Assembly (NCBI GenBank): GCA_051294375.1
Contig: CM119267.1
Location: forward strand, 491,523-555,522
DNA from: Paraspadella gotoi
Taxonomy: Eukaryota; Animalia; Chaetognatha
Reading direction: 5' to 3'
DNA: 64,000 nt
A program made the position numbers and the translations under genes. Below are positions 1-64,000 of the stretch, piece by piece; within the stretch, counting starts at the first letter, position 1; every line of letters begins with the position of its first letter. Below the pieces are notes generated by a model. It searched no databases and had not been told where the DNA came from. It saw nothing but the letters and a program-made list of their open reading frames with translations.

Positions 1-758
1 TTCTCTATCTCGGAAGCATTCTTGTCGACGAATACGGATCCGAAGTCGGCTGTGTCGACGGCCTCATCCAGATGCTGGAGGCCTTCCTCGGTCCCACCTT
101 CAAGATTTTGCAAGGGACGACCGACTCTTCGAGCCCGACGCCCGGATCCTTCTATATCGGCCTCCGGGAACATCCGGACACTGTCGACGATCTCTTCCGC
201 CTTTGCACCAGATTTCTACAGAGATGCCCGGTCCCCTTCTTGCAGAACACCTTCCTGGAGACGCTCCTCGGCGTGGCGCTCCACGCGGCCCAACTAGATC
301 ATCGAGACGCGAACGCCTCCGTCATGAAGTTTTTGACGGAGTTGATTCGTTGCGGAAGCGCGGAGGCGGAGAAGATCGGCGAGAACGAGGCGGAGGCGTC
401 GAAGGCGATGATCAACGGCCTCTTGATTGAGAGAGGGGAAGCGACCAACATCCTCCGATCTCTCCTTCAATCCTCGATCTATTACCTTCCCTCCTACATG
501 TGCGTCGACGTGAGCGAAGTCATCTACGAACTTCTCAACCTGGCCAGACCTGCTGTCTGCGTCGCCTTGGAATCCGTGCTGCAGAGTCTGCCCACCTTCT
601 CGTCGGTCGGCGTGACACCCACTTCGCCGCCGCCGGAGACCGCGACGCCGGTCGTGACTCAGGAGCAACTCTCCGAGTTTCACAAGCAAGTCGTGGAGTC
701 GGACTCGGCTAAGAACGTGCAGTGCGCGTTGAGAGAATTTACTCGACTTTTTAGATGA
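1..758 (+). CDS. TNPO3: Transportin-3 (TRN-SR), C-terminal part; 5' end lies outside the window
   Basis: Frame is open from position 3: LYLGSILVDEYG...HPDTVDDLFRLCTRFLQR...LDHRDANASVMKFL...ALREFTRLFR*, matching the recalled TNPO3 C-terminus. Confidence 0.93.
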   Translation, partial: LYLGSILVDEYGSEVGCVDGLIQMLEAFLGPTFKILQGTTDSSSPTPGSFYIGLREHPDTVDDLFRLCTRFLQRCPVPFLQNTFLETLLGVALHAAQLDHRDANASVMKFLTELIRCGSAEAEKIGENEAEASKAMINGLLIERGEATNILRSLLQSSIYYLPSYMCVDVSEVIYELLNLARPAVCVALESVLQSLPTFSSVGVTPTSPPPETATPVVTQEQLSEFHKQVVESDSAKNVQCALREFTRLFR

Positions 759-1964
759 TTTACGAATTTCGGCTTCCGAAAAAAAAAAACAACAAAAAAC
801 AAAAAACAAAAAAAAACAAATTAATGAATCATCGGGCGATTGCGAAACCTTTATTATTAACCGTTGAACAGTTAAAAACACCCATCGATTTAGTTAATGT
901 TAAATCAAGTCAAATTAAAAGAGAGAATTTGAGAGGGAGATCCACTTTAAACGCTAACAAGAAAATTCTTATTTCTTTTGTCACCTAAACTGAAGAATAA
1001 ATATTACGGATCCTTCTTGAAAACTGAAGCTCATCGTCTTTACGTAAATTTTGATAAGGAGGGAAATCTCATGTACATCTGTTTCTCTCTCTCTCTCTCC
1101 GATGTGTTTTGTGACGATATCATGGACGAAGGCATCAGCTTAGTAGTTAAAGCGAATACCAGTTTTTCTAAAATCACAAATCGGAATAATGAAATGCATT
1201 GTTTTTTTAAAGTTTGTTGCCGCTTTAGTATTAACTATTGTTACAAATGCAAAATTGTTTAAGAGATAACGTAACATACTGCAAACTAGTTGTAAATGAC
1301 CCCTAGCAGTCAAAGATAAATCGCTAAGTTCGTGTTTTTGAAATATCAATAAAAATTAGACTGTATAATGAAAAAAAAATGTATTAAATTTGTTTTAGTA
1401 AAAATAAGTTATCAAGGAAACAAATTGCATTAAAAGATAAAACATGAAAATCGTTCCCTCAGTTTTGAAAATCGACGCCGAACTGACTGAATGAAAAAAA
1501 AATAAAGCACATGAACTCTTATTTGTAATTTGAACATTTTGAAAATTACAAAGTATTGAAAGTAATGTTTAACAACTGGAGATAACAATTGATTAGAATT
1601 TGTAACAAAAATAAACTAAGCTTTTATTCGACAATCAATAAAGTATTTTTAAAGCCTTTTCCAATAGATAAAATTTCTTCGTACATCTGCGAATAATGAA
1701 ATCAGGTCCTAAATATAATTAAGTGTCGTTTTAATCCGCCAATTTTTTTTAATTCGATTTGTTATCTCCGTTGGCTTTTTTTTTTTTTTAAAGAAAAACC
1801 AAACCGAACTTTAGTTTAGATTTCGATTTCTTTTAGTTTCAATTGTTCCTCTGCGTGTTTTAGCCGTTTCTTCATTCTCATCGTTTTTTTGACATGATCA
1901 GATTTTCCTCTCCCCCCGCCCTCCCTCCGCATCCACTCGATCGATAAAACAAAACTGTCGAGAA

Positions 1965-3106
1965 ATGAGCATCCGCGAACTCGGACCCGTCAAGGGCCTC
2001 GTCGCTGCCTCCTTCGCTCCCTTGATGCCCGACGGGGAACTCAATCCCGACGCCCTTCCGCCCTACGCGGACTTTCTGGTGAAAGAAGGCGTGGAGGGCG
2101 TCTTCGTCAACGGGACGACTGGCGAGGGCGCTTTGCTCACGATGGAGGAACGGAAGCGGATCGTCGAGGGTTGGGTCGCAGCCGCTGAAGACAAATTGAA
2201 AGGTATAAGATCCAATTTTCCCGACTTCCTTAATTTCTATCTTTTACCACGTCTTTCCCCTCTTCCAGTCATTGTCCACGTCGGCTGCGGCAACGTGCCC
2301 GATTCTGTCGAACTCGCCCGACACGCGGAGACGGTCGGAGCGAGGGCCGTCGCCGTCTCCGCGCCCACTTACTTTAAACCGACCTCCGTTAATGCGTTGG
2401 TGGCTTTTAACGAGGTGAAGTGGTTCGCACATGCGCTTAACGAGCGAGTTGGATTTTGTTGCCTCTAACAATCCTTGATTCCCCTGACCAGATGGTCGCC
2501 GCCAGCGTTCCCCACTTGCCTTTCTTCTACTACCACATCCCCGTCCGCAGCGGATGCGTCGTCCCCGTCGATGAATTCTATGCTCGAGCCTCTCGTCTCA
2601 TTCCCAATTTTCGCGGGATGAAGTTTTCTTCTTCGGACACCGTCGCCCTCGGTCTCTGCCGTCCCACGCTCCTCCGATTCCCCGCCCACCAAGTCTTTTG
2701 GGGCTGCGATGAGGCGCTGCCCACCGCCCTATACTACGGCCTCGAAGCCGCCATTGGCTCCACTTTCAACTTCATGGCGCCGGTTTATGGCGCCATAATC
2801 GCCGCTCATCGCCGTGGCGACGCCGAAATAGTCATGGATCTCCTTTACTCAGTCCAAGATTTCGTCAAGTCCTTAAAGACTCTTTCCGACGGCGGCTTCA
2901 TCGAGCCCGTCTTAAAGAAATGTATGACGGTCGTCTCGGGAGTGGAGATGGGACCCGTCCGGTTGCCCTTGGAGGATCCGACCCGAGAGCAGAATGAGAA
3001 GCTTGGAGAGCCGCTGGAGAGACTCGCGGCTGTGATTGAGAGAGCCAGGTTGATTATTGTCAAGTATGATAAACCATCGCTTTCTGATGGAGAGAGCGAT
3101 AAGTGA
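1965..3106 (+). CDS. NPL: N-acetylneuraminate lyase (DHDPS family); exons 1965-2202, 2269-2414, 2492-3106
   Basis: Motifs NGTTGEG, VIVHVG, FFYYHIP, GMKFS (Schiff-base Lys), GSTFNF and GPVRLPL; GT-AG introns keep the frame. Confidence 0.9.
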
Positions 3107-3357
3107 TTATGACGTTTTTGGTGCAAATTTAATAAATAGAATCCTACTTGCTACTTAAAATAAACACGAATGCTGGATTTTGGCGTCTTGCCGATTATCG
3201 AGGTGCAATTAGTCACAATTTTCACCCATTATTTTTTTTTTTATATTAACTTTTTTTTCGTATTTTTAATTTTACGGAAATTGTTTTTAAAGAACGTGCC
3301 TTAATTTTTTATAGCCGAATCGAGTAAAAAAATTGTCAAGTCTCCGATGTAAGAAAG

Positions 3358-6300
3358 ATGGGGCGTAAGAGGCGCCCAATAACGCGGGACGACTTATTCC
3401 ACCCGCGATACGGAATCAAAACGGGGAAACTGGATTGCCTGGACGGGAAGGTCGTCCGAACGGCGGAGGACGTCTTCTCCTCCGACGAGGAGGAGGACCT
3501 CTTCCGATATTACGATGAATTAAAGGCCCGAGGGATCGGACCGAAGAAGCGGGCCCCGCCTCGAGTCGAAGACGAAGACGAGGATGACAACAACAACAAC
3601 TTCATGTTGGACGAGTCGGAGGATCCTTCGTTGACGGCGCCAGTTCGAAAGAGGAAGACGATGTACCAGCGGATTATTGAAGGGGACGATGGTAAGACTG
3701 CTCGCTCCGACTCTCTCTCTTTTCGAAAAGTATTATTCGTCAGAAGAAAAAAAACATTTCAAAGACGAGACTTTGTATTTAAATGCGTTTTTATTTAAAG
3801 AAAAATTCTTATTAAAAAGTTGGGTTTTTTTTGGGTTTTTTAAAATTACTTAATTTTTTAATATGAAACATTAAATTGTTGAAGCAAAAATTTAAATCAT
3901 ATAAGATATAAGATATAAGATATATATTTTTACAAAGCTTAATATATAATTTAATGATAAAAAATAACCCTAAACCTATGTTTTACATGTATACTATCAG
4001 TATCACTTTCGTTGCTGGCTTCTGTACCATTTTCCTTATATTAAGTATATGGTGGACTAAATTCCACCAACCGTTCATCAGCGGCCATTGGTGCCGGAGG
4101 CAAGTCATTCGCCTCCCAACCCAAAGGTCCGAGGTTCTAGCCCGGTGGCCGCTTGGCAGTTAAGAGGGACGGGGCGCTTAACCCGCCTGTAACACGGTGT
4201 TACAGCCTGATCTGAAGCTCAGGGACTGCTTATATTGAACGGTTCTGTCATTAACACAACAATAATTACTGTCTCTTCAAGTAATCCTAATCGTGAATCG
4301 CAAATTATATTAAGAGCGACACATTAAAAATGATTGCTATTCTCTCGTTAATATTTAACACGAGGTTAGGTTTCTTTTAAAGCTATTTATCAGAAAAGAT
4401 TTTCTTCAATATAATTGTATATTTGAACATTTGTCATATGTTAAAGAATTCTCTGAAAAGGTATCCTAACTAGGAGTAAAGTAACGAGAATGCGGGAAAA
4501 TAATATATTGACGTCAGGAAAATATCTTAGCTTAATTAAACAACTTAATATTTATTAAAAAAACCAAAAAAAAAACAGGTTTTTGCCAGCCCAGATGCTA
4601 ATGAATTGTGAATTAATAATGTATAATGTAGTTTGTCATTGAATTTAGCGCCAGGAGACGTCGCCGTGGCTACCCCAGCGTCTGAGGTCGAGGCCTGCAG
4701 AAAGACGCTCGATTTCGAAGGGAGCGAGAAAGAGGAGAAAGGAGAAAAAGTCGCGAGAAGAGAAAAGGGTGAAGAAGATGATGATGATGAAGAAGAAGGC
4801 GGAGAAGAAAACGAAGAAAAAGAAAATGATGCAAGTCAAACTAAAGCCATGTCAAAATCCCGGAACGAGATCCAGGCTGAGGTCTCAACCGGTCGCGGGC
4901 GGAGGTCGAATCGAGAAGTCGAAAACCTCGCACGCTCCAACGCGTCCCGGCGCAAAAGCGGAGATTCCGGCGTCGAATCCTCTCGATCTTCCAAGTTGAT
5001 CGTCGCTAAACAGACCCCTGTTAAAGAGCCCGCTGCCGCTAAACGGACCACTGTTAAAGGCCCCGCTGCCGCTAAACGGACCACTGTTAAAGAGCCCGCT
5101 GCCGCTAAACGGACCACTGTTAAAGAGCCCGCTGCGCGAAACGGACCCCAGCTAAAGAGCCCGCTACCGCTAAACGGACCGCTGTTAAAGAGCCCGCTGC
5201 CACTAAACGGACCACTGTTAAAGAGCCCGCTGCCGCTAAACGGACCACTGTTAAAGAGCCCGCTGCCGCGAAAGGACCCCAGCTAAAGGGCCTGCTGCTG
5301 CTAAATGGACCCCTACTAAAGGGCCGCCGCCGCTAAACGGACCCCTACTAAAGGGCCCGCCGCCGCTAAACGGAAGAACCCCTGCTAAAGGGCCCTCCGC
5401 CGCTAAACGGACCCCTGCTAAAAGGCCCTCCGCCGCTAAACGGACCCCTGCTAAAGTGCCCTCCGCCGCAAGGTCCGTCGACAATGAGAAGTCGTTGCAT
5501 GATCCAAGTTTGATCAGGGGAGAGGAAACGGCTAACCCCAGGTCTTTGCGTTTGACTGCGTCCCTTCGAAGGTCTTCCGCGAGATCATCCTCTCCCATCA
5601 AAGCCACGAAGGTAGCTTTATCTTGTTTTTTTGAATTTTTCAATTTTTTACTCTTCTCAAATTTTAAGGCCTCACTCGTGTTAATTTGGCTGTTTAATTT
5701 AATTTCAGATAATAATGAAATTATTAAAGTTTTCGCTTTAAATTCGATTTTTATTGTTTCTAAAGGATAAATCCATTCAGCGAAAGGTCTCCGCTCGATC
5801 CATGGAGGTGTTCACCAAAGCGTCAACTCGGTCCCTCCTCGCCGCCGCAAAAAACAAGGAAAGCGAGATGACGGATTCCCGACAGGATAAATCTCGGTCC
5901 AAAGACGAGCGGTACCGCCATTACGACATTGAAAACATCGGCGCGGACGACGAGGAAGGGACGACCTCCTTGAGAAAGAATCGGTCCGTGAAGAACAAAC
6001 CAGAGTTCCTTCCGTCGAACGTTCTTCGCCCCTTGAAGACCATCGGCCCTAACGGCGTCGGACAGCCCCTCGTTTCCTCCACTCCCATGACTAAGGCGAA
6101 TCGAGCTCAAGTCTTTAGTCGGAAGCCCGCGAAAGGCGAACCCAAAAAAAAGCTACATTCGGGCATGACTTCCGAAGACATCTTGAGCATGGCCGCATCG
6201 CGGGAGGTCGAGGAATCCCTCGTGTCCGACATCGATTTGGGCGAAGACGCTTTTACCTTTTCCAAAAAGTTAAAGGCCAAAAAGAGAAGGGCGTCAGATG

Positions 6301-7612
6301 AGGAGTCGGTCGGTCGTCGAACCGAATCGGTTCGAGCCTCTCGAGATGATTTGGCCAGCGACGGGAAGGACGAATCCGCGAAGAGAGACGCGGGGCGGAA
6401 GGGGGCGTCCGAACGGATCGAACAAAGGAATCCGGATGTAGACGACGACTTTGTCCAAACTGCGATGGAGGAAGTCGAAGATGAGACGCGTGGATCGAGT
6501 CGTCGGAAAGAAGGATCAGATGTTCAGGACGAAGGATCGGACGTGGGATTGGATAATGGGGTTAGTTTGACAATTATTAATTTTGAAAAATATTAAAAAA
6601 TTAAATCTTTATTTAATTAACGGACATCTCAAGCATTAATTAAACCGCGACTTTTTTCGTGTTTTTTCTCGACAAGGTGGATCCTTCGTCTCCTCAAAAG
6701 AAATCCGGCAAAAGATCTGATCGTCGGAACAACAACAACAACAACAACACGGCGACTAATGAGGAATCTAGGCGCCAGACCAACGCCGACGTCGAACCCT
6801 CCGGTTCTAGAACCAATCGCGCAAAAGGCGGCTCCGCTCCTCCCGCCGAGATGTTCGTCCCACCAAAAGTCAAAAGGGCGCCGAAGAAACGCGCCGCCGC
6901 TGCCGCACCGCCCATCGAAAGCAGCGAAGATTCGGACGGACCCCGCCGTTCCAAGCGAAACCGGACGGAAAACTTCGTCGCCGGCAACGTCGGCATCTAT
7001 AAATGGGAAAGAGGTTTTAGGGTCAAAATCGGCGAGCAGAATCTCTTTGACGACAAATTCAAACATCGATTCGAACAAGGACCGCGGAAAAAAGAAAAAG
7101 GGAGGAAGGCGACGAGCAAGAAGAAGAAGAAGAAGAAGAATGCTAAAAATCTGGAAGCCTCGGAGACGGGGTCGACAACCTTTTCCACTCGAGAGGGAGA
7201 GGACCCGCTGGAGTACGATCCCGACCCGGAATGGGTCGAAGTCGTTGACGGCGACGAGATCGTGAAGCGACGCCTATTCCGCCCAGTCGCCTCCTACGAA
7301 TACATCTCCGTCAATCGAGGAGAATCCAACATGAAGTTTCAAAAATGCTTCGAGTCGTCGTCCCTCGCCGCCGGGACCTTCGTCATCGACGTCGGCGGAG
7401 CCAAAGAGGTTCAGCGCTCGAGAAAAAGCGACATGATCTTCTTCTGCGTTATGGGTGAAGTAGAGGCGAGGATCCACGAGACGACGATGCGGTTACACAA
7501 GGGCGACTCCTTCTTCGTCCCCTCCGAAAACGTCTACAGCATCAAAAATCTCTCGCCCAAGGATCAGGCCACGCTCGTTTTCTTCTTGTCCAATCGGATG
7601 AGTGTTGATTAA
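3358..7612 (+). CDS. CENPC: Centromere protein C-like; exons ~3358-3691, 4649-5611, 5766-6560, 6677-7612
   Basis: N-terminal YGIKTGK (Mif2/Cnp3-like Mis12-binding motif), a long disordered basic region, an RRSKRNR CENP-C-motif-like segment and a C-terminal cupin (GDSFFVPSENVYSIKN...ATLVF). Apparent 1-nt indels lie in the exon 2 repeat. Confidence 0.8.
4081..4152 (+). mobile_element. tRNA-like (Gly-CCC-like) head of a putative SINE in CENP-C intron 1
   Basis: GCGGCCA...TGGCCGC acceptor-type stem, A-box-like TGGTGCCGGAGG, CTCCCAA loop and B-box-like GGTTCTAGCC; the anticodon stem is degenerate. Confidence 0.4.
5011..5470 (+). repeat. 33-bp coding minisatellite (~14 units; T[T/P][V/A]K[E/G]P[A/S]AAKR) in CENP-C exon 2
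   Basis: Unit ctgttaaagagcccgctgccgctaaacggacca is repeated with variants. Confidence 0.9.
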
Positions 7613-7912
7613 AAAGTTCGTCCCAATCCGCTCATCTTTTTTTGGTTTTTTTTTGTTTATTTTTTTCTCATTTAGTTTAATTTTTGGGGCTTCAATTCTT
7701 ACTTATCGTGACTATGTAAGTAACTTTACTATGATCGATTTATGTTATCTTGTTCTGAAATTGCCCTTTTTACTATAAATACCCATCAACATCATCAGTC
7801 ATATCCTTTGTCGGCCTTATGATGTTTTTTTTGATGTTATATGTTATATATATGTATATATTTTCCAAGGACATCTTTTCCGTCTAAAAAAAAAATAAAA
7901 AAATGGGAAAAA

Positions 7913-8156
7913 ACGAGCGTCCGCGAGTTGCCCATCATCCAGGGTCTCATCGCGGCAACTTTCACACCTTCGGCTTCGCACCACAATGGAAGTCTCAATT
8001 TGGCCGCCCTCCCTAACCACGTCGATCTCCTCCTCCACAATAAGATCGAGTACATCTTCGTCAACAGGACGGTGGACGAAGGCGCTCTGCTCACCATCTC
8101 CGAGCGTAAGGAGATCGCCGAGAAATGGGTGCAAGCCACCAGAAATAAGCTCCAAG
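7913..8156 (+). pseudogene. Truncated NPL paralogue (exon 1 only)
   Basis: SVRELPIIQGLIAATFTP...IFVNRTVDEGALLTISERKEIAEKWV parallels NPL exon 1. The start is ACG rather than ATG, NGTTGEG is changed to NRTVDEG, and no downstream exons were found. Confidence 0.75.
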
Positions 8157-8541
8157 GTTTACATGGGGATAGAGGGTTACTGCCTTTGCGGATAAGGCTT
8201 GACCTAAGGCTTGGCCCCAAGGGTTGACCCAAGCTTCAGCTGGTCGATGTTGATGCATCGGATCCGAGCCCGCCGATAGTGAACAATCATCAAGTACCCA
8301 CTAATGGAATGTTTTTGGCGTTTGGCTGTTATTTTACATTTTTCTTGAAAAATAACATATCTTTCTTGCTATGTTTTTTCATAATTATTACTTATTTTAC
8401 CTTTTCACTATATTTTTTTTTTTATGCAATGTGAATTTTGTTTTCGAATTTGCTTTATTTTTACGTTCGTACCGAAATATTGGCCGTTTGTTTTTCCTTT
8501 GCAACCACTCATGTTTTGAGCATCGCCTCTTCGTCTCAGGG

Positions 8542-10016
8542 ATGGGAAATTATTTCTGCGGCCGCCACAAGATCCTCAACGCCGAGGGCGCCGACGCTGC
8601 GGCTGCGGCTGCTTCGTCGAGGACAACGTCCAAGGAATCCGCCCTCGAACTATCGCGTGCCATCCAGCGCCTCATGCTCGGCATCCAGGGAGAGCATCTC
8701 TCCGAGGACGGGAAAAGGGTTGACTACGCCGCCGTCAAGACCAGCGCCGCCTTCGCCGAATACATAGAAACGACGAGGAGATTGAGGGAATGTCAAGTCG
8801 GATCTTTGGAGGACGACGAGCGGAAGGTGACGGTGGTGTTGGTAAGGGGGGGGGGGCGATTAGAGAAAGTGGATTAGAGAAATGTCATTGAACCTTCGGT
8901 TCTTTACTCGAAATTGAACAGAAACACATAAAAATATATCTTGACGAAAGTTTATGAAATCGGTACAACCAATATAAAAATTATCCATTCATTTAATAAA
9001 TAATAGGACAGGCCATAGTATTTGAAGGTCTCCACACGCTCATAAGATGATAACATAGCAGCTTTCAATCAAGGCTCTCACACACTCGTTTATTCACTAT
9101 CAGAATACTCCGTTTTCCTATCAATGAAATGGTTGAACATTTCCAAGTATTTTCTGCGTCGTTTTTTTGCTCCTTGAAAACGAGGCCGAGTCTTGGTTAT
9201 TGTTTCCGAAGCCAGATTCCCAAGCGACCGACCCGTTCGAGGTCCAGCCCCTTTGTTTTACAGGCATTGTTATTCGCGATCTCTCCATACAATGAATCAC
9301 GCCAGTTGTCATATCGCTTTATCCCTCTTTTGTCGGATTTGCTAGAAAAGAAAGTTTGGAAGTCTTGTCAAATATTTTACGATAAAAATATACACACTAA
9401 ATCCCAGGCTTTTTTCATCAACATCTATAACGCCCTTAACATACACGGGATCATCTCCTCGGGCGGTCTCCCCGCCTCCATGACTGGCAAGGCGGCCCAT
9501 TGGAAGTGGACGGCCTACGTCATCGGTGGCCTTGTCTTTTCCCTGGACGACATCGAGCACGGCATCCTCCGAGACAACTCTCCCAAACCGATCGTCGCCT
9601 GCGGACGTCAATTCTCCAAATCCGACCCTCGGGCCAAGCTGCGATTGGCCAAGGATCCTCGCATCCACTTCGCCCTCAATTGCGGCGCCGTGTCCTGCCC
9701 AGCCATCCGCGTCTACAGCGCCGATAACCTCGAGCGCGGTCTCCAAGGCGCCGCCTCCAATTTCTTCTCCTGCGAGGTGAAGATGTCGGCGCGCGGGTCC
9801 GAATCTGTCGAGTTCAAGCTCAGCCATCTCTTTAAGTGGTACAGGGGAGACTTTGTGCCCATCAAGTCTTCGAAGCTGGACCCGGTGCTGGAGTGGATCG
9901 CCGAGACGGACCCCGAGTCTGACGTCGCCCAACAGATTCGAGAGGCTTCGATCGGAGGAAAGAGGATCGTCATTACTTACGCGCCTTACGATTGGTCGAG
10001 CAATGATACACATTGA
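8542..10016 (+). CDS. DUF547-domain protein; exons 8542-8826, 9408-10016
   Basis: AFFINIYNAL, FSLDDIEHGILR, DPRIHFALNCGAVSCP, LFKWYRGDF and YDW are DUF547 signatures; the N-terminus is MGNYFCG. Confidence 0.85.
8951..9110 (-). repeat. Dispersed intronic repeat family A, partial copy
   Basis: tttatgaaatcggtacaaccaatataaaaattatccattcatttaataaa is the near-perfect reverse complement of 25740-25790. Confidence 0.7.
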
Positions 10017-10614
10017 GCCAATCGGATTTCGTCCGATTACGGCGAAGAAATTGAACACTTAAAAAAGACGCTTTTGCTTTTTTGCGCTTACTTCTTTTTC
10101 TCCTTTTTTTACCGTTTCACATTTTATGTATTTATACTGACAAATTCGAATGTTCTAAGGTTACTAGAAAAGTTAATATATATAAATCAACGTACCTTAT
10201 TTACTTTATTGTTATGTTATGGAATTTATTGTAGTTCGTTATCTGTTGGCGAGATCGCCTTTTTTTTTTAACCTTCTATTCTTTATAAATAATTAAATAT
10301 TTAATAATTATCAATAAATCTCGTTTTCAGTTTACGCTATTCGCGTATTTTAACTTCGTAGTTTGTTATATTTTAAAACTGGATTTTCTTTACACGGGTG
10401 ATATTTTGAGCGTCAATTTTCGACCACCACAGTAGTTAGTCTCTCGGAGATAATTCTCTCTCTTTTTGTTTTTGCTTTTTCGGTGCATTTTTTATAAATG
10501 TTTTATATATTTTATAAAGGCATTATTTTAGTTTCAGATAAAACAAGTTCGAAAAAATATATATTTATATTAAAAACAACAATCCGGCAATTGAATTAAA
10601 AAAAAAAAAAAAAA

Positions 10615-12189
10615 ATGGGAAAACCGGACTTTGCTCCTCGCGGCGGCGGATTTCGTGGAGGATTTCGCGGAGGCGATCGCGGCGGGAGAGGCGGTTTCCG
10701 CGGCGGGAGAGGCGGCGATCGTGGCGGCAGAGGCGGCGGCCGGGGTTTCGGCGGCGGCAGAGGAGGCGGCCGAGGTTTCGGCGGCGGCCGCGGAGGTCGC
10801 GGCGGCCGAGGCGGAATGAGGGGAGGCAGGTCAGTGGTGATCGAACCTCATCGACACGAGGGTGTCTTCATCGCGAGAGGAAAAGAGGATGCGCTCGTCA
10901 CTAAGAATCTCGTCCCCGGCGTAAAGGTGAGGATTGTTTGTTTATTCAATTAATGTTTATTCTAACTAACGGTTATCATTTTGTTGAGATTATAAGAAAA
11001 TTTTTTTTTTTTACCCACGAAAATATTTTGGTCGGTAATTTTTCTTTTTCTTTTAAAATGAAAAAAAAAAAGGTTAAATTTTGCCTTATCTAGGAGTAGG
11101 TATATTTAGTATTTAATTCAGTTTTCCTCTTCATCCCCTTCCCCTCCTTACTCTCCACCTCAAAAAGGTCTACGGGGAAAAGACCGTCGACGTGGACGCT
11201 CCCGAGCCCGGCGCCCCGAAGATCGAGTACCGCGCCTGGAACCCCTTCCGCTCCAAGTTGGCGGCGGGCATCCTCGGCGGCATCGACAAGATCTGGATGC
11301 CACCCGGCAGCAAGGTGCTCTACCTCGGCGCCGCCTCCGGCACGACCGTCTCTCACGTCTCAGACGTGGTGGGCCCCGAGGGCCTCGTCTACGCCGTGGA
11401 ATTCTCTCATCGATCCGGACGCGACCTCATCAACGTCGCCAAGAAGAGAACCAACGTGATCCCCATCATCGAAGACGCCAGGCATCCTCACAAATACCGC
11501 ATGCTCGTTGGGATGGTCGACACCATCTTCGCCGACGTAGCTCAACCAGATCAGGTTTCGTTTTCCTATCATGATAAGGAAAATATATATTTTATTTATA
11601 TATTTATAAAAAATATATTTATAAAAATATATATTTATATACAATTAAACGTATAACTGTCGGACCCTAGTAATTTAATGCTGATGCGGAATCAGTACTT
11701 TATACAATTGAAACAGTTGATTAAATCATTTCACTTCATTTATAAAAAATCCAAGTCCTCTAGCAGTTGACAGTGTTGATTGAAAGGTTGCAGGGTCCTG
11801 CTCCGTTATTATCTTGTAAAAGGGATGGGGCCCTTAACTGAACCTCGCCTGTCTCTAGTCGGGAGGCAAAGATAGCTTATTGAATAGAAAATTTTTATAT
11901 TGATTTTCACCGATTTCGTAAGAAATAAATAATGATAAATATCCCTTCTCTCTAGGCCCGCATCGTGGCCATCAACGCCCATCATTTCCTCAAGACGGAA
12001 GGCCACTTCGTCATCTCGATAAAGGCGAGTTGCATCGACTCCACCGCGACGCCCGAAGCCGTCTTCGCCGGCGAAGTCAAAAAGCTAATCTCGGAAAAGC
12101 TCAAGCCGCAGGAGCAGTTGACTCTGGAGCCGTACGAGCGGGATCACGCCCTTGTGGTCGGGATCTATCGACCCCCGCCTAAGAAATGA
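10615..12189 (+). CDS. FBL: rRNA 2'-O-methyltransferase fibrillarin; exons 10615-10926, 11168-11554, 11956-12189
   Basis: GAR/RGG domain, [46 protein letters not shown] and LEPYERDHA. Confidence 0.98.
11698..11922 (+). repeat. Dispersed intronic repeat family A copy (fibrillarin intron 2)
   Basis: Begins tttatacaattgaaac, contains gatagcttat and ends tttttatattg...gatttcgtaa, collinear with 25528-25790. Confidence 0.65.
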
Positions 12190-12217
12190 GAGGAGTTATT
12201 TGCATGCAAGAGTGAAT

Positions 12218-12249
<32 letters not shown>

Positions 12250-12314
12250 AGACGTGTCATTGGTTCCTGTTTTGTTAAACTGTGCCTTTTGTATCGTAAA
12301 AAAAAACTGAAAAG

Positions 12315-12442
12315 CTTCCCATAAACCGGGATCTGTGTCGCAGCTTAGCTATATGACTTTGACGTGGGAGAAGAGAAAAGGGGAGAGGGAGGTGGCCGAT
12401 GTGCAGTTGGCGCAGAAAATGTGTTTCTCTGTTCAACAATCA
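12315..12442 (+). ncRNA. Candidate H/ACA snoRNA downstream of fibrillarin
   Basis: Hairpin 1 (cttccca...tgggag), H-box-like AGAGAA, hairpin 2 (ggagag..gccga/ttggc..tttctc), then ACA plus 3 nt; judged by eye only. Confidence 0.25.
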
Positions 12443-12634
12443 TTATTTGATTACGATCGTTAATCATTTGTTATTCGTTTTTTCCAGGTATTGTCGATTG
12501 CTTACAATGTAAAATAAAACAGTTCGCGTGCTAAGATTTTTCAATTTATTATATGAAATATGTATGTGTTAAAGAAAAGAATTAGAGGAGGTAACATGAC
12601 AATATTATGAGGATGTTTGAAAGAAAAACGAAAT

Positions 12635-14983
12635 ATGGCGGCGAAATTCAATTCCATGCTCTTGACTCTCGGTCCTCGCGTTGTTAGACTTCGACTAGAA
12701 ACGCAAAAGGGCGCGACGAGCCTCTCCGCCAAATCTTGGACGCTGTTCAGCGAGTGGCGTCTCGACGGCGAAGCACGGACTTCCCTTCCCGTCGCCGAGG
12801 ACGTCCTCCTCTTGGACGCCCGCTCCGTTCGCGGTCCTCACGGCTTAAATCAAATAACGGCGGCGGTGAAAGTCGGCGTCGCCGCCGTCGTTTTCTTCCG
12901 GTTGAATCTCGATTCGTGCGGCGTCGGCGTCGTTTTCCTCGAACGCCTCGAAGAGAAAGTCGACGTAGGCCGACTCGTCGATGGACCGCGACTTTTGGGC
13001 GGCGAAGGCAGAAGCCTGATTCTCGCTGGAGGCGACACGAAAGGATCGTCGATCGTCGTCGCGGAGGAAGCGGCGTCTGGACCCGAGATCTTCGAAGTTC
13101 GTTCATTGTCCGTCGTGGACGCGTTCGTCGTGGCCAGATTCGCCGCCGAGACGATCGTCGACGTCTTCCGTTTCGATCCAGAGTTGACGAGACTGAATCT
13201 TCCTTCCGCCGGTGCCGCCATTCCTCGAACTTTTCGTCGTAGCCTCGTTGCCATGACGACGAAGTCCGCGTCTCTTCGCGGCGACGTCTTTCGCTCTACC
13301 ATTTTTCTTCTCACTTCGAGAGACAGCGTCTTTCGTTTGCAAGACGGCGTCGTCACGGGCCACTTTTCCTCGGCGTCGTTTGGCGTCGAGGATGCGAGAC
13401 TCTTTCGCTTGCTTTGTTTGAGAGACGACGCCGGCGTGGCGTTGCTGTGTCACGCGCGGGACGCGGGGAGGGCGTGGCTGTTAACGGGAGACGATCTCGC
13501 GAAAAGGGATTGTCCCGAGTTGACCAACGTCTTTGAAGGGGTGGGTATTTTAGGAATATGATTTGACTGTTAGCTGCGTTTCGCGGCTATGTTTATCGAA
13601 ACAATAACTATTAAGGTGTTTTAATTCTAGATCAAACCGCCGTCTTCCTTAATTTTCGCCAAAATCAACCTTGGCCACGGAGACAGTCTCGTTGCTATGA
13701 CGACTCGCGGTGACGGGAGCGAGACTTTGACGTCCGTCGATATCGATGGAATGCGACGCCTTGAAGGCGTGACGGATCTCGGCATTGGAGGGGGACCCTC
13801 TGCCGCTGCTGCCGCCGCCGCCTTAAGAGGTTTCGAAAACGTGGTTCGAGAGAGAATCGCCGCCGTCGACGCGGAGCGGCGAAACCTCGACGACAAGATG
13901 GAGATGATTGGAGGAATTTTGAGACATTTGATTGGTTGCGGGATCGAGGGAAGAAGTGTAGGGAAAATAGGAACAATGCCGCTCGTGATTAACAAGAGAG
14001 AGAAGATGGATGAAGGAGTAGATGAGAAAATGGAAAAGGGAATCGCAGTCTCCAAGCCCGATTCTCAATTTCGTCTCGGCAACTGCGTCGTCGTGGCCTT
14101 TGAAGGCGGCGCCGTCTGCGAATCCGATCGCCTCTTGCTCTTGTCCGATGCCCGATCGTCGGCGCGATGTCGAATCGCGAGGTCGCCTGACGAGAGAGGT
14201 CGTCGACCAGGCGCCCTTTGTATCTTCCTTCAGAATCCTGTCTCCTTAGGATCCAATCTCTCGTTGATTCTCTGCGCTGAATCTCATCATCGCCTTCGCT
14301 CCATATTTTTCACCAAATTCGATTGGTGCTCGTTGCCGACAGCTGCGGAGCTGCTCTCCGGCGGCGCATCGCCGACGACGCAGCGCCTCGTCCGTTTCGC
14401 CGAGAGTCGAGCCAAGATCGAAGCTCCCTTAATCCTGATGTCTTCCCGCGTCGACTTGGCGCACCCTCGCCATCTCCTCGTCCACGAAATGGGCTTTGAA
14501 TACGAGGATGAGGCTTCGCGGTTTCGTCGCGACGTCGACGGCGTCATCGTCGACGCCCCCGTTGAGGCGTCATCATCGCGTCGCGAGATCCGCTTGACCG
14601 TTCGATGCGACTCTCTCTCTCGACTCTGTCTCTTCGTGCATCGCCTCTACTCGGCCACGCCCACCGATTGCCTCGTCGTCTCCGAACGTCTCTACGCGCG
14701 GACGATGCGGCGACGGACGGCGATGGAGGCGTTGGATAAGATGCTCGATCTTTCGCGGAGGATGAGGAAGACCTTTCGGGCGAATCTCGAGTCGTCGCTC
14801 GACGACGACGACGACGACATCTCGACGAAGGATTTGATGACTGCGCTGAAAAACCCATCAAAATCTGTTGTTGTTGTTGTTTCCGGCGAATGTTGGAAAA
14901 GGACGAAGTTGAAAATTTCCTCAAACATTAATGTTTATTTCAACTCTTTACATTCGTTGCTTCTCTCGTTGGAATCTGTTTAA
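12635..14983 (+). CDS. Divergent ~750-aa protein, probably FANCB-like; exons 12635-13540, 13631-14983
   Basis: In-frame GT-AG splice. A beta-rich N-terminus with LVDGP, a central coiled coil (ALRGFENVVRERIAAVDAERRNLDDKMEMI) and a following beta-strand region resemble FANCB architecture. Confidence 0.4.
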
Positions 14984-15128
14984 TGTTGTTGTTATTTTAC
15001 AGAGTTTTTGTTCGAAGTTTAAACAAACTTGGAAAGAGGTTTCTTTCTCCTTTTTCTCTCTTCCCCCATTCCCTCTCCCTTTCTCTCTCTTCTCCCCCCC
15101 CCCACTCCCTCTCTCTCTCACCTCAAAA

Positions 15129-18100
15129 ATGGGTCGGCGGAGTTCTGACGAAGAGGATCGACGTCGTCGGCGAAAGAAGCGAAGATCTCGTTCCAACTCT
15201 GAAGACTCGAGCGAATCGTCGGGCGGGAAGTCCAGCGCCTCGAGGAAGAGGGGGAGAAGGAGACGCTCGAGGTCGAGGTCGAGGTGAAGACTCCAGAGGG
15301 TTAATCCAAACATCATTATTCATCAACTTCTCCATTCATTCTTTTCATTATGCATTCATTGTTAGATAACAATTACTGTTTACGATCGGTCGATTCGTAT
15401 TCCTCTATCCTACTTAAGTTTCAAATGTTTATAACTCGTGTAGTACTTCATTGGTTAAGTTTATATGATGTACTATAAGACCTTTAATGTGCAGTGGAGG
15501 TGGTCGAGATAAAAATGGCGGACAAAATGACATGAATAGATTTATTGAAATCAGAAAAACGAATGGAATCGAATTGGCAAAGTGGCATTAATTTTTATAA
15601 GGCGAGAGAGAGAAAAAGAATTCCAAATAAGGTAAAGTTTTTGCGACCGGCGTTTGAACAGAGGGAGCAAATTTTTTCTTAGCTGGGATTGGAATTTTTA
15701 AAGAATTCGACCGGCGATTTTATTTTTAGTCGGATCTGCTTATAATCCACTTTGTCGGTCCGTCGGTCCGCCCCCTCAATCTTGTCGGGCATTAACTTAT
15801 TTCATGTCAGAACATCGAATTATTATAAATTATGTAAAAACAGTCCGTCTGTCTGTCCGTCCGTCCGTTCCACTTTAGCAAAAAACTCGTGATTGGATTG
15901 TTGGATTGGAATGAAATTTTGTGTGTGGGTAGGAAAGTGTGTGATTGAGCTGGATATAAAGTTTCGTTGGAATCGTGTAAGTGGAAATGAGTTTAAATTC
16001 AAAAAGATAGTCATATTTACCTGAAGTATTTTTACTTATATTTACTAATAATTATTATATTTATTAAAAATTGGATTGATAAATTGAATTTAAATTTTGT
16101 GTGTAGGTAGGAAAGTATACAATTAAGCTGGATATAAATTTTTGATGGAATCGTAAGAGTGGAAAAGAGTTTAAATTAGAAAACCAAAAGACACATTTAA
16201 TTGAATTTTTTTTAAATTTCTCATCTCACTGATTGATTGATTGATTGAGTGGATAAAATAATGCCAGTTGATCAAATTACGCCAGTTGAAAAAATTATGC
16301 CAGTTGACCAAATTATGCAAGTTGACCAAATTATGCAAGTCGGTATTGGCGAGGCTACTGGTAATGATTGATAGATCATTTGATTTATAGTTTTTTTCAT
16401 AGATTTGTCTGTTATGTCGTATGATTTGTTATGTTACAATGTGTTATGATCTGTTAAGATCACAAATTCAGAAAAAATTATCGTAGGCAGATCCGACTTT
16501 GTTTGCTCAAACTTGTTTTTTCTTACTAATTATAATAATCAGGATCTCCACTGTGCATTTATAATTTATGTATTATAAATTATGGTGATGAGGGGGGTTT
16601 CCGTCAAAAGGCGAATAAGAACGACGGATCATGACGAGAGTTTATGTCCAACAATGAGTTAAGGGGGGTTAGGGTTAAGGTTGGTTTTAAAAATAAGTAT
16701 TTTTAAGTGGTTTTTCAAAAAACTCCAAAACCCCGGTCGGCGAAAGTAAAACTTTTGCCAATTTGTGCAGTTACGTGATTCAAAATTATGTACTTAGTCA
16801 ATAGTCATTTTAGTTAATACTATACAGACTGATAAGGAATTAGTAAATGCTTTTTGTACATATATTTTATGCCATACAGAACTTCGTTCACGTGATCAGA
16901 AAGTAAATGCGGCATCTTTTGTGTATTAAGTAATAAACCATAAGATGCTTTTCGTGCATATTTTTCACACTTGTGTCTACAATGACCTGATTATCGGGAA
17001 ACGCGTCCATGAAAGAAAGTCACAGCGGCGCAACAGAACTTACCGGTTCTTATTTTTATCCATTTTGTCATTGATTCATTTCTTTGACTTGATTCACTTA
17101 AATCTCATCCCAGTCGACGCGAGGGCGGTAGCCGCAGCGCCAAGCCTCAGCGACGCAGCCGGAGCCGCAGCGGGAGTCGCGAGCGGCGGCGGCGGCGTTC
17201 GACGAGTCGCGATCGAAAGAAGACGCCGCGCGCCTACAGGTCGCGAACGCGGTCGCGGTCGCCGAGGAGGTCGACGAAACGATCGAGACGGTCGCGGTCC
17301 AGGGAAAGGCTCGTCAGGCGCCCCAGGTAGAAATGGATGGATTAAACCGTTTAACACTAACCGTCTCACAGTAACAGTAACCTGGGGGACTATATAATAT
17401 ATATATATATATGTATAACTAAAGAAGAAGAAAATTTGTACTGTCTTTGGACGACAAATTTGTTGTTTGGCTAAAGAGTAAAATTTTTTTCTCTTTTTTA
17501 ATGTTATTATTAGTACTAACGCGCAACGAAAGGATATAAAACTAAGTCGAATTATTTTTTCATTGTATACTTTCTTTCAGTTCGTTGTGTTTGAGATTAG
17601 ACGATAAAAAGTAAATATTGGTTTATTTCCAACAATGTAACGGTAGGATTTTTTCTACCTTACCCTATCCTACCGTTGTTGTAAATAAACCAATATTTAC
17701 TTTTTCTCGTTTAATTTCTTTTATCGTAATATGCAAATGTGACTCGAACTTGATTGTTTTTATTTCCCTCAGCTCTAGCGCCTCTCGTTCCGTCTCCAAA
17801 GAGCGCGTTGAGGCATTCGGCAAACCTCTTCCGCCGAAGCCTAAAGACTCGAGCGACGACGACGAGGAGACTCGACTGGCGAAGGAGCTCGCCAAGAAGA
17901 AGACTCCGGCTGCGGTGTTTGACATCAAGGTCGACGGGGAAGAGTCGCGTCATCGCCAACTCGCTCGTCTCGAGGACGACGGCTTCGCCCCCGCCGCCTT
18001 CAAGAGTTCCCGCGGCGATAAACGACCTAAGCGACGCGGCGAGACCGACGCCGATCCCGTCGTCGTCGTCACCGAGCACGAGGACGCCATCTTCGGCCGG

Positions 18101-18367
18101 AAATCGGCCGACGTCAAACCGGAAACGGCGGAAAAACCCGCGACTTCGGCGACTCCGCTCTCTCGCGCCGAGAAACTCTTCGACGTTAAGTTAGCGGCGG
18201 GTTTGGCCGACGTCGACTTGACCAAACTCGCTGCGCATCCGTCGCTTTACGAGGACCCGGCCATCAAGGACGAGAGATGGAGGAAGAGGTGGAAGGAGAT
18301 GAGGAGGAAGAAGATGAGGGAGATTAGCAAAGGACGTGGGGTGGAGGGGGCGGGGCTCCTCGCCTAA
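15129..18367 (+). CDS. RSRC1: Arginine/serine-rich coiled-coil protein 1 (SRrp53); exons 15129-15283, 17114-17326, 17773-18367
   Basis: Starts MGRRSSDEED, has an RS domain, and a C-terminal LEDDGFAPAAFKSS / HEDAIFG / HPSLY...ERW region. Confidence 0.75.
15728..16515. mobile_element. Non-autonomous Helentron/DINE-like element in RSRC1 intron 1
   Basis: 12-bp inverted repeats agtcggatctgc (15728) and gcagatccgact (16487), GTCY microsatellites, internal ~170-bp and ~20-bp direct repeats, and a short 3' hairpin gtttgctcaaac. Confidence 0.5.
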
Positions 18368-18472
18368 AGTTTGAGGGCAAAAAAAAAAACATTCAAATCT
18401 CATTCGTTGTATTACATTTTTTTTTTTGGTTCCGTTTATCCCAATTTTCTGCTTTAGCCACCGAAGATTAAA

Positions 18473-21378
18473 ATGGAATTAAAAATGGCGCCGGAAACGG
18501 AGACAACGACAACAACGACGACAGAGATTCAATCCGCCCCAAAAGAGAAAAGAAAGAGAAACAAACTGTTTATGTCGCAAGTTGCGCAACAGTTGGAGTT
18601 TTACTTCAGCGACACGAATCTGCACAAGGACAGATTCATGAAGGAGGCCGTGTTGTCGTCGTCGTCGGAGCCTCGAGGAAACCCAGTCGCCATAGAGACG
18701 CTTTTGAGCTTTAATAAACTGAAATCTATGGGCGCGACGTCGAAGGTAAGGTCAGAGAGGGTAAAGGGAACGAGCGGATGATTTAAACTTTATTTCATTG
18801 TTTATTTTTAAAGATTATTAAAGGATCATTGAAGAAATCGAAGATCCTTCGGCTCGGCGACGACGGAGACTCGGTACAACGATCGACTCCGATTCAAGAA
18901 CCGAAAAATGTCGACGAACGGACGGTAAAATGCGGCAGAGTTATCATCGCCATCTATTGAGAATGAGCTTAAAAGTCAAATGATAAGTTGGAACACCATT
19001 TCATATTTCTCTTCCTCCCTCCTTTTCTACGTGGAAAACATCCCCTACCTCTTCCTCTCACGATTTCCTTCGTCAAATCTTCTCTAACATTTCTTATTTC
19101 TCCCCCCTGCCTCTTTGTTCCGACCAGGTCTACGTTGAGAACATCCCCTCCTCTTCCTCTCACGATTCCCTTCGTCAAATCTTCTCTCAACATTTCTTAT
19201 TTCTCCCCCCTGCCTCTTTGTTCCGACCAGGTCTACGTTGAGAAACATCCCCTCCTCTTCCTCTCACGATTCCCTTCGTCAAATCTTCTCTCAACATTTC
19301 TTATTTCTCCCCCTGCCTCTTTGTCCGACCAGGTCTACGTTAGAACATCCCTCCTCTTCCTCTCACGATTCCTTCGTCAAATCTTCTCTCAACATTTCTT
19401 ATTTCTCCCCCCTGCCTCTTTGTCCCGACCAGGTCTACGTGAGAACATCCCCTCCTCTTCCTCTCACGATTCCTTCGTCAAATCTTCTCTCAACATTTCT
19501 TATTTCTCCCCCCTGCCTCTTTGTCCGACCAGGTCTACGTTGAGAACATCCCCTCCTCTTCCTCTCACGATTCCCTTCGTCAAATCTTCTCTAACATTTC
19601 TTATTTCTCCCCCCTGCCTCTTTGTCCGGACCAGGTCTACGTTGAGAACATCCCCTCCTCTTCCTCTCACGATTCCCTTCGTCAAATCTTCTCTCGCTTC
19701 GGTTCCGTCGTCTACGTTTCTCTCCCTCGATTCAAACAAACTCGCGACCTCAAGGGATTCGCCTTTGTCGAGTTCGACGACGAGGAAGGCGCCAGGCGCG
19801 CCGCCACCGGCGTCTTTACCGACGCCGGATCCGGCAAACAGAAGCCAGCGCGTCTGCCCGTCATGAACCGGGCCATGGCGGCTTTGGCCCGGGCGAACCG
19901 GGAAGGGGCGGACGCGGCGGAAGATAAGACGGCGGCATGCGCGTCGTCGAAGAGGCGAAGAACTGCGAGCGAGGGAGAAAAGGAGACTGCGGGGGCCGCA
20001 GCAGCAGCAGCGCCGGCGGGAGAGAATGAGGAGGAAGCGGCAGCGTCTGGGCCGAAGGTTAAAAGGCGCCGAAGAAGAGGGCGCTCCATTTCTCTCTCCG
20101 TCGAAAACGAGGCGCCGAAATCCTCAGAAAATTCTGTGGCGGAAAAGGAGGATTCGGCGTCGAAAATCTGCGCCGACGACGCCGAGAAATGTTTGGCGTC
20201 GAAGCTTAAAAAACTTAAGAGGAAAAAAAGCGCCGCGGAATCGGAGACGGAGGCGCCGGCGCCGGTCGCCGCCAAAAAGGCGCGCAAGGATGGGAGAGTC
20301 AAGAAGGAAGGGAGGAAAACGGAGGAAGATGCGAGGAAGGAGAGAAAAGAGGAAGGGAGGAAAACGGAGGATGATGCGAGGGGAAATATAAAAGAGAAGG
20401 AGAAAAAAGAGGAAGGAGGAAAGGCGAGAGAACGCGAGGGAAAAGTGAAATCTGAAGAATTAGAGGAAAGGAAAGAAACGGAAGAAGGAAAGAAAAAACC
20501 TAAAAATCGACGAAAGAAAATTGATAAAAGGAAAAAAGGAAAATCGAAAAAGGAGGCTCCTTCCGCTCATCGGATGAAGGTCATGCCCAAGAAAGAGTGG
20601 GAGGCGTTGAGGAACGAATACTTGACCCTTCAGCGACAAAGGATGTCCGCTCTCAAACAGAACTTGACCAACGCGCGAACCGACGCCGAAGCCGCTTCCA
20701 AAATGGAAGAGGGCGAGGTTGCAGGGGTGGGGAGGGCGCCGCCGCAGCCGCCGCTGCCAACGAAGGACGCCGTCGCGACGGAACAAATCCCCGGCGTCAT
20801 CGTCAAGGTGGAATCGAAGAGCGAGGATCAGACTTTGCCGCCGAGGAGCATCTTGAAGAATTCCTTCGAGAAGGAGACTTTGTCCAAAGGGGACGAAGCC
20901 GAGGGATTCGTCAAGATCGCCTACATGGACATGGAAGAGGGACGAGTCTCCGGTGAGGAGGGATATGAATTTTGAAAATGAATGGACGAATATTTGCTAT
21001 TATTGATGAAATTAGTACAATCAATGTACAACCAATGTCCAACACCAAAATGGTGGGTTAATGCCTACATCGTTGAGATAATAGCATTGCAAGACTCTCT
21101 CATATGTCATCCTAGGTCACATCCGATGCTGCGATCCCGCCTCCGCCTCCCGTATCCTTTCCCTCGGCCTGGCCGGATACCAACTGTCCCTCGTCACCGG
21201 CGCCGACGAAGACGCCTACTGGGAGAAAGTGCGGCTCTGCAGGGCGGCGCGGAAAGCCGGCGGCGGAAAGAAGGGGAGCAGGGCGAAGAACGGAATGAAG
21301 CGATTGGTGGAGCGGGCCAGCGCGGGAAAGCCCAATAAGGCTGCGGGGCCCACGACTCACGTCCGGTTCGACGACTGA
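18473..21378 (+). CDS. LARP7: La-related protein 7 (7SK/U6-binding)
   Basis: La motif QQLEFYFSDTNLHKDRF, RRM1 TVYVENIP...VYVSLPRFK...KGFAFVEF, MKVMPKKEWEALRNEYLTLQR, xRRM region and a HVRFDD* end. Confidence 0.9.
19025..19695 (+). repeat. ~101-bp tandem repeat (~6.5 units) spanning a LARP7 intron acceptor and exon start
   Basis: gaccag|gtctacg acceptor copies end at 19127, 19230, 19332, 19432, 19532 and 19634. Confidence 0.9.
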
Positions 21379-21596
21379 TCCTGTGGAGAAGCGGCTTGGC
21401 TCTCGAAAGGCTTGGGCAGCGTTTCTCAATAAGGCTTTGGCCAGTAGTGACTTAGCGTCCTGTTGAATTTGCCACGATTTAGAATGTCATAATTTCTCAA
21501 TTTTATCTCTCCCGAGTTTTGATTCTCATTTAAATCGCGTATTTCCTTTATTCATTCATTTAAATTTGTCCACGAATTCCCTCAAGATGCACAACC

Positions 21597-23735
21597 ATGT
21601 CCTCAGACTCTAGAAAAGCCGCCCTCGGACGAATCCTGCACAAAGCGACAAATGAGTTGAGACTCAATTTCGATTCCTCCGACTTTAAAGAAGAAAAAAA
21701 TGAAGACTCTGGCGACGACTACGTTGACGCTATGGACGCTAATCTTGGCCACGCCTCCGCTAACCTTGGCCACGCCTCCGCTCCCGACGGATCCGGCGAC
21801 TCTGATCTCGTCTTCCCCGTCGTCGTTGGCGATCGCGCTGAACTCGTGTCACGATCATCGAATCGCGACGGCGACGTCAACGTCCCCGCGCAAATCCTCC
21901 TCGCGTCTCTGATCGAGCAGCACCTCCGTTCCTACGCCGTTGACGCTGAGAACCGCCAGGCGCTCTACGTCGCCATCGTGGAGAACCTTCACAGCGTCGG
22001 CCTCTTGCCGCGCGTCTTCGCCAATGACTCCTTCGCCTCGCTTCGATATCAGACCAAAGTCGGACTCGATGCTCTCGTCTCCACGGCGCAAATGGCCATC
22101 GTCAATGCTCAACGTCGAGGTGACATTTCAGCCTTGACTCTGCCCCGGCGTCCCGAGGACATCGTCGCGGCGCCGTCGGCCGCAGCACGGTTTCCCTCTC
22201 GTTACAGGGAAGAGTTTGAAGAACTCCGGCGCCTTGGGCGTGGCGGCTTCGGCTCCGTCTTCTCCGCCAGAAATCGCATGGACGATAAAATGTACGCCAT
22301 AAAGCGAGTGGCGCTGAAAAAGCCGGCCAGCGTCGCCCGCTCCCAAAGAATCGTGGGGGAGGTGAAGGTGATGGCCAAACTTTGCCACGAGAATGTCGTC
22401 GCCTATCACGCCGCTTGGATGGATTATGATCACGATCTCGTCGGAAGCGGTGACGACGCCGACGTCGCCTGGGGCGGCGACGATGGCGCCGAGTCCATGG
22501 AAACTACGGAGAATTTCTCAATCTACGAGGCCGAGGAGACGAAAGCGATCTCCTCTTCGCAAATATCTCGATCGCGTGATCTCGCTGTAAAAATAGACGA
22601 GGAGTTTGCTCGACCATCTGGATCTTCTCCCTCTGCTCATAAGTCTAGACGATCGAACGAATCCTTACTCGGCGCTTCCAAAGAAAACTCGAACCACGTC
22701 GGGGGAAAGTTCTGGAAGGCCGACAGTTCCTCCGCTGATGATGACGACGACGAAGGAGGCTGCGACGTCAAAGCCGAATCCAAAGGTTGGCGTTCTGAGG
22801 AATTTGTTGTTGATCGACGTGACAATGACATGAGAATCTCCACTGTAACGGATTATTATCGGCGCAATGGTGTCAGAAGATTGTGGAAAGCTGTGAATGA
22901 AAGCGTTCGCAGCATGCCCCGTCCACAAGTCCGTACCATGCTGTACATTCAGATGGAGCTCTGTGATGATAATCTACATCGCTGGCTGCGCGAACGGCGG
23001 ACTCGAGTGGGAAGAGGAAATTCGCCGGTCATCGATGTGGGTCACAGTATTGATATTCTTAAGCAACTAGCCGCGGGACTGGCTTACCTCCATTCCGAGG
23101 GCGTCATTCACAGAGATTTAAAGCCAAGGAATGTCTTTCTGAACAAAATTGGAGATTCCATCTTGGTTAAAATTGGAGACTTTGGTTTAGCCAAAATGGC
23201 AACCCTTAGACAGGTAAGGATCGCTTCTTTGGAAAGAGACACTGAAGAGACTCGTCATCTCGCCTACACTGCAAACGTTGGAACCACGATCTACGCTGCA
23301 CCGGAGCAGCTCTCTGGTTGCGCCTACGACGAAAAATGCGATCTTTACAGCCTGGGCATCATCGCCATGGAACTCTTTCTCGATTTCGCCACCGAAGCGG
23401 AAAGATTAGACGTCATCAAGCGACTCAGAGACACAGAAGGATGTCTGCCTGAAGAGCTGCGGTCGAATCTTCCTTCTGTCGCTGACCTTATCGCACGACT
23501 CACCCTCCATGACCCTTCGCTCAGACCTTCGAGCGAACAGGTGCTGGTCGCATTCGATTCCTTTGGACTCTGCGAACGGGAAAGGGTCTTTGTCTTGGAG
23601 GAGAAAGTGAGACAACAAACGACGATCATCGATGATTTGAGGAGAGAGAAGACGAGAAACGAAGAGATAATTCGGAGCAAAGACGAAGAGATCCAGAGGC
23701 TGAGTCAGCTTCTTGGAGTAACGACTTTGTTGTAA
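21597..23735 (+). CDS. EIF2AK1: eIF2-alpha kinase HRI, single exon
   Basis: HRI-type N-terminal domain (QILLASLIEQHL...DSFASLR), SRYREEFEEL, GRGGFG, kinase insert, LYIQMELC, HRDLKPRN, DFGLA and a C-terminal coiled coil. Confidence 0.88.
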   Translation: MSSDSRKAALGRILHKATNELRLNFDSSDFKEEKNEDSGDDYVDAMDANLGHASANLGHASAPDGSGDSDLVFPVVVGDRAELVSRSSNRDGDVNVPAQILLASLIEQHLRSYAVDAENRQALYVAIVENLHSVGLLPRVFANDSFASLRYQTKVGLDALVSTAQMAIVNAQRRGDISALTLPRRPEDIVAAPSAAARFPSRYREEFEELRRLGRGGFGSVFSARNRMDDKMYAIKRVALKKPASVARSQRIVGEVKVMAKLCHENVVAYHAAWMDYDHDLVGSGDDADVAWGGDDGAESMETTENFSIYEAEETKAISSSQISRSRDLAVKIDEEFARPSGSSPSAHKSRRSNESLLGASKENSNHVGGKFWKADSSSADDDDDEGGCDVKAESKGWRSEEFVVDRRDNDMRISTVTDYYRRNGVRRLWKAVNESVRSMPRPQVRTMLYIQMELCDDNLHRWLRERRTRVGRGNSPVIDVGHSIDILKQLAAGLAYLHSEGVIHRDLKPRNVFLNKIGDSILVKIGDFGLAKMATLRQVRIASLERDTEETRHLAYTANVGTTIYAAPEQLSGCAYDEKCDLYSLGIIAMELFLDFATEAERLDVIKRLRDTEGCLPEELRSNLPSVADLIARLTLHDPSLRPSSEQVLVAFDSFGLCERERVFVLEEKVRQQTTIIDDLRREKTRNEEIIRSKDEEIQRLSQLLGVTTLL

Positions 23736-24039
23736 AGCTGTCGAGCTGAAGCAGTATTTAAAGTAGAATGATTGTTGTTGTCAAAAAAAGATCTCTCGTT
23801 GTTAAAAAATTGATGAACCTTTTGAAGGCCATGTCATGCTAGTTATTTGTAACAACTTTCAAAGGGAGTGTTATAAAACTTTTTTCTACATTCGTTTATC
23901 TAAGGCCGTGCCTTTTCAATACCTTTTTGAAGCGATGCCTCCATTGCCTCATGTTTCATCATTTTTCATTTATCATCAGTTCTGCTCATCCTTTCTTTCC
24001 ATCTCCCGAATTAAAAAACAAAAACAAATCTCGATCCTG

Positions 24040-24321
24040 ATGACCGACTCCTGGGAATCCTCCTCGCTTTCCTTGACGATCCTCTTCTTCGGCAAAGCTC
24101 GCGAACTCGTCGCCGCTTCCGACGCTCGACTCTCCACTTCTCTCCCCCGGTCGACGACGGTGGACGATCTCTTCCGCGTCATCCTCGAAGCCTTCCCCCG
24201 CCTCGAGTCGATCGCCGACTCCCTCATCCTCGCCCACAACCAAGAGTACAGGGAGGAGGGGGCGTTGTTGCTCTCCCCGGGGGACGAGATCGCCGTCATT
24301 CCTCCCGTCAGCGGAGGTTGA
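24040..24321 (+). CDS. MOCS2A: Molybdopterin synthase sulfur carrier subunit (MoaD/ThiS fold)
   Basis: ILFFGKARELV...LILAHNQEY...GDEIAVIPPVSGG* with C-terminal Gly-Gly. Confidence 0.92.
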   Translation: MTDSWESSSLSLTILFFGKARELVAASDARLSTSLPRSTTVDDLFRVILEAFPRLESIADSLILAHNQEYREEGALLLSPGDEIAVIPPVSGG

Positions 24322-24369
24322 GATTCTATCGCCTCCATATTCCGCCGCATTAAAACTCATTCTCCCGCC

Positions 24370-24806
24370 ATGCCGATATTCGTGGAAGAGGAGGATCTCG
24401 CGCAGATCGGACGTCCTTGCGACGCGTTGAGGATCGACTTAAAGAACTGCCTCGTGGAGAGCGATTGTTGTCGGGTGAGGAGATTTTCGGCCGGCGAATT
24501 ATGCCAAAAGCCAAAAAGAAAATACTTTTATACTAGTTGGCAAAAAAAGCCCCGCACAAAAGATGCCAGTAACAAATAATACATAGTTCATAACCCTAGT
24601 CCCACTCCTACGTGAGTTTTAAACATTAAGTTTCGTCTTCGTCGAAGGTTCTCCGCATGACGCCCCGCGAGTGTCTGCTGAGCAAGGATCCCGCCGTCAT
24701 GGAATCGATGCCATCGCAATGTCGCCAACTGCGTCAAGCGTTTTTCGAGTGCAAGAGATCCTTGCTGGACATGAGGACGAGATTCAGAGGGAGGAAAGAA
24801 GGTTGA
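24370..24806 (+). CDS. COA5: Cytochrome c oxidase assembly factor 5 (Pet191); exons 24370-24474, 24648-24806
   Basis: CDALRIDLKNCLVESDCC...TPRECL...CRQLRQAFFECKRSLLDMRTRFRGRKEG*. Confidence 0.92.
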
Positions 24807-25022
24807 CCATCGAGAATTAAGGAGGAAGATTCTTTGGGTTTTTTTTATTAATTTGTTAACTTAAATACACAAACATTTCGAATTGTGATTGTTCTATTTT
24901 TTTTTTTTTTTTTTTTTTTTTTGCAACGATGACCAATTGGTCAGTTTTTATTGCAAATCGGTTTTTGACTTTTTTGCCAGATTTGTTTTTCTTTCAAGTA
25001 ACGTTAATTTAGAAGCGAGAAA

Positions 25023-26086
25023 ATGGTTCGACCTTTGAATAACAAGAAAATCGTCAAGAAGCGAACGAAAAAGTTCATCCGGCATCAATCAGCCGATTTT
25101 CTCAGGGTCAAACCCAACTGGCGGAAACCCAAGGTCAGTTCAGTTTTACTTTAATTTTAAATAAATAACTACCCAAACCCTAAACCACCCTTAAACCCTC
25201 TTCAAACCCTCCTCAGTCCTCACCCCAGTCGGCGAGTGTAAAATTAAGACCAATTTAATTTAACATATTTGCTGCTTCAATCAGAAATTTTCCAAATGAT
25301 TCTAATTTTCGCAATAGATTTAAATTGTTGTTTTTCGTTCAGGGAATCGATAATCGCGTTCGGCGTCGTTTCAAGGGTCAGTATAAGATGCCCAACATCG
25401 GCTACGGGAGCAACAAGAAGACGAAACACATTTGCCCCAACGGATTCAAGGTCATTTAGTGGATGATGATAATTTTATAGTGCGAAGTATTATATAGTAT
25501 TTCTCGATCTAATACGTAAAGGAGTGGTCTTTTCATACAATTGAAACATTCTTTGAAACATTACATTGTATACCACTTCATTGATAGGGAAGCCAGGTTC
25601 ACTGGGAGTGAATAAACGAGACTGTAAGAGAGTCTTGATCGAAAGAATGCAGAAACCTGCTATGTTATTATGTCAGGAACAAGCTCTTGTAAGTGTGATG
25701 GAGTCCTTAAACCACCAAAGCCAGGGACAAGATAGCTTATTTATTAAATGAATGGATAATTTTTATATTGGTTGTACCAATTTCATAAAATTACTCGTTC
25801 TTTTAGTTCCTTTACATTCTAAAAATATTGTGAGAAAATGAAAAGAGAAAGAACGATAACGTAACGTTTCCTCTTCCTTTTCTCCCCCCCCCGCCCCCCA
25901 AAGAAATTTCTGGTCCACAACGTCTCGGACCTCGAAGTTCTGCTGATGCAGAACCGCGTCTACGCCGCCGAGATCGCCCACACCGTCTCCTCGCGAAAGC
26001 GGAAGACGATCGTGGAGCGGGCCAAGCAGTTGGACATCCGGGTGACCAACGCCAACGCGAGACTCAGATCCGAGGAGAACGAATAA
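25023..26086 (+). CDS. RPL32: 60S ribosomal protein eL32; exons 25023-25133, 25343-25450, 25904-26086
   Basis: [53 protein letters not shown] and [10 protein letters not shown]. Confidence 0.97.
25528..25790 (+). repeat. Dispersed intronic repeat family A, apparently full-length copy (RPL32 intron 2)
   Basis: Imperfect terminal inverted ends (tttcatacaattgaaac / gtaccaatttcataaa); homologous to five other intronic copies. Confidence 0.7.
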
Positions 26087-26707
26087 AGACACCGACGATG
26101 GAGAGTTGTTGTTGTTGTTGCCGGAGTCCTTCTCTCGATTCCTTTCCGGATTCAAGTTTTTTGTTTTTGTTTTTGTTTTTTTTTTCGAAGAATTTTTTGT
26201 TTGGTTAAATTCATAATGTTTTCTCGAATCTAAATTTGTGTTTAAATCAGATGTTATGCTGCAGCTTCCATTTCCCTTGATTTTATTTTCTATTTCTAGG
26301 AAATCTCGATTTGTTTCCTTTGTCTCTCGAAACTTTTAATCTACGCGCAATCGGGCGTCGCGCAATTTACCCACGTATTCATACTTTCACACACACACAC
26401 ACAAAAAAAAAATAAATAAAAAACGCAAAGAAAAAAACAAAAAATATTTCCCTAGACATAGTTGCGTTTTAAATTTCATTTGAAAGAACAGTAATATATC
26501 TCTAGTTGAGTACTTAGCTATCTCGTTAACACTTTTTATATTTAGAGCAATATTTCTGAAAATTCAAAGTAATTTTATTTGGTTTTTTTTTTTTTAAAGT
26601 AAGACGATTTCTCGTCATATATATTTCCAGAGCAAGGGCGGACTTAACTAGGGACCGTATTTAATTAAAATCCCAATTTTCAACGAAGCAAAATTCGCTG
26701 AGCGAAA

Positions 26708-28540
26708 ATGACCAAAGTCAACGGCGCGGCAGACTCGGCCCCCGCCCCCGCCTCCAAGAAGCGGCGAATCTCGACGGAGCCTTCCGCCGTCGACGCCGTT
26801 GTCGAGGAAGAGAAGCTGGTCGTCAAGGACGAAGTGGGCGTGGAGGAAGGGATGGAGGTAGACTTCACCACCGCCGACAAGGAGGCCATCGGATCCCACA
26901 TCAAGGATTGGCAGGCCGAGGTCCACTCCCTCGAGCATCTCGTCCACCACCTCTTCGAACACGCCGTGGGCAACTACACCAGCGACTCAGAAGTCAAGGG
27001 CGAGAAGACCTGGAAGGAGCAGGCGCTGGACCTGGAATTTCGCTTGGCCTCGGCTCCTGACAAAGTCTTCAAGGCCCACTCTTTTATCGTCGCCTGTCGT
27101 AGCTACGAGTTAGAGTCGCAGATCCAGCGCCTGGCGGCAGAGGGAGGACCGCGCCCGATGAAGATTAATGTCCCGACGGAAATCCCGCCCGAAGTCTTCT
27201 CCGAGTTTCTCCGCTTCCTTTACACCTTCAAGTGCGAGATCACACCCTCCAATGTCTCTTCGCTCCTCCTAACGGCCGACCACTATCAGGTCAAGAGCCT
27301 TCGCAAGGCCTGCGGCGAATTCCTCTACGCCCAGGTGCAGGTCAAGGAGGAGAACGTCTTCGAGATCCTCACTAACGCCATGGAGTTTCATCTCGACGAC
27401 ATCAAAGAGCGCTGCATGGACATCATCATGAAGAATACATCCGTCTTCACCGACAAGTCCATCTTCTCGAGGATGAAGCCGACCCATTTGGAAGAGATCG
27501 TCAAGCTCAACGTCCTCCCGCTAAACGAGGAGAAACTCTTCGAGTTCATCGTCAAGTGGAGCGCCTACATGAAGGACCCCGTCGTCGTCGTCGCTTCTCA
27601 GCCGCTGCCGGAAGTCAACGGGGCGACGGACGACGCGGAAGCCGAGAAAGTCGAAGGAGCCAAAGGAGAAGGAGAGGCCGTCAAGGCCGAGGGAAAGGGG
27701 TCGGCGGAAGGAGAGGGCGGCGCCGCAGCTCCGGAGACCGCCCCCAGCGACGCTGCCACCACCACGGGCACGGCGGAAGCCAAGCCCGTCGTCACCCGGC
27801 GCGAGAGCATGCGCGGGGAAGAGTTGAAGGCGCTTTTGGTCAACGTCTTATCGCACGTGCGCTTCCCCGTCATGTCGGCCGAGTTCTTCGTCGACACGGT
27901 CGTCCCTCTTAAGATCCTCTCCATGGAGGACGAGTGGGCCATCTTCCAGGACATCGCCTCCCGGAAGCACGTCTCCTCCGTCTCGCGCTTCGTCGTCGAC
28001 CCTCGCGAGCAGGTCAAGGCCGCCTTCAAGGTGTCCATCGAGGCGGGCAAGTCCAAGACGTCCGTTCTCAATACCAAGCGGCTCAAGTGGAGCTTTTCCT
28101 TCTTCACCAAACCCCACCGCTTCTACCGCGAATACAACTACGAATACTGCCGCGTCTGCCGCCAGAACCCGCGCCACGAATGCTACTACTACAACATGGA
28201 AGTCACAGTCGACAACATCGCCGCCGGCCGCAAGGAGACCGACTCCTGGCAGTGCGAGCTCGAGAGTCTCGAGGTCCGCCTCCTCTATCCAACCCATCGC
28301 GCCGCCTCGGCCAAGGGCGCCGACCTTAAACACGACGCCGACGGAACGGCGCCGCAAAAGAGCAAGACCATCTACGGACCCGTCAGCTGGAAATTCGACG
28401 AGAACAAGTCGCTCTTCAAAGTGCAGGAGCTCGTCGACTGTCACTACTACCACCCTGAGCACACCGACGGAGTCTTCCTCGACAGGGGCTTCCTCTATAT
28501 GGAGGTCATTTTCAAGGCAAAGGACAAGACGACGCTGTAG
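26708..28540 (+). CDS. BTB/POZ-BACK domain protein, single exon
   Basis: FKAHSFIVACRS, PEVFSEFLRFLYT, ADHYQVKSLRKAC, EEKLFEFIVKW and HVRFPVMS. Confidence 0.85.
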   Translation: MTKVNGAADSAPAPASKKRRISTEPSAVDAVVEEEKLVVKDEVGVEEGMEVDFTTADKEAIGSHIKDWQAEVHSLEHLVHHLFEHAVGNYTSDSEVKGEKTWKEQALDLEFRLASAPDKVFKAHSFIVACRSYELESQIQRLAAEGGPRPMKINVPTEIPPEVFSEFLRFLYTFKCEITPSNVSSLLLTADHYQVKSLRKACGEFLYAQVQVKEENVFEILTNAMEFHLDDIKERCMDIIMKNTSVFTDKSIFSRMKPTHLEEIVKLNVLPLNEEKLFEFIVKWSAYMKDPVVVVASQPLPEVNGATDDAEAEKVEGAKGEGEAVKAEGKGSAEGEGGAAAPETAPSDAATTTGTAEAKPVVTRRESMRGEELKALLVNVLSHVRFPVMSAEFFVDTVVPLKILSMEDEWAIFQDIASRKHVSSVSRFVVDPREQVKAAFKVSIEAGKSKTSVLNTKRLKWSFSFFTKPHRFYREYNYEYCRVCRQNPRHECYYYNMEVTVDNIAAGRKETDSWQCELESLEVRLLYPTHRAASAKGADLKHDADGTAPQKSKTIYGPVSWKFDENKSLFKVQELVDCHYYHPEHTDGVFLDRGFLYMEVIFKAKDKTTL

Positions 28541-28697
28541 GACAGAAAGAGAGGAGAGGGGAGGAAGAACGGGATCCAAAAAGGGACAACGGATGGTCAG
28601 AGGAGTCGGAATGGAAACTCTCTCGCTTTTCTTCATTTCTGATGCGAATTTTCTCTTCAATTCTAATTCGTTTCGTCTTCTTACTAATAACTCATCT

Positions 28698-28880
28698 CTC
28701 CACTTCTAATTCGACGCTCCACTTCTAATTCGACGCTCCACTTCTAATTCGACGCTCCACTTCTAATTCGACGCTCCACTTCTAATTCGACGCTCCACTT
28801 CTAATTCGACGCTCCACTTCTAATTTGACTCTCCACTTCTAATTTGACGCTCCACTTCTACTTCGACGCTTCTCTAATTT
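28698..28880 (+). repeat. 19-bp tandem repeat (~9 units) in the 3' UTR or spacer
   Basis: Head-to-tail ctccacttctaattcgacg units. Confidence 0.9.
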
Positions 28881-29946
28881 TGACTTCTCGTATTCGAAGG
28901 AACTTTGATATCACGGTCGCGACAACGCACGACTCTGACTTGAGCTGAGGTTCACCCTTGAAAATATTTTATGTTGAGAAAAAGAAAGACCAAATCCGAG
29001 TTTTAAAAATTTCAGAGAAAGTGTAAACGAGGAAATTTTAAAATTTAAAAGAAAGAAGAAAAAAAAAGTAGTGATAGAAATATTTAAAAGAACCGTGACT
29101 TTCGAGAATCCCCCCTTCCCTTTCTCGTCCGCCGTTACCCGCGATCCTGGGCTGCCACCCTGCCTGCCCCCCCCCGTGGGACCTCATCATTGACTTTCTT
29201 ATCAACTGCACTCTGCACCAGTTAAATTTCGACTTTCGACGAATTTCCTACTTCCGAGGCGGCATCTCTCTCTCTTTCTCACTTTCTCTCCCTTCGTTTT
29301 CCAACGCCTAACTCGTGACTGTGGCTTTAAAAGTGACGAGGATTTTTTTCCTTTCTATTTAATTCAACGAAGCAAATATAAATAGTAATAAACAAAAGAC
29401 CCTCGTTTTTTCTCTGATGAAAAAAAAAACTCTTGAATAGAATCGAGTTTTCGTTTGTTTTTTTTTTTTTATTATTATTATTAATTTCCGTTTTTCGCTT
29501 TTCATTTATAGATGTTAATAAATTTCCAGTAATGCGTTTTTTTTTGGTTGTAAAGTGACCTTTTCTTTTTCGTATGCAATTGAAAATCAACTTGCTTCTT
29601 ATTTTTCAATAACCAAATAACAACGAGTGTTTCATAAATCTATACGTAGTTTACATACTTGTTTACCGTCTGTAGGTTTCTCTTCTGTGTCTTAAAAACA
29701 TTCCACTTGAAAAACCATTGAAGGTGAGTGAAATTGATAACTTAATTTGAGGCAAAGGTTGAACTTTTGAAAAAGAAATCTAATGATCGTTTTTCTAATT
29801 CAAGTAAATTATTCAAATATTTTAAAGGAACAAAACGGCTTACTTCAAAATTATTTGTCAGAAACGTCGACAACTTCTAACGCTTCTTATTCTTTACGAT
29901 TAATTAATCTTTTCCACATCCATTCTTTGCAGATTGACGTGTAATC

Positions 29947-30417
29947 ATGGCCGAGGTGCTAATATCCGAAGGTAAGTTCTACTAATAAATATGAAAAAAA
30001 TATCGATTGAGGCGAAGTTGTCTGCCTATTTTGTTCTCCTCTTCATCCTCCTAACCAAAGGTCTCGAAGATGTCGTGGAAGCCTCCGAGGATGACTCGAC
30101 GAGCCGCTCGCCCTTAACCGGCGACGTGAACGATGCGCTCAATCGGGTCGTCGATCGCGTGAAGATCAAGGACGGCATCGACATCGAGGCCTTGAGGCGC
30201 GGCGGCGACACAATCTTCGAGATCGACGACGCCGCAATCGAGGTCAGGTTTTTTCCTCTTTGGGTTTTTTTTTCGCTTTTTTTTTTTGCTTGCTTGTATT
30301 TGTCTGCGTCATTATTGCTTGTTTTTTCTGTTTTTTCTTGCTTTTCACTCTACTAAATTGCTAATGTTTTCTTTTTAATAGCATTTTATCTTCCATTGAT
30401 TTTTTTAAAAATTCGGT

Positions 30418-30468
<51 letters not shown>

Positions 30469-33400
30469 CTCTCTCTCCCTCCAGAAAACTCGGGAAGAAT
30501 TCAAAGAGGAATTTCGTCAGGCGAACCAGACTTGCTACAGTCAGGCGTTGATCGAGAACAAGGACCTTCTTAAGGACCTCGACTACGACGGTCTGGGCGG
30601 CTACGGCCTCGGACTCGCCGGCGACGAGGACAGCGACTGCGACGGCCTCCAGCCGTTCGAGGTGTGGCAGAGTTAGAGAGTTACAGAGACAGTATTTCAT
30701 TATAAGAATTATAATTTCATTTGTAAAGCGACATTCTACAATTAATGACTGAATATCATTTGTGAAACTCGTTGATTATCAAACATTGTCAAAGGTGTTC
30801 CTAAAATAAATATCGATTGTTTATATTTTTAAAGACTTTTACAAAAGGTAAATAAGGTCGACGGACCACGACGAGAGTTTATGTCCAACACTAAAACAAC
30901 TAAGAAAACTAAATCACAATTTTTAAGAAATAGTTTTAAAAATAATTACAATATGCAAATAAGAATGAGGAGCTCGTCCTCATTTGAAATGAATCAAAAG
31001 TTACTTTACTTTGAATCAATTATTTTTTTCAATCTTTCAACCTTTCCCCACTCGCCCTTCCGAAGACGCTCGCCAAGAAGATGGAGCCTTTGACCGCCGA
31101 CGGTCTCGTCAAGAAGCGGACGAAGCGTCCGGGTGGAGGCGACCTCGTATGCGAAGGTGCTCTCGTCCAGCTCCACTACAACGGTTACCTCGAGCACCAC
31201 GACGAGCCCTTCGACTCCACCAGGCTGCGCAACAAGGTTGAGAAGGTCGTCCTCGGAAAGGGAGCGCTTATCCCGGGTGAGTGTTGGATATTGAACTGGG
31301 TGAGAGGTTGTATGTAACGTTAAATGTAACGATAAATAAAAAATAAGAGTTAGTAAAGTCAAGGGAGAAAATTTTGCTTGAGAACGTTTAAAGACGGCGA
31401 AGAGAAAAAAATTAGATTGAATTTCACTTTCCCCGCTTTTCAGGATTGGAATTGGGTATTCGTAGCATGAAAGCCAAAGAAATCGCCAGTTTTCTCATCT
31501 CTTACGAGTACGCCTGGGGAGAGATGGGTTGCCCGCCGCGCATCCCCGAAAAGGCCACCGTTTTTTTCGAGGTGGAACTACTTTACTTTCACAACGAAGC
31601 CGTCGTGAGTATCTCTCCCGTTTTAGTTTCCTCTTTTATTATTTTGCCGCGAATACTCGGATGATCGACTCTTTCGATCTTCAGATACACGATTTCGACA
31701 ATTTGATGGATCCCGATGAGAGAAACAAGTTTTGCCGCGTTCACCCGGCGGCGGTGGAAAGAAAGAAGGAAGGCAACGATTACTACAGCAGGAAACTCTA
31801 CGCCAAGGCGGCCACGCAGTTCAAAGTCGCCGTCGAGTGAGAGTCCGGGGGAAGGGGAGCGGGGTTCTATCTTGAACGACTTGGGGGGGGGGGTGTTACT
31901 GTTAGGTCTCGATGAAATACAATGTAAAAGATGCTCTTTTTTTTGTATTCGTCGCCTCTAATTTATTATTCGATATTCTTGATGGTCGTTAAAAATTCAC
32001 GGCATCGTTTTTATTTTCCAATCGAACCTCCAATCGATGAGCGGGGCCGGTGAAGAGTTAAGAAAATTTAAAGGGTGGGGGCTTACAATCGTTACTTTGT
32101 GTACTAGATTGGCAGTGTCGGTGAAGAGTTAAGAAAATTTAAAGGGTGGGGTATGGCGGTATATTCACACCGCCTCACGTCCACCATCCTTCAGCCAAAT
32201 CCATTGGCTCAGAGGGGGAACACACCATCCCAAGCTTAGTGTTCCATCCACAGTCCTAACGACTTCCCTCTGCGTTGGCAAAGCGAGACCGTCCCAGGGT
32301 AACCGCGCCAGTGACTGGAGGCGTCACTGAGGGTCGGAAGCCCCCAAAGCCAACAGTGAGATGCCCCATCCCAATGGGCATCACAGGCAACCCGGCTGTT
32401 GCCATAGGGGCTTACAATCGGCCCTTTGCGAAACGGCTTTTGGTGTAAAATTGCCAATAAAGCTTATGAGACGTCGAGCTCACCTGTGGTGTTGGACTAC
32501 AGTCGCATCCGTAGTTCTGAACCTTGTATATTTAATCAGGCGATGATTTAACACCAAAGTGTCATCACTAGTGTTATTAAAAATACCATCAAGGGTAATA
32601 GAGTAAATGCATTATCGAGAATTATACCCCCCCCCTCCCCGTTCACCAATTTGGCAGCGACTTGGAAAAATGCAATCTGGCCGACGAAGAAGAGCAGAAG
32701 GAGCAGGTGAAGCTTCTCTTCGCCCTCTACAAGAATCTCGCGGTTGTGAGTATTAAGCAGAAGAAGTATCACCGGGCGATCAAGTACGCGACCAAGGGCC
32801 TCGACGCGGGACCCGACGCTCAATATAAGAAAGATGCAAAGTGCAATTATTTGGCCGCCAAGGCCAATCGGCTCATCGGCGAGTTCGACATGGCGGAGAT
32901 GTACATCAAAAAGTGAGCGAAGACGAGTTAAAGGTGATATTTGTCGAGTCAATCATTAATTGCCAACGCGACAATCTTATCCAGAGCGTCCAAGGGAAAA
33001 CCTCAGGACAAGGACATTCAACAAGAAGTCAAAAACCTCAACGAAGACAAATTGCGTCACAAGATGACGGAGAAGGTCCTCGCGCAGAGGATGATTCTGC
33101 CCAAAGAAGAACAAACTACTCTAGAAGGTAGCGAGGATTTGGTCTTGTTTTTTTTTTGCTAGTATCAACCTCGGGCTTAATCGCTTACTTTCATTAATAT
33201 ATTATTAATATTTTCCAGAACTGGAAAGGGCCCAGTCAGCGCCGTGGATCAGCGACCCTGATTCCCTCATTCTCTACATGACACATCTGGAAAAGTTTTT
33301 CGCCGACGACGAAAATAAAGTTTATAAAGTCTACAAGAGTAAAATCGAAACGGAAGCCGTGAGTCCAAATCGGCGAGAGGGGGGGGGGAATCTTTTATTT

Positions 33401-33567
33401 CTTTTAATATTTGGTTTAGTTTATTCGCGAATTGTTTCGATTTCGTCTCGCAGGACGTGCAGATCTGGGAGGAGGCCGCTCGACGCCAAAACCTCTTCGT
33501 CATCCAACGACCCACGCAGAAGGAGTGGAAGATGAGGATCGGACGCGAACCCCCGACCGAGTCTTGA
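29947..33567 (+). CDS. FKBP6: FKBP-TPR protein FKBP6/shutdown-like (piRNA co-chaperone), ~10 exons
   Basis: HYNGYLEHHDEPFDSTRLR and YAWGEMGCPPRIPEKATVFFEVELL, followed by TPR segments (KKEGNDYY, LYKNLAVV, KCNYLAAKA). Confidence 0.8.
32152..32406 (+). mobile_element. 255-bp solo-LTR-like element with a 4-bp TSD (GGGG) in an FKBP6 intron
   Basis: A near-identical reverse-complement copy lies at 63347-63601. Flanks are gggg|tatggc...gccata|gggg, and the uninterrupted target aagggtgggggcttacaatc is seen just upstream. Confidence 0.75.
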
Positions 33568-34159
33568 ACGGGGAAACCCCCGGATCCATTCTTAAAATCG
33601 AACGCGTGTTCTGTTGGTTTTTTTCGATTTTGTTATCGTTTGAGTTGTGATTTTACATCATGAATGTAAATTGATTTCGACTTTGATTCCTCTTCCTCGT
33701 ATCAGTTGTTTTATGTCGATAAAAACTATTTAAAAAGATTCCAAATAAAGTTCATCAATTAATACATCAATTCATCATCGATTGAATTTTAAGGATGTTG
33801 CCTTTTGGAGTTTTTATTTCACTAAAAAAAAGTTAGCTACTGCAAATGTAAATGAATTTTTGTCAAGTATTTAAAATTGTTGCTTATACAACTTCACATT
33901 AAAACATCGTTAGTTTTAAACTGAGATTCGTTAATTTGAATTCGTCCAAATTTTTGTAGGGTTTGATACACCCTGTTGCCAATTTTTCGCTGTGCGATTG
34001 CGACGATCCTTACACTTTTAAGATTTTTTTTTATATAAATCTTCAAATTTTGCAGGCGCAATTCTCACCCCATCTGATTATAGACTGTCTCGTTGCGACC
34101 GGACGAACCTGACCGATCGATTTTTCCCAATTTCCTTTTTGTTAATCCCTGAAACAAAT

Positions 34160-35220
34160 ATGGTGAAGGACATCTATCGGCCGAAGGGAAGGCGCACCGC
34201 CTTCATCTTCTTCTCCAAACATTGTCGCGATGAACACAAACGCAAATTCCCGATGCACTCGATCGGCATCGCGGAAATCTCTCGGCGTTGCGGCGAGATT
34301 TGGAAGACCATGACGGATCGGGAGAAGGCGCCCTATTACGAGATGGCTGAGGAGGATAAGGTTCGGGTAGTGAGAAGGCAGAAGATGCCGCCCTATTATG
34401 AGATCGCTGAGAGACGAGGTTGGGTGTAGGCTTTATCACGTGATGGCCGAGGCCGATATGCCCGGGCGCCCTGTTAGAAGAAAAGTGAGTTTCGGGTTCG
34501 GAGAATTCAATAAGATGGGTGGGCCCTCTGACTAGGATTTTAGATAAACATTACGCCCAAGCCTTTCCACTCTTGCCCGCGACCCTCCCAGGTTCGCTAC
34601 GACAGCGAGATGCAAGGGTGGCGACCGGGTCAGATCTACGAGGACGGGCGTGGCGGTCGAGACCCCGACGCCCCCAAGCGGTACATGTCATCTTACATTT
34701 TCTTCTCCAATGATTATCGTCCCATCGTCCGGGAGAAGGATCCAACGTTGACTTTGCCGGAGGTGGGAAATAGGGGATGGCTGATTTAAGTGGGGCGGGG
34801 GGGGGGTGATTCGAAATGCGCGGGTTGAGTCAATTGTACGTGTATGTGTACGTGTATGTGGGTAGCGACTGACTTGTAGAATTTGGGATGCAATTAATTT
34901 TCGAGGTGTCGCGGGTTTTGGGTATCGCATGGAAGAACTTGACGTCCGAACAGAGGGCGCCATACGAAAAGAGAGCCAATGAGGACAAGGAGAGATACAA
35001 CAGAGACATGATGGTCTACGCCGCTCAGAGACGGGCTTCGCTCAAGGTGTTCTAGTCAAACGGAATAATAATAATTTTAGTAATAGTAATGAAAATAATA
35101 ACATAGAATGATAATATTCGTTTAAAAGGCGCCAAACCTGCTGAAGATTCAACGCAAGAAGGTGAAAAAAGAGAAGGGCGCCGGCGACGACTCTGACGAC
35201 TCCATCGAGGATTGCCTTTC

Positions 35221-35253
<33 letters not shown>

Positions 35254-35344
35254 CGACGAGGACGACGATTGGTCCGACGCCTCGCAAATGGACGCCGAGC
35301 AATGGCACCGGAACTACGCCGAGGAAGAGGAGACTTACGAATGA
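34160..35344 (+). CDS. HMGB-like protein (two HMG boxes plus acidic tail), 4 exons
   Basis: Box A RPKGRRTAFIFF...WKTMTDREKAPYYEMAEEDK, box B RDPDAPKRYMSSYIFFS...WKNLTSEQRAPYE, and a poly-Asp tail. Confidence 0.85.
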
Positions 35345-35730
35345 CGAGGGTTGTCGAGAAATAATGGCTGCGATGGATGATGGCGGCGCCTTTGAAAATG
35401 AGACCATGTCTTAAATTAGCTTAACCTCAAATAAAATCGATATCCTCTCAGCCCCGAAAGCCTTCGAATCTCTGAATCCTCGATGTCCATCTCGTTTTTC
35501 TTTTGCGTCGACGTCATCTCTATTAACTGAAAACCGATTTATCGTTGCAAATGATCGCGAAAACCTGTGCAAATTAGATTGAAAGCAACATTTTTTCCCC
35601 CGAATTAACTTTTTCCGTCGAACATTTGTCCTTTTAAATACTATATAGTATATACTGTATTCTGATCAATTTTTTGGCGAACGATGTTTCTCTTTTTTTA
35701 GAAACGACAGACTTTTCAAAAAAACTCTGA

Positions 35731-36972
35731 ATGGAAGAAGTGGAGGAATTCCACGGTTGTTATCTTCTCTCCTGTTTAAACTCAAAGTTCAAAGGTCGAA
35801 CCTACATCGGTTACACAGTGAATCCTGAGAGACGAATCGCCCAGCACAACGCGGGTTCCGACAAGGGCGGAGCCTGCAGGTTCTTTAGATTTCGGGCGGA
35901 CATTGAAGAAGCTCATCTTCCTCTTAAACCTCCTTTCTCTCCCTCTCGCCCAGAACCTCCGGCAAAGGCCCCTGGTCCATGACCCTCGTCGTCCACGGTT
36001 TTCCCAACGAGATCTCCGCGCTTCGTTTCGAGTGGGCGTGGACGTATCCTTTCGCCTCGCGACGCCTGCGCCATCTCTTTCCCGTTCAGTTCCGACGCGG
36101 GACTCACAAGGGCGAGACCAAGTGGGACTATTGCGTCCGCGTCATGTTGACGATGGTTAACACGGCGCCGTGGAATCGTCTGCCGCTCACCGTCAGATGG
36201 CTCGACGACAATTTCAGGTTTATTATTGTGGCGGGGAGGTCGTCTGCGCATGCGTGAATTTTTTGGCAAGCCTTTGTCTTTGGTTGGGCTGAGAGGTGAG
36301 AGTGAGGGAAATTAGAACTAGTGGCGAGATTTAAACTTGATTCCTCTTTTCTTCTTTTTCCTCCTAACTCTTCCCCTTTCCTTCTTTTTCTTATTTTTCT
36401 TCTGTTTCCTTCTTTTTCCTCTTTTTCTTCCCTTTCCTTCTTTTTCCTCCTCATTCCTCCACTTCCCCACTCTCCTTCCTCCTCCTCCCCCTCTCCTTCT
36501 CTTCAGACGCGATTTTCCTCCCGCCCTCCAACCACCCCTCCACATGCCCGTCGCACTCGGTTGGATCAAAGTGACCAAAGTTAAGGACGACGACGGAAGA
36601 AAGAATCGCTACACGAAAAGAAAAGGGAAAAAGTCCAAAGACGTCGACGGTGACGCCCTCCTCCGCCGCAAAACTGCGTCGCGTTGCGCCTCCTGCCGCG
36701 CCGCCTTCTCCGCCGACGACGCCTCCCTCGTTTGTCTGCTGCGGAGCTGCTCTGCCGAGTTTCACAGCGTCTGCTTGGCGAAGCGCTTTCTCGACGCCGA
36801 GGTGGAGCCGCAGTTGATCCCGGTGCAGGGGGCGTGCCCGGCCTGCGGTACGCAGCTGTTGTGGGGAGACTTAGTCCGATTTAAGAGAGGCTGTTATAGA
36901 AGCGAATTGGGTGACGATGAAGAAAGTCCAACTGATGACGGTCATTGGGCGGACGTCTTGAGTCAACGTTAA
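35731..36972 (+). CDS. SLX1: Structure-specific endonuclease subunit SLX1 (GIY-YIG plus C-terminal Zn finger), 3 exons
   Basis: FHGCYLL...[53 protein letters not shown] and [15 protein letters not shown]. Confidence 0.95.
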
Positions 36973-37244
36973 TCTGGACCTCTACTATTTTCTTAATCGT
37001 TGATAACTTAATATCATAATCATTAATCATTAATCAATATCATAATATTATATCGATAACATCGTTTTTTGTTAAAATCGTTATGATTAGTATTAGTATT
37101 ATTCTAACAGAGGGATATCTCTGTTATTATTATTATTAGTAGTATTATTATTATTACTATTTTCTTAATCGTTGTTAAAATCGTTATAATTGTTAGTTAT
37201 TTTTATGATCGCGTCGCTGGTTTATAAAATCTTATTTCTCGGAA

Positions 37245-37664
37245 ATGGATCCTTATTCGGCGGCGATTGAAAAGGATCTCGACGTCCCTTCATCCGCCTC
37301 CGCCGAGTCGGTCTCCACCTTTTCCTGTTCCCTCTGCGACTTTCGATCTCCCTTCACTTACTTCGGTCGGAACCCTCCGTCGGCGTCGTCCCGCCTTGCC
37401 CTGCTCGAAGACGCTTACGTGATCAAGAACCCTTTCGTGGATCCCCGCCAAGCGGAGAAGACGGCGACCGGGAAGCCTGTTCAGCCCGTTCTCATCCTCG
37501 GTTCTCACTGCTCCGTTTGCCAGGCGCCAGTCTGCGCCTCCGTCGAATGCAGCTACTTTTACGCCACCCGATTTTGCAAAGACTGTTTCCTCAAATTTTC
37601 CCGCCATTTTCCCGATCAAGCAAGAAAAGAATTTGCCAAAAACACAGCGTCGAAGATCGATTAA
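37245..37664 (+). CDS. CDPF1: Cysteine-rich DPF motif domain-containing protein 1
   Basis: FSCSLC...FTYFGRNPP...LLEDAYVIKNPF...ILGSHCSVCQAPVC...CSYFYATRFCKDC. Confidence 0.88.
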   Translation: MDPYSAAIEKDLDVPSSASAESVSTFSCSLCDFRSPFTYFGRNPPSASSRLALLEDAYVIKNPFVDPRQAEKTATGKPVQPVLILGSHCSVCQAPVCASVECSYFYATRFCKDCFLKFSRHFPDQARKEFAKNTASKID

Positions 37665-37668
37665 TTAA

Positions 37669-39102
37669 ATGACTTCCCTCTATCTCCACGTCGGCCAAGC
37701 CGGTTGTCAACTCGGCCAGACCTTTTGGTCGCCTTTGGCCGACGACATCGCCGCTGACGCTGCATTGGCGTCGGCCTTTTGTCATCCCCGCTGCGGCGTC
37801 GGAGGATTCGCTTCCTCCTCCCAGCGGCAGCATCGATCGATCTTCGTCGACACGGAGCCAAAGCCTTTGCGTGATTCCCTCCGGCGCATCGGCTCCCGAC
37901 GGATCGGGCCCTGTCTCCGTCTCGGCAAATTCGGACGGGGCTCTCTTCATCCAATGGGTCGTCGACGCCTCGGCCTTTCCGACGACGACGACGAGGCCTT
38001 CGACTTTCTCCGCCGAGAGGCCGAGAGACTCGACATCCTCTCGGCCGTAGTGACCTTTCACAGTCTCGGCGGCGGAACTGGCTCGGGCCTCGGCTGCCGG
38101 ATGTTGCGTTGGATGAGAGACTCTTTTCCCCTCGTTAATCTCCTCTCTGTCGCTCTCCTCGGATCGAGGCGGGAGTCGCCCGTCCAAAACTACAACGCGA
38201 CGCTGGCGACGGCGGCGCTGCAGCGGCTTTGCGACGCCATCCTGCTCTTTGAGGACGAGGGACTCGGCGGCAGTGGGAACGGCGTTGGCGGGTTCGAAGA
38301 GATCAACAGGGAGATCGCGCTTTCACTGCACGGGTGCGTGACTTATCCTGTATCGGGTATTGCGCAGGTTCACTCAAATCCTTCGCTTGAAGCGTGAGGA
38401 CGGCCGTAAACCGCCTCGGGGGCATTGAAACCCTCCAAGCCCAGGACCCGCTCCATGGCTACTAGAAGGGGCTAAAGAAATTACGGATAGTCGTCTTCCA
38501 TGCCTTATCCACTTTCTCTCCATTTCAATTTTCCATTTGACAGTTTATTTCTCCCCTGCGCCCTCTCATCTGATTCTTCCCCGAATTTCCCCATCAACTT
38601 CGAACCTTCGGAACTCGTCCGCTCCGTCTGCCCGATGCCTTCCTTCAAGCTTCTCCACGCGGAGACTGTCGTCCGCTCTTCTTCGCCCGCCGTCCCGCTC
38701 GATCTCTCCACGGCGGTCATTCGAGCCATGAAGCGACGCCGTCCCCAAGGACTCAAGTTGCTGTCTACGGCTGTGGTTACGCGAAACGGCGCCTCGTTCG
38801 GCGTCGACGACGAGACGAAACTGACGTCCTCTCTACCGTTCGTGGCGTGGAATCCGTTTCCGGTCGATGCGTGGCGCGGCGAGCTCGGTTCGCCCTACGC
38901 CAATGGAAAACCCTGCTACGCCTCCTGCGTCAACTCGAACCGATGGGCGCCGACTTTGACGCTGTTGGCGGAAAAGACGCGACGTTTGCTCGCGGCACGG
39001 GCGTTTCTCCATTGGTTCGAGAGAGAAGGATGTGACAGGGAGGAGATCGAGGCGGCGGGTAGCGTAGTGGTGGGCGTGGCTGAAGAATACGAGCGTCTCT
39101 GA
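37669..39102 (+). CDS. Zeta-tubulin (cryptic/eta) -like; exons 37669-38333, 38544-39102
   Basis: Tubulin motifs HVGQAGCQLG, VDTEPK and HSLGGGTGSGLG. ESPVQNYN, EPSELVRSVCPMPSFKLLH, WNPFPV and AFLHWFEREGC match the zeta clade as recalled; there is no acidic tail. Confidence 0.7.
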
Positions 39103-39352
39103 ACGCAAGACGACGACAGAGAGCGTTCGATTCCAGGTCTCCGGAGAATCTAGACGCAACGGACGGACGGACATTGACTTTCTCTCTTTTTTCATTAAAA
39201 AGATGGGATCCTTTCTCTTATTTCAAAACTGCTCTCAAGTTGACACTTTTTGTCCTCTTTCTTCCGTTAATATTGATACATTTTTATTACGTTATTGTTC
39301 TTTGTTATTTCTACATTTTCTCAGATTTCCTCCCTCCTCTTCGACCTCCATC

Positions 39353-40086
39353 ATGACGAAATCCTCACGCGGGGAACTCCGCGAGTCGACTCGCATCAAG
39401 AACGATCCCAATCGACCGCGGATGCTCGACGAGGCTGCCCGTCAACGCCGACAGCGGAAGCAGCTCGAAGCCCTCGAGGCCGACAACTTTGGCGAAGACC
39501 CCCACGCCGATCTCTCCATGCACAAGAAGGTGTTTGATTTACATCAAGTTAACTTCACGAGATCAAAATCGCTTTTTGCTTTAAATCTTAATCCTCTTCT
39601 CTCTCCTCTTTTCCTTCCCTTCTTCTCCCCATCCTCGTTTATTTTTTTCCCTCTTCTACTTTTTCTCTTTAATCTTACCATTTTTCCCTTCCATTTTCCT
39701 ATCCCATTTCTCCTTTCCCTTTTCCCCATTCCCCCTCCCATTTTCCCGCATCCCCTTTCTTCCCTCAAAAGGCTCCGAAATTCGAGGAGCGCATCGGGGA
39801 ATCTGCCAAAAAGAAAAAACGATCAAAACTCGGCGAATATTTCAAGTTTAAATTTAAGCGAAACTTTCACGCGCTCATCGAGGAGGAAGCTTCCTCCTCC
39901 TCCTCCTCTTCCTCTCCCAATTACCTCTCCGCCGCCGTCCCGCCATCCAAGTTTCCCGACCGGAAGTTCTGCGCCGTCTGCGGCTTCTTCTCCAACTACA
40001 CGTGCACCTCGTGCGGAGCGCGGTTTTGTTGCGTGCGTTGCTTGGGAACGCACAAGGACACGAGGTGTTTGAAGTGGACCGCGTGA
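39353..40086 (+). CDS. ZNHIT1: Zinc finger HIT domain protein 1 (Vps71/Swc6, SRCAP), 2 exons
   Basis: LDEAARQRRQRKQLEALEADNF.EDPHADL; RKFCAVCGFFSNYTCTSCGARFC...HKDTRCLKWTA*. Confidence 0.93.
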
Positions 40087-40206
40087 CGTTCGCGCGGACG
40101 TTCTCTAAATTTGCATTGTCATTTATTTTTTGCCATTCGTTTTATCGTTATATTATGAAAAAAAAAATTTTTACAGATAAACGCAGATAAACGATATATC
40201 AAAGAT

Positions 40207-41283
40207 ATGGCGGAAGAACCTCTCAAAGAACTTTCCATTGAACCTCGGTTGGAGCCTCCACCCGAACTCCCTTCAAAACCCTTTTTAGAACACTCCGAGG
40301 AACCACCTTCAGAACCACCTTCGGCAATAACCTCGGCTCCCCCCTCGGCACCACCCCAACGCCCAATCGACGTCGACGGCACGCCCGGCCTCCTCGAACA
40401 GCCCCTCCTTCTCCAGGGGAAGCGGGAGCGGCGTAAGACGGAACGCCTCGAGTTCAAATCGATCGCGGAGACGACGAAGAAGAAATTTGAAATTCCCGCG
40501 GGTTCGGGCACGCCGTTGGGTGAATGCCCCGTCATCGAGCGGAACCTCCAGGGCGTCCGCGCCGAAGACTTAAAGACTTTGCACAAGTTGCTCTTCAAGA
40601 CTCCCGGGCAGACGACGGTGTTGAAGCGAAACATTCGTAAGTTCAACGGATTCTCCTTCGCGCCGGAATCGCCCGAGAAAGAGAAGAAGCTCACTTCCCT
40701 CGTCAAACTCACCCAACCAGAGTTGCGATCCATGTGCGGCGTCCTCGACTTGGAGCGAGGCGGCGCCAAGGATGAAGTCTGCGAGAGAATCCTCGAGTTT
40801 TTGACAAAACCGGCGCCGTCGGGAAGAACGCCGGTGGAAAGAAAAAAGGCGCCCGTAAAACGAAAGGAAGCGGCGGACGGCGTCGACGCCACGGACGGAA
40901 ACGACGCCGCAGCTTCCGATTCGACGGAATACGGCGTCAAAACGACGGCGTCGTCAGGGAAAAAGAGGAAAAAAGCCGCGTCGGCAGCATCGACGGCGCC
41001 GCGAAAGAGGAAACCCAAAGTCGAGGAACAACTCATCTCGTCGGCCGACATTTCCTCAACGGAATCCGAATCGGACGACAAACCTTTGGCCGACATGAAG
41101 AGACCGAGATTCCCCACCGACGCCGAGTTGGCCGACAGAGTAAGGGAGATCCTGGAAGGGGCCGACCTCGATAAGATCACCATGAAGATTGTCTGCAGAA
41201 ACGTCTACGAAAAGTATCCTGGTCAAGACTTGACGGCCAAAAAGGATTTCATCAAATCCACCGTCAAAAAGATCATCTCTTGA
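40207..41283 (+). CDS. DEK: DEK chromatin protein, single exon
   Basis: GKRERRKTERL, GSGTPL, LKTLHKLLF..PG...LKRNIRKFNGF, a SAP box (LCGVLDLER) and DEK_C (ADLDKITMK...KKDFIKSTVKKIIS). Confidence 0.93.
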   Translation: MAEEPLKELSIEPRLEPPPELPSKPFLEHSEEPPSEPPSAITSAPPSAPPQRPIDVDGTPGLLEQPLLLQGKRERRKTERLEFKSIAETTKKKFEIPAGSGTPLGECPVIERNLQGVRAEDLKTLHKLLFKTPGQTTVLKRNIRKFNGFSFAPESPEKEKKLTSLVKLTQPELRSMCGVLDLERGGAKDEVCERILEFLTKPAPSGRTPVERKKAPVKRKEAADGVDATDGNDAAASDSTEYGVKTTASSGKKRKKAASAASTAPRKRKPKVEEQLISSADISSTESESDDKPLADMKRPRFPTDAELADRVREILEGADLDKITMKIVCRNVYEKYPGQDLTAKKDFIKSTVKKIIS

Positions 41284-41980
41284 TGCGTTTTCTTTTGTTT
41301 TCAGTTTTCGTCGTCAAGTTTTCTAAAGTAATAATTTAAGATTTTGGATTGTATATTTAAATACAGATAACAACTTTTTTTCCTATTTAATTATAAAGGG
41401 GTAGAAATTTCGAAATAAGATGTATAACGATGATAAGTTATGATTGAGTACAAATCTTTAAAATATTGCGCATGTATTATTTCTTGCTTCCCACCTGGAA
41501 GGTGGTGAAAACGTTTCATTCATTTTTTATCGAGTTGTCCCATAATTCTTGATTTTGAAGGTTTTTCATTTTCATCCTTCCCAGTTACCCATCTCAAAGT
41601 GAAACGCCTAGTCACTCTTTTTCTTGGGTTAAAGATAATAACAATTAATTATCGGTAATTAAGTACGTTTTTCGTATGCGAAAGTTACATTAATTTTTAT
41701 TGTTTGAAACTAGTCCCCAATCTGTATTAGTCGCAAATGTCTGTTTTTGAAATAAAATAGTGTTTAAACAAATTCCAGAATTCAATCAGTTTTTCTGTCG
41801 TATGATTTTACATTTATTCTGTATTATCTATATTTTTACTTTGCTCGCCATACATTTTCATTTGAATGGATTTGTGTCTTGATTCGTCTCAGATGTAGTA
41901 TTTTGATTATTTTTTTAATTTTCATTTTCTCGGTTTATTATTTGTTCCTTCATTCACATGATTGTGAAAAAGAAAGGAAA

Positions 41981-42845
41981 ATGGGGTCAGTCGCTCGGTT
42001 GGGGAAAATCTCGCCCAAATCGAGCGCCCTCTTCCTCTGCGACATGCAAGAGAAGTTCCGCCCGACCGTTGCCTACTTCGCCGAGATCGTGGAAGTGGCG
42101 GGCCGGATGTTGCAGGCAGCCAAGACGCTGGACATGCCCGTCCTCGCTACGGAGCAATACCCCAAGGGTCTCGGCCACACCGTCAAGGAGCTCGACGTTT
42201 CTGGCGTCAAGGTCGTGCCCAAGACGTGCTTCTCCATGTGCGTGTCCGAGACGGTGGACGCGTTGAAGGTATCGAGTTCATGAAATTGGTAAAACCCCAA
42301 TAAAGATTATCAATTTGTTTAATAAAATAGCTATCATGCCCCTAACTTTGGACAGGCTATGTTGGATTAAGGCCTGTATCCCTCTGACAAGATAATAACC
42401 TAGTGCAAACTTTTAATCAGGAATCTTGTTTATTAACATCCTCGCTTCCTTATTAATGAAATGAATCGACGTATAAATTGTTGAAATTGTATAAAATTAC
42501 CTCTTGTACTCTATTACTATTATTGAATTTGACTTTTCCATTTTCAAGGAAATGAAGGAAGTGAAGAGCGTGGTCATGACGGGCATCGAGACCCACGTCT
42601 GCGTCATCAACACGGTCCTCGATCTCCTCGAACTCGACTACGACGTCCACGTCATTGCCGACGCCGTCTCCTCTCGATCCCAAGTCGATCGCAAGTTCGC
42701 GCTGGAGCGGATGAGGGACGCCGGCGCCTTCATCACCACCAGCGAGTCCAGCATTCTCTCTCTCGCCGGCGGGAGTCATCATCCCAACTTTAAGCAGCTG
42801 CAAAAGATTATTTGGGACTCGGCGCCCGACTCGCAGTTGCTTTGA
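41981..42845 (+). CDS. Isochorismatase domain-containing protein (ISOC1/2-like); exons 41981-42268, 42549-42845
   Basis: SALFLCDMQEKFRP, TEQYPKGLGHTV, GIETHVCV, DAVSSRS and HPNFK. Confidence 0.92.
42280..42497 (-). repeat. Dispersed intronic repeat family A copy (ISOC intron)
   Basis: Starts atgaaattggta and ends aattgtataaaa; reverse-complement collinear with 25528-25790. Confidence 0.6.
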
Positions 42846-43139
42846 TTCGGGGGGTGGGGTGTAAAGGGCGTGCGGAAATTTCCGGGGGGAAGAATCGATT
42901 TCGAAAGTTATTAACGTCTTTTTGATATTGTGTTTGTTGCGTCGATCGCTAGTCATTAATTCGTGGTTGATTGTTTACATACCGTTTATCATTTAAAATC
43001 CTTCGGTAATTTTTTTTTCATTCTTTGGTCCAAAAATCGTTGACTTTTTTACCGTTAGAAGAAAAAAAAAGTGACGCTATTTTAAAAGGATGCGTAACGC
43101 GCGAGCGTCGTCTCATTAGAAAACGAGCAGCGTAACGGA

Positions 43140-44775
43140 ATGGAGCCGGACAAACATTTGACCGGGGGTGACGGAACAGGTTCGGGTCTTGGGTCGGGAT
43201 CAAGATGGAACCATCGGGGCGGACAGCAGGAATCGCCCAGCGAACACAGGAATCTCCGATTCTCGGCCTTCGAGCAAGTATGTTGGATCCGCTTAGATAA
43301 TTAAATAATCAATTTGCTCAGTTATTAATTGTTTTTTGGGTGCAGGATTGTCTGGACGAACTCGACTTAGACTCGGACGAAGCGAGCAGCACCGGGACGC
43401 GGAGTGACGGCGGAACCGGCAATCCTAAAGATGATTTTCTCGATTCTTACGGGTATTTTATTTTTTAAAAGGGCAGTGCGGGGTATTTCGAAACACTGAC
43501 ATATGTCACAGTGCCAGATAAAAGCTAAAAGCGAGTTTCACCCTACTTTTGCATGAATTTGTTTATCTCGGAGCCAACTCCTTTGCCCAATAATATCAAC
43601 TATGGAGTATGGACACATTTGGTACTCCAAAGGTTCTGTTACAATGACCAGGGGCGTCAACTCCCAGTAAGAAGATTAATATGGTCCAATCGCTTACAAA
43701 AAAAAAATGTGTGACAAAAACGGTGCCAAATGTTTTTTTTAAAATTAAGATTGCATTAGAAAATGTATAAGGAAGGAACTTTAAAAAACACTATTTTGAA
43801 TAAGGGCTTTATTACAGAATTTCGGTGCTGCTGTGTTCCGAATTACCCCGCATAATCATAACTTTTTGATTGCGGGTTTAGAAAGTCATTATAAATACAC
43901 AAATATGCAAATGAGATTGAAGAACTTTAACAAAAAAATGTTGCGACAAGGTTCGACCATAACAATCTCATCCCCCCACCATCTCCTTTCCTCTTCAGTT
44001 CGGAACAATCCAGCCACCGCCTCTGGTTGGCCTTTCAGCACACGGCCTCCTCCATCTCCCAACTCTACCGCGACCACTGCGCGGCTCCCGGCGCCGGCTC
44101 GCCCTGGTACTCCTTCCAGACGGCGGCGGGTGCCTGCACCGATATGTACAAGGAGAGTCAGGACGTGCTCAAGATTTGCACGGAGGAGGCGAGGAAAGAG
44201 GGAAGGAAGCAGCTCATCAAAGGTCAGTTTATTCGGGCGGGATAACATTGTTGTTGTCATCTGTGTTTGAATGTTGAGAATGTAAGTAGTTGTCTAACTA
44301 ATAAAGAGAAGAGGCCAGTCGGGTTGCAATTTTGGCGAAGAAATTTTTTTTCAATTCTTTTCAATTCTTTTCAATTTTCAGAAATCGTCATGTGGTTGAA
44401 GAAACGTGGGCGACGCGGACGTCACGTCCGGCGCGAAGACTTGTTGGCCTTTCTCACCGGAAAACCCCCACCGCCGCATTCTCGCCCCATGACCACCGTC
44501 GCTTCCGGTCTCGGCGCCTCTGGCGGCGGACCTGGCGTTGCCGGCGCCTTGGGTTCGTCGCCGCATCAGCGACGCGGTGGCGCTCTGCTTAACTGTCATG
44601 GAGAGACGACGCCGGGGTCGACGCATCGTCGCGGCGTCGCCTTCGCCGACGCCTATCCTCATCGAATCCACTCTGATTACGGGTCTCAAGACGGAACCAA
44701 CAACAACAACAACGCCGTTTCCGGAGCGTCGTTGTTTTTGGAGCCGGACTTGAAAACATTTCGGGACGCCTTGGC

Positions 44776-44826
<51 letters not shown>

Positions 44827-45291
44827 AAATCTAATCTAACAAATCCCGTCTTTTCTCAGGTCCAAGGCCTCAGTGGCGCTCTTTCCAACATCCGGGTCGC
44901 GGGATCCCCTCACTCCAACGTCGGGGGCTGCAGCAGCTCCCCCGTCGTCTCCAGCTTCGGCGGCGGAGCGTCGCCGCTTCGCCAGACGCCGCCGCTAGAT
45001 CGCGTCCGCTCCAACTCGTCGTCGAGTCGTTTCTCCGGAGGTCGTCCTCCCCAGGAGGATCTCCACCAGTTCATCAGCGACCACATGACTCTTCACGGCA
45101 CCGTCGGTGGCGCCGGCGTCGACGAGGCGTTCTGGAGCGGGCCGACCTCGCCACAGCACCGAAAGAGATCCGCCTCGCAGTCCGCAGCTCATCATCCACA
45201 TCAACATCACTCGCTGGGTGATGGAGGGCAGGAGGTCTCGTTTCAAGCAGCCGAGGAATCGCCCTCGCGTAAGAGGCACAGACTCGCTTAA
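43140..45291 (+). CDS. HAPSTR1: HAPSTR1/C16orf72 (DUF4588), 5 exons
   Basis: FSAFEQDCL, LWLAFQHTASSISQLYRD, WLKKRGRRGRHVRREDLLAFLTGKPPPP, EPDLKTFRDAL and SPSRKRHRLA*. Confidence 0.85.
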
Positions 45292-46065
45292 AGGGGGGGG
45301 GTGTTGAAGAGGAGGAGGAGGAAGAAGAAAAGGGAAAAGAAAAAGAGGAGGAGGAGGAAGCGAAAGAGAATTTAAAGGAGAAGAACCGAACCGACTCTCC
45401 CCCTGCATATTTTCTTTTTTACAGCGTACGCCAAATTCGTGTTTTTTTTTTTTTTTTTTTTTTTTTTGTCCGTTTTTTTTTTTGTGATTCGTCTTTTCAT
45501 ATAATCGACACCCCTTCCCCATTTCGACCCGCTCCTCTCCCCCGGTTATTAAGAGGCCACGCTCCGTTTCTCTTTTTAAACTTTCAAATCATCGGCATCT
45601 TTTTTCCTTATGACGAATTCGCGATTAATCCGATGTAATCATGTAACAACTACTTAGTTTAATGTCTTTAAACTTTCGGTGTCCGAAGCTAGAGAGAGAG
45701 AGGGGGGTCTTTTCGATGAGAATTTTTTAAAACTACATTTTAATAGCGATTTACATTATAATTATTTCCTCAGTTTTGCAGCAAGTTTTTTTTTCCAGTT
45801 TTTTTTTCTCTTCCTGCTTTTATTTTCATTTTCATCGAAGTTGTACGAAAGTAGGTAAATTGGTTTGTCCCCGCCAACCTCGCCTCGTCCCAAAAAAATT
45901 AAAAATTACCTTTTGTTGCTTCCTTTTTTTTAAAGCATAGATTTTCTTTAAATTAAGATGTAGGAAACGGTCGCTAATCTAGTCAGCTTAACGTGATAAA
46001 ACAAAAAAAAACAAAAAACAATAAAGCCTGGACCATTATAACACCGCCTTGTGCCGCGACCCGTG

Positions 46066-47130
46066 ATGGAGATCTCGACGAAGCCCCTCTTGACTCTCAC
46101 AGCCTTCATCGCCCTTCTCTCCGCCCTTCTCCTCCGCCTCTTTCGCGCCCCCGACGCCGGCGTCGACTTCAACACCCACCACGCCCTCGCTTCCGTCCTC
46201 CGTGGCCTCTTGCGGTTCGAATCGCTCGCCGAGGAGCGTCGCGGCCGCCGCGCCGCCCCGCTCCGCGTTGCCGTCGGCTTCGGCGGCTGCCGCGACGTCT
46301 TCGCCCGCGCCGTTCCGCTGCTGGACCGCTTCGGCGCCGCCCCGCCGTCGCCCGACCGACGATCCGTGCATCACGCTTCGATCGGAGACGAGACGCAACT
46401 TTCGGAGGGCGTGGCGTATTTTTTCCGCCACGGCGCCGCCGCCGAACGATATGTCTCGCAAAAAGAGCTCTTCGCGCGTCTCGTAGCGGCGGCCGACGCG
46501 TTTCCGGCGACGAGACACGAATTGGGCGGAAACGCGCCGGTGATGGCCAACAGGATGGCGACGGAAGGAGCCGAAGTGCTGCTGGCGGCGCGGCTCTCCC
46601 GCGGCTTGGTGGAGGCGCTGCATCCGATGGTGCGGCTGACGGAGGGGTCGGGAGAGGGGGTCGACGATGACGTTCATCTCATCCTCGAATACTCCAAAGG
46701 AGAGCGGTGGGGAGAGATGGAGGCCCCGAGGGCGAATCGATACATCATGCATAGCGACGCAGATAATCCCTGGGTCACTTCGCTGGAGCCGTTGCAGGTT
46801 GGGAAATATTAATATTGATCAAATTTAAAATTATATCGTCGGTTTCCGTTTTGTTTCAAAATACGAAATAAAAAAAAAAACAAATCCGCTGAAAATTTCG
46901 TTCGTTCATGTTGATTTGATTTTTGTTTGGTTTCGACTCAGAAATCCTTGACGACCTTCGAACCCGATCTCGTCGTCATCGGCGGACTTCAAACTCTCGA
47001 CGGCTTCCCCGGTTTCCATGGCGACCAACGAAGCGAACGCCTCGCCCAAGTTGGCCAGTTTCTCTCCTCTCTGCCTTCCGAGGTTCGTCGTGGATCGAGA
47101 AGGGTTTTTCATTGAGGGGATGAAATGAAT

Positions 47131-47167
<37 letters not shown>

Positions 47168-48093
47168 CTTTCTCTCACTCCATGCTCTCTCTCTCTCTCT
47201 CTCTCTCAGACTCTAACCCACTTCGAACTGGCCTCCTTCTCCGACGAGTCTCTCTTCCAAGAGATCGTCGACTCGGTCGTCCGTCGCGTCGACTCTCTCG
47301 GGATGAACGAACAGGAATTGCCCAACCTGCAGTCGATCCTTACCCTGGGTGAGATCACCACCGTCTCCGAAGCTTACCCTCGCGTCGCCAACGTGCTCGA
47401 CCGGATGCGCAAAGTCTTCGCTTTCCTTCGGCGCCCGCGCGGAGACCGCGTCGGCGACCGCCCGCTTTCCCGCCTCCACGTGCACACTCTCGCTTATCAG
47501 GCGATCATGACCGCCAAGGGATCCGCCTGGCGGGACAGTCCCGCCGCCGCAGCGAAGGCCTCCCTCGTCGCTAATCGCCATATCTGCGGCTCGTTGGTGG
47601 GTGGTTGGATTGGATGGGTTGGATTGGATTGGATGGGTTGGATTGGATGGGTTGGATGGAAGGTGGAATGTCATCTTGAACCAATGTCGACTGTCGGCTA
47701 GAGAGAAAGAATGAGAGAGAGAGAGAAGAAGAAAAGAAATGCCTCAAAACAATACTCAGACCAGTAGGACCTGTTGCAAAGTTGTAATAGTTTCGCTTGC
47801 TCAAAGTCAAGTCTCTCTTCTCTCCCCCCCCCCTCTCCCCCCCCCCCGCCTTAGGAAGTGGACGCGAAGAAGGCGAAGATTTTGATGGACGAGGGATTCA
47901 GCGCGAGTGGAGAGAGCGCAGCGCGAGGATCCCTTTCGACCCCGAAGACCCCGTCTCCTGTTGGGAGGAAGAAGAGGAGGAAGGGGACGTGGTCGAGATC
48001 TGCGTCGCGCCGGTCCTCGTCTGTCTCGACGTCAAGCAGACAGCGGGCGGCGGAGACAACGTGTCTTCCGCGGGTTTGATGTTTAACGTCTGA
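46066..48093 (+). CDS. ADPGK: ADP-dependent glucokinase, 4 exons
   Basis: N-terminal hydrophobic anchor, GAAAERY, GGNAPVMANR, PRANRYIMHSD, HFELAS, SLGMNEQEL, HVHTLAYQ and TAGGGDNVS. One apparent indel lies near 47920. Confidence 0.93.
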
Positions 48094-49028
48094 TCGACTG
48101 ATCGTTGTTGCGGTGAAGAGAGAGAAAGAAGCGCTCGGTTTTAGTCTCCCTTGGCGTCAGAAACGATATGTCGTCGTTGCCAAAAGTATGAACCGCTGAC
48201 TTTCGAATTTACAACGTTCTCTTTTATTTCCTCTCTTTGGATGAGTTGTTGGACATAAACTCTCGTCGTAATCCGTCGATCTTATTGCCAAAGAAAGAGA
48301 AAGAATTTTTTTTTTCTCTCGATTCACCGAAATAACCTTTTACTGCTTTTCAACAATCGATGGGAATATACGTAATTTATATAATATATATATATAGTAT
48401 ATATATATATAGTATAATATACGTAATAATATACGTAATAACGTAATTTTTTTTTTCACGGGATAATTATATTCGTCGTTTCAAAGACGGTCGCATTCCA
48501 CATCCTAATCGTTTTTGTTGGGTTATCGATTTCATTAGTCTATATGTATGTTATATTATGTAGTTGTTATACAATACATATATTATTCGTTATACATTTG
48601 GTCAGTTGCCATCATTGATACATTGACAAATCTTTACAACTTCCAAAATTTTAGGACCAAATCCCTTCTTATATTAAATGTTAAGGATAACTTTTACAAA
48701 GCAATTTAATTTTTAACATATTCATTATAAATTTTGATTTTAATTCAATATTTTTTCATCGAGTTCCAGCAGCCCAATTGTTTCGTCTTATAGTGATGCA
48801 TCTTTCGAGCGTTTTCCTCATTCTTACTATTTCTGTATCGTTTCTTCGATGCCTTAATTTCTGTATCGTTTCTTTGATGCCTTAATTACTTTTAATTTTT
48901 TTCAAGCTTTTCCATCAAAAATTGTGTTAAGAAGAAAGATTTTCCCAAGCGGCGACGGATGGCTGCAATTTTTAATTTAAAATAAATCTTTTAAATTATG
49001 AGTTTTTTCGTGAGGCCAAGAAATTATA

Positions 49029-51702
49029 ATGATATCTTGGTCCAAAAATACCGGCGTCGTTTCCTCCAAACCCGGCGCTCTTTTCCAAGCTTTCGTCAAC
49101 GACGACGACGCCGTCTCGATCCCCGGCGTCGAAAACTTTCCCAAGATGATGAATTTTCCGAGCGAGGCTGAGTCGGCGTCGAGCCGACGAAAAGTGGCTC
49201 GATGGCAGCAACAACAACTGAGAAGCGAGGAGAGGACAAAGAAAGACTCGGCGCCTCCGCCGCCGCGAACCTCGATCCCCTCGACCACTCCTTCCTCCTC
49301 TTCCCCTCGCGCCACCCTCAAGGATCTCCGCGCGGAAGACAAACGCCGCGTGGCCAACCTCATCCAAGAGTTGGGTAAACTCTCGGCGGAAGGAGAAAAG
49401 TCTCGCGCCAAGTTGGAGCGAGAGCGGAAGACTTACGAGACGCAGATCAAGAAGATCCTGCGCCGTCACGACTGCGTACTGAGCGAGAAGCAGCGGCTGC
49501 AGGAACAGTACCTGGAATGCTTCAAAATTCTGCTTCAGTGTCAGGAGACGATAGGGAGCGGGAGGAACTCGGCAGCGACGGTCTCGACGAGCGCTTCCGG
49601 CGCTGGAGGAAGGGATGGAGAACAGGGAGGGTGAGTGTCGTGTTGCGAAGTGAAGGGGGGAATTTTATGTTCGAGAGATTATTGAAGATTATCCCAGTTT
49701 ATTTATAGTCATTGAATCTTCGAAAAATCTGTTTCACACCTGCTCTCAAATTCAATCACCATAGAAATATTCTGCTCGTTTCTGAAGATCTAGTCCCTAA
49801 TAAAGACTAATATATCAAGTTCACCCAGCCTATAGACAAACATATTAGGAATATTAGATTTAGGCCTGGTTCCAAAACCCGGACCACTTCTATTGATGGC
49901 GAGAAGGCCAAAGTTAGCGCCTTAACGACACTTATCCAACTTGCCGAACGATCCATTGAAATGATTCAAAGAGATACTCATTAATCAATATTAATCAATA
50001 TTAATCAATATATTTGCTTAGTGAATCAACCTCCGGAACCGGAAATGCCGAGAGAGGCGACGTCGCCGTCTCCACCAGAAACGCGACACGAGCCGACGCC
50101 GACGTCCAGACCGACGCCTCGAGTCTCGGCGACGATTCAACGCGAATAAAATCGTCCGGAACTAATGCGGCGCCGGGACGAGACTATCCGGTACCTTACC
50201 CATATACATACCCTTTCCCCCCTCCGTTTTATCCTCGATCCTTCTCCCCTCCACATCGCCTTCACTACGACAGACCTCATCTTCTCTACCCGGATCATTC
50301 CCGCGTCTTTTCTAATTTGAGAATGATTCCATCCGAGAGTTTCCCGATTTCGCCGGCGCCGCCTTTCGCGGCGCCGGCTTTTCATCCTTCAAATTACGAC
50401 GCCTTGGGTCGACATTCGGTGCCGGCGCCGCCTCTAGTTGCCGCCGCTCCTTTCGAGAGACAGGGAGTGATGTACGATACGTCGCCGATCTCGGACGGCG
50501 TCGTCCCTCTTCGCAGTGGTCCCGACTTTGCGACGCCGCCTCTTCATCAAGACGCTCGAGAAAACGACGGCGTCGCGACGATGGAATCTTTTCGTCCGAT
50601 ACAAACGGACAACTCTATCACCGTCCGTCAAACTCCGACGATGAACGAAGAAGTTGGTTCATGCGCGGCGCCGAAATGCGAACAGACTGTGGAATTCGAG
50701 ACGAAAAACGGCGCCTCTGCGAACGTGTCGCGGAAAAAGAGTGCCGCAGGGAACGTTGCGCGGGAAAATGGCGCCGTAGGGAGCGTTGCGCGGGAAAAGG
50801 GCGCCGCTTGGAGCGTTGCGCGGGAAAAGGGCGCCTCGGTCCAAGGAAAGAGGAAGACTGTTCACGAAGGAGCATCCACGGCGCCATCGTCGTCTTCATC
50901 GACCTCCTCTTCCGGCGAGTCCCTCGCACGATCCCCCAAAACGTCCGTGCCGACTGCGGCGGCTGAGTCGGCCGCTTTTTCCGGCGGGGACGGTGGCGGC
51001 GAAGGCGACGGCGACAAATCGCGAGAGAAACTGACCGAGTTGCGAGAGGCTCTCCGGAGAGAACAGGACAAACTCCGGACCAAACTCGCTCGTCAGGAGC
51101 GCTACATTCGTAAAAAGGAAAAGCAGTTGAGGCGAACGGGCAACAACGAAGGCGACTCCGGACGAGCGGACAATGCCCGCCAACCATTGGACGACGCTGA
51201 CAGCGACGACTTCTGCGATGGACGGCGACGACGACGACGACCCCTGACGTCGAGGAGAAATGATTCTAGACCAAAATCGAAGGAGCGATTGGCCGATTTA
51301 GTCGACAGCATCGAGTCGAGCGATCGAGAGAGGATCGAACGCTCGGCCTTTCCGCTTCCTCTGAAATCCAGCACCATGATCGACTTGGCTCGCGATGGCG
51401 ATGGGAGAGACGTGTTGAGGGATCGGAAAGGTCCTAGCGCCGCTGGTGGAAATGCTCAGAAATGCAACGAAATGATGAACAGGAAGCCGATGGCGGCGCT
51501 GCCAAACTCCTGCATTGGAGGCGAGTTTCGAAAGCAAAATTTGAATTCCGGGATGCGAGATTCCAAATCGATCGTCGATCTCGGAAGAAGCGGCGCGACG
51601 AGATCGACGGCGAGCGGAGAGAGATCGAAGAAGATCGAAGAAGCGGAAACGAACGACGATCAAGAGAACCAGTTAATCAACGATATTTTTTTTCTTCATT
51701 GA
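49029..51702 (+). CDS. KIAA1328: Hinderin (KIAA1328)-like, 2 exons
   Basis: LKDLRAEDKRRVANLIQEL...LQEQYLECFKIL coiled coil and C-terminal ENQLINDIFF. Confidence 0.8.
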
Positions 51703-52300
51703 CCCATTTTGATCTCGTTCGCGGTTCCGGCTTTGCACGTCGCCAATCGAGCATCCATTTGGTTCCTTTTAGTGTTCCAAATGTTCACGTTTTGCATCAA
51801 GGATTTGACTTCAAAAAAACTTTCTAGTCTTTCCACCAAATTCTTAAAAACCTATAATTTTTTTTTCGTTTTATTTTCATAGTTATTGCAAGTTAATACA
51901 GTTAGGAAATGACTTGAAGCGTACATATGCAAATTAGTAGCAGGAAATTCGAAGCAAACAATAATCAACAAACAAACAGCAAACAATCAACGAAACAAAG
52001 CTGCAAAAAACAACAAACACAACCTCGAAAACGAAAACAAAACTAATCTTTTTTGAAATCAACGCGGAATTCTATTCGAAATCAAAGATGCAATCAAAGT
52101 CGACCAACTGTAAAAGTATCTCACGGATTTTGTCGCAACAAATTCTCCATCATAAAGAAATGAAATTATTTTCAATACTTGGGAATCTACATCGAGGCTG
52201 TCTGCTCTTCTGACTCCCCTCCCCACTACACCCTCGAGACAGCGTCTCCTTCAACCCCCCCACCGTCTCTCCCCCTGCCGATGAGCCGGTGGCGCGGCCG

Positions 52301-54238
52301 ATGGCCCACGCCTCCTCTCCCAATCGCCCCGTCCGCGCCTCCAAATTCCGCCGAGACGTCGACGCCGTTAAATTCTCCGCCTTTCGTCTCATCCTCTTCA
52401 ACTCGATCGTCTGCGGACTCGAGTTTTGCGCCTCCGCGGGTTTCACCTACATCCCTCCGCTTTTGCTCAAGGGTGAGTTGGGGGGAGGTTGGAGGAGGAG
52501 GAGGAGGAAGAGCAGGGGGTGGATGGTTTAATTCGCCGAAGCAACTTTTCGCTCGGTCAGGCTAACTCTAAATTTGTATTATTCTTGATTTAACGTTTTC
52601 ATATTTTAATATGTTGTTTTGAGTATTGCCCAGAATATCATATAGAGTTATTTAACATTTGTCAACTTGGCGATGCTTTAAAAAATATATTCTATTTATT
52701 CTCTCCCCCCCCCCAAAAAAAAAGCCGGGATCTCGGAGCAATGGATGGGTATCACCCTGGGCATCGGGCCTTTCCTGGGTTTCTTCTTCGTGCCCTTCAT
52801 GGGTCGCTTCTCGGACGAGATGAGCGCCTCTGCGCCGCTCGGCCGCCGTAAGCCCTTCATCCTCGCCCTTTGCCTCCTCCTCTTCCTCTCCCTCGCGCTC
52901 ATCCCCAATTTCGGCGACGCCTCCGTCCGGCGCGATGACGAAGCCGAGACGTCGGACGGCGACTCCACGATGGCGGCGTCCACTGCGGCGTCACCCTTTG
53001 GCGCCCTCTTTCTCTGTCTCAGCGTCGTCCTCTTTGACTTTTCCAGTCAAGTTTGCTTCAGTCCCTGCGAAGCGATGCTCAGCGACATCAGTTCGAGAAC
53101 GGATCAGAGCGACCAGGTGATGGAGACGAGTTGTAATCTCCTTGCTATTTTCCTTAACAAAATGTTATCATTTGATTCTTGTACTAAGTTGTTATCAATA
53201 ACTTCGTGTCTACTTATGTTAACAACCTGGTTGCTTGTGATTTCCAACTGGGTGATGGCATTCGGATCCTCAGTGGCGCCTTCTGCTACATTACCATCTC
53301 GTTCTTCTGACGCAGCGTTAAGTCGATGGGACAGTCGATGGAATGAACGGTTGGGATGGTGCGTTTCACCCCCTAGTCCTTAGGATTAGCCGAGTGAAGT
53401 CGGCGGTGAGGCGGTGTGAATACATCGCCACAACATAATCTTTTGATCAATAAGCATAAACAATTGATCAAATTAAGCCAAATAAATATTTAGACCCTTT
53501 TTTCTCCCTACCTCTAAAGGCCTTCACCACGTATTCATTCATGGTGAGTTTCGGCGGCTGCGTTGGTTATTTCCTCTCTTCGATCGATTGGAAATCTTCC
53601 TCCATTTCGATCTTCTTCTCCTCGGATTCGACGCAAGAATCGATCAGCTTCTCCGTCCTCGCGATCCTCTTCCTCTTCTCCGTCGCCCTCACCCTCGTCG
53701 TCACCCGAGAGAGCGCCATTTCCGGGTTTGAGCGCCGCAAACAGCGCCTTCTCGCCGACCCGGACGTCGCCGGCGTCGAGGGCTTTTCTCGCTCCGCCAA
53801 TCACCGCTCCGCCTCCTCTTCCTCTTCCTCCTCTACTCCTTCTTCTCCCTCGCGCGACGCGACTCCTTCCTTTACCGCCGGCTCCTCTTCCTCCTCCCGC
53901 TCCACATCCCGTCCCCTTTCCCTCCACTTCCTCGCTCCTACCGCCGCTCCTTTCGCCCATCTCCGCCGACGCGCCGCTCAGGTCTGTCGCTCATCCTTTC
54001 TTCCTCGAGCGGTGTCCACCGCGGCGTCGGTGCTGCGGCGCCTTTTCCCCGCAGCGGCGCTGCCGCCCGTCTTCGCGCCGCTCCTGATCGCCAATTTCTT
54101 TTCGTGGTCGGCGATGATGGCGCTCTTCATCTTTTACACGGACTTCGTCGGGCGGGCGGTGACTGGCGGGGATCCAGGGGCGACGCCGGGGAGCGAAGAG
54201 TATGAGCTGTACGACCTCGGCGTTCGGGTGGGATCGCA

Positions 54239-54279
<41 letters not shown>

Positions 54280-55340
54280 GAATAAAATCGCCCAATGATT
54301 TCGACTTGTTAATTTTCCTTCTCTTCCACGACCTCCCAGGGTCTCTTCCTCAACTCTCTTGTCTCCATGGGCTTCTCTCTGGCCATGGACCGCCTCATGC
54401 GGCGCTTTCCTCCTCGCGTTCTGTGGACGTGGTCGCTCCGCCTCTTTGTCGTCTGTTCGACGGCGATGCTCTTCGCCTCCCACGTCTTCGTCCACTTCCT
54501 GCTCATCGCCGCCACGGGGATCCTCTACGCCTGCTTGAACGCCCTTCCCATCGCCATCGTCGGAGAGTACCACACGGATCAGGTGTCGAAGAAGTCCGCC
54601 AAATTGTAGAATGATGATTCGTTAATCAAACATTTAAAACAAAACTGGTGCTAAATATCATAAATATAAATCTTCTACGTACAGTGTATTGGACTGTGTT
54701 TAAATTAACACTTCAACGGCTTCATCATGTAATTTAACATCTAATGTATTTTATAATATTTTTAATTCACTCTATTCATAGTAATTTCATTAGAATCGAG
54801 CATCATTGGCATTTAATTCCTCACCAGTCTCATTGGCCTTAAATGATTTTTTAACTAAAGAGTGGCGAACCCTTTCCAATGTTACACTATCAGAATACGA
54901 CAATATGCAAATGAGATTGAGGAACTCAATCTCATTTCAGACAATTCACAAATTAATCTGCTACAATATCGCCTAAGGCTAGAATGTAAAGAACTAAATT
55001 TCTTTAATATGCAAGAGATATTATTTCCTCTCCATAGGCCCTCTTCTTCGGTCCCAACCGGAATTCCTCCCTGGCTCCGGATCGTGCCTTCCCAGGCGAG
55101 GACCCCGAAAGCGCCGATAGCCCCGCCCCGCCCCCTCGCGGCATGGGCGCCGATATGGCCCTCATCGACTCGGCCTATTTTCTCTCCCAAGTCTTCGTGA
55201 CGACCTCGCTGGGTTACGTCTCTTTTTGGACCGGGACCGTCTACTGCTACATAGTCTTCGCCGTCATTACCGCTATCGTCTCTCTTCTCGCTTTGAGAAA
55301 CGTCGTCTTTGACGCCTCGGAACTCGGTCGGTTGGGTTGA
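52301..55340 (+). CDS. SLC45 family sugar/H+ symporter (SLC45A3-like), 5 exons; start uncertain
   Basis: GLEFCASAGFTYIPPLLL, LGIGPFLG, GRRKPFIL, DFSSQVCFSPCEA, FYTDFVG, YDLGVR and GMGADMALIDSAYFLSQ. Confidence 0.88.
53215..53432 (-). mobile_element. Degenerate copy of the 255-bp LTR-like family (SLC45 intron)
   Basis: Ends ggcggtgtgaatacatcgccaca and contains cctcagtggcgcc and gggatggtg blocks collinear with 63347-63601. Confidence 0.55.
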
Positions 55341-55984
55341 TGGCCTCGTTTGGGGGTGAAGAATGGCCGGTAGGAGGAGAGGAATGGCCGTTTGGGGAGA
55401 GGAATGGCCGGTTGGAGGACAGCGGCCTTTTACTTAATGGGATTGGTAATTGGGTCAGGATTCAGTTCCCCCCGTTTTTTTTTCTTTTTTATGCTTTACG
55501 AAATAATTTGATATTATTTTTGGCCTTTTTTTTGGTTTACACCGATTAATTCGGTGAAGCAATACAATCTTTTTACAATTTACATCCTTTTCCCTGTTGA
55601 ACCTGTTAAACCCTGTGACCCAGATTATGGGATGAAATCCACTGTTTCTTTTCAAATTTTTAAATTTTCTAGCAAGCAAACAAGCAAGCCAAGACGAACG
55701 GGAAGATATTTTTTTTTTATCCTATTCTCACTGGATCTCACCAGGGAGACGCATACTCGCCGTTTTTTCTAGTCAGCCCACACGTTGATGTTAATGTTCT
55801 GAAACTTGCCAAATTGTTCTTTTTTTTATTATCGGTCTTGTCCGAGAGAGCATTATTACCTATATATCGATTGAACTTTTTTTAGAATTAGATTACTAAT
55901 TTTTTTTTTCCTTATGAAAAATCTCCCATTTCTGCATGCCCGCAGATTTTTATGATTTTTTTTTTTGTCTTTGCGGAGACGCAA

Positions 55985-56170
55985 CTTCTCGATTTATAAT
56001 ATCGTCGCTTTGCGACCTTCCGGTCCACCGAAATGGCACCAAAATGGCATCTAATGGCACCGAAATGGCATCTAGTAATGTCTTCTCGATTTTATCGTCG
56101 CTTTCTTTGCCACCTTCCGGTCCACCAAAATGGCATCTAATGCCATCGAATGGCATCTAATAATGTCCTC
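55985..56170 (+). repeat. Imperfect ~95-bp direct repeat with aaatggca sub-repeats, in a spacer
   Basis: ccttccggtccacc...aaatggcatcta occurs twice. Confidence 0.7.
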
Positions 56171-56280
56171 GAAAAGAGAATTTATCCGTTGCCCCGTGTT
56201 TCTTTTTCTATTCTACGAGTCTACAGCATTATCTATCTCTTTTTAGGAAAACGCTTTCTTTTTAAAACAATTTTTAAAAA

Positions 56281-59200
56281 ATGACAAAAAGCAATCAAAA
56301 GATGGGGACCGGACGCCCTCATCGGAACTCCTCCTCCGGTAAATCGGCGTCGCCTTCCGCCTCCTCGAACCGTCCCCACCCGCCGACCCCAAGCTCGCGT
56401 CGCGACAGCGTTTCTTCTCTCACGTCGGAGGCGTCACAGGATCTCACGTCCTCACGTTTCTCTCTCCTAGCGGCGAAAGAAAGAAGCTTTTACGGGGGCG
56501 AGTCCCGCTTGGATTGGGTCGCCGTCCTCGTCCTCTTCGGCCTCGTCTATCTCGGCGCCCTCTCTCGGTTCCACGGGATCGCGGAACCCGATCACGTCTG
56601 TTGGGACGAGGCGCACTTTGGGAAGCACGCCACTTGGTGAGCGAGGCGGTGGTTGGGGGGGGGGGAGAGGGTGGAGAGAGAAAGGCCACTCATCGGTAGT
56701 TGAGATATGGCAATATGTAAAAAAGATTAAGAAACTCTATCCCATTTGAAATAAAGCAAAAGTTATTCTAGTTATTCTTCTACCTAGTATCTTTTGGTGT
56801 TTTTTTTTTTTTTTGTGTGTCAAACATCGAACATCTTTTTTCTTGTCGTCCGTCTCTATCACTTTGAAATTATTATTATTATTTTCTCACGGATGAATGA
56901 AAAAAAATATAAAAATTGATATAATAAAATAACAATTTTTTTTTAGGTACATAAAGAATGAGTTTTTCTTCGACGTCCATCCTCCGTTGGCGAAGATGCT
57001 CATCGCTTTTGTGGGAGACTTGACTGGATACAACGGGTCCTTCGCCTACGATAAACCGGGCGACAAGTATACCGACTCTACCCAGTTTAAGGGTGAGATT
57101 AAAAATCCTTGAAGATTTATAAAATTTGACAAAATCAAATATCTAAAAACGTTATTTCCTTTGGTTTTTCTGGAGAGAGAGAGAGAGGCCAAATGATGAG
57201 GTCGCGTAGTTCCCAGATACTCATCGTTCCCATTTCATTCCACCTCAGGGATGCGTACCCTCTCGGCGACCTTGGGTTTCCTCCTCATCCCCCTCTGCTT
57301 CGGCATTGTGTGGCAACTGACTTCCTCGCTGAGCGCTTCTCTGTTGGGCGCCGCCTTTGTTTTGGCAGACACGGGGACTCTGACCCTGACCCAATACATC
57401 CTCCTCGACCCTCCCCTCCTCTTCTTCATCGCCGCCTCCACCTTCTTCTACCTGCGCTTTCTCGGCCACGCCCACTCCGCCTTCTCGCTCGCCTGGTGGC
57501 TCCATCTCTCGCTGACAGGCGTCTGCCTGGCCGGCGCCATCGCCACCAAGTTCGCGGTCTCTTCGTCGTTCTCCTCGTCGGCGTCGGTACCATCGCCGAG
57601 TTGTGGCGGTTGTTGGGCGACTGGAGCCTCAGCCTCCTTTTCGTGATCAAACACTTTATCGCGCGGTGAGAGTCCCACCCCCCACCTCCCACCCCCCCAC
57701 CCCCCACCCCGCTCGAAATTCACAAAAAAAAGACTCGATTATAAACGTTTAAGATTAAAAAAAAAATGCCGTCGCCTGATCCATTCCTCCATTCCCCCCC
57801 CCTCCAACTTGTCCGCAGCGTGGTTGGTCTGATCGTCATCCCGCTCTCCATCTACGCCTTCATCTTCCACGTTCATCTCGATCTCCTCTTCATCTCCGGA
57901 TCCGGCGATGGGTTCTACTCTTCCGCCTTCCAGTCTCAGCTCCGCGGCAACTCGCTCTACAACGCCACCATGCCGGCCGACGTCGCTTACGGCGCCACCG
58001 TCACTCTCAAGAATCATCGGACGGGCGGCGCTTATCTTCATTCTCACCATCACCTCTACCCGGAGGAAGTTGGGCCGCGACAGCAGCAGGTGATATTTAA
58101 ACTTTGGACAGGCTAGGATGGGTTAAGGACTCCATCACTCCTACCAGATAATGATATAACAGGTCCCTGCAAGCTTTCGATCACGACTCCCTCAAAGAGT
58201 ACCTCGCTTGAAGTTGTATAATGTATATTGTTTCAAGGAATGTTTCAATTGTATAAAAGGACCACTACCTAGTCCATTGTACTCTACACTAGCATGAAAA
58301 TGCAAGAAGCTGATTATTACTTTGTCTTTATCTCCAGGTGACGACCTACTCCCACAAAGACCACAACAACGTTTGGAAGATCAAGAAGTTCGACGTCGAA
58401 TCCTCGGACGAAGGAGGATCCATCGATCTGGTCAAATCGGGCGACTGGATTCGACTCGAACACGTCCCCACCGGAAGGAACCTCCACTCTCACCGCGATC
58501 CCGCCCCCATCACCCACAAGCATCTCCAGGTCACGTGTTACGGTCTCAAAGAATTAGGAGACGTTAACGACATCTGGCGAGTGGAGATCGTCAACGGCCA
58601 ACCGGGAGAGACGATCAAAGCTGTCAGTTCTAAGATAAGGCTCATCCACGTCGAAAGGGGTGAGTTTTAAAAGGAAGGGGGGGGAAGATATTTAAATCAG
58701 AAATTCATTTCTTTACATCTTTAAGATGATAATACTAAAATACATTAAATACAGTAAAACATTAAAGATGGCGAAATGTTCCTCCCCCCCTCAGGTTGCG
58801 CTCTTCAGAGTCACAACAAAAAACTCCCTAAGTGGGGATGGGAACAATTGGAGGTGACGTGCAATCCCAAAGTTGGCGACATGACCCACTCCGTCTGGAA
58901 CTTTGAGGATAACCACTTTCCCCGCCTCCCTAACGTCTCCTTCGAGTTTTACCGGCCATCCTTCCTCGAGCGGTTCGTCGAGTCGCACATGGTGATGCTC
59001 CAGGGCAACTCGGGTCTGAAGCCCAAAGAGGGCGAAGTCACTTCCCGCCCCTGGCACTGGCCCCTCAACCTCAGGGGCCAGATCTTCAGCGGGCGGGAGC
59101 ACTTCGTCTATTTGCTGGGGAATCCGTTGGTCTTTTGGTCGGTGCTCGCCGCCATCCTCGTTTACGCGGTGAGAGGGAAAAGGGAAAGGTGAAATGGAAA

Positions 59201-60135
59201 AGGGAAATGGAAAAGGGAAATGGAAAAAAGAAAGGGAAAGGAAAATATTAAAGGGAAATGGAAAAAGAAAGGGAAATGGAAAAAAGAAAAGGAAATGAAA
59301 AAAAGAAAAGGAAAGGGAAATGGAAAAAAATGGAAATGGAAAAGGAAAGGGAAATGGATAAGAAGTGACGACTCAAACCTTTCATCATTGATCATCGCTC
59401 ATCGATTTATTGTTCTCTTGAGAGAGTTGCGTTAACACTCTTAGCTAATTTATTTCAGGTTTAATATTAATTAATTGATATTCAAAAAAAAACCCAAAAA
59501 ATTCAAAATAAAATTTAAAATAAAAAAATATTCGCCTCTTCTCTCCCCCCCTCCCTTAGTTCATCGCATTCGTCATCAACGTCTCCCGTCAGCGTCGCTC
59601 TCTCCTCCATGACTCTTCCTCTTCCTCCTCCTTCTCCTCCTCCAAAGTGGCCGACCTCACCCTCGACCCCGACGTCGTCGTCGTCTTCAAAACTCAAAAC
59701 GATACTTTCCTCTCCGCCGCTGGATTCCTTCTGCTCGGCTACGCCCTCCATTACCTTCCCTTTTTTCTCATGGGCCGCGTCCTTTACTTCCATCATTACT
59801 TTCCCGCGCTGCTCTTCGGCTGCATGTTGACGGGTGAGTTGGAGGGGTCGGCTTTTTATTGTCCGTATTTGTAAATGAGATTCAATCTCTTCCTCTCAAA
59901 CCTTTTTTTCTTTTTAGGTGTCGTCATCGATTACACTATCCGCTTCCTCGTCCGTCTCCTCCCTTCCTACTTCGACTTCCTCGCTTTCCACGGCTTCCTC
60001 GTCTTCGTCCTCTCTTCCCTCGCTTACTCCTTCTATCTCTTCAGCCCTTTGGCGTACGGGGTCAAAAACGCCCTCAGCGACGACCCCGCTTCGGTCATGC
60101 ACGGCCTCAAGTGGCTCAACTCGTGGGAGTTTTGA
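56281..60135 (+). CDS. POMT2: Protein O-mannosyltransferase 2, ~8 exons
   Basis: [44 protein letters not shown] domains ([15 protein letters not shown]), [20 protein letters not shown] and LKWLNSWEF*. One apparent indel lies near 57555. Confidence 0.95.
58100..58270 (-). repeat. Dispersed intronic repeat family A copy (POMT2 intron)
   Basis: gtttcaaggaatgtttcaattgtataaaaggaccact is the reverse complement of the 5' end at 25523-25560. Confidence 0.7.
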
Positions 60136-60608
60136 CGAAGAGGTCGACGTTGTCCTTCCCAACTATGCAACCGCGAAGTTGCTCGTCCACTGGTGCTATC
60201 GCCACCTATTTCCAAGAAATACTTAGAACTAAGTTCGGATAAATTTCCATGTCATTTTTCAACCAGCGAAATCATTTTTTTGGATTTGGCGAAATGAAAG
60301 ACTTTTTCGCAGAAATGGATAAAATCATGGCCTTAATACAACAGTCACCTTCATTGCACAATGCACACGCCTTCCGCCTCCGGTGTAGTAGTCACGAAAT
60401 TCTATATTCTCAAAAAAGTCACTATTTTAAGATTTGGTTTTATGTTTCAAACGCAGTTCATATCCACGTCGGGATTCTTTTTTTCTATTCGTTTAAAATT
60501 TAATGTCGTGGGAAGAGGATTTTTATTCGGTATACCGTATTGGCAATTGCGTTTTTATTTATTTTTGTACGTCTTTTGTTTTAGCGTTGTGGCAAAATTT
60601 ATAAAAAT

Positions 60609-62057
60609 ATGAACGGAATGGCAAAGAAGGATGAGGGCGAGAATCGATCCTCATGGGACAAATTGCAGGATCGCGTTCTCATGGAACCCTTTGACTACGT
60701 CTGCAAGATTCCGGGCAAAAAGATTAGAACGAAACTCATTCAGGTAAAGTTCGTGTTCTTTAAATCATTAAGAATTATTAAAACCCACTTCAAAACCTCG
60801 TCAGGCCTTCAACCTTTGGCTCCGCATACCCGACGACAAAATCGCCGCAATCGGCGAAGTGGTGGAGATGCTTCACAACGCCTCCCTCATGATCGACGAC
60901 ATCGAAGACGACTCCATCCTTCGACGAGGCATTCCCGTCGCCCACAAGATCTACGGCGTCCCTCACACCATCAACTCCGCCAACTACGTCTACTTTTTGG
61001 GGCTGCAGAAGGTGATGGGGAATTTGAAGCTGGTGAATCGTGTGACTGTGAGAAATCGTTTCGTTTCTCTCTCTCTAGACTCTCGAGCTGGGTCATCCAG
61101 ACGCCACGAATGTTTTCACAAAACAACTTCTCGAGCTTCACAAAGGCCAAGGTAGTGAAAAAACAAAAACGTTAAAAAACAACGGTGAGAAGTTTTAAAG
61201 GGTGGGGCTTACAATCTGTCCTTTGTGTACTAGATTGGCGGGGTCGGTGAGGAGTTAAGATAATTTAAAGGGTCATCGCCACATCCTCATTTCTCATCAG
61301 GCATGGACATCTACTGGCGCGACGCCCTCGTCTGCCCGACAGAGGAAGAGTACAAGAAGATGGTCGTGCAAAAGACGGGCGGACTCTTCGGTCTTGGCGT
61401 CCGCCTCATGCAGCTCTTCTCCGACAACGCCTTCGACTTCAAGCCTCTCCTCGACAACCTCGGACTTTTCTTCCAAATCCGCGACGACTTTGCGAATCTG
61501 GGATCCAAGGAATACTCCGACAACAAGACTTATTGCGAGGATTTGACAGAGGGAAAGTTTAGGTGTGACAGAGATAGAGATATAGATAGGGGGGAGAGAG
61601 ACAGAGACGAATGTTTTTTTACATTGTGAATTTGGTACAACCAATATGAAAACTATTGGTTCATTTAATAAGTAAGCTATCTGCCCATGACCTTGCTTAC
61701 ATCCTGGTGAAGACCTCCATCCATTTTACGAGACATTCCCTTAGCAAGACCCTGTAAGGTGATTGGTTTTTTCCTCTCAATTTCCCCCTCAGCTTTCCCC
61801 TCATCTACGCCATCAAAAAAGGCGAAGATCCTCGCGCCAATCAGATCTTCAGCATCCTACGCCAACGAACGACCGACATCGACGTCAAGAAATACTGCGT
61901 CGCCCTCCTCGAAGAGACGGGCGCCTTCGCTCACACCATCCTTGTCCTTCGCGAACTCAAGACGCTCGTCGACGACCAGATCCGTGCCCTCGGCGGGAAC
62001 CCCTTCCTCGAGAAACTCATGACAGATTTATCTGCTCTGTACGAAGGAGATCGGTGA
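60609..62057 (+). CDS. GGPS1: Geranylgeranyl pyrophosphate synthase, 5 exons
   Basis: [48 protein letters not shown] and [12 protein letters not shown]. Confidence 0.96.
61625..61690 (-). repeat. Dispersed intronic repeat family A, partial copy (GGPS1 intron)
   Basis: ttggtacaaccaatatgaaaactattggttcatttaataagtaagctatc matches the family's 3' end in reverse complement. Confidence 0.6.
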
Positions 62058-62275
62058 CGAACCTTGGCCGGTCGGTCGGTCTTTGTTCTTTAAGAAACTA
62101 TCGTGATCAGTGATCTTCTTCTAGCCTCTCGGTATCCTCACAAAACAGAGTAGAAAAGTTTTAAGAGATCGAAAGTAATCTTTATGGTCGAAACAGGAAA
62201 AACGGCGACGAGTATGCAGAGCTCTCTTTCTCCCCCGCTCTCTCGATCTCTCTCCATCTCTCTCTGTCTCTCTAT

Positions 62276-62406
62276 TTAATAATCATCGAGTTCCTCCTCG
62301 TAGTTGACCATTCCTTCTTCGGTGCTGACATCTTGATACATTTGATATTCGGAGACAAGATCGATCATATTCGATTCCGCCTCGAAGAATTCTTGCTCGT
62401 CCATTC
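62276..62406 (-). CDS. Terminal exon of a divergent beta-tubulin (rest of the gene not in the window)
   Basis: The reverse complement reads ...ctacag|GA ATG GAC... = (G)[42 protein letters not shown]. This matches beta-tubulin [26 protein letters not shown] and is preceded by a C-rich tract and a CAG acceptor. Confidence 0.85.
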
Positions 62407-62903
62407 CTGTAGATCAACGGGGATAAATAGGGTGGGGGATTGGGGATCGATTACCGGTGGGGGATCGGGGATCGATTACTGGTCGAGCGCTCGCGCGAAT
62501 AAATAGCTTTTGTGATATGAAACTCTTCAGTGAGAATGCGACAAACTACCAGTTCACATTTACGCTTTGTTTTAGTTATTACTTAGGGTATTATTTTTCT
62601 TTGTAACTTTTATATCATTTTTATTTTCTAGACGAATCAAGCGTTAAAAAACAAAAACAAACTATATAATCCGTTAATAGATTTCGTACACTGCCGATTA
62701 TTCTCAACTCGCGAACCGATTTTTTTTTCGATAGAAGAAAAATACAAAACCTCTTTTCTCCTTCTGAACCAAAAAACAAAAAAACAAAACCTTTTCAACT
62801 TGAATCATGCTGCGGCGACATCCGCAACTCGGCTTCACTATCGCCGCTGGCATCATGAGCTCTCATTAACGCCTCTAAACCTAACGCCGCAGTCGCCGCC
62901 GCA

Positions 62904-64000
62904 ATGCTGGGCCGATTCCGCAGCGCGGTAAACACGGCCTTCGACGGCCTCGTCTCTTTCGCCGGCCAACCGCCGGGCGACGGGAACGGACTCTACCCTC
63001 CCTCCCCCGACCTCAACCTCAAACCCAAATACATCTACGGAAGACCCCACTTTCTCAAGCTCTCTCCCGACGAGGTGAGAAAATTTGTAAGAGATTATTT
63101 CTTCATGTAATCTTTAGTGAGACCAAATCCCTCAATTTCATTTACATAATGTAGTGATGAACTTCAATTGTCATGTTTTTGTGGTTTTATAGTTGGATAT
63201 TAGTTATGGTCTTTAGCAATGTTAATAATTTACAAGAATTTAACAAGTTAAAATATTAATGATTATAACGAGTTTATTCCTCATATTGATTGACTTTCTC
63301 ATATCTGGTAGTTTATAAATTTGTTTAAGGATAAAAATATGGAGTTTATGGCAACAGCCGGGTTGCCTATGATGCCCATTGGGATGGGGCATCTCACTGT
63401 TGGTTTTGGGGGCTTCCGACCCTCAGTGACGCCTCCAGTCACTGGCACGGTTACCCTAGGACGGTCTCGCTTTGCCAACGCAGAAGGAAGTCGTTAGGAC
63501 TGTGGATGGAACACTACGCCTGGGATGGTGTGTTCCCCCTCTGAGCCAATGGATTTGGCTGAAGGATGGAGGACGTGAGGCGTTGTGAATATACCGCCAC
63601 AAGTTCCTTATTTTTTATACGTAACTGAATGAGAAGAGAGAAAAAGAGGCTAATTTTTGGGAAATGATTCTTTCCAGGTTCAAGCATCCTGTGATCACAG
63701 CCTCCGCCCGATTCTCATTCCGCGAAACTCGACGCGTCTCCCGTGGAACGCGGGTTACGCCGAAGTCGTCAATGCCGGAAAATCAAAGCATAACGAAGAC
63801 CAGGTCCGTCGAAAGGGAGAGAAGATTCTTGTGGAGGCGAAAACCAAAGAATTCTTCTTTATTAAAAATAATAATTGATTTATTATTAAAGAGAGACACA
63901 CACACTAATTCACTATTTTTTTTTCTCTCCGTTCGCTCGAATCCTGATCGTTTTGCTTCTCTTCCTCATTAAGGCCGCTTGCCATGCGTTCGACATCCAC
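62904..64000 (+). CDS. PPM1H: Protein phosphatase PPM1H/J-like (PP2C), 5' part
   Basis: MLGRFRSAV...YGRPHFLKLSPDEVQASCDHSLRPIL...LPWNAGYAEVVNAGKSKHNEDQA. Confidence 0.88.
63347..63601 (-). mobile_element. 255-bp solo-LTR-like element with a 4-bp TSD (AGTT) in PPM1H intron 1
   Basis: agtt|tatggcaac...ccgccaca|agtt; reverse complement of 32152-32406 with few substitutions. Confidence 0.75.

What the first reader, a model, noticed from the sequence alone, without database searches (positions are those of the whole stretch)
1..64000. Giant co-oriented gene array: a candidate animal 'mega-operon' of 28+ unrelated genes
Seen: 28 intact genes and one pseudogene, all on +, across the whole 64 kb and running off both ends. 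Stop-to-start spacers are mostly 100-700 bp (RSRC1-LARP7 105, ZNHIT1-DEK 120, COA5-RPL32 216, LARP7-HRI 218), leaving little room for separate promoters. The genes are unrelated housekeeping and germline genes, not a tandem family. Under independent random orientation the chance is about 2^-27. Established: nematode and tunicate operons are resolved by SL trans-splicing, are enriched in such housekeeping genes, and usually hold only a few genes; very long polycistronic units are typical of trypanosomatids. Inference: this animal may transcribe kinetoplastid-scale polycistronic units while keeping cis-introns.
Basis: partly seen in the sequence, partly recalled or inferred. Interest (0 to 1): 0.92.

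Follow-up and report, generated by a model that had tools for sequence, protein, structure and literature searches.

The report
Arrow worm's 29-gene one-strand operon chain
In what is likely an arrow worm, 29 mostly unrelated genes lie head to tail on one strand across 64 kb, one assembled transcript carries that phylum's known spliced leader and three others stop at an AG in front of the next gene, so the genes are likely co-transcribed in units longer than the nine-gene record for the phylum, possibly on a trypanosome-like scale.

Summary
In detail: 29 gene loci, all on +, no gene on -, stop-to-start spacers 4-1406 nt (median 350). The animal is likely a chaetognath: its RPL32 matches Spadella cephaloptera at 131 of 133 residues, and an RNA contig carries the last 15 letters of the published chaetognath SL2 leader at an AG before RPL32. 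SL-resolved operons are already known in this phylum (longest reported: nine genes), so the mechanism is not new; the scale may be. In the 20 kb with RNA data, 8 of 10 junctions show a leader-type 5' extension, a 3' end on an AG, or a bridging contig; one more follows by arithmetic. Even a 621-nt spacer looks like 3' UTR abutting 5' UTR, as in Ciona's gap-free operons. A published Spadella BAC table has 14 of 14 named host genes on one strand over 120 kb. A single promoter for the whole run is untested; 18 of 28 junctions lack RNA data, contigs are not molecules, and a chain of about 12 ordinary operons is not excluded. New variant of a known kind; interest 0.62.

The parts
1..758 (+). Transportin-3-like gene, 3' end (cut by window start)
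   Evidence: Pfam PF24139
1965..3106 (+). DHDPS-family gene (NPL-like; name recalled), 332 aa
3358..7612 (+). CENP-C-like cupin gene; frameshifts in tandem repeat 5000-5470 as assembled
   Evidence: Pfam PF11699 E 2.8e-18; first exon assignment is inference
7903..8227 (+). Truncated NPL-like copy (pseudogene)
   Evidence: weak Pfam hit; 74% DNA match to the NPL gene
8542..10016 (+). DUF547 gene, 297 aa
10615..12189 (+). Fibrillarin, 310 aa
12635..14983 (+). Unidentified 752-aa two-exon model (my working label FANCB-like is a recalled guess, not supported)
   Evidence: open model; no Pfam or PDB hit; plus frame best by a thin margin
15129..18367 (+).
   Evidence: 7 unnamed homologues at 50-54% identity
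18456..18457 (+). Likely trans-splice acceptor of LARP7
   Evidence: X9 contig starts at 18458; X5 contig has 25 unlaid letters before 18458
18473..21378 (+). La + RRM gene (LARP7), 654 aa
   Evidence: spliced contigs
21585..21586 (+). Likely trans-splice acceptor of HRI
   Evidence: X5 contig has 15 unlaid letters before 21587
21597..23735 (+). HRI eIF2-alpha kinase, 712 aa, one exon
   Evidence: Pfam PF22949, PF00069
23978..23979 (+). AG at which the HRI contig of X5 ends; predicted acceptor of MOCS2A
   Evidence: top 2.4% of spacer AGs by acceptor score
24040..24321 (+). ThiS-family gene (MOCS2A; name recalled), 93 aa
24370..24806 (+). COA5/PET191, 87 aa
   Evidence: Pfam hit below cut-off
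24979..24980 (+). Trans-splice acceptor of RPL32; leader joined at 24981
   Evidence: 15-letter loose end in one X5 contig equals the 3' end of chaetognath SL2.0 and is absent from the window
25023..26086 (+). RPL32, 133 aa
   Evidence: 131 of 133 identical to S. cephaloptera P0210
26298..26299 (+). AG at which RPL32 poly(A) tails begin; predicted acceptor of the BTB gene
   Evidence: poly(A) loose ends behind 26298 (5) and 26303 (1); top 3.3% of spacer AGs; 408 nt without ATG follow
26708..28540 (+). BTB-BACK gene, 610 aa, one exon
29676..33567 (+). FKBP gene (FKBP6; name recalled), ATG 29947, 519 aa, with a 5' UTR intron; start at 29676 is computed
   Evidence: joints; arithmetic
34160..35344 (+). 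HMG-box gene, 242 aa
   Evidence: joints
35731..36972 (+). SLX1, 292 aa
37195..37196 (+). AG at which the SLX1 contig of X5 stops fitting (21 unlaid letters follow); weak acceptor score
37245..37664 (+). CDPF1, 139 aa
37669..39102 (+). Divergent tubulin (delta-like; subtype recalled), 427 aa, 4 nt behind CDPF1
39353..40086 (+). ZNHIT1, 163 aa
40207..41283 (+). DEK, 358 aa
41981..42845 (+). Isochorismatase-domain gene, 194 aa
43140..45291 (+). TAPR1-like gene, 431 aa
46066..48093 (+). ADP-dependent glucokinase, about 500 aa (third intron ends uncertain)
49029..51702 (+). KIAA1328-like gene, 760 aa
52301..55340 (+). MFS transporter (SLC45-like; name recalled), start uncertain
   Evidence: Pfam hits below cut-off
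56281..60135 (+). Protein O-mannosyltransferase, about 785 aa
60609..62057 (+). Polyprenyl synthetase (GGPS1-like; name recalled), 313 aa
62904..64000 (+). PPM1H-like phosphatase, 5' part (cut by window end)
   Evidence: PDB match E 6e-14

Best explanation
The window holds 29 genes on one strand in what is likely a chaetognath genome, and they are likely transcribed as one or a few long precursors that spliced-leader trans-splicing cuts into single mRNAs at junctions predicted to have little or no gap. Shown: co-orientation, cis-introns, the leader on RPL32, 3' ends on an AG at three junctions, contigs crossing three spacers. Inferred: that the AG where an upstream RNA ends is also the next gene's leader acceptor (Ciona pattern), so that long stop-to-start spacers are UTRs and not promoter room; that at least RSRC1 to HMG (9 genes) and probably FBL to DEK (16 genes) form one co-transcribed stretch. 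Untested: how many promoters feed the run. The single-promoter reading is the extreme form of this explanation and is counted inside its confidence.
For: Taxon: RPL32 131/133 to S. cephaloptera, at most 106/133 to any other named protein scored; leader match. X5 and X9 behave as RNA: 15 of 15 listed GT..AG joints are in both and none in X1. Of 10 junctions in 17500-37400, 8 have a listed sign and 1 a computed one. 3 of 3 readable 3' ends lie on an AG, against 8.1% of spacer positions (p about 5e-4). 408 ATG-free nt between the RPL32 poly(A) site and the BTB start (p 0.017 by shuffle, one of 28 tests); 305 ATG-free nt before HMG (0 of 300 shuffles). Same junction anatomy published for Ciona and for one Spadella operon (3 bases). 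With the published P. gotoi link rate a 29-gene run is expected 0.003 times per genome. Second locus: Spadella BAC 35A21, 14 of 14 named host genes on + over 120 kb, the 4 minus rows transposon-type.
Against: A leader alone does not show co-transcription: in P. gotoi about half of genes are trans-spliced but 18% are called operonic. The leader's letters were seen in one contig only; the other extensions are unlaid letters of unseen sequence. No leader was seen at the three AGs where 3' ends fall. Contigs are not molecules and X9 may hold DNA, which would bridge spacers too. One RPL32 tail starts 4 nt past the AG; the SLX1 AG scores as a weak acceptor and is followed by an upstream ATG. HMG-SLX1 showed nothing; 18 of 28 junctions have no RNA data. 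Only 7 of 28 spacers are under 250 nt stop-to-start, 6 exceed 700 nt and 13 hold AATAAA. The BAC was picked by its authors for same-strand clusters and has gaps up to 14 kb.
Confidence: 0.6

Rival explanations
1. A chain of ordinary short operons and single trans-spliced genes, each with its own promoter, that happen to point the same way in a gene-dense housekeeping region.
For: With a 500-nt stop-to-start rule the window falls into 12 blocks, the largest of 8 genes, within the published range of up to nine. Twelve blocks on one strand has p 4.9e-4 per locus; by hand arithmetic that allows about five such runs among some 19,000 transcription units, and this window was picked for being striking. 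13 of 28 spacers hold AATAAA.
Against: The spacers of 621 and 592 nt that this rule treats as breaks show an abutting 3' end or a bridging contig, and the 1406-nt one is crossed by computation. The Spadella BAC repeats the one-strand pattern.
Confidence: 0.3
2. One reading: one promoter upstream of the window drives all 29 or more genes, as in a trypanosomatid polycistronic unit. This is the extreme case of the best explanation.
For: A run of 29 equals the trypanosomatid mean of about 30 genes per same-strand run, against about 2 in animals. No strand switch, tRNA or Rfam gene in 64 kb. No tested junction showed a clear gap.
Against: No promoter data. Five spacers of 774-1206 nt lie outside the RNA-tested stretch. 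P. gotoi operon and trans-spliced genes still have open-chromatin regions, only fewer. Internal promoters in nematode operons are established (recalled).
Confidence: 0.2
3. An assembly or annotation artefact: joined transcripts or a mis-scaffolded stretch.
For: CENP-C and the LARP7 intron carry repeat-associated indels typical of imperfect polishing.
Against: The models hold 59 introns; DNA-type run X1 gives unspliced contigs that cross spacers, for example 19666-23568 and 23539-24881, though X1 may be the window's source.
Confidence: 0.03

Closest known systems
Chaetognath SL-resolved operons (S. cephaloptera, PMC2481426; P. gotoi, PMC12460157)
   Same: Same phylum, same leader family, same-strand housekeeping genes with cis-introns, near-zero distance from poly(A) site to acceptor.
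   Different: Longest reported operon has nine genes under a 250-bp rule; this same-strand run has at least 29. The 2008 paper notes that other BAC genes share orientation but does not propose long units; the 2025 main text never uses the word strand.
Ciona intercistron-less operons (PMC1488885, PMC2760879)
   Same: Upstream 3' end on the acceptor AG, with ends reading 1-2 nt short; no AATAAA within 40 nt.
   Different: Ciona operons hold two to six or seven genes; here the leader at the abutting AG is predicted, not seen.
Trypanosomatid polycistronic transcription units (10.64898/2026.07.29.740908)
   Same: Tens of unrelated genes on one strand, resolved by leader trans-splicing; run length about equal to their mean of 30.
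   Different: Those genes are largely intronless and share one start and stop site; this run has 59 modelled introns, its promoters are unknown, and in P. gotoi only half of all genes are trans-spliced.
Dinoflagellate unidirectional gene blocks (PMC8110479)
   Same: Long co-oriented blocks in a trans-splicing organism.
   Different: Genome-wide there (half of genes in blocks of nine or more); shown here for one locus, with a hint from a second.

Membership tests
Chaetognath SL-resolved operon | Neighbouring genes on the same strand | tested here: met
   29 of 29 loci on +
Chaetognath SL-resolved operon | Less than 250 bp between genes | tested here: inconclusive
   7 of 28 spacers stop-to-start; the published rule uses gene models with UTRs, and RNA ends shrink at least three longer spacers to about zero if the AG is the acceptor
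Chaetognath SL-resolved operon | Chaetognath spliced leader on a downstream gene | tested here: met
   RPL32, one contig, 15 letters; LARP7 and HRI by unlaid letters at an AG only
Chaetognath SL-resolved operon | Unprocessed polycistronic RNA | tested here: inconclusive
   X9 contigs cross HRI-MOCS2A-COA5 and FKBP6-HMG, but contigs are not molecules and DNA is not excluded
Ciona-type intercistron-less operon | Upstream poly(A) site on the AG of the downstream acceptor | tested here: met
   3 of 3 readable ends on an AG; only the RPL32 end shows the tail itself, and one of its six tails starts 4 nt further on
Ciona-type intercistron-less operon | Leader added at that same AG | tested here: inconclusive
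   No junction shows both the upstream 3' end and the downstream leader; the tables were cut (1130 loose ends not shown)
Ciona-type intercistron-less operon | No AATAAA within 40 nt upstream of the 3' end | tested here: met
   0 of 9 sites, but only 8.9% of random spacer windows hold one, so this is weak
Trypanosomatid polycistronic transcription unit | Same-strand run of tens of unrelated genes | tested here: met
   At least 29 against a mean of about 30
Trypanosomatid polycistronic transcription unit | One shared transcription start and stop | not testable with these tools
   No capped-end, chromatin or nascent-RNA data
Trypanosomatid polycistronic transcription unit | Largely intronless genes | tested here: not met
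   59 modelled introns, 15 listed as spliced in RNA
Trypanosomatid polycistronic transcription unit | Genome-wide organisation into such units | not testable with these tools
   No genome held for the window; P. gotoi gene table too large to read; one BAC table as a hint
Nematode SL2-type operon | A leader reserved for downstream genes | not tested
   Published work finds no operon-specific leader in chaetognaths

The most novel reading that the evidence does not exclude
Chaetognaths pack their housekeeping genes into trypanosome-scale polycistronic domains of 30 or more intron-containing genes, over 60-120 kb, resolved by gap-free leader trans-splicing; the published nine-gene maximum is an artefact of a 250-bp rule applied to incomplete UTRs.
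Probability: 0.3. Interest if true: 0.87.

Novelty: new variant of a known kind. Interest (0 to 1): 0.62.

Why it matters
Animal operons in the papers I read top out at six to nine genes, and animal same-strand runs average about two genes. A run of 29 with abutting RNA ends would mean that an animal can hand control of a large housekeeping gene set to RNA processing while keeping cis-introns. It would give a second phylum in which to ask whether trans-splicing itself makes the upstream 3' end, a question left open for Ciona, and it bears on why trans-splicing lineages rearrange their genomes fast. It can be tested at once on public chaetognath annotations, long reads and open-chromatin data.

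Tried and rejected
No genome is held, so strand runs could not be counted genome-wide and the array could not be extended. The run search listed no holder on record as RNA; that X5 and X9 are RNA rests on their spliced contigs. RNA data cover only 17500-37400. An acceptor matrix from the window's own introns separated poorly: RNA-supported leader sites scored about 5 against a median of 10 for introns, and the best plus AG beat the minus control in only 19 of 27 spacers by my count. The ATG-free test was significant at 2 of 28 spacers only. The idea that repeats avoid spacers was dropped: self-matches lie mostly in introns, but X1 depth shows repeats in two spacers. The label FANCB-like for the 752-aa model found no support, and no wider search result for it was obtained. 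DEK alone did not give the taxon. Earlier scan notes: none returned.
Full report
Observation. I translated every stop-to-stop ORF of 60 aa or more and scanned all of them against Pfam. On +, 45 of 271 hit at E<=0.001; on -, 2 of 244, both under the curated cut-off and antisense to plus genes. Hand-guided GT-AG models give 29 loci with 59 introns. Of these, 26 have a Pfam hit, PPM1H matches PDB, the RS-rich gene has 7 unnamed homologues, and one 752-aa model has no hit. A leave-one-out codon test favours the modelled plus frame in 27 of 28 models, CENP-C left out. No tRNA, Rfam gene or long coding-like minus segment was found. CENP-C is not open as assembled. Several subfamily names (NPL, MOCS2A, FKBP6, delta-tubulin, SLC45, GGPS1) are recalled from the domains and were not tested.

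The organism. The spliced RPL32 model is identical at 131 of 133 residues to Spadella cephaloptera CAL69079.1 (P0210) and at no more than 106 to any other named protein scored. A 15-letter non-genomic end on an RPL32 contig equals the 3' end of chaetognath leader SL2.0 in Table 3 of PMC2481426 (passages seen) and is absent from the window. Unnamed marine RPL32 and DEK relatives begin with extensions that resemble translated chaetognath leaders (by eye). The window is therefore likely from a chaetognath close to Spadella; I do not assign a species.

RNA evidence, 17500-37400 only (3 of 11 listed runs laid). X5 and X9, from two studies, each hold all 15 listed GT..AG joints, and X1 holds none, so I treat X5 and X9 as RNA. 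Ten gene junctions lie in the stretch. RSRC1-LARP7: the X9 contig starts at 18458, directly behind an AG, and the X5 contig has 25 unlaid letters there. LARP7-HRI: 15 unlaid letters before 21587, behind an AG. HRI-MOCS2A: the X5 contig ends at 23978, the A of an AG, and an X9 contig runs through. MOCS2A-COA5: the same X9 contig runs through. COA5-RPL32: the leader at 24981. RPL32-BTB: poly(A) ends behind 26298 (5) and 26303 (1), with an AG at 26298-26299 and then 408 nt without ATG. FKBP6-HMG: an X9 contig with spliced FKBP6 exons continues to 34365; the X5 contig's end computes to about 34032, near AGs at 34022 and 34055. SLX1-CDPF1: the X5 contig stops fitting at 37196, the G of an AG, with 21 unlaid letters. 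BTB-FKBP6: by arithmetic only, the X9 contig has 890 letters before its first joint, which would reach 28832, and the X5 contig would carry 24 extra letters if the exon begins behind the AG at 29675. HMG-SLX1: nothing listed. That is 8 listed, 1 computed and 1 blank of 10. Contig ends at repeats or intron branches (20529, 20951, 26149, 28727) were set aside before the count of 3' ends. The tables were cut (193 joints, 1130 loose ends, 22258 pieces not shown).

How it likely works. Three of three readable 3' ends fall on an AG, against 8.1% of spacer positions; two of those AGs are in the top 2.4% and 3.3% of spacer AGs by acceptor score, the third is weak. In Ciona, poly(A) is added at the G of the downstream acceptor, often reading 2 nt short, and the authors suggest that trans-splicing may itself make the upstream 3' end (PMC1488885, sections 14 and 17 read). 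One Spadella operon has three bases between poly(A) site and acceptor (PMC2481426, section 13 read). I infer the same here: polymerase reads through the junctions, the leader is added at the AG, and the upstream RNA is polyadenylated at or next to it. Stop-to-start distance then measures UTRs, not promoter room, and a fixed-distance rule would cut one long unit into pieces. No junction shows both the upstream end and the downstream leader, so this step is inferred.

Chance. Independence of genes is the wrong null. With the P. gotoi counts (2151 candidate operons, 5061 genes, 22072 genes) a 29-gene run is expected 0.003 times per genome. If every spacer up to 500 nt is a link, 12 blocks remain (largest 8), p 4.9e-4; up to 700 nt, 7 blocks (largest 13 and 9), p 0.016. 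The 12-block reading could arise a few times per genome (hand arithmetic) and is the main rival, but three of the spacers it treats as breaks show abutting or bridging RNA.

A second locus. Table S5 of PMC2481426 (supplement 2 read whole) lists 24 rows for a 158-kb Spadella BAC: 19 on +, 4 on -, 1 without orientation. All 14 rows named as host genes are on +, from 99 to 119826; the 4 minus rows are labelled as transposons or sit in a transposon group; the other 5 plus rows are transposon-type or unnamed. The table holds only predictions with a SwissProt match, was read by machine from a PDF, and the BAC was chosen for same-strand clusters; the authors remark that further genes share orientation and might be operonic.

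What is known. In P. gotoi about half of genes are trans-spliced, 18% are in operons defined by less than 250 bp, the longest has nine genes, and no leader is operon-specific (PMC12460157, abstract, sections 5 and 10 and passages read). Ciona operons reach six genes (PMC2760879, passages) or seven (PMC7986045, passages). Oikopleura operons were defined at 500 bp (PMC11067885, passages). Mean genes per same-strand run are about 2 in animals and about 30 in trypanosomatids (10.64898/2026.07.29.740908, passages). Dinoflagellates have genome-wide co-oriented blocks (PMC8110479, passages). I found no report of long same-strand runs in chaetognaths in searches, nor by term search in PMC12460157, two chaetognath genome preprints, a phylogeny preprint or a glass sponge genome paper. 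The library lacks most subscription papers; Supplementary Table 1 of PMC12460157 could not be read and may list this or similar runs; preprint supplements were not seen.

Verdict. The feature is real. It works like a chaetognath or Ciona-type leader-resolved operon, and it is not a member of the trypanosomatid class, whose intronless criterion it fails and whose single-promoter criterion is untested. What is new is the length. I give 0.6 to one or a few long co-transcribed units (0.2 of that to a single promoter), 0.3 to a chain of ordinary operons, and 0.3 to the wider claim that chaetognath genomes are built this way. Interest 0.62.

Noticed in passing
window 3358-7612: A CENP-C-like cupin gene (Pfam PF11699, E 2.8e-18) in a phylum reported to have lost CenH3 and CENP-T; the P. 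gotoi main text does not mention CENP-C and its Table 4 was not readable. Its 33-nt tandem repeat has several frameshifts as assembled, possibly assembly errors.
   Followed up: partly
window 24040-24321: A ThiS-family MOCS2A-like gene stands without the MOCS2B frame that follows it in many animals (recalled); COA5 starts 48 nt later.
   Followed up: no
window 37664-37669: Only 4 nt separate the CDPF1 stop from the tubulin ATG, so any leader acceptor of the tubulin gene would lie inside CDPF1's coding sequence, or the two share one mRNA.
   Followed up: no
window 18925-19695: About six tandem copies of a 100-nt unit that includes the acceptor and start of a LARP7 exon; RNA contigs use the last copy.
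   Followed up: partly
window 21587-21613: An 8-codon upstream ORF starts at the first base behind the HRI leader site and overlaps the kinase's ATG out of frame.
   Followed up: no
window 12635-14983: A 752-aa two-exon model without Pfam or PDB hit; identity open.
   Followed up: partly
window 32154-32406 and 63347-63599: A 253-nt element, 96% alike, in introns of two genes in opposite orientations and very deep in run X1: a high-copy mobile element.
   Followed up: no
P0001, P0072, P0076, P0205, P0206: N-terminal extensions of unnamed marine RPL32 and DEK relatives look like translated chaetognath leaders, so such leaders could be used to tag arrow-worm transcripts in plankton protein sets.
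   Followed up: partly
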